DNA of 63,701 nt, the filler included, from Octopus bimaculoides (taxonomy: Eukaryota): assembly GCF_001194135.2 (NCBI RefSeq). It is 5 parts of 5 records of this genome, joined end to end, with 100 filler letters (N's around TTAATTAATTAA, not from the genome) between each part and the next. Parts side by side here need not be neighbours in the genome. Positions count along the whole stretch, not along the records: positions 1 to 23,903 come from NC_068983.1; positions 24,004 to 52,020 come from NC_068998.1; positions 52,121 to 57,917 come from NC_068999.1; positions 58,018 to 62,578 come from NC_068987.1; 1 more part is not named here. One strand, written 5' to 3'. The stretch's first letter is position 1; every line of letters begins with the position of its first letter. Shown here piece after piece: positions 1-63,701 of the stretch. Under the pieces are notes generated by a model. It saw nothing but the letters and a program-made list of their open reading frames with translations, was not told the DNA's origin and made no database searches. The position numbers and the translations under genes are program-made.

Positions 1-519
1 TATATATATATATATACATATATATACATATATACGCGTATATGGCTCTATATAGGTGTCTATATATCAATGTGTGCATTATGATCTGTGAGTGTATGTC
101 CGTGAATCCGCCTTTAGGTTGTGCGGATGCGTGTAAATATGTGTGAGTGTACTGTTTTGGTGTGAATAAGCATTTATACACTAACACTCGCACATACACA
201 CATTTTCCTTTCATCTTTCTCTTAAAATATTTATCCTCTAAAGAGTATACTATGCTAGTGCCACTCTGAAAGAGTTTATGATTGGTGGCTGGTGTATTAA
301 ACGAAATTTTCAATAAGATGCAAGTGTACAGCTATCAATAAAAGAAAAGAAAGGCCTTTATAGGTTCGTGACGACGGTGAAGATGGATATTCGCCATTTC
401 TCACATAGACTATAAAATATACAGCGAATTCCTACGGTTGAATGCAGGAAACTATACAAGTACGTATATACAGGTATACAATACAACCATACACGTACAT
501 CACAATGCGTACATATTTG

Positions 520-777
520 ACACATACACACAGAAAACACAAACACACACACACATATACATATGTATAAATATATATCCATGCCTACACAACACACATA
601 AAGAGATATAGAGATAGGCATTGAATAAATAGCTTAGCTATACGTATGTATATATGCATGCATACGTATATAATTTGTGTGTGCACGTTTTCATTCATGG
701 TTCGCTTGCGATATGTGAGTGTGCATATGTTTGCAACAGGTGTTTGCATGCTCGTATACATATATGTATATACATAC

Positions 778-822
<45 letters not shown>

Positions 823-935
823 AGTATGTATGTATGTATGTATGTATATACATACATACACACATACATACATGCATACATGCATACATACATACATGCA
901 TACATACATACATATATATACATACATACATATAC
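520..935. repeat. Compound microsatellite (CA/TA/TG/TATG/CATA)
   Basis: Direct reading. It generates the CVCV/HTHT/YIYI ORFs in the track. Confidence 0.95.
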
Positions 936-1239
936 TCGTGGAAGCGGATATTAGTATTCAGAAATTCGCTCCCTTATAAATATATTCTGCATGTTGTATT
1001 TGTGAGTGTGCGAATTGAATGCATATAAGCACATAAATATGAGTATGTATATACTACCAGTATGTAAATTATAGTATGCATGTAAGTATGTATATAATTT
1101 GCCATTTAAGTTGATGTAGCGTTGCTTAGAAACAGTGCATGTTGAGAATAGTTGTGCATTTGAATGCCGTATTATGCGCATGCATGAATGCAAGGATGTG
1201 TAGCCCTCTCTTAATTCTACTCTGTCTTACTCTCTATTT

Positions 1240-1475
1240 GTACAAATATATATATACATATATATANNNNNNNNNNATATATATATATATATACACATAT
1301 ATACACACACATTTATACAAATACATATATATGTGTGTGTGTGTGTATGTATATATATATATATGTGTGTGTGCGTGTGTGTGTATGTATGTATATATGA
1401 ATGAATGTATGTATGTATGTATGTATGTATTTATGTATGTATGTATGTATGTATTTATGTATGTATGTATGTATG
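1240..1475. repeat. Compound microsatellite (TA)n/(TG)n/(TATG)n
   Basis: Direct reading. The (TATG)n part reads (CATA)n on the minus strand and abuts the 3' end of the RTE-like remnant. Confidence 0.9.
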
Positions 1476-1800
1476 AAGTACCCTCAATTGCGATTCGCCC
1501 TCCCACGCTGTGCCAAGAATCTCGGCTCTACTTAGGGTTGGTAGGTCCTCGTAGTTGTGCGTATCTATCGAATAAATGAATGTAGTTGAGTTGTCCTCGT
1601 TTTCTGTTGGTCTGGGATCGTCTACAGAACACAGTATCATATCTGACTTTATAGCTTTAGCTGTTTCAGGACGTTTCTCCAGAGCATTTGATAATGTCGA
1701 CAGATGGCCTGTATTGTACATCTTTCTGCGCTTTTGGACATGAGATCTTCATTGTTCTGGACCGATTATTTTGTAGTCCCAGCACACAATATGCCAGCTG
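1476..1800 (-). mobile_element. Degenerate RTE-like LINE 3' end
   Basis: Minus-strand translation across frameshifts gives QKRRKMY.TGHL...SDMIL..., NRKRGQLNYI, YEDLPTL and SRDSWHSV. This resembles the RTE ORF C-terminus (RRL.YAGH ... R.RGR..YID ... RD.WR) and ends in a (CATA)n tail. Confidence 0.45.
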
Positions 1801-1879
1801 TTCTCTCTAGCTGCTACAGGTTAGGACGAAAAGTGGAGGCATAACAGTCGACTGTGCAAAGCAAGATTTCCCAGGCGAC

Positions 1880-3250
1880 TTGTATTTTTAATGGGAAGTT
1901 AGTGTCATTGATTCTGACTTAACATTATATGTGGCATGGCTGTAATGTTCTTGTAAGCTTTGCAATGTTAATTGCCAAGAATTTTTAATGTGTTGGTTAT
2001 CTCATGTATGTGTTTTGCAAGTGTCGTGTGGTAATTGTTTCAAATATTTCCTACAATTGTTCATGGTATTTCGGTAGACTTCGTTGTGTAGCTGGAATCT
2101 TATACAAACTACTTATACATAAGAATAGATTGGAATTTGTCCTGTGCCTAATCTTGCTTTCCGTTTTGAATTCATAGGCATTCCTGGAATCCCGTTTTCG
2201 TAAAAGTATTTTCTATTATATGCGCTTAATTACTATTTCTAATGAGGTAAAGAGTTCTTTTGATATTATTAAGTGTGGAAGCATTTTCATTGGGCACTAA
2301 AGCAATGATACTTCTCTGCCTGTGCTGAGTTAGAAGATGGGACACAAAAGGATCAAGTTCGGTTCGGGCTGCGTTGTAGAAATAATTTATAAAGAGGTGT
2401 CATGCAGAGTGATCAGTCTCGTCAGAAACAGATTAAGATAAACAACACCCAAATGTCTGAACAGAGTTATGTTTCTACAGAGGTTTACCGTTGCGTGACT
2501 GTTGACCGTTGTTCTAGGAAAGAGAAACACATAGCTTTTAATGTTGAAGGGACAGATTTCGTTGCATAGCAAGTCTGTCTTCAATCAATGCCCATAGTCG
2601 ACGGTGCGGAGAAAAGCACTAAGACTCCGATATAAGGCAAAATTCTTATGCTCGCCACATGTGAGAAAAATGTTGCTACAGTTTGGTCGGGTTACAATCA
2701 TCAGTCAAGCACCGACAGAGGACGCAGGTGTAGCTGCTGTTTATATTCATTCCAGATGTAGTTGTTCCTTTAGTTACTTCATCCTGATCATTTTCCATGA
2801 GTGTTTCCTTGTTTTCAGTGTTGGTCTTTGAAGCATGGCTTTAGTTCTAGATGTCTACGCTGTATTTGTTTTTGCTAGTTATAATGTCAATAATAATTCT
2901 TGTTGAGAAGTGTTTCAATGTCTTCACAAAATGTCTGGCCTCCAATGATGAACGACTGCCACCGGTTTCAGTTTTCATCTCCACCACGATTACCACCATG
3001 CTCTCTTGTAAGTATATCCATTGTCTGCCGAAGATGCAGAATGGGAGAAATTGGAGAAGAAGAATGGCAACGACTTACGCAAGTGTTTGTATAAATATCG
3101 TCCATATCTTATTTCTTGTGTTTGTTCCATATTATTTTTTGTGCGGCGGCGTATTCGTCGTTGGTGAGGAGACTGTAGCCGATAGCAAGCAATGATGCTT
3201 GCAGTACATACATTTATTGTTGCAATTATCTGCTTATTTAAAACTCCCAA
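1880..3250 (-). mobile_element. Highly decayed Penelope-like retroelement (RT + GIY-YIG remnant)
   Basis: Ordered minus-strand fragments: MGI..EDRLA (approx. GLYRDDGLA), TVN...VN...NITL, YNAAR, HRQRSII (approx. RKRNIIWFNPP), TTLAKHIHEI and W.L..KAYKNIT (GIY-YIG C-terminus). Many stops and frameshifts. Confidence 0.45.
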
Positions 3251-3482
3251 GAGTTGGGCCGCCTAGGCCTTGCCATGCCATGACGTAACATGCCAGTTTC
3301 TATCTAAATGATGCCAGGAAGCCACAATGGTTTGTAAGTGTTGTCAGTAGCTACCCACTTCACCGTTTTCACCTAGACGAGGCTCGACTTCGCTGGCATC
3401 AATACAGCATAATCCCGGAAATCCGCTTTCTCATACACACCGAGAAGCTGGATTAATCGCCTATATGTTAGTGATGTAAAGA

Positions 3483-3790
3483 CACATGGTTAAGAGCGTA
3501 AGGTTAACAATCATGAGATAGTGGGTTCGATTCATGGATCGGACTGTGTTTCGTGTTCTTGAGCAAGAACACTTTATTTCACGTTGCTCAAGTTCACTCA
3601 GCTGTAGAAATTAGTTGCGACGTCACTTTGCCTGTCTCTTGGATAACATCGGTGGCGTGAAAAGGAGGGGGGGGGGCTTTTACGAATGGGTGACCGCTGG
3701 GCTTCCATAAGCAACCATGCCGAACTTATGCCTTGGAGGGGAACTTTCAGGTGCAATCCTATAGTCATACATAACCAAAAGGAGTCTTTC
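3483..3790 (+). mobile_element. tRNA-derived SINE, family E
   Basis: A-box-like CACATGGTTAAG, B box GGGTTCGATTC, core GTGTTCTTGAGCAAGAACACTTTATTTCACGTTGCTC. Homologous along its length to the inverted copy at 11043-11366. Confidence 0.85.
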
Positions 3791-4327
3791 ACGTGCATTC
3801 ACAAATGTTAGTGGATATCCATTTAATATCTCCTTTACTGTGACATAGAACCTCCGCTGTGTTGTATTGACTTCTTTTATAGTGTAACATTGTTTCCTCA
3901 TATTACNNNNNNNNNNNNNNNNNNNNNNNNNNNNNNNNNNNNNNNNNNNNNNNNNNNNNNNNNNNNNNNNNNNNNNNNNNNNNNNNNNNNNNNNNNNNNN
4001 NNNNNNNNNNNNNNNNNNNNNNNNNNNNNNNNNNNNNNNNNNNNNNNNNNNNNNNNNNNNNNNNNNNNNNNNNNNNNNNNNNNNNNNNNNNNNNNNNNNN
4101 NNNNNNNNNNNNNNNNNNNNNNNNNNNNNNNNNNNNNNNNNNNNNNNNNNNNNNNNNNNNNNNNNNNNNNNNNNNNNNNNNNNNNNNNNNNNNNNNNNNN
4201 NNNNNNNNNNNNNNNNNNNNNNNNNNNNNNNNNNNNNNNNNNNNNNNNNNNNNNNNNNNNNNNNNNNNNNNNNNNNNNNNNNNNNNNNNNNNNNNNNNNN
4301 NNNNNNNNNNNNNNNNNNNNNNNNNNN

Positions 4328-4491
4328 GTGGTGGTGGTTGTGGTGGTGGTGAAAGTAGTAGTAGTAGTAGTAGTAGCGGCGGCGGCGGTGGTGATGGTGG
4401 TGGTGGAAGTAGTAGTAGTAATAGTAGTAGTAGTAGTAGTAGCAGTAGTAGTAGTAGTAGTTAGTAGTAGTAGTAGTAGTAGTAGTAGTTA

Positions 4492-4560
<69 letters not shown>

Positions 4561-4563
4561 ATA
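4328..4563. repeat. (GTG)n/(GTA)n trinucleotide microsatellite
   Basis: Direct reading. Confidence 0.95.
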
Positions 4564-4917
4564 GTCAAGGATTGGCGTCTATAATATCGATTATCCTCTC
4601 CCAGTCAATATTACTGAGCTTGTGTCTAAACAAATTAGAAACAATTATTTAAAGCAGTGGTAATGTCCTCTGTTAAGGAAGCTAAAATTCTGCTACCATT
4701 TCCCCCTCGTACTATGTTAGGTGCTACCATCTTAAACATCATACCGTTGCTGGTTATGATTGAGGTCATGGTGTAGGCAACTATAACTTTCTATCTGCAG
4801 TGGTGGACTTTTAAATGACGGCGGAGAAGTCCCAGGTTTCTCTGTTCTTTGTTTTCTGTGCGGGATGTTTCGCCTACATCTTACATTTTTTTCTTTTTTA
4901 CTTTCTTTTTTAGGTGA

Positions 4918-5135
4918 AATTTGGCAGAATCGCTCGCATGCGGGCAAAATACCAAGCAGCATTTCGTTCATCTTTACGGTCTGAGTTCAAATTCCGCTTG
5001 TGATCCACTTGACCATTCGTCCATTCGAGGTCGATAAAATAAGTACCAGATGCGCAGTGGGGTCTTTGTATTCGACTATACCTTCCAACAATTCTCAGGC
5101 ACAATGCCTATAATAGAAATTATTATTATTATTAC
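4918..5135 (+). mobile_element. SINE family A (degenerate)
   Basis: TGGCAGAATCG...CTGAGTTCAAATTCCGC...GGTCGATAAAATAAGTACCAG...TGCCTATAATAGAAA followed by an (ATT)n tail. Matches the copy at 54560. Confidence 0.8.
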
Positions 5136-5149
5136 ATGCCAAAATTTCA

Positions 5150-5225
5150 AAGGCCGAAAGGATGAAAGGCAAAATCGACCTCGGCGGAATTTGAAATTCA
5201 GAATGTAAACACGGACGTAATGACA
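5150..5225 (-). mobile_element. SINE family A fragment
   Basis: GAAAGGATGAAAGGCAAAATCGACCTCGGCGGAATTTGAAATTCAGAA is the reverse complement of the family A core. Confidence 0.85.
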
Positions 5226-5228
5226 CTA

Positions 5229-5261
<33 letters not shown>

Positions 5262-6176
5262 GTGATGATGATGTCCATAATTAACAGAAAACGATATCAA
5301 CGTGAAACTATACAGATGAATGCGCAAAGACCAGCGCTCTCTTGTGCAGCGAAAAGATGCAATGAAGTGTACTGAAAATAATGATGTAATGGTTGTGGTG
5401 ACGATGACGATAATGGAGGAAGGAATATCACCATTAAATATGAGTACCCATGATGCGGTTTATGTCACTGTGTCGTTGTAAGTTTATGTACGTTCGGTAG
5501 ATGAACTCACGCGTTCCATTGAAAAATGTGTTGATATGTGTATGGTTATGAGTACGTGTGAATATAAGAAAGTATGTACGTGCCTGTTGTAAGCGTGTGC
5601 GCATGCGTATTTCAGTTCTTTTCCACAAACAAACGGAAGCATAATTTGCTAGAAGATTGACGGTTGTGTTCCAATATGGCTTCAAATATGGGTTTGAATG
5701 ATATCATATCTGTCATTTCTAGTCAATCACAAAGCTGTACAATATAATGGCTACAATACTGTAACCAACATTGTTTTAATCGTTGTCTGTTGCAAGGCTT
5801 TCATTCGGAACAAAAATCTGTCCTATTATAAATATTCCAGAAGAAGTAAATGCGATGTCATGCTACCAAACATGCCTAATCGTATATTATACATTACTAT
5901 GTATGTATGTATGTATGTATGTATGTACGTACGTACGTACGTATGTATATATGGATGTGTATGTGTGTATGTATGTCTATATTTATGTATATATGTATGT
6001 ATGTATGAATGTATGTATGTACACAACACACAACAGACACACATATACATCTATATATGTATATGTGTATAAATACGTACACGTATATATGAATGTGTAC
6101 ACATATATATGTGAGTGTGTCTATCTGCATACAAATTAAAAGATAGGCATACGTATGTATATATAATATCTATCTC

Positions 6177-6283
<107 letters not shown>

Positions 6284-6704
6284 ATGTATATTATACACAT
6301 GTATATATGGGTATAAGACGTCACTAACAATGCAAATAATACACACGAGAGATATATTCAAGACGTGGACGGTAATTACAGGACAAACACATGGGAAATA
6401 TGTAAACAAACGAGGGAAAAACGAGTGAAATATATAATCAACGAGAAAAATGGAAAACAGGACAACTTAACACCAAAAAATAACCCTTCATCAGTTGTCG
6501 GCTGTCTATCTACTCTTCACTACGAGTATTCAAGCAACAATATGAGTATTCATATATACATACACACACACACACATACACACACACATATATATATATT
6601 TTTTTAATTCTTTTTTATTCTCTTTTTATTTGTTATATATATAACGAATAAAAAGTTTTTGAATGGTACAATAATGCACTATCATACAGAAAATGGACTA
6701 TATA

Positions 6705-6924
6705 CCTGTTGCAATTTAGTTATCCATAGTCCGATTATATTTGGGAATACAATTCCTTCTTCAGATATTCTTAGATGGAATCGATTTTCCAACGGCTTTT
6801 CTGTTTTTTTTTCTTTTTTTTTTTTTTTGAAGTTTCCGAAAAAAGAAAAGACATCTAAGAATATCTGAAGAAGAAATTGTATACCGAAATATCATTGGAC
6901 TATGGATAACTAAATTACAACAGG
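6705..6924. repeat. Long inverted repeat / foldback (73-bp arms, MITE-like)
   Basis: 6705-6777 versus the reverse complement of 6852-6924: 6 mismatches in 73. The spacer has T-rich then A-rich tracts. Confidence 0.9.
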
Positions 6925-7864
6925 GGAATTTCAACCATGTTTCGTGGTCTGCTAACACAACAGCTCCTTTATAAGATCCAGTTAGCTCAAGACATCANNN
7001 NNNNNNNNNNNNNNNNNNNNNNNNNNNNNNNNNNNNNNNNNNNNNNNNNNNNNNNNNNNNNNNNNNNNNNNNNNNNNNNNNNNNNNNNNNNNNNNNNNNN
7101 NNNNNNNNNNNNNNNNNNNNNNNNNNNNNNNNNNNNNNNNNNNNNNNNNNNNNNNNNNNNNNNNNNNNNNNNNNNNNNNNNNNNNNNNNNNNNNNNNNNN
7201 NNNNNNNNNNNNNNNNNNNNNNNNNNNNNNNNNNNNNNNNNNNNNNNNNNNNNNNNNNNNNNNNNNNNNNNNNNNNNNNNNNNNNNNNNNNNNNNNNNNN
7301 NNNNNNNNNNNNNNNNNNNNNNNNNNNNNNNNNNNNNNNNNNNNNNNNNNNNNNNNNNNNNNNNNNNNNNNNNNNNNNNNNNNNNNNNNNNNNNNNNNNN
7401 NNNNNNNNNNNNNNNNNNNNNNNNNNNNNNNNNNNNNNNNNNNNNNNNNNNNNNNNNNNNNNNNNNNNNNNNNNNNNNNNNNNNNNNNNNNNNNNNNNNN
7501 NNNNNNNNNNNNNNNNNNNNNNNNNNNNNNNNNNNNNNNNNNNNNNNNNNNNNNNNNNNNNNNNNNNNNNNNNNNNNNNNNNNNNNNNNNNNNNNNNNNN
7601 NNNNNNNNNNNNNNNNNNNNNNNNNNNNNNNNNNNNNNNNNNNNNNNNNNNNNNNNNNNNNNNNNNNNNNNATATATATACATATATATATATTGAGGTT
7701 ATGAGAGGTAATGGTGTCAAAAAGACCCAGAGGTGTCAGGTAATACTGAGTAAGTGTTATGGACAGACTAGTTAAGCTCCAGGTTCGGTGATTATGCGAA
7801 CGAGGAGTCCAACGTAAGTCATATATTAACATGCATATATATGAAAAAAATAATTAACAGAATG

Positions 7865-7990
7865 AGATAAAAATCCAAGGCTGTGAAAGATTTCAGAACA
7901 TTTATAAAGTGAAGGTCTTACAGCTGTTTCCTGGATATTTTGTATATCTCTTCATTAGAAACGGTGCGAGAAAATGGTTAAGCAATAGTT
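7865..7990 (-). mobile_element. Penelope-like terminal repeat (pLTR) segment
   Basis: CCAAGGCTGTG...ACATTTATAAAG...GTCTTACAGCTGTTTCC.GGATAT is shared with 49775-49900. It lies just 3' of the Penelope ORF remnant and contains a hammerhead motif. Confidence 0.7.
7915..7962 (-). ncRNA. Minimal type-I hammerhead ribozyme motif (core mutated)
   Basis: Minus strand: GTTT-CTAATGA-AGAGATATACAAAATATCCAG-GAAAC-AGCT-GTA-AGAC. Stem I GTTT/AGAC, stem II GATAT/ATATC, palindromic stem III ACAGCTGT, GUA cleavage triplet. G5->A in the core. Confidence 0.75.
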
Positions 7991-8099
7991 TTTCTAGAGA
8001 AGATATGAAACAGAGATTGAAGTGCAGGAATGAAAACAGACGTGAGATACGCAGGGATATTGTATCTGCAGTTCCATTATTTAAGCAGAATGGTATACA

Positions 8100-9060
8100 T
8101 ATACGCATCCTGTACCTTGTGTGGAAGTTCAAATAGTATTTAAAATTGGTCATTCCCAGCGTAGGCTGGTGCTGAGTAAGCATAGTCTTTTCTCTTGTAT
8201 TTTTACGTTTATTTGAGAGTCAATGTTCATGTTCTTTTAACTACCAGATTTCATCAGACAATGTTATGTTGCAAGCATACTACTTCCTGAAGAAAGCAGT
8301 GTAGTTGTAATATTGCTCCTTGAAACTCTGCCACTTTTATGCTTGCTATTGGCTATATCGATAGAAATAACTTCAGTTTTGTACATTAATGTTTCGGCCT
8401 TGAAAGAATAGTCTTGCAGAACTCATTGCACGTACCTGCATGTGTCTCTGTGTTTGAGAGAGAAGGCAACAGCAAGTAACAAATTTGTGTTGATATTTAT
8501 CATATACTGTGATGGGAAGGAAAGTGTTCATTTAAAATTGTCAGGAAGCTTTTAACTAAGTTAGCCTTTAAGCTTAAAATGTAAATATAAATGCTCCATA
8601 TAAAACTGTGTGCTTGGACTTAGTTCAGGAGAGTGGAATTCGTAGTGTACTGAATTTTTTATAGTGGAAGTGCTACTTACTAAGGCAGTATTGTAATATG
8701 AGACGACTTTATTTAATGTATCTGTGATAGAAGAATGGTTAGACATTTTTCTGCTAATATTTCGATAAGAATTTGAAAACCATGGTGTTTGATAATATTT
8801 AGTGTTTGTATAAATCAATATTTCATTTGGCTGGCCTTGAGGTGTTAGTGTCCATGTTAAGAGTGACATCTAAGGATCTAACAGTTTTAGGTTAATGGTT
8901 AGCTTTAGGCCTAAGCTGTTGAAGATGCTTATGGAGTTATTTAATCTATCAAATGCCTGGTCCATTAGACTGTAATAAAATGGTCAATCCATTATGTCAA
9001 TATCATCCCATGTTGACAATGGTAAATCTATCTGTTAATATGATGATTACAAGTAGGCCA
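8100..9060 (-). mobile_element. Decayed Penelope-like retroelement (RT C-half, thumb, GIY-YIG)
   Basis: Ordered minus-strand motifs: MG*Y*HNGL (GLYRDDGL), FNSLGLKLTI, KTVRSLDVTLN, QPNEILIY, NISRKMSNHSS, YYNTAL, NLVKSFLTILNEHFPSHH, LMYKTEV, FKEQYYNYTAFFR, TLSDEIW*LK. Confidence 0.85.
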
Positions 9061-10875
9061 GCGAAATCACTAGCATATTGTTACATATTATATCTTGACA
9101 AGTACATATATTTTTTTTATTCCTAACATTTCTGTAAATTCACTGATACTTACAAATATACTACTAACTAAATATTATTACTCCCACTCTCAAAGAATGA
9201 AGAAAAATAGTCAAACTATAGAACAACCTTTCAGACCACGCCTAAACCAGTGAACAGGATCTACATGAAAAGTTTAATAAGTACAATGAAGAAAAAGTTA
9301 AATATGCTGGAAGTCATATTTTTACAGGACCATATTAAAAGTGATTTTTGAAATGCTAAGCTGGATCCACCTACTCCGGATTAAAGGACTCGGAAAATGT
9401 GAAGCCGTTACTCCGGAATTAATTAGAACAGAAGTATGTAAAATTAGATAGAAATAATTTCAAAAGTAAACTGAAATTGGTTATTATGAATAGCGTTTAA
9501 GAACTCTAATTTCATATATTTTCAGACGAGACAACTTGTTCAAACTTAGCAAAGATATTTACGATTAACTGTTAATTAACGTTGTCATGCGCAAATACAT
9601 TAAAGCTAAAAATATATTTTAATAAGACTAATGATGAAGCAAAAATAATAGCCACATAACTGAAACTAGATAAGAAAGCGCATTGTTTAGTCGAACATGA
9701 AGTGTTTATAATACTTATAAATTACAATGAGAGTTTCAGCGCAAACTGCGAGAGTAGACTAATAAATCACGTTATAAGTTATCGTAGGACAGATGGCATC
9801 CATATAGTTAATCACATTAACTATAAAATACGAAACGCTACCGGATTGCAACGATGAAATATATAGATACGTATATATAGTTGTTTTAAGATAATAAAAT
9901 GACATATTGCACTTAATATTGAGAAAAATGGAAAAATAATGTCAAGAATGCTGTATCAATTAGAAAGATAAGAAGCATAAACTCGTATAATATATCGTAT
10001 TATAAGTGTATTGCACCATATTATTTGATATTAAAGATAGTGTGTATAATTAGTCATAGACATTCTCAGTATTTTGTTTAGTATAGATAAAAATACATTG
10101 AAGATTAGTGTCCTTGAACCGTAAGAGTGAGTATGTTAAATTATTAAAGAAATATATAAATTCGTAAGATAGTTTTCGGCCGGATTGTGAAAAAGAAAAG
10201 AAATGCACTTACTGTATTATCTTACAAATAGTTTGAAATATTTCAATGTACGTCATAGCTGTTTAAAAAGACATCTAGAGATTTGTCCAGAATTTATTTT
10301 GGAGAGGAGACATTTTGAGAATTATAATTCGTATGATTCGGGTTTAGAAAGCGAACATATCGTGTGAATACTGATATGATCATGTGAAATAATCTAATTT
10401 TCATTTATTAATGTATATATTTTTTTTTTAGATTCCACTGCGTAACGGGACGAGTTGGTTACGAAAAGTGTATGGTGTGTATGGGAGTGTGTATGCGCGC
10501 GCGCGTGTGTGCGTGTGCGCGCGTGCGCGTGTATTGATAAATTATGATTATATAAATATAATTATAAGGGCAACTATTGGGTAGCGTTACATGTTAGAAG
10601 ATGCCAAATAGCTCTAAAACTACGTTATTTACCACAAAACGCGGGCTGAAAGCGAGGGAATGAACAAAAAAACATTATTTTTTAAAGTTTAGACATAAAT
10701 CGTTTTCTGGTTTAGAAATGTTATACCCTTTACCGTCCTCGGTATGATAAAACCGAAAGTACATGGTTATAAACATTTATAGGTACCATACGTACACAAT
10801 GTATCCACAGTACAGATGCAAATGTTCTCATTTATATACAAGTTAAATCTCGTTCGTTCATCTCATGGTTTGTTT

Positions 10876-10917
10876 TACATGCTAGCTACTTGATTTTTAT
10901 CAAGTAGCTAGCATGTA
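10876..10917. repeat. Perfect 19-bp hairpin
   Basis: TACATGCTAGCTACTTGAT-TTTT-ATCAAGTAGCTAGCATGTA. Confidence 0.95.
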
Positions 10918-11042
10918 TACAATCCTATATAGATTGTATCATTGATTATAATGATAAATACGAATTCACTTCAACCAAACTTATTCGCTGCTGAATTATT
11001 TTGGGTATTCACGCGTGGCTGAGAGGAACGAACTAGAATTTG

Positions 11043-11366
11043 GAGACCCCTTCGGTCATGAATGACCATGGAATTGAACCTAAAAAATTACCCTTCGAGG
11101 TACAAGTCCGGGCAAGGTTGTTAGTGGAAGGCCAGGAGTCACCCATGCATACCAGCCTCCCCTCCCCACACCACTGATGTCATCCAAGAGAAAGGCAAAT
11201 ACCGACACAGCTTGGCACCAGTGATGTCCCAACTCATTTCTACAGCTGAGTCAATTGGAGCAACGTAAAATAAAGTGTCTTGCTCAAGGACACGACACGC
11301 AGACCGGTCTGGGATCGAACTCACAACCTCACGATTGTAAGCTGGACGCTGTATCCACTGAGCCTT
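11043..11366 (-). mobile_element. tRNA-derived SINE, family E
   Basis: Reverse complement: GGCTCAGTGG (A box)...GAGTTCGATCCC (B box)...GTGTCCTTGAGCAAGACACTTTATTTTACGTTGCTCC...GGTCATTCATGACCGAAGGGGTCTC. Confidence 0.88.
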
Positions 11367-11751
11367 ACGTTAAACTAGTTAAACTAGAATATAACTTGTA
11401 TATAAATATGGACATTTATATATCCAATGTGGATACATTGATTTCGTATGGCATGCGTAAATGCTTATAATTATATACATTCGGTTATGTCATACTGACG
11501 ACAGTAAAGGGTATTACATCCCTAAATCAGAAATCGATTAATGTCTAAGCATGTTTTAAAAATTCATTTTTGTTCATTCCATCGCTTTTATCCCGTGTCT
11601 ATGTGATAAATAGGATGGTTTTAGAGCCATTTGGCGTCTTCTTCTAGCATGCGATACTACCTAGTAATTGCCCTTATTATAATTATATATATATATATGT
11701 ATATATATATGTATATATATACTTGCACACATGCGTACACACACACACCTA

Positions 11752-11788
<37 letters not shown>

Positions 11789-11789
11789 G

Positions 11790-12025
11790 TTAGTGTGTAG
11801 TTGTGTGTGTCTTTGTGTCTGTGTTCGTTCCTCATCACCACTTGACAACCAGTGTTGGTGTGTTTACGTCCCCCGTAATTTAGCGGTTCGACAAAAGATA
11901 CCGATAGAAAAATTACTAGGCTTACAAAGAATAAATCATGGGATCGATTTGTTGGATTAAAACTCTTCAAGGCAGTGCTCTAACATAGCCGCAGTCAAAT
12001 GACTTGTAACAAGTAAAAGAATAAA
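11790..12025 (+). mobile_element. SINE family B, 3' half
   Basis: CTTGACAACCAGTGTTGGTGTGTTTACGTCCCCCGTAATTTAGCGGTTCG...GCCGCAGTCAAATGAC matches 15380-15560. Confidence 0.85.
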
Positions 12026-35976: not shown

Positions 35977-36895
35977 NNNNNNNNNNNNNNNNNNNNNNNN
36001 NNNNNNNNNNNNNNNNNNNNNNNNNNNNNNNNNNNNNNNNNNNNNNNNNNNNNNNNNNNNNNNNNNNNNNNNNNNNNNNNNNNNNNNNNNNNNNNNNNNN
36101 NNNNNNNNNNNNNNNNNNNNNNNNNNNNNNNNNNNNATATATATATATATGCATGTATATATACATATGTATATATGTGTGTATGTATGTTTGTATATAT
36201 GTGTGTGCATGTACACTTACACGGTAAAATTTGGTAATTTTCTTTGTCAGTATTATAAAATATTCTCTCTAATTCGCTCTATACAAAAAAGTATTTCCGG
36301 TATAACTACGGAACATTTTCCCATGTAGCAACACTATATTATAATGTCTTGAAAACTGGACATTTACAAATCCTTAAACTGAATTTGTCGATTCTGATTT
36401 TCGGATCTAGAAAAAGCTCAGGATTTGAGAAACGTAGAAATATACTTCAAAAGAGATCGCAGGAAATATTAACAGTAGTTGAAACAGCATTTAAACAGAC
36501 ACATGCGCACAAACATACAAAGGCAAGGAAATACATGCACATATATATGCTTACGGATTGAAATGTAAAAATATAGAGACGACAGATTTTACTTGTCTTT
36601 CATTGTTGGTAATTTAACAGTTTCTATTGTTAGTTATTCTTGGATACATATTAAATTGGTGAATCTAAGAATAACTGAATATTTAACTAAAATCGATTTT
36701 GCGTGAACCCATTTATAAATCAATATATATATATTATTCATGCACATCTGTTCGCATACACACACTCACACAAACACAAACACACACTCACACAAACACA
36801 AACACACACATACATGCGCGTGTGTATATGAATATACACGTATATACTCATATATTTACATCTGAATATATGCTTATCATATTTATATTTACATT

Positions 36896-37102
36896 AAACC
36901 GGCGAGCTGGCAGAATCGTTAGCATGCCGGGAAAAAGTTTTAGCAGCATTTCGTCCGTCTTTACGTTCTGCGTTCAAATTCTGCCTTTCATCCTTTCGGG
37001 GTTGATAAATTAAGTACCAGTGAAACACTGAGGACTATATAATCGACTAGTCCCTCCCCCAAAATTCAGGCTTTGTGCCGTTTGTAGCAAGGACATTATT
37101 AT
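36896..37102 (+). mobile_element. SINE family A, short form
   Basis: GGCGAGCTGGCAGAATCGTTAGCATGCCGGG...GCGTTCAAATTC...GCCTTTCATCCTTTCGGGGTTGATAAATTAAGTACCAG. Confidence 0.9.
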
Positions 37103-37391
37103 TTACCAGTGTGTATACAATACGCGTATATATGTGTGTGTATGTACACATGTATATACATACATACATACATACATATATATATATATATANNNNNNNN
37201 NNNNNNNNNNNNNNNNNNNNNNNNNNNNNNNNNNNNNNNNNNNNNNNNNNNNNNNNNNNNNNNNNNNNNNNNNNNNNNNNNNNNNNNNNNNNNNNNNNNN
37301 NNNNNNNNNNNNNNNNNNNNNNNNNNNNNNNNNNNNNNNNNNNNNNNNNNNNNNNNNNNNNNNNNNNNNNNNNNNNNNNNNNNNNNNNNNN

Positions 37392-37503
37392 AGTACAATA
37401 AATAAGTATAATATAATGCAAAGTAAATATCATAAGATCAAGATAATATTATCTTGATCTTATGATATTTACTTTGCATCATATTATACTTATTTATTGT
37501 ACT
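37392..37503. repeat. 112-bp spacerless palindrome at a contig start
   Basis: 56-bp arms, centre GATAAT|ATTATC, one mismatch. Confidence 0.95.
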
Positions 37504-37714
37504 TTTAATTATAATTTTTTCTATATGTGACAGTGTATTTTCATCGATGAGTTCATAGACCTTGGTTCTTTTCCCTAATACTATATATTAATATATTTTA
37601 TACTGTGAAGCTTAATTTAATTTTAATTTTTAATAAATTGATTTTAATTGGGTTTTTACCTGTTATTTTGGATTTTATCCCTAATATTATATATATATAT
37701 ATGCAAACATACAC

Positions 37715-37752
<38 letters not shown>

Positions 37753-37879
37753 GGAGACATCAGGTTCCTCCACCCACGCGGAAAAGGCCCCTGTTCTCAA
37801 TATTTTCATTTTTTCCTTTTTTCTTTGTCTTTGGCAAAGATTGGATCTTGAAACCAGTTTGCGTCAGAGCTGTGCAGAT

Positions 37880-38462
37880 AAACTTGTAAGACGGATCTCT
37901 ATGTTCTCTTTGTTCACTCTTTGGTTTCTTCCCGCGAGATAGTAACCATGTCATTTCTCTTCTTATTGGATCATTGTACTCCATTCTTAGGGCATCCTGC
38001 CATTCTTCTTCCCCGGATGACAAGTTTCAGGCATGTGACTTTGGTTCCTCGAGGTACCACCTCATCTATTGTCTTGTCTAATGCCATGTAATGCCCTGGA
38101 TTTTTCTGAAACAACTTTGTTGGGAAGTATCATGTCGCTTTTCAATTCTGGCGTCTTTGATTCATTAGTTTAGTTTGCTTTGTGATGTGAGCCTCTTTGA
38201 TTGTCAGATTGAAGTTGGTTAGCTACCTCAGAGCCTTTAGCTATTCTTTGTATCACGCCAGATTCAGCGTTGCCATCTGTTGTCTGAACGCTACTAAGAT
38301 ATATTGAAGCGTTGAACCTCTTCCATCGTTTTCCATTGATTAACATTTCATTTGCTTCACTGCAGGCAATTTTTTGTATCTATGTTTTTGATATATTTAC
38401 TTTCAAGCTAACTTTTTCAGTTGCCTCAACCAGGGCATCTCTCATAGTCTGCATTTCTGTGC
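37880..38462 (-). mobile_element. Decayed RTE LINE (RT C-terminal region)
   Basis: Minus strand: EMQTMRDALVEATEKVSLK, INGKRWKRFNASIYLSSVQTTDGNAESGVIQRIAK (approx. F.YLGS.IT.DG....V..RI.KA), QQSCFRKIQGITW, ALRME...TWL.SRGKKP. Confidence 0.78.
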
Positions 38463-38471
38463 AATAACTGG

Positions 38472-38505
<34 letters not shown>

Positions 38506-38619
38506 NNNNNNNNNNNNNNNNNNNNNNNNNNNNNNNNNNNNNNNNNNNNNNNNNNNNNNNNNNNNNNNNNNNNNNNNNNNNNNNNNNNNNNNNNNNNNNN
38601 NNNNNNNNNNNNNNNNNNN

Positions 38620-38743
38620 GTAGCACCGCCTTTAGTCGAACAAATCGACCGTCAGGACGTATTCTTTATAAGCGTAGTACTTATTCTATCGGTCTCTTTT
38701 GCCGAACCGCTAAGTTACGGAGCCATAAACACACCAGCATCGG

Positions 38744-38775
<32 letters not shown>

Positions 38776-38947
38776 CACACGCACACACACACGCACACAC
38801 ATATATATACGACAGACTTTCAGTTTCCATCTACCAAATCCACTCACAAGGCTATAATAGAAGACACTTGCCCATGGTGCCTCGCAGTGGGACTGAACCT
38901 GGAGCTATGCGGTTGGTAAGCAAGCTACTTACCACACAGCCACTCCT
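38620..38947 (-). mobile_element. SINE family B, near full length
   Basis: GCACCGCCTTTAGTCGAAC...GTGGGACTGAACC...CTACTTACCACACAGCCACTCCT. Confidence 0.92.
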
Positions 38948-39095
38948 AATATTTTTTATTGATATTTAGCAGAAATAACAGAGTGACTCAATGTCCTAGA
39001 GTTTCGTGCGTTGGCATTTATCAAATTTTTATAAGTGCATGATAACGCCTGAATCTCTCGGATCTTGAGTCCCTCTGTTACCTCTGCTATATACT

Positions 39096-39127
<32 letters not shown>

Positions 39128-39221
39128 TGTATGTATGTATGTATGTATGTATGTATGTATTTATTTGTGCGTACATGTATGTATGATTATTCCATATTAA
39201 TTAGAATGTCAATCAACCACC

Positions 39222-39438
39222 CGATAGCGAGCTGGCCGAATCCTTAACGTGCCTAACAAAATTCCTAGTAGTATTTCTTCCGGTTCTTTAAGTGCTGTGA
39301 TTATATGTTGTTGAGGTCGGCAGGTCGTTTATCCTTTCGGGATCGATAAAATAAATATTGGCTGAACATTGGGATCGGCCGAATCGATTCCGCCACCCTC
39401 AAAATCGCTGGCCCTGTGCCAAAAGTTGAAAGAATGTT
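39222..39438 (+). mobile_element. Old SINE family A copy
   Basis: GCGAGCTGGCCGAATCC...TTATCCTTTCGGGATCGATAAAATAA...GGCCCTGTGCCAAAAGTTGAAAG. Confidence 0.7.
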
Positions 39439-40511
39439 AGTAAATATGTTTTCATTATCCCATCAAGAAGGTACGTTTATTATGACATCTCAGTTTATAT
39501 TGAGAATTTTCGCAATAGTGTTTTTCTTAAAGTATAATTTAATGTATTAACTTACACGCTGTTAAAGAAACGTTCTTGGCCATAGTCCATTATTTTAAGT
39601 GCAGGTAGGAATATTGCCAAATATTTCTAATAATAATTTCTTTTTATTTTCGGAATATTAAGCAAAAAATCAATTAAAGTTAACTATTGTTTCTGTTAAT
39701 ATTTGTATTATCGAGCGAAATGTTTCTATGCAAAAATAAGTTCCCTAATATCAATACTCTTATTTCTCCCTTTCTGCTTGTAATTGTATTGATTCAAATA
39801 AATACCTCTTAAATGGTAATTAACTCTCGAAAACTGTATTTTGAACTATCTAGTGAGACATTTGCTTAATTAAAAAACGACTTCAAGAAATGGTTTTACA
39901 AGTGTAAGATGTGTTTTGTAAGCATGTAGCGTAAACAATTTTCGACACGTACGTCAAAGTATATTTGGTTTATGAAAGAATCCAGTCTCACTGCATTTAA
40001 AATTCAGTATAGTATTTCGTTCAAATCAGGCTCTACCGGTTACACTGCTGTAGTAATCGGTGTTCAATTTCCACGTTTTCATTCGCTTTCATCAATCACA
40101 TGTATTAAACAGAAGTAACAAACTTTTAAGTTCTTGCAGAAACGCTTCTTGTAATACATGATTATAATAATACACTTGATTAGAAGTAGTTATTCCCATG
40201 GGATTAAACAATTATCATTTATCACCATTCACCCTTCCTAAATTGAAGATTTTATATTGTTGGTCTTATTATTTTTAAATTTCGGTATTATTTCCCTTTC
40301 ACGGCTTAGTTATTTTCCACACACCGACGCATTTTCTTTCAAGTAAAGGGGTTTAAATAATTAATTTTAAACCGCATTTCCTTTCATTTATGCCCGATAA
40401 TTTTTCTTTTTCTTGTATTTGATTTTTGTTCCAGTTCTTATATTTGTACATGCACTTTTGCTTGCCTATTAATCCATCGATTTATTCTTGATTTCATGTA
40501 CATGTTTTCGC

Positions 40512-40600
40512 ACAGATGTACCTGAGTGGTTAAGAAGCTTGCCTCCCAGGTATGTGACCACAGGTTCAGTCCTACCGTGCAGCATCTTGGGCAACATTTT
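40512..40600 (+). mobile_element. SINE family B head fragment
   Basis: GAGTGGTTAAGAAGCTTGCCTCCC...AGGTTCAGTCC...CATCTTGGGCAA. Confidence 0.7.
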
Positions 40601-40640
40601 GACAAAGCATTCAACCGGACAGCCAAAGAAGTACTCATCA

Positions 40641-40740
40641 GATCGTGATATGCTCATACGCGTCTGGAAGGAATTCTCTTATCGCATTGATGTTTCCCGT
40701 GCTGCAAGTGGTGGCCACATTGAACAGGAAATAAAAGTTG
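40641..40740 (+). mobile_element. Tc1/mariner (maT-like) transposase C-terminal fragment
   Basis: DRDMLIRVWKEFSYRIDVSRAASGGHIEQ matches the C-terminal pattern DML.RVW.E..YR.DV.RA..G.HIE. Confidence 0.65.
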
Positions 40741-40828
40741 ATTGTGAGTAAATACTTGTGACTTAGCTGGAGTTTTCTATTGCTTTTCCTTCACACACAC
40801 ATACACCACACAAAAACACATATAAGCA

Positions 40829-40863
<35 letters not shown>

Positions 40864-40915
40864 ATACACCACACACATTGTAGCTAGTTTGGAATAGTAG
40901 ACGTCTGAAATTCAT

Positions 40916-40956
40916 CATCAACGTTTCTAAACAATCTTAGCCTTGCCTTCAGGACG
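40916..40956 (-). ncRNA. Degenerate hammerhead-like motif at the 3' end of the Penelope remnant
   Basis: Minus strand: CGTC-CTGAAGG-...-GAAAC-GTT-GATG. Stem I CGTC/GATG pairs fully and AACGTT is a palindrome. A9->G, and stem II is weak. Confidence 0.35.
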
Positions 40957-40999
40957 AAGTGAAAGTTGTCGTATTTTGCTGCGTCTTTACAGTAGCCGC

Positions 41000-41615
41000 G
41001 GCCAATATCAATATGTGCAGACATTATCACTGAAATTCGAAATTATTGACACTGAGATGTATAGGTCATCGTTTATGTGTTTACTTTTGTTTGTGAGATG
41101 CCATGCTGTCTCTGCTCTCAGTGTCGCATTGTGTTATGAAAACTGCTCCCATCATTAATCGTCCATGTTTTCATGAATCCTGTTGAATACAGAAATGTTG
41201 TCCAATACATTAAACTATGTAGGTTTGTTGTCCACAAGTGTTTTTCACTCTAGTTGTAATTTTTTTGTGATGTACTGCTTACCAATTTCTTATTGTAAGC
41301 GCATAGTGTGGCAACGGGGGGGGGGGGGTCATACCTGTATGGCTAAATTCCGGTAGCAGTCGTGGAATGTAAAACTTTTACATTTGCCATTGGCTATATA
41401 AATCACATTGGTTATTACTAGCTTCATTGCAAGTTTATACCCTTTGGGGTTTGTAGTCAAAAAAGTTTTTAATTTCAGCGTGTTTGTAGTAAATTTTATG
41501 GCTTCGTATAATGCATTCTATGTTCACTTTTCTGGCGTTTTTGATGTCCTCATCAATTACATACATTGTGTATGTATGGGTGTGTGTGCGTGTGTGTGAT
41601 ATATATTTACGTATA

Positions 41616-41655
<40 letters not shown>

Positions 41656-42420
41656 TCATAAAATAAGCTTTATGTCTGTTCTGTGTATTTTTAATAAATA
41701 TGGTGTCTGATGTATTTGTTTCGGCGTTTTTATGATTATTGTTCTATGATTTATTTCATTACTTTGTTGAAATACCTGCTGTTGGCTAAAATTTGTTTAA
41801 ATTCTATATGTTTTTTTTTTATCTAATGGTTGGTTTGTAGAGAAGCTAAATGCTCTTCTAACCCGGATTGGACCAATAATATTTTGCTTATGTGTGAACG
41901 TTCGCAATCAACTGTATGTATATGCATATATTTAGTTTTTTTCTTGAAGAATCTCGTGATATATCTATTATTTTCTTCCCGAATGATTGTCTATAAACAA
42001 TTCATTGTCTATGTAAAAGTTGTATGTGTAGTCTAGAATTTGATTTACGGTACTGAGTTGTTTGCTAGAACTCTCTGTAATTTCTTAACGACTTCCGATG
42101 CGTTGACTACGAAGTGTACATCGTCCAATAACTGGTATTTGTTATGTTTTTGTCACGTACCTATATATGTTCTATTGCAACTAGATAGAAAACTGCAAAT
42201 GAGGATCTTATTGAAGTACCCATGGCTACTCCATCTTTTCATTTTTATAATATACTTCGCTTGACAGTGAAATGGCACATTAATAACGTTTTCAGTATCT
42301 AAGCTTCAGTAATTTAGTTGATACCGTGGATAGATTAATTCTTCAGGCACTGGAACTTACATAAACAGACTTCCTACGTCTTAAGTGACAATGATATCTA
42401 CTATGTTTTTTCTACAGTCT
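41000..42420 (-). mobile_element. Decayed Penelope-like retroelement RT (a different lineage from 8100-9060)
   Basis: Minus strand: S*DVGSLFM*VPVPE (SFDV.SLFTNVP), KDGVAMGTSIRSSFAVFYLVAIEH (DGVAMGSP...LA..Y....E), LDDVHFVV (YVDD), YITRFFKKKT, IDEDIKNARKV. Interrupted by a (TA)n tract. Confidence 0.82.
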
Positions 42421-42608
42421 CAAACAGCCCTTCAGATATTAGTATATCATATCCCTCCTTTGTGTATTGTTTAATAATGTAATCTAATTGTTTGACGACT
42501 TTGTGTATTGATGCATTCATTTGGGATATATATCGGAGGAGATTGCAGAATTCCATACATATGTGATCAATCTCTTTTTGGAGAGTAAAATTATCGGTTC
42601 AGTGTTTG

Positions 42609-42897
42609 GGGCATACGGCTCATGTTCGTAAGGTCATGAGTTCGATTCCCAGCGGCGCGTTGACTGTTGAGGAAGACACTTTATTTGAAGTTGGTCCAGT
42701 CCGCCTAGCTGGCAAAAATGTTTAGCTCCTGTATTTTAAACGATCAGCCTTGTCACATTCTGAATCTCCCTGGGAACTACATTAAGGGTATGCCCGTCTG
42801 TGGAGTGCTCAGCCACTTGCACATTAATTTCACAAGCAGGCTGTTCCGTTGATAGGGTTAACTGGAACACTCAGCGTCGTAATCTACGGAGTGCCAG
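42609..42897 (+). mobile_element. SINE family D
   Basis: B box GAGTTCGATTCCC, E-type core, C-type 3' module ending CGTCGTAATCTACGGAGTGCC. Confidence 0.88.
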
Positions 42898-42942
42898 TAG
42901 TAGAAGTAGAAGTAGTTGTAATAGTAGTAGTAGTAGTAGTAG

Positions 42943-43008
<66 letters not shown>

Positions 43009-43020
43009 TAGTAGTAGTAA
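42897..43020. repeat. (AGT)n-(AGC)n-(AGT)n tail microsatellite
   Basis: Direct reading. It starts at the SINE D 3' end. Confidence 0.95.
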
Positions 43021-44238
43021 CAACTAGTGCATTCAAATCAACATTAGGGATTCATATTTCTGAATCCATATAAATTTGTTCTTGTCGTTAAGTGGATTGT
43101 TAATTTTTGCCGCCATTTTTATTCATTATTGCCCTCCCCCCCCCCTTACTTATTTTAATATCGTCATCATTCTTTAAAGAATGCATGACTTCTTTTCGTA
43201 TCGCTTTAAGCATTTGTTTATTCCTATGCATTTATAACAAACCACATACATACATACATACATACATACATACATACCAATAGCCTGTTAATATTGTTTA
43301 AATTCCAATGAAGGAGACTTGGATCTAGATTAGAAAGACCTCCACTGGCACAAAATCTTGAAATAGAACTAAATAATGATATACATACATATATGTATAC
43401 AAACATATTACTACATGTACCTAGAGACATATAAGGATACATACATATATATNNNNNNNNNNNNNNNNNNNNNNNNNNNNNNNNNNNNNNNNNNNNNNNN
43501 NNNNNNNNNNNNNNNNNNNNNNNNNNNNNNNNNNNNNNNNNNNNNNNNNNNNNNNNNNNNNNNNNNNNNNNNNNNNNNNNNNNNNNNNNNNNNNNNNNNN
43601 NNNNNNNNNNNNNNNNNNNNNNNNNNNNNNNNNNNNNNNNNNNNNNNNNNNNNNNNNNNNNNNNNNNNNNNNNNNNNNNNNNNNNNNNNNNNNNNNNNNN
43701 NNNNNNNNNNNNNNNNNNNNNNNNNNNNNNNNNNNNNNNNNNNNNNNNNNNNNNNNNNNNNNNNNNNNNNNNNNNNNNNNNNNNNNNNNNNNNNNNNNNN
43801 NNNNNNNNNNNNNNNNNNNNNNNNNNNNNNNNNNNNNNNNNNNNNNNNNNNNNNNNNNNNNNNNNNNNNNNNNNNNNNNNNNNNNNNNNNNNNNNNNNNN
43901 NNNNNNNNNNNNNNNNNNNNNNNNNNNNNNNNNNNNNNNNNNNNNNNNNNNNNNNNNNNNNNNNNNNNNNNNNNNNNNNNNNNNNNNNNNNNNNNNNNNN
44001 NNNNNNNNNNNNNNNNNNNNNNNNNNNNNNNNNNNNNNNNNNNNNNNNNNNNNNNNNNNNNNNNNNNNNNNNNNNNNNNNNNNNNNNNNNNNNNNNNNNN
44101 NNNNNNNNNNNNNNNNNNNNNNNNNNNNNNNNNNNNNNNNNNNNNNNNNNNNNNNNNNNNNNNNNNNNNNNNNNNNNNNNNNNNNNNNTATATATATATT
44201 ATATATATATGTATCTTATAAATAAATAAATATATATA

Positions 44239-45137
44239 CGTGGTCTGATCAATAAGTATCCTGACTGTTGCTATAGTAACGAAGCTGAAGCACGCAAAGT
44301 AAAGCCGCTTGGCACAGATTGACCTTGATCTCTGCTATGCATGTGCACCAAGTTTTAATGTTCTAGCTCACTTCCGCTGTTTACAGCAGTGCTTGGAAGA
44401 AAAGTATGTAGCGTGTAATCGTCGCATTGAGGTTGACAGAGGCAGCTGAGCAGAGAATCTGCGTCAAATTTTGCCAAAAGCTTGTTGATGCCTGCTCAGA
44501 AGTCTATGCAAAGTTTTCAGAAAGTTTTCGTCGTTCTCGACACAATCAAGGAAATCTTGTGCAACTGAAACCCGAGTGTCCTTTTGGTCAGCTGAAAGCA
44601 GTTTTGACAGAAAGTTTGCTGACGCGCGTCTGGAACCCAAATCTTCAGTGATAATGAACTGGACTGAATCGTAACTAATCTGCACATCCTCTGATAACTC
44701 ACGGATGGTGATTTGACGACTTCCCCTCAGAGCTGCACGTACATCTGTGATGTTTTTTCTTGGTTCTGCTGGTTGCAGGTCTCCCAGAACGTTCGTCTAT
44801 ATCGACATTTTATCGGCCATCTTGCAAACGTCTGAGCCACTCATACACTTATGCGCAGCTCATACACTCCTCTCTATACACTTTCTGTAACTTTGCCCAG
44901 GCGTCTTAGCAGGCAGGTATCGCCCTGACAACTTTCTTTTCATGGTCAATGCGACGATCACACGCTACACACGTTCCTTCGAAGCATTGCTGTAAACAGT
45001 GGAAGTGAGCTAGAACATTAACATTTAGTGCACATACACAACAGAGTTTAAGGTCAATCTGTGCCGAACGGCTTTACTCTGCATGCATTAGCTCTGTCAC
45101 TATGGCAACATTCCTGCTACTTATTGATCAGACCTCC
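44239..45137 (-). mobile_element. Rearranged mariner made of two inverted 5' ends, TA target duplication
   Basis: TA|CGTGGTCTGATCAATAAGT...ACTTATTGATCAGACCTCC|TA. Arms 44239-44525 and 44880-45137 are inverted repeats. The minus strand encodes a mariner N-terminus (VYEWLRRLQDGR...ERSGRP...ITIRELSEDVQISYDSV...ANFLSKLL...NFLKT), and the plus strand of the left arm encodes EQRICVKFCQKL. There is no catalytic domain. Confidence 0.9.
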
Positions 45138-45256
45138 TATGAATGTATACATATGAAAAACAAAACAAGAATATTTGTACACAAAATATTTAATCACATC
45201 ATGAACATGATGCATTTGATGAACAAAAAAAACTTGTTCTGCTTTTCTGTATTATG

Positions 45257-45297
<41 letters not shown>

Positions 45298-45989
45298 NNN
45301 NNNNNNNNNNNNNNNNNNNNNNNNNNNNNNNNNNNNNNNNNNNNNNNNNNNNNNNNNNNNNNNNNNNNNNNNNNNNNNNNNNNNNNNNNNNNNNNNNNNN
45401 NNNNNNNNNNNNNNNNNNNNNNNNNNNNNNNNNNNNNNNNNNNNNNNNNNNNNNNNNNNNNNNNNNNNNNNNNNNNNNNNNNNNNNNNNNNNNNNNNNNN
45501 NNNNNNNNNNNNNNNNNNNNNNNNNNNNNNNNNNNNNNNNNNNNNNNNNNNNNNNNNNNNNNNNNNNNNNNNNNNNNNNNNNNNNNNNNNNNNNNNNNNN
45601 NNNNNNNNNNNNNNNNNNNNNNNNNNNNNNNNNNNNNNNNNNNNNNNNNNNNNNNNNNNNNNNNNNNNNNNNNNNNNNNNNNNNNNNNNNNNNNNNNNNN
45701 NNNNNNNNNNNNNNNNNNNNNNNNNNNNNNNNNNNNNNNNNNNNNNNNNNNNNNNNNNNNNNNNNNNNNNNNNNNNNNNNNNNNNNNNNNNNNNNNNNNN
45801 NNNNNNNNNNNNNNNNNNNNNNNNNNNNNNNNNNNNNNNNNNNNNNNNNNNNNNNNNNNNNCCCCACAAACACACCCAAACACGTAATAGGAAAATTTCG
45901 TTCTGTCTTAGCTTTCTAAAATACGTCTTTCTGAAATCAAGCATTTTTTTTTCATCTGACAGTAAACTATGCTTCCTCAATCCCGTTGA

Positions 45990-46159
45990 AATGACTGACT
46001 GATTGACTGACTGACTGACTAACTGACTGATTGACTGACTCACTGACTGACTCACTGACTGACTCACTCACTCACTCACTCACTCATCCACTTAATCTCT
46101 CGCTATATCAATGAATCAACCTATCTATCTATCTATCTATCTATATATCTATCTATCTA

Positions 46160-46196
<37 letters not shown>

Positions 46197-46199
46197 CTA

Positions 46200-46242
<43 letters not shown>

Positions 46243-46260
46243 CGCTAGCTAGCTATCCGT
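45990..46260. repeat. Compound tetranucleotide microsatellite (TGAC/TCAC/TATC/TC/TGTC)
   Basis: Direct reading. Confidence 0.95.
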
Positions 46261-46939
46261 CCATGCATTCATGCATGCATGCAACGATCCATCTTCCTGT
46301 CTTTCTGAATCGAAATACTTTCGCTCAATGTAAATCAGTTTGTCTGTCGATCTCTCTGTCGGTCTCACATATTGTGATATCACATTTCCTTCCAATATAT
46401 CAAAGAATATAAAAAAAAACAGTTGTTACCAAACACTTCCTTCGTCACTTTATCTCTTTCTCTCATTCCAATATTTCTTTGCATGGTACTCGCAGAACCA
46501 GATCAATTGATTACGTGTTCTATAACGTGACACACTAGGGACTCTGGCCTTTGGGGAATTTTGGCGCAAACAGTATTGTGGACCCTTGCTATTATCAAGG
46601 CCTTCGATCGTATCTGCTATAAAAATCTCCTAGCATTTGTACTTCTTATGAATTTCATCTATTTCTTTTCATTTGCAGTTGTTATTGCTAATTACATTCG
46701 AATCTATTGCAGATGATAAATATTTTCACATTTCCTTAACCAACTCTAAATTGGCAGCATCAATATGTGAATAGTATTCTTGCAATACATCTCAAAATAA
46801 AACTAGAAATCATATACCTCTAAAGACTTGATGAAAGTTTCATTTAACATAGGTTATTTTCTCATCTTGGCATTGCAACGGTGCTTAGGCTGGATATCAC
46901 CATTGGTGGACAGCTGGAGTTGAGTTCTAACTTAGAATA

Positions 46940-46990
46940 TCTTCCCAATGATATATCTTTCCAATGATATATATCTTTCCAATGATATAT
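46940..46990. repeat. 16-18-bp tandem repeat x3
   Basis: ATCTT(C/T)CCAATGATAT(AT) x3. Confidence 0.9.
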
Positions 46991-47838
46991 TAAACTGATC
47001 TTCTCTACTTAACAAAACTTTCCTACGTGTTCACGTCGCTGTATTAGTACACAGAGAGTGGATGTGAAAATAAGATGAGAAAGTGTGAGCTCTGCGCTAT
47101 AAACGTTCCTACTGCTCACTCAGAATGTAAAATCTATATTTCGTTACTGGAGTTCACTTCTGCATTTTGTTCGACATCCAAGTTACGTGTGTTCCGACAC
47201 TCACCGGTTCACTTGATCGGCAATATTGCAGTGTCTCCTGAAATTTAATAGAAAACTGTGAGACTACGGCCGTGTATGCACTTCCACTAAGTGGCTACTG
47301 GAAGAAAATTATACTTACGATGAATCTTCATTAATGAATCGCATTTTAAGGGACTCATTCTGTAGTTTAAACCAACTCAATTCATTCCGGGTGTGTTTTG
47401 CCGACACACATACCAGAAGATGGTACATTGCAGCACACAATTACTAAATTCAGTCCGCTACATCTTCCCTATCCTCGGCTGTATCCATGTTTAAGTTACA
47501 TTTCCAACATTCTTCATTCTGTCCATAAAGGAACTTGCTGTTACTCATAACTACACGCGTATCTCTGCAGCTGTTATATATTTTCACATGCCCTTTCTGT
47601 ACATTGGCGGCATCGTCTAATTGAATATAAATCTACCACTAAATTCCAAAACATAAAACTAGAAATCATATACTAATAGAAACATATCTTCATTCAACAA
47701 CAGAAAGCACAATCGTTAATCGTATCGAGAAAATAGCCTTACGCTATATACTTCTTATTTACAAGTGAACAATGGAGATGAAATCTTCATAATTTTTACA
47801 AATGTTAAGCCACAGTATCATTATAGCCTTCATGATGG

Positions 47839-47893
<55 letters not shown>

Positions 47894-48079
47894 ATGTGTG
47901 TGTATATATAAATATGCATATTTTCCACATCACAATAGATAATATGAATTACAAAATTTACGCTTACTTGACTGATTCAGAAATTATTACAACTCTAATC
48001 AATTTTTAAACTTCTACAAAACTTGCGTGTGATCCTCTACAAAAAGAATACTGTTCATATATCAGGAAGAACGAAGAAG

Positions 48080-48252
48080 CCTTTACATGGTCACTCGACA
48101 TTAAGTATACAAGTAGCAGCCTATCTGCACTCAGATTACACCCTACCCTCTTAGAAATCGGCAAGTTGGATAACGTGATGATGGATTAGCAACAAATCGG
48201 GAAAACAAAAGCGAAGCGGGATAATCATGGCTGAAATATTTATGACTGTCGA
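48080..48252 (+). mobile_element. Interspersed repeat family G (with 58115-58230)
   Basis: Both loci share CCCTACC.TCTTAG.AA...GGATAACGT...TCA.GG.TG..AAAT..ATGACTG. Confidence 0.5.
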
Positions 48253-48312
48253 TCAGCTTAGTCAGATAAACAATAACACACACATATATATGTATATGTA
48301 TATATATTTAGA

Positions 48313-48505
48313 CACAAGGAGGTAGTGAAAAGTTGACGATCAATTAATCAAGATTTTATTTAACGTGTTCCCTTCTCAGATTCACACACTTATTGCAGTG
48401 GCCCTTCAGTTTCCTAAGCCCAGTAAAAAAACTCGGAATGTTTGGCCTCTAACCAGGTCTTTCGCGAGACACTCAAACTTAGGAACTCTACAGCATCCTC
48501 TCGTG
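48313..48505 (-). mobile_element. Short mariner-derived MITE
   Basis: Imperfect TIRs CACAAGGAGGTAGTGAAAAGTT and reverse-complement CACGAGAGGATGCTGTAGAGTT. The minus strand gives WLEAKHSEFF/FTGLRKLKGHCNKCVNLRREHVK*, matching the mariner C-terminus FF..G..KL..R..KCV...G.YV. Confidence 0.7.
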
Positions 48506-48540
48506 TATATATACATGCATACATATACATACATGCATAG

Positions 48541-48608
<68 letters not shown>

Positions 48609-49172
48609 NNNNNNNNNNNNNNNNNNNNNNNNNNNNNNNNNNNNNNNNNNNNNNNNNNNNNNNNNNNNNNNNNNNNNNNNNNNNNNNNNNNNNNNNNNNN
48701 NNNNNNNNNNNNNNNNNNNNNNNNNNNNNNNNNNNNNNNNNNNNNNNNNNNNNNNNNNNNNNNNNNNNNNNNNNNNNNNNNNNNNNNNNNNNNNNNNNNN
48801 NNNNNNNNNNNNNNNNNNNNNNNNNNNNNNNNNNNNNNNNNNNNNNNNNNNNNNNNNNNNNNNNNNNNNNNNNNNNNNNNNNNNNNNNNNNNNNNNNNNN
48901 NNNNNNNNNNNNNNNNNNNNNNNNNNNNNNNNNNNNNNNNNNNNNNNNNNNNNNNNNNNNNNNNNNNNNNNNNNNNNNNNNNNNNNNNNNNNNNNNNNNN
49001 NNNNNNNNNNNNNNNNNNNNNNNNNNNNNNNNNNNNNNNNNNNNNNNNNNNNNNNNNNNNNNNNNNNNNNNNNNNNNNNNNNNNNNNNNNNNNNNNNNNN
49101 NNNNNNNNNNNNNNNNNNNNNNNNNNNNNNNNNNNNNNNNNNNNNNNNNNNNNNNNNNNNNNNNNNNNNNNA

Positions 49173-49554
49173 CAGGGTGATTCAAAAGTCGCCATACATA
49201 AGAATAATTTATTATTTTTTTATAAGAAACAGTTTATAAGAACAGTTTTTTTTATTTATTTAACAGGCTCTATATGGTTACCATATAGAGCTTGTTAAAT
49301 ACACATTGCAATACGTTTACCCCACTCATTGTGAACTAGTAATAGCACATCTGGTGATACGTGTGTAAAGGAGTTGGTGATGCGTTCCTTCAAATGATTT
49401 ATCTCTTTTATCTTTCCGTGATACACCATGCCTTTCAAATGACCCCAAAGACAGAAATCAAGAGGGGTCTGATCAGGGGACCTAGGGGATCTTATAAACC
49501 GTGTCTTATAAAAAATAAATTTTTCCTATGTATGGAGACTTTTGAATCACTCTG
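49173..49554 (-). mobile_element. maT/DD37D-like Tc1/mariner MITE with ~65-70-bp TIRs
   Basis: CAGGGTGATTCAAAAGTCGCCATACATA... at the left and ...TATGTATGGAGACTTTTGAATCACTCTG|TA at the right. The minus strand reads SPRSPDQTPLDFCLWGHLKGMVY...HLKERIT...KRIAMCI (PRSPDLTPLDF.LWG.LK motif). Confidence 0.88.
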
Positions 49555-49774
49555 TAGAAGAAATTTAGCCAAGTGGATCTCAAAAGGAAATTATGCAATT
49601 AAATATGTGTGTGTGTGTGTGTGTGTGTTATGAGTGGAGAGTAGTAAATAGCAACAAGCATTTAAAGACGAAAGGACTTATTACTGATAGTAAACTTTAT
49701 TACACACACACACACACACACACATGTATGTATGTATGTATGTGTGTGTGTATATGTTTAAATGAAATGAGACA

Positions 49775-49900
49775 ACAAAGCCAAGGCTGTGTGGAATTTT
49801 AAGGACATTTATAAAGAGAAAATTAGTCTTACAGCTGTTTCCGGGATATTAGGAATATCCCTTCAACAGAGACGATGTGAGATGGTTAAATAGAGGAAAA
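49775..49900 (-). mobile_element. Penelope-like terminal repeat segment (same family as 7865-7990)
   Basis: Collinear homology with 7865-7990. Contains a hammerhead motif. Confidence 0.7.
49826..49873 (-). ncRNA. Minimal type-I hammerhead ribozyme motif (one core change)
   Basis: Minus strand: GTCT-CTGTTGA-AGGGATAT(TCCTA)ATATCCCG-GAAAC-AGCT-GTA-AGAC. Stem I perfect, 7-bp stem II, A6->U. Confidence 0.8.
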
Positions 49901-49997
49901 TATTTGAGTTTAATATGAGGAGTTATTTTGGAAAAGGAACCAAATAAGGAGTATATAGGGAAAAATATAGGGAAATATGAATGTAGAAATAAAAATG

Positions 49998-50029
<32 letters not shown>

Positions 50030-50350
50030 NNNNNNNNNNNNNNNNNNNNNNNNNNNNNNNNNNNNNNNNNNNNNNNNNNNNNNNNNNNNNNNNNNNNNNN
50101 NNNNNNNNNNNNNNNNNNNNNNNNNNNNNNNNNNNNNNNNNNNNNNNNNNNNNNNNNNNNNNNNNNNNNNNNNNNNNNNNNNNNNNNNNNNNNNNNNNNN
50201 NNNNNNNNNNNNNNNNNNNNNNNNNNNNNNNNNNNNNNNNNNNNNNNNNNNNNNTATATAGGGAAGAATTCACAAAAAACAAAAGACCAAGACAGGTGGT
50301 GTAGACAACAAACAGATGTATTAGTATAGCGCTCCGGGAAGTGAAAAAGT

Positions 50351-50386
50351 CTTCAAAGTTTCGAGCCTACGCTCTTCTACAGAAAG
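50351..50386 (-). ncRNA. Degenerate hammerhead motif in another pLTR-like repeat (approx. 50255-50440)
   Basis: Minus strand: CTTT-CTGTAGA-A-GAGC(GTAG)GCTC-GAAAC-TTT-GAAG. Stem II perfect and stem I paired. Core A6 and the stem III G are mutated. Confidence 0.55.
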
Positions 50387-50769
50387 GAACACAGAAAGAA
50401 GCAAGAAGAGAAAATAAAGAATGTGTAGTGGCTTGGCCCTCACTTTACGTTTTACCTCCCGAAGTATATACATACATGCATAAATACGTATATGCACACA
50501 TATATACATAGAGACCTCTAGAATTTGTCCTAACACTGGTATCAGCTCTCTCACGTTGCACAGACAGGGTAGATATAGATTTATACCTGTTTCGGCGCGG
50601 AGAACGAAAAAAGCCTGAGGGGACACTATGGAGCATTGTTTGTCGAGCATTGTTACGTCTAATTTTGATGAAGTAACTGATCGAATGTACAGTGTCTGTT
50701 GGAATTTTGGCCTATGGGTTTTAAAAGAGATCTCTGGTAATCTACGATGAGGAGTTATGTTCTTGAATT

Positions 50770-50831
50770 CATGGGAAAAATTTATTTTTTATAAGACACG
50801 GTTTATAAGATCCCCTAGGTCCCCTCATCAG
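50770..50831 (+). mobile_element. 62-bp inverted fragment of the 49173-49554 MITE
   Basis: CATGGGAAAAATTTATTTTTTATAAGACACGGTTTATAAGATCCCCTAGGTCCCCTCATCAG is the reverse complement of about 49469-49530 with 2 differences. Confidence 0.9.
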
Positions 50832-51079
50832 TTACGTCAGGATTGGAACTTTCTTTCTTATTAGTCCAAAAAGAATGGTACTGAAGTTGAACTAGGTCGG
50901 ATAGGAAGTGGCAGAGAGCCGAAGCATTTAGTATTGTGCATTCTATATGAAGCCGTAATAACTGTCAGTTCACCGCCATTATATATGTATATGTACATAG
51001 ATACGTAAGTACATGTATGCATGTATATCCATCCATCCATGAACACATATATATTTATACACATGCATATATGGTATGG

Positions 51080-51139
<60 letters not shown>

Positions 51140-51142
<3 letters not shown>

Positions 51143-51302
51143 ACGAAATTTGAGTCAACAAGAAAGGGTACGGTTGGCCAATTTATATTTTAATCTCTAC
51201 AATTGTTTCGACGCAACGTAGTTCTCCAGGTCGAGACAATTGCAGTGATTAAAAAAATAAATGTTCAACCTTACCCCTTCTTGTTGACTCCAATTTCTTC
51301 AA
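51140..51302. repeat. Long foldback hairpin (73-nt arms, 17-nt loop)
   Basis: TTGACGAAATTTGAGTCAACAAGAAAGGGTACGGTTG...CTACAATTGTTTCGAC pairs with GTCGAGACAATTGCAG...CAACCTTACCCCTTCTTGTTGACTCCAATTTCTTCAA. Confidence 0.9.
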
Positions 51303-52020
51303 TTACCTATCCACACATGACAGATACGCAAACGCAACCTGGACGTACGTATAATACTACTACTGGGTTGCAGAGGGCAAATCTGAAAGAGGACGAACTC
51401 TATACTGTACTCTACTCCGTTCTTTTCAGAATATCCCATAACTGTATATATATATAATATCATTTTTCAACTACCTTGAATTAAATAACATGCTCATACA
51501 CGATTGGTTTAACAAAAGTTTCCTGGACGGTTGAAAATTCCCACCCTAGTCGTTTGCAAAGCAAAATTTCCATAAAGTGTTCGCAGCATGTTATGCGCAA
51601 GCATTTAGATTGAGGTCAGATACAATTAAGTGTCCTGCTTTCAGATGTGATTTAAAATCTACCGTTACACAACGACTGCTGAACTATGGCCTGGTATATA
51701 AACCATTATAGGAGTAATTGATTTCGACACATTGTAACAACACTGATGCAGTCACACACACAGTCACGCACACACACGTACACATTCACAAACGCCCACA
51801 CACATATATATGCACATACATACACACACACAGACACACAAAACAACGGATAGAGGCAGGCACGCATGCAATCTCAAGCACAATCACAGTTGTTGATAAC
51901 TGACATACATACATATATGAGTTTTTGTAAGTATACATGCATATCGTCACATGTACACATATCTGTATATATAATCGTATTTTCATAAAGGCATATCATA
52001 TATATATATATATATATATA

Positions 52021-52120
52021 NNNNNNNNNNNNNNNNNNNNNNNNNNNNNNNNNNNNNNNNNNNNTTAATTAATTAANNNNNNNNNNNNNNNNNNNNNNNN
52101 NNNNNNNNNNNNNNNNNNNN
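52021..52120. other. Artificial scaffold-join spacer N44-TTAATTAATTAA-N44
   Basis: Linker at 52065-52076, 44 N on each side. Confidence 0.95.
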
Positions 52121-52158
<38 letters not shown>

Positions 52159-52536
52159 ATAATTAAACGAATAGACGCCACATTAAGACAAACTACACAT
52201 ACCAGCGTAGACAATATATATTTCCTTCTCTTCCTCTTCCATATAATTGTGTGTGCGTATAGTTACTTATATTATAATAGGTGTGTGCGTGCGTGCGTGC
52301 GTGTGTGTATGTTTGTGTGTGTGTGCGTGTTTCTATGTTTTCGCTTGCGCGTGCGAAGCTCTCGTGTGGTATATACAGAAATAGATATGCTGTATAAACA
52401 TGACCAACTGCAAAGTAAACTCTCACTGAACACTGGTATTACTAAATATACAAAAACCGCATGATATAGATTTAAAGTCTAAATACGCAAAATATACGAT
52501 ATATTCACACATGCCATGGTTTCGCTAATTACTCAC

Positions 52537-52688
52537 AGGCAGAGACGCACTCTCGTTTGTCCCACTGCGACCCCAGTAGAAATTCCATGATGTGAGAGGT
52601 TGAAGAGGGAGAAGGCTGCAGCCGTTTTCGTTTCTTAGCTTCTTTATCGACCTGGATTTTGTACTGCAATGTTTGCCCCGGGTGAGAT
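52537..52688 (-). CDS. Candidate internal coding exon, unidentified protein
   Basis: Pyrimidine-rich ...TTCAG acceptor and CCT|GTGAGT donor. 152 nt (1+150+1), GC-richer than the flanks, reading SHPGQTLQYKIQVDKEAKKRKRLQPSPSSTSHIMEFLLGSQWDKRECVSA. A second frame is also open. No homology recognised. Confidence 0.4.
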
Positions 52689-53002
52689 CTGAATTCAATG
52701 TTGAAAGGGGCAGAACAAGTCTCTCATTTAACGCATCAACAAATATTCCTGCGCTATTGAATCTGCAGATCAATTTTCGCACGAACAAGCTAAAGATTCG
52801 AAGTCACTATCAACGTTTATCTTTTAAACCTGTATTGATATGTTATCTATTGAAATGGGATTGCCTCCTTTTCCAGTGTAATGGAAAATCATTTTCGTAT
52901 ATAATTTCAAATAGATAGATAGACAGATAGATTGATTGATTGATTGATTGATAGACTGATAGATTGATTGATAGAGAAGATAGAATGATTTATTGAGAGA
53001 TT

Positions 53003-53042
<40 letters not shown>

Positions 53043-53772
53043 TACAGACAGACAGACAAATATAAATATATATATATATAATTATATATATATATATATA
53101 TATNNNNNNNNNNNNNNNNNNNNNNNNNNNNNNNNNNNNNNNNNNNNNNNNNNNNNNNNNNNNNNNNNNNNNNNNNNNNNNNNNNNNNNNNNNNNNNNNN
53201 NNNNNNNNNNNNNNNNNNNNNNNNNNNNNNNNNNNNNNNNNNNNNNNNNNNNNNNNNNNNNNNNNNNNNNNNNNNNNNNNNNNNNNNNNNNNNNNNNNNN
53301 NNNNNNNNNNNNNNNNNNNNNNNNNNNNNNNNNNNNNNNNNNNNNNNNNNNNNNNNNNNNNNNNNNNNNNNNNNNNNNNNNNNNNNNNNNNNNNNNNNNN
53401 NNNNNNNNNNNNNNNNNNNNNNNNNNNNNNNNNNNNNNNNNNNNNNNNNNNNNNNNNNNNNNNNNNNNNNNNNNNNNNNNNNNNNNNNNNNNNNNNNNNN
53501 NNNNNNNNNNNNNNNNNNNNNNNNNNNNNNNNNNNNNNNNNNNNNNNNNNNNNNNNNNNNNNNNNNNNNNNNNNNNNNNNNNNNNNNNNNNNNNNNNNNN
53601 NNNNNNNNNNNNNNNNNNNNNNNNNNNNNNNNNNNNNNNNNNNNNTATATATATATATATATATATTATACATGTATTTATGTATGTGTGTATATCTATC
53701 TATGTGTATACAAACGAATTTATGCGTACGATATGCATGTATGCACACATTTATACATATACACACACGTGA

Positions 53773-53815
<43 letters not shown>

Positions 53816-54194
53816 CATAGAGTGAATAATTTTCCAGTTGTATCTAAAATTTCTGCTGAAATTTCACTGCAGATATAAATATGATGTATGCCTTCACCGT
53901 TATATGTTTTTCTTTGGTGCGGTAAATTCTTATTTTTTCATTCTTTTGTTTTACTTTTTTTTTTTTTTAAATCTCATTTCGTTTTCGTTCGTTTTCTATT
54001 TTGCCGTTGTATTTTCCTCAGAGATTTATTAGCAAGGATAAAAAAGCACCGCAGACTTAAAATAACATCGACAGTCCGCTATTAAAAAGAAACCCTAGCT
54101 TCTAAATATCAGTGGTAAAGTATTAATAGCACTGTTAATGTAAAGATCTAAATCTATGGAGTATATTAAACATTATTCTACCTTCGTTCAGATG

Positions 54195-54410
54195 ACAGAA
54201 TTGGAGAAGCGACTGACAAAATATTTTGCAGTATTTAGTTTCACATCAACTCTACTTACTTGAATTTCAATCCCACAGGAATCGATGTTGCTTTTATCAT
54301 TTCAATGTGTCGGTAAAATGAAATACAAGTACAGGTTTGCATCGGGGATCGTTAAATTCATAAGACCCACCCAAAAATTAAGTTTAGGTGCTCGTATTAA
54401 AAAAAAAAAT
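54195..54410 (+). mobile_element. Very old SINE family A-like copy
   Basis: TGACAAAATATTTTGCAGTATTT...TTTCAATCCCAC...GTCGGTAAAATGAAATACAAG...ATCGGGGATCG, followed by an A-rich tail. Confidence 0.4.
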
Positions 54411-54559
54411 CAGTTAGATAGCCTAGGGTTGTAGACACAATGTTAGGTTCGACAGTTATAATCAAGAAATGGATTCTGAATAAAAGTATGAGTTTCCAGA
54501 AAATAGGTGGCCACATGGTTTTGCATTTACGGCTGAGAATAATGTTTTGAATGGCAATT

Positions 54560-54946
54560 GGCTGCCAGCTGGCAGAAACGTTAGCACGCCGGGTGAAATG
54601 CTTAGCGGTGCCACTGCATTCTGAGTTCAAATTCCGCCGAGGTCGACTTTGCCTTTCATCCTTTCGGGGTCGATAAATTAAGTACCAGTTACGCACTGGG
54701 GTCGATATAATCGACTTAATCCGTTTGTCTGTCTTTGTTTGTCCCCTCTGTGTGTAGCCCCTTGTGGGCAGTAAAGAAATAGGTATTTCGTCTGTCTTTA
54801 CGTTCTGAGTTCAAATTTCGCCGAGGTCGACTTTGCCTTTCGTCCTTTTGGGGTCAATAAATTAAGTACCGGTTGTGTACTGGGATAGATCTAATCCACT
54901 GACTCCATCCCCATGAACTTCGGGCCTTGTGCCTAGAGTAGAAAAA
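54560..54946 (+). mobile_element. SINE family A, dimeric long form
   Basis: Monomer 1 at 54560-54782 and a headless monomer 2 at 54783-54946 both contain CTGAGTTCAAATT.CGCCGAGGTCGACTTTGCCTTTC.TCCTTT.GGGGTC.ATAAATTAAGTACC. Confidence 0.92.
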
Positions 54947-55125
54947 GAATGGTTGGCACATCGGACAAAATTGTTGAGCAGCATTTCTCCTGTGACTTTC
55001 TGTTCTGAGTTCAAATCCAGTCAAGGCCATCTTCCTTACCGAATCGAAAAAAAATAAGGTATTGGTCAAGTGGTGAAATCGACGTTATCGACTTGCTTCG
55101 CCCCTCAAATTTGCTGGTCTTGAAA
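54947..55125 (+). mobile_element. Old SINE family A copy in tandem
   Basis: GCAGCATTTCTCC...CTGAGTTCAAATCC...GTTATCGACTTGC...CCCTCAAATTTGCTGGTCTTG. Confidence 0.6.
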
Positions 55126-56219
55126 CTAGGTGTCCCTTTCGACAGAGTTGTGATAATCTTGGGCGCATGCACACGATAGAATCCAGGTAACCGGCCGAAT
55201 GAATCCTAAGGCCAAAGAGAAAATAATATGCATAATATGCCCTTTGAGGGCATATTCAAAAGGTAAATGAAAGCTATTTTTCTTAAAGTGTGGAATTGAA
55301 CGGCATTTTGTCAGGAGTCGCTTAATATACAATTATAATTATTGTAAATAAGTTAATGATCGATTTTCTGTACAGCACTACAGATAAAACTATCCATGAG
55401 GATTTGCGAGATTTTATTATCTACGAGATTTGCAAATGTACAAAACTGGGTTAGTTACGAGATGGATTTCGAAACACAATGCAATGTAAACAAGCAATGA
55501 TTTAAAGTTAAGAGAGTGCAACATCAACAATTTTGTCAAAGTGACTCTATATGCATGCAAAACTAATCACGCTGAAGATGATATCCGGATATTTTTCGTG
55601 CGGCATTAAACAAGGGAATTATAATGCGATTTGCAATGAGAAATTGTTAAATTGCTGCCTACATTTAATCATCAATAAACGGCCATTTAATTATAGTAAC
55701 TAAATCCTCAAATAAAACTCTGGTTACTATATAATATTACAATTAAGAGTCTTCTCAAAACATATGGAAAAATCAATTAGTTAATCCCCATCTTCGTACA
55801 AACGTAATCCCTCATTTTACAACGTTGAGATTTCTTATTAATCTGTTTTCTTTTCTTTCTTTCCTGTTTTTTTTTTCAATTTTATGGGTCACCTTACAAT
55901 CCTAAATACAACTTAAACTCTACATAAATATTAACCTCTACGGCCTCTCACAAGATATTTCTTTCTTAATTTTTCTTTTTTCATTTGTCTTTCTCAATTC
56001 CAACACTATACAGTTTTTATTTGTTTCTGCAAATCAAAAATTTATATAAAGACGTGATTGCTGACACATGTACAGCTAGAGGCTGCGCGCGCGCATGTGT
56101 GTGTTTGTGTGGTTTTCGCTAACCAGTTCTCTGCCAGCCAAGCTTCTCGTTAAGTGAATGTAATGTATTTTCCTAGATACCTACACATACGTATATATAT
56201 AAGTATGTCTATTTATATA

Positions 56220-56286
56220 GGCGTAGGAGTGGCTGTGTGGTAAGTAGCTTGCTCACCATCCACATGCAAACTGAAAGAAGACCGTC

Positions 56287-56290
<4 letters not shown>
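56220..56290 (+). mobile_element. SINE family B head with an internal deletion
   Basis: GGCGTAGGAGTGGCTGTGTGGTAAGTAGCTTGCTCACCATCCACATG joins directly to CAAACTGAAAGAAGACCGTCG. The B box and core are missing. Confidence 0.85.
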
Positions 56291-56340
<50 letters not shown>

Positions 56341-56771
56341 GCATATTTTTTATTTATACATATATACTGATGTTTCCGTGTATATGTGTATATGTGAAGG
56401 AATATTTACGTGTATGTATATATGCATATAGGTGTAAACATCTATGTTTGTGTATTTATGTGCATATGTAAATATCTAATGACATATGATCATAATCATG
56501 GCTATCATCATCGTCATTATCTGCTCTGTGTGGATTACAAGCCAAACACAGGCGACGATAACGGAATTGTCCAAATGATTAACATTGAATTTATTATCAT
56601 CTTAACAATGTGAGGTTCAGAATGTTGTGGTATACGTGACTAGACCAGAAAAGACCCGTACTTACTTTTATCGCTAGTTTCGAATTGTAAGGGGAACAAT
56701 AATAATTTCTCATTCGAAAAGAGAAAGATGAAATATTTATGATGTAATTCTCCAATAATCTATAGCTTTGA

Positions 56772-56862
<91 letters not shown>

Positions 56863-57371
56863 GTATATGTATGTATGTATGCACAAGATAATTCAATGTA
56901 TAAGAAGACTAATACGTCTACTCATTCTTCTTATTCCTTGAATTATCTCGGTTATACAAACTGGAAGCTATAATCTATATAGGCGAACACAGGATTTTAC
57001 CCATTAGATGAAATACACTGGGGGTAATTTTACCTCGAATAGCCCAACGTTGTTCTTTGCCACTCGATGCAGTTAGCCATAGCTTCGATTACAATAGACT
57101 GCTTGAATCGTACTCTCCTGGATATACACATGTGTTGTGGGCACATTGGTGTAATGGTAGCCAACATAGAGGTGTGGGTTCGAGTCACATGCGTACTGAA
57201 AACCGACTTTTTCCCGTCGAGGTTTTACATGCCCTTATATTAAACTATTGTCAATACATAGTAATCGCTTATAAGCTTTAAGCATATAAAATAATATTAT
57301 TGCTATTTACAGAATTGTAAAACTCGGCACCGCTTATCAAATCATCTCAGAAAACGCACATGCTTGTTTAT

Positions 57372-57439
<68 letters not shown>

Positions 57440-57440
<1 letters not shown>

Positions 57441-57532
57441 GAAGACATCCAAGATGCCGCCAATGCGATTCAAGGCCAAACTAAGTGATTGCACGGCGAG
57501 ATTCTTAATCACACAAGCTCAGCCTGGTCATG
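57440..57532 (-). mobile_element. Degenerate SINE family B head
   Basis: Reverse complement: GGCTGAGCTTGTGTGATTAAGAATCTCGC...TTGAATCGCATTGGCGGCATCTTGGATGTCTTCTG. Confidence 0.5.
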
Positions 57533-57882
57533 AGATTTTAGTTTATTATTTTATTTGCGTTGTGTAGCGCTAAGTCAACAAAAGTTGAAAGAACCTACAA
57601 TGTGAAACAAAAACTGTGAAAAAACGGAATTAATCGGTTTTCGATATCAACATACTGTAGAACCACAGCAGACAGATTTCTATACTGAGAATTATTTTGG
57701 CAAATTCTTTAACAGTTCTACCAACCGCAGCAGTCTTTCACTAACGGGTATTAACTCAACTCTTAAGGTTTTAGATAGATAATCAGATTTAGACATTATA
57801 TACAGAAAATATAGCAAAAACAGACTGATGCATATCACCTGATTGCTAAGAGAGGATTACAGCATTTGAAAGAAATTTCATT

Positions 57883-57917
<35 letters not shown>

Positions 57918-58017
57918 NNNNNNNNNNNNNNNNNNNNNNNNNNNNNNNNNNNNNNNNNNNNTTAATTAATTAANNNNNNNNNNNNNNNNNNNNNNNNNNN
58001 NNNNNNNNNNNNNNNNN
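57918..58017. other. Artificial scaffold-join spacer N44-TTAATTAATTAA-N44
   Basis: Linker at 57962-57973, 44 N on each side. Confidence 0.95.
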
Positions 58018-58075
<58 letters not shown>

Positions 58076-59377
58076 CCTCACACACACTCATTTTCTTTTA
58101 TTCCCTGATCCCGCTTCCCTTTCCCTACCGTCTTAGGAAAGACGGGCATATTTGATGGATAACGTAGTCCTAGACATACTATATTTGAATATAAGATGAC
58201 ATGGTCACGGTTGGAAATCCATGACTGATCATTGTCTAAACAATAATAACATCAACACCAAGTTTGATTTGTCATTTCTTACGGCGAAAGGTTGTTGTCT
58301 GGGGAAGATTTGAGAGAAACACAGAGAGAGAGGAAGAAAATAAAGGTATCCACGTCGGTTCTTGTTGAATGACGTGTCTAGCAACAGCGCCGTCCTAGAT
58401 CGGCGAACAATACCAGACGTGTATTGGGAGTTGTGGGTTTTTTCTTTGTGTCTGAAATTATTGACGCTGTTTCAGTTGTCGTATAACCAACGGCTAAACA
58501 TAACGGACAACTTTGATCAAAGAAGTTCCATTTTTCGTCATTTTGGTTTTCTTATCAATCAAACACAATACATCCAAGACTATCATAATCAATGTGTCCT
58601 ACTTTTTAAAATGTCTGGGTTAAATTTTAGCGATATTTTGCTGTTATTTTTGCATGTCGAGCAACCTCATATGGCAGGAAGAAATGAACTCATCCACCTT
58701 ATTTAGTTTCACCTCTAAAAACCATAAAATGTAGATTAATTGATTCTTAAGACCTAAACTGTATTTTCACAACAATTTAATATTTTACTTTGTTTTGACA
58801 AGATTCTTAATGTGAATTCGTGTGTTGAAACAAATCTCTGTGATTATTTTGGACTCTCCCTAGACGCAACAAGATTCTATATTTAAAGTTTCTCAGAGCC
58901 ATTCATTCATTACTTTTCTCGGTACTGTTGTACCCTGTTGGGTTGTCATGCACTTGTTTATCACTGTTGACAGCCAAAGTTCGCTCAACCTTGAAATACA
59001 GGCTGCTTGACTGACTGGCTGGTGTTTCACGTAGACATTGTTATGTGACTGCTACTTTAAGAAGTCATCATTGATATATCTCGTTAGAATATTCGACACG
59101 TCATTATTTTTGTCAAGGCTCTCATCAAGAAATGCGATATCGGTCATTGACAAAAACTATTTCCAAAGGTTTATTTACAAATGTCGTTGACATTACATCA
59201 GTTTTCTCTTGCTGGTTATCACTGAAGTTGTGTTTCTTTATGTCATACATCGAGGATTGACCTCATTAACAGAACGTAGTCGGGTTATTTTTAATCATAA
59301 ATACACAGCAAGCATACCCGAACGTACACAATTATTTCCTTCTACGATAGGCACAATGTTTAGAAATTTAAGGGCAG

Positions 59378-59500
59378 GCAGCTGGTACTTATTTTATCAA
59401 CCCTGAAGAGTTGAAAGAAACTCGATCTCGGAGGAATTTGAACTCAGAACATAAAGAGCAGGAAGAAACGTCGTTAACCATTTTGCCCGACGCACAAACG
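59378..59500 (-). mobile_element. SINE family A fragment
   Basis: CTGGTACTTATTTTATCAACCCTGAAG...TCTCGGAGGAATTTGAACTCAGAAC. Confidence 0.8.
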
Positions 59501-60450
59501 TTGGAATGAGAAGGAAACAGCGAAGAATGGCTGAGCGCAGAATGAGTAGATAGAAAACATAGCCTCTTGTTGCTTATGAAGCCATAAAGAGGAAATCAGG
59601 AGGAGATGATGAGCAGTGATTGGGTCACCTCTGCTGACCCACCGATGAGAGAGTATTGCAGTTCAGTGTCGAAACAGCCAATGATCGTTGGATACCATCT
59701 GGCCAAAACTGCATTCACTTTGTTCGAGGTGTTATCAATAACATAGACTGAACTAAAACGCATATCCACCATATAAATTATAAATACAAGTTTTTTTATG
59801 AGCACAGACATGCACGCGCGCGCGTCACCGATTCGGACGATCAGAAACTCCCGATGTAGATCTTAACTGAAACAAAAGAGCCTGCTGCTTGGTTCGGGAC
59901 CACCTTGAATTCTTTAAATGAAAAGACTTTAGAAAAAAATCCGAAAGGAAACCAAACGCATACACGAGCATTATAAGTGAAGTTTTGTAAAAGTAAGCAA
60001 CGGAATTTGAAAGTTGGTCTCAACGATGGCGGAAATGCATCGCATGTAATTGAGATTGTGTTTATATGGAGACTGTGTTTAGATAGAAAGAATTACTCTC
60101 GCAACATGTGTCAGTTGAACGGCCTAAATAAACGTTTGCCCACTTTTAAGTTACTGTCGACAAGACCCACATGTGCGTGAGTTTGTGTATTTATGTGTGT
60201 GTGTGTGTGTGTGTGGCTATTTGTTCACAACTTTTTCCACCTTGTAAGGGTAACTAGACCCCATTTTCCTGCCGTTTTAACGGCGATGCTGCGTTCGAAA
60301 TATCCCCTTCTTGTCTGTAGCGTACGATGCACATTCGACGCTTCTAACAAACAAACGTAAGTTTGTTTACATGCACGTGCTTGTTATAAATACATACATG
60401 CGCGCGCGTGTGTGTGTGTGTGTGTGTGTCTGTGTGTGTGTGTGTATGTT

Positions 60451-60810
60451 TCTTTTATTCTGTTAGTTTCAGTCATTTGACTGCGGCCATGCTGGAGCAC
60501 CGCCTTTAGTCGAACAAATCGACCCCAAGACTTATATTTTGTAAGCCTAGTACTTATTCCATTGGTCTCTTTTGCTGAACCCCTAAGTTACGCGGGATGT
60601 AAACGCACCAACGTCAGTTGTCGAGCAATGGCGGGAGGGGGAGGGACAAACACAGATACACAAACACATGCATACATACAAAATCCACCCACAAGTCTTT
60701 TGTCTGCCCGAGGTTATAGTAGAAGACACTGGCCCAAGATTCCACACAGTGGGATTGAACCCAGAACCATGTGGTTGAGAAGGAAGCTTCTTGCCTCACA
60801 GCAACTCCTA
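60451..60810 (-). mobile_element. SINE family B, full length with deletions
   Basis: TTTCAGTCATTTGACTGCGGCCATGCTGGAGCACCGCC...GTGGGATTGAACCCAGAACCATGTGGTTG...CACAGCAACTCC. Confidence 0.9.
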
Positions 60811-60983
60811 CATACATTCATACAACCCACACAAAACAAGAAATTAAAATATCATCATTTCTAAAAATAGATTTAACATCAATTCTAAAAATAGCCAAAC
60901 ACCTACTGCTGCCGTCCAAAGGAATTGGTATAAAAGACAGAAAACCAGCCAACTTATCACAGTCTGTTAAAGTCTGTCATACC

Positions 60984-61023
60984 GGCCATGACGAAGGGAA
61001 ATAGCCCTGAAACTCGAGTCGCC
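60984..61023 (+). ncRNA. Minimal type-I hammerhead ribozyme motif (one extra A in the core)
   Basis: GGC-C(A)TGACGA-AGGG(AAATAG)CCCT-GAAAC-TCGA-GTC-GCC. All three stems pair perfectly, stem III is the palindrome ACTCGAGT, and the cleavage triplet is GUC. Confidence 0.8.
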
Positions 61024-62219
61024 TTTATATATATATATTTATATTTATATATTTATATATTTGATCCTTTATATTGAACACTCAATATTTCATCTACATT
61101 CAATACTTTCTTTCATGGTGCCATCCATTTTTATGTTATTTTATTTTATATTGTATATTGTATATNNNNNNNNNNNNNNNNNNNNNNNNNNNNNNNNNNN
61201 NNNNNNNNNNNNNNNNNNNNNNNNNNNNNNNNNNNNNNNNNNNNNNNNNNNNNNNNNNNNNNNNNNNNNNNNNNNNNNNNNNNNNNNNNNNNNNNNNNNN
61301 NNNNNNNNNNNNNNNNNNNNNNNNNNNNNNNNNNNNNNNNNNNNNNNNNNNNNNNNNNNNNNNNNNNNNNNNNNNNNNNNNNNNNNNNNNNNNNNNNNNN
61401 NNNNNNNNNNNNNNNNNNNNNNNNNNNNNNNNNNNNNNNNNNNNNNNNNNNNNNNNNNNNNNNNNNNNNNNNNNNNNNNNNNNNNNNNNNNNNNNNNNNN
61501 NNNNNNNNNNNNNNNNNNNNNNNNNNNNNNNNNNNNNNNNNNNNNNNNNNNNNNNNNNNNNNNNNNNNNNNNNNNNNNNNNNNNNNNNNNNNNNNNNNNN
61601 NNNNNNNNNNNNNNNNNNNNNNNNNNNNNNNNNNNNNNNNNNNNNNNNNNNNNNNNNNNNNNNNNNNNNNNNNNNNNNNNNNNNNNNNNNNNNNNNNNNN
61701 NNNNNNNNNNNNNNNNNNNNNNNNNNNNNNNNNNNNNNNNNNNNNNNNNNNNNNNNNNNNNNNNNNNNNNNNNNNNNNNNNNNNNNNNNNNNNNNNNNNN
61801 NNNNNNNNNNNNNNNNNNNNNNNNNNNNNNNNNNNNNNNNNNNNNNNNNNNNNNNNNNNNNNNNNNNNNNNNNNNNNNNNNNNNNNNNNNNNNNNNNNNN
61901 NNNNNNNNNNNNNNNNNNNNNNNNNNNNNNNNNNNNNNNNNNNNNNNNNNNNNNNNNNNNNNNNNNNNNNNNNNNNNNNNNNNNNNNNNNNNNNNNNNNN
62001 NNNNNNNNNNNNNNNNNNNNNNNNNNNNNNNNNNNNNNNNNNNNNNNNNNNNNTTATGTAAATGACTCAACTGTTATCAGTCCCATCCTCTAAATCAAGT
62101 GATCTGTTAGCGAAATCCCCCATTAAACATCCGGATTTGTAAACCCTGCTTGTGACAAGAGGATATATCAGAGCCTAAACACTTTTAACAACTAAACATG
62201 GACCACACACACACGCACA

Positions 62220-62233
62220 CACACACGTATATG

Positions 62234-62277
<44 letters not shown>

Positions 62278-62335
62278 GAGACAGAGAGAGAGAGACAGAC
62301 AGAGAGAGAGAGAGACAGAGAGAGAGAGAGACAGA

Positions 62336-62368
<33 letters not shown>
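62220..62368. repeat. (GA)n/(GACA) compound microsatellite
   Basis: Direct reading. Confidence 0.95.
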
Positions 62369-62535
62369 TCTTTTATTTGCTTCTATCATTAGACTATAGC
62401 CATGCTGGAGCACCGTCTGAAAGCATTTTAGTCGAACGAGTCTACCGGCTACTTCTTGCCGAACCGCTAAGCTACGAGGATGTAAACACACCAAGACCGG
62501 TTATCATACGATGGTAAGAGGCAAACAGAAAAACA
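62369..62535 (-). mobile_element. SINE family B 3' half
   Basis: GCCATGCTGGAGCACCG...TTGCCGAACCGCTAAG...GTAAACACACC, then the internal (CA)n tract runs into a gap. Confidence 0.8.
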
Positions 62536-62578
<43 letters not shown>

Positions 62579-62678
62579 NNNNNNNNNNNNNNNNNNNNNN
62601 NNNNNNNNNNNNNNNNNNNNNNTTAATTAATTAANNNNNNNNNNNNNNNNNNNNNNNNNNNNNNNNNNNNNNNNNNNN
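62579..62678. other. Artificial scaffold-join spacer N44-TTAATTAATTAA-N44
   Basis: Linker at 62623-62634, 44 N on each side. Confidence 0.95.
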
Positions 62679-62965
62679 CCAGTAGCAGATTTCTCGTCTC
62701 GAATCTGGTTCATCATTCGAGTGCGTGGTCCTTTATAATCCGGTCTATGACCATTTCGGTTTGTATTTTGTTTTGTTAACAGTGAGGCATAACAAGCTTC
62801 GACGTTGTCGCTAGCGGACGGATCTATCTGTTTAGGGTCAATTGTTTGTGACAACACCGTCACCGAGTTCTCAGCATGTAAACATTGCTCATAGCGTAGT
62901 TTCTTAAGGCTAACAGATCGGTATTCGTCTGTATTTTTTTTGTTGATAGATTTATCTCCGGGCAT
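62679..62965 (-). CDS. Candidate first coding exon of an unidentified gene (3' end lost in gap)
   Basis: ATG at 62965 after an A-rich leader with no upstream ATG in the exon. 95 open, non-repetitive codons (MPGDKSINKKNTDEYRSVSLKKLRYEQC...RDEKSAT) run into the spacer. Upstream there is an ATA|GTAAGT donor at 63246/63245 and a pyrimidine tract plus CAG acceptor at 63025, giving a plausible 221-nt 5'UTR intron. Confidence 0.5.
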
Positions 62966-63547
62966 AGTGTATTTTTTTTGATTTGTTTATTTTTGTGGCG
63001 TTTTAAACTTATGAATGGTTCACTCTGTGTTTGTTCACAAAATGAAAATAAATAAAGAAGAGAAAGAAAGAGTTTTGTTTTTGCTTCGTTTGTGATGCGT
63101 GTTTTCGGATGCCTGAGTGTGTTCTGTGAATTTCACGTAGTTATGTAAATATTAAGACGCAAGTGCAGTTCTATGGGTATCAAAACATATATATCATTGT
63201 GTAGACGTTCGACTGTATACATAATTATTCAATATATGTACTTACTATTTTGTTCCATTTCTTTTGTATAGTTTGTAAACTTTCCGGTGTTGGTTTTGCG
63301 TGTGTTCCATTGAGACATCGTGCATAGGAGAACCTTTGCTTTGTATGGCAGTAAAATTTCATTTTTTAAAAATTATCTTCGTTAAAAGACTTCTTCCTTC
63401 AAATCTTCCACCGGTTCTTTTGCCTAATTCCATCGATGTTATTGGATTAGATTTGTTTTTGTATAGGGAGCCCGGTGTAGCACATCCATGTTGTTATTCA
63501 GCCCGGTTCTATTCTTTTAGCCCGGTGCTATTCTTCTCAGCCCTGTG

Positions 63548-63570
63548 CTATTCTTCTTCTTCTTCTTCTT

Positions 63571-63601
<31 letters not shown>

Positions 63602-63619
63602 TTATTATTATTATTATTC

Positions 63620-63651
<32 letters not shown>

Positions 63652-63701
63652 GTTATTATTATTATTATAATTACCACTACTACTAATAATAATAATAATA
63701 A
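63548..63701. repeat. (TTC)n-(TTA)n compound trinucleotide microsatellite
   Basis: Direct reading. Preceded by three degenerate 15-20-bp units at 63495-63548. Confidence 0.95.

What the first reader, a model, noticed from the sequence alone, without database searches (positions are those of the whole stretch)
7915..61023. About eight minimal hammerhead ribozyme motifs from several different Penelope-associated families in 64 kb
Seen: motifs with stem I - CUGANGA-like core - stem II - GAAA - short stem III - GUH at 7915-7962, 22017-22062, 23268-23350, 30153-30196, 40916-40956, 49826-49873, 50351-50386 (all minus) and 60984-61023 (plus), with a weaker one at 31476-31517. Stem III is usually a self-complementary palindrome (ACAGCTGT, ACCAATTGGT, ACTCGAGT, ACATGT, AACGTT). 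Stems I and II differ between copies but still pair, so several families are present. Established: Penelope-like elements carry minimal type-I hammerheads in their terminal repeats, and palindromic stem III allows cleavage as a dimer. Inference: the locus records repeated waves of Penelope elements. Nearly every copy has exactly one core lesion, which may reflect decay or selection against self-cleavage inside a host transcript; most copies are on the same strand as the candidate gene.
Basis: partly seen in the sequence, partly recalled or inferred. Interest (0 to 1): 0.72.

Follow-up and report, generated by a model that had tools for sequence, protein, structure and literature searches.

The report
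Penelope hammerheads with family-fixed altered cores
These motifs are scattered, mostly worn copies of a known small hammerhead RNA motif, likely all left by Penelope-like jumping genes, and two abundant families carry a changed core in nearly every copy (one extra base, or an A-to-U swap), which would make them natural tests of whether such elements must cut their own RNA; cutting is untested.

Summary
Four families, covering five sites, have Penelope-type GIY-YIG or RT remnants beside the hammerhead; four show none. This is the known minimal hammerhead of Penelope-like elements. The window is three chromosomes, not one locus, and its density looks ordinary. 'One lesion per copy' does not hold: five lesions are private and match neutral decay, two cores are intact, and two 'lesions' are fixed in the family. 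At 60984 a young Neptune-type lineage has an extra base between C3 and U4 (100 of 100 listed among 860 matches) and kept it while all three stems were rewritten with compensatory changes; it likely still works, though one subfamily lost the base again. At 50351 A6 is U in 4,100 matches against 79; a branch of about 370 also has U4A, so this core is likely crippled. I found neither variant in print but could not read Lunse 2017. Cleavage is untested.

The parts
7915..7962 (-). Decayed minimal hammerhead, family of 49826; private G5A
   Evidence: (77% over 127 nt to 49766-49889)
14415..14464 (-).
   Evidence: 76-82% over 40-50 nt
22017..22062 (-). Old family; core intact, stems I and III damaged; no EN/RT remnant in 11 loci
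23268..23350 (-). Hammerhead with long stem II insert; G5A not in the family majority; GIY-YIG-like remnant 1.0-1.3 kb upstream in 1 of 25 loci (L064)
30153..30196 (-). Old family with 6-bp stem I and 4-bp stem II; core intact, stem I damaged; PLE or retrozyme-like, link not shown (0 of 25 loci)
31476..31517 (-). Old family, 7 copies seen; private G8C; no EN/RT remnant in 7 loci
33526..33582 (-).
   Evidence: 89% over 57 nt
40916..40956 (-). Old family, 4 copies seen; private A9G; no EN/RT remnant in 4 loci
49826..49873 (-). Minimal hammerhead of an abundant PLE family with intact majority core; private A6U in this copy; GIY-YIG remnants beside it in 5 of 30 loci
50262..50433 (-). 3' fragment of a Neptune-type PLE of the U6 lineage
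   Evidence: EN upstream, same strand, in L119, L124, L126; L191
50351..50386 (-). Hammerhead with family-fixed A6U core (CUGUNGA at 50382-50376); private damage in stem III
60810..61165 (+). 3' fragment of a young Neptune-type PLE (copies 93-99% identical), running into an assembly gap
60984..61023 (+). Hammerhead identical to its family majority, with a lineage-wide extra base between C3 and U4 (core 60987-60994; predicted cut after 61020)

Best explanation
The motifs are dispersed copies of the minimal type I hammerhead, four of whose eight families sit next to Penelope-type endonuclease or RT remnants, so all are likely terminal-repeat fragments of Penelope-like elements whose hammerheads would cut tandem precursor RNA as dimers, while inserted solo copies decay by likely neutral mutation. 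Shown: family membership, the EN/RT link for four families, intact majority cores in six, no excess of core mutation, and two family-fixed core variants. Inferred from the literature: cleavage as dimers through the palindromic stem III. Inferred here: the extra base between C3 and U4 in the Neptune-type lineage of 60984 is a tolerated bulge (C3-G8 kept; the base is U or A and was lost once), so that ribozyme likely still cuts, perhaps slowly (about 60%). The U6 lineage of 50351 likely cuts poorly or not at all and spread anyway (about 60%).
For: Families and majority cores. Pfam GIY-YIG at L145 (E 7e-7) and L021 (E 1.3e-4, at the cut-off). EN on the same strand upstream in L145, L139, L149 (60984), L119, L124, L126 (50351), L021, L011 (49826), L064 (23268). 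CX4CxxC linker before the GIY-YIG in L176 and L173, the Neptune/Nematis mark (PMC8557442). Inverted partial copies beside the focal one in 9 of 30 and 6 of 25 loci (two of the 9 are the same pair). Neutral decay: non-CpG divergence core vs flank 0.028 vs 0.033, 0.037 vs 0.073, 0.008 vs 0.029, 0 vs 0.007, 0.032 vs 0.20, 0.07 vs 0.26; family core intact in 23 of 29, 16 of 24, 21 of 24, 23 of 24, 16 of 24, 4 of 10 (best BLAST hits, so biased to well-kept copies). Insertion: 860 matches, 100 of 100 listed with the extra A; 18 of 24 parsed own-genome relatives carry it, stems paired in 96.8% of cells against 72.8% for shuffled partners (max 81% in 2000), with double changes in stems I, II and III. 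U6: 4,100 against 79; 370 with U4A as well; single and double mutants of the CUGA turn have low activity except the C3-G8 swap (PMC9901934).
Against: No cleavage was observed; RNA reads cross the predicted cut of the 60984 family with no pile-up of ends listed there (fragmented libraries with reads in both directions, so weak either way). No EN/RT remnant for four families (0 of 11, 25, 7 and 4 loci), and none in the window. Only 25 of 62 EN loci gave a parsable hammerhead, and the parser demanded stems, so the pairing figure is inflated; related copies also beat such a shuffle. The EN tree leaves the older canonical rows in an open fork with insertion rows, so the order of events is not proven. 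For U6, positions 7 and 17 vary among subfamilies and G17 is absent in 100 of 100 listed (hand tally), as expected if it were still selected as a hammerhead. A minus-strand excess on C18 (11 of 12) is unexplained.
Confidence: 0.72

Rival explanations
1. Both variant cores are working, selected ribozymes. A6U is a specific tolerated variant, slow and perhaps helped by protein or the dimer, not a relic.
For: Among the first 100 of 3,440 matches (hand tally), position 6 is U 96, C 4, A 0; position 7 is G 36, U 37, C 17, A 10; position 17 is U, A or C, never G. The free positions drift while C3 (97), G5 (91), G8 (93) and A9 (96) hold across subfamilies about 75-90% alike. A natural A6C keeps low activity (PMC3088659). 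Unchecked AI notes report a fixed A6U in shark PLEs, a lead only.
Against: A subfamily of about 370 matches amplified with U4A plus A6U. Flanks near the motif are also well kept between subfamilies, and stem II was fixed by my patterns, so it shows no covariation. PMC9901934 reports low activity for such mutants.
Confidence: 0.3
2. Neither variant cuts. The hairpins and the palindrome are kept for a non-catalytic role such as RNA dimerisation or recognition by the element's RT, and the core is carried along.
For: Insertions next to C3 impair natural saltern hammerheads (PMC3088659). Naiads spread without canonical hammerheads (PMC8557442). Some EN loci have deletions inside the motif (L166, L169, L170). 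No end pile-up in RNA reads.
Against: C3, UGA, GA, GAAA and the NUH triplet persist in 24 of 24 parsed relatives while the stems were rewritten (the parser required these letters). One amplified subfamily returned to the canonical core (28 of 35).
Confidence: 0.2
3. One reading: copies lie in the sense strand of a host transcript, and selection removed those able to cut it.
For: No window copy passes the descriptor with an intact canonical core. Local strand bias: C18 6 of 6 minus in the window and 5 of 6 in 200 kb of flank.
Against: Three chromosomes; C3 flanks are 4 minus and 4 plus. No core excess in six families. Lesions are expected from age. Solo minimal hammerheads did not cleave in vitro (PMC4209133). 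No host exon found.
Confidence: 0.07
4. Some of the old families (30153 above all) are non-LTR retrozymes or other non-coding elements, not ends of autonomous PLEs.
For: 30153 has canonical helix sizes (6 and 4 bp), one tandem copy 301 nt away in 1 of 25 loci, and no ORF remnant.
Against: Inverted partial copies in 3 of 25 loci, as in PLE insertions. Old truncated PLE ends often lack ORF within 1.5 kb. No tandem array seen.
Confidence: 0.3

Closest known systems
Minimal hammerheads (min-HHR) in pLTRs of metazoan Penelope-like elements; Cervera and De la Pena 2014, PMC4209133 (read: main text parts 1-2 of 4, supplement parts 1-2 of 3)
   Same: Type I order, short stem I, palindromic 15.2-16.2 or loop 3, extra base after A9 in several families, many families per genome, mostly solo copies, position 3' of the GIY-YIG.
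   Different: The 56 representatives of Fig. S3 read CUGANGA, UUGANAA or UUGAAGA; none has U6 or a base between 3 and 4, and none is a cephalopod. In the 60984 lineage stem II opens with U-A, C-G, C-A or A-U, not G10.1-C11.1.
Neptune (or Nematis) clade of EN+ PLEs; Craig et al. 2021, PMC8557442 (passages)
   Same: C-terminal GIY-YIG after a CX2-5CxxC linker, hammerhead in the 3' end (60984 and 50351 lineages). Two metagenome relatives carry the same hammerhead as the Acropora Neptune entry of Cervera Fig. S3.
   Different: Neptune versus Nematis was not separated by an RT tree. 4 of 8 metagenome relatives show a hammerhead, all with canonical cores.
Natural core variants of Perreault et al. 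2011, PMC3088659 (passages and section 8): A6C of phage Bcep176, A6a, U13a, and the 2a/2b insertions of saltern HHmeta/HHphage
   Same: A change at position 6, and an insertion beside C3, both with low activity in vitro.
   Different: Those are single microbial sequences; here the variants are fixed in animal retroelement lineages of hundreds to thousands of copies. The insertion here is best read as between C3 and U4, since the extra base is U or A and C3-G8 stays.
Small PLE hammerhead variants that cleave as dimers; Lunse et al. 2017 (not held, nothing read; known only through the review PMC6765202, passages)
   Same: Short stem III, PLE association and dimer cleavage, as the review cites it.
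   Different: Could not be checked; it may already list these core variants.
Metazoan non-LTR retrozymes; Cervera and de la Pena 2020, PMC7229834 (passages)
   Same: Type I hammerheads in non-coding repeats; the 30153 family has canonical helix sizes.
   Different: No tandem arrays seen; four families are tied to PLE coding remnants.

Membership tests
PLE minimal hammerhead (min-HHR) | CUGANGA and GAAA core with NUH triplet in the family majority | tested here: met
   Six of eight families; 31476 and 40916 rest on 7 and 4 copies
PLE minimal hammerhead (min-HHR) | Canonical core in the 50351 and 60984 families | tested here: not met
   U6 in 4,100 against A6 in 79; extra base in 100 of 100 listed. 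These are variants
PLE minimal hammerhead (min-HHR) | Palindromic 15.2-16.2 or loop 3, unstable as a monomer | tested here: met
   Family majorities; folding of six natural copies
PLE minimal hammerhead (min-HHR) | Covariation of stems across subfamilies | tested here: met
   60984 lineage only, with selection bias; not tested for the U6 lineage
PLE minimal hammerhead (min-HHR) | G10.1-C11.1 pair with an extra base after A9 | tested here: inconclusive
   Present in 50351 and, with an added A before GAAA, in 49826; absent in the 60984 lineage
PLE minimal hammerhead (min-HHR) | Self-cleavage as a dimer | not testable with these tools
   RNA reads show no end pile-up, but the library type cannot show it
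EN+ Penelope-like element | GIY-YIG and RT upstream of the hammerhead: families 49826, 23268, 50351, 60984 | tested here: met
   23268 rests on 1 of 25 loci
EN+ Penelope-like element | GIY-YIG and RT upstream of the hammerhead: families 22017, 30153, 31476, 40916 | tested here: inconclusive
   0 of 47 loci within 1.5 kb
EN+ Penelope-like element | Full ORF flanked by two pLTRs | tested here: inconclusive
   12 fetched stretches of 8-9 kb are broken by assembly gaps; longest frame 327 aa
Neptune/Nematis clade | CX2-5CxxC linker before a C-terminal GIY-YIG | tested here: met
   L176, L173; L119, L191
Neptune/Nematis clade | Placement by RT phylogeny | not tested
   No reference RT set at hand
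Non-LTR retrozyme (30153 family) | Tandem units of 150-450 nt and circular RNA | tested here: inconclusive
   One tandem copy in 25 loci; circles not tested

The most novel reading that the evidence does not exclude
The hammerhead core has a natural, working variant with an extra base between C3 and U4, kept through the rewriting of all three stems in a recently active Neptune-type lineage, and a second lineage made more than 4,000 copies after losing A6 (and one branch after losing U4 too). CUGANGA descriptors see neither, so PLE hammerheads are undercounted, and one genome offers an age-ordered series of cores for testing whether cleavage is needed for Penelope retrotransposition.
Probability: 0.4. 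Interest if true: 0.65.

Novelty: new variant of a known kind. Interest (0 to 1): 0.46.

Why it matters
The finding as worded is known biology: minimal hammerheads in Penelope ends. The two family-fixed cores matter more. The CUGA turn is held to be nearly intolerant of change (PMC9901934), and the role of hammerheads in EN+ Penelope elements is described as unclear, possibly parasitic (PMC8557442). A lineage that keeps a bulged core with covarying stems, and another that amplified with one and then two core substitutions, give ready natural constructs for both questions. U6 motifs were 6 of 17 intact-core motifs in the flank sample, so standard descriptors miss a large share in this genome.

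Tried and rejected
Rfam scan: microsatellite-driven miRNA matches, no hammerhead in the 150 of 227 rows shown. The repeat finder was swamped by microsatellites. The first descriptor was too strict and gave nothing above shuffles. Host gene: 247 of 248 window frames and 150 of 227 flank frames against Pfam gave only transposon domains in the flanks and sub-threshold hits in the window; the DUF846 hit at 34008-34211 is spurious, the family lies on C2. A full-length element was not recovered. Sequencing runs: no RNA holder listed as such; raw-read runs came by species label. 'The 60984 element ends at the hammerhead' was rejected: it runs on for 300 nt or more. 'A6 copies are a separate intact sister family' is unresolved: they mix with U6 copies in an unsupported FastTree, yet the CUGAUGA/GUA group is the most diverged (0.73) and may hold the ancestral form. 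The U4A pattern was meant as a mutation-rate control and failed as such, because it found an amplified subfamily. A 2a-type reading of the insertion is less likely, because it needs A3-G8 in the youngest subfamily. U6 with other stems (272 matches, control 8) looks like mutants of the same family and of one large canonical family. Lunse 2017 is not held. Supplements other than Cervera 2014 were not opened; those of Craig 2021 and Perreault 2011 may bear on novelty.
Full report
Setting. The window is a pack of five stretches of a 2.34-Gb, microsatellite-rich animal genome. It is likely an octopus; that label comes from recall and from earlier AI notes, not from a test. The sites lie on C3 (7915 to 23350), C18 (30153 to 50386) and C7 (60984). 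There is no single locus.

Observation. All nine sequences are as stated. In the window alone the signal is modest: 3 descriptor hits against 0.57 in 30 shuffles, 12 against 6.1 for the loosest form, and none with an intact canonical core. An earlier, stricter descriptor did not beat shuffles, and Rfam listed no hammerhead in the 150 of 227 rows shown. The proof is family membership: every searched site has other genomic copies, and the majorities of six families read CUGANGA ... GAAA with palindromic stem III. 7915 and 49826 are one family. Flanks of the fetched loci hold 17 intact-core motifs in 416 kb against 0-1 in five shuffles, about 2.3 per 57 kb (five are neighbours of the focal family, so this is somewhat high). 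With decayed copies added, the window looks ordinary. Two more decayed copies turned up at 14415-14464 and 33526-33582.

What carries them. GIY-YIG remnants lie upstream on the same strand for the families of 60984, 50351, 49826 and 23268, and inverted remnants lie beside some copies. The 60984 and 50351 lineages have a CX4CxxC or similar linker before a C-terminal GIY-YIG, which marks Neptune/Nematis in PMC8557442 (passages). Nothing was found for 22017, 30153, 31476 and 40916 (0 of 47 loci). No full element was recovered, because of assembly gaps.

Lesions. Five window copies have a private core change, two have an intact core with damaged stems, and two match a family-fixed variant. Across other copies the core is never more mutated than the flank in six families, and 16 to 23 of 24 to 29 copies keep the family core in the five larger sets, 4 of 10 in the sixth (best hits, biased to young copies). 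Window copies differ from their majority by 6-27% (0.7% for 60984), which predicts a core change with probability 0.50-0.97 (7915 not computed). Neutral decay is enough. A minus-strand excess exists on C18 (6 of 6 in the window, 5 of 6 in the flanks) but not in the C3 flanks (4 and 4). No host exon was found to relate it to.

Variant 1, extra base between C3 and U4 (60984). All 25 aligned copies and 100 of 100 listed among 860 exact matches read C-A-UGANGA; the 40 scored copies are 93-100% identical to the window, so the family is young. Following its endonuclease (150 matches), 25 of 62 loci gave a parsable hammerhead; the others had gaps, truncation or deletions. Of the 24 from this genome, 5 have A, 13 have U and 6 have no extra base. 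The canonical ones are mostly those with 76-80% EN identity, and 4 of 8 metagenome relatives show hammerheads, all canonical. I infer canonical, then U, then A; the tree clusters the labels but leaves the deep fork open. All three stems changed on both sides; 96.8% of cells pair against 72.8% for shuffled partners, a figure inflated by the parser and by kinship. One subfamily lost the base again (28 of 35), so it is tolerated, not required. In three RNA runs of one study, 345, 238 and 169 reads from about 6% of each run lie on this region in both directions, with no end pile-up listed at the predicted cut and no deletion of the extra base listed. This shows transcription of some copies and says little about cleavage. 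A contig from a run labelled as another organism spans the motif with one difference; I give it little weight.

Variant 2, A6U (50351). Exact matches number 4,100 with U6 and 79 with A6, and 0 for the reversed controls. In the first 100 of 3,440 unbiased matches (hand tally) position 6 is never A, position 7 takes all four bases, and position 17 is U, A or C, never G. That pattern fits continued selection. Against it, about 370 matches carry U4A as well and form a subfamily 91% alike within, and CUGA-turn mutants have low activity (PMC9901934, passages; A6C below 0.1 per min in PMC3088659, section 8). I put a crippled or dead core at about 60%. Unchecked AI notes describe a fixed A6U in shark elements; I did not test this.

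Mechanism. By PMC4209133 (main text parts 1-2), minimal hammerheads do not cut alone and cut weakly as dimers, likely to process tandem precursor RNA. The palindromes here are predicted to pair between molecules, not as hairpins (the 4-nt palindrome of the U6 family gives only -1.7 kcal/mol). Solo inserted copies would therefore be nearly harmless and decay. All catalytic statements are inferred.

Novelty. The class is known. Seven literature searches, the 56 representatives of Cervera Fig. S3 and passages of PMC3088659, PMC6765202, PMC10085705, PMC11662667 and PMC7229834 showed no U6 or C-N-UGA core in Penelope elements and no cephalopod survey. PMC7151607 was seen as a listing only. Lunse 2017 could not be read and may hold them. 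Verdict: new variant of a known kind, interest 0.46.

Noticed in passing
C18 14.30-14.41 Mb (window 30153-50386 and loci L327-L334): 11 of 12 hammerhead-family copies are on the minus strand, and none was detected in the 100 kb before; may mark a long intron or an insertion bias.
   Followed up: partly
L240-L259: Subfamily of about 370 matches with two core substitutions (U4A, A6U) and a GUC triplet, 91% alike within.
   Followed up: partly
L145, L155, L165, L163, L287: The hammerhead stems turn over much faster than the adjoining endonuclease (76-97% amino-acid identity).
   Followed up: yes
L145:2790-2830, L012, L077, L327, L333, L343: Another family with an intact canonical minimal hammerhead recurs in flanks; absent from the window.
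   Followed up: no
window 44467-44796 (-), inside inverted arms 44222-44430 and 44946-45154: Likely mariner-type transposase remnant by recalled likeness; no Pfam hit.
   Followed up: no
window 10549-10848 and 11389-11695; 32157-32374 and 33263-33479: Long inverted repeat pairs, about 77-81% alike; MITE-like or paired SINE copies.
   Followed up: no
window 15176-15565, 27272-27687, 38622-38948, 60449-60810: Abundant two-part SINE-like repeat; the copy at 60449-60810 abuts the young Penelope fragment.
   Followed up: no
window 37400-37495: Near-perfect AT-rich 95-nt palindrome.
   Followed up: no
L302 and L305 (metagenome contigs): Neptune-like elements whose hammerhead matches the Acropora entry of Cervera Fig. 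S3.
   Followed up: partly
L032:546-830 (-): A frame that looks like an exon of an ionotropic glutamate receptor ligand-binding domain, by recall.
   Followed up: no
L217 and L218: Identical U6 copies about 195 nt apart across an assembly gap; may be tandem repeats or assembly duplicates.
   Followed up: no
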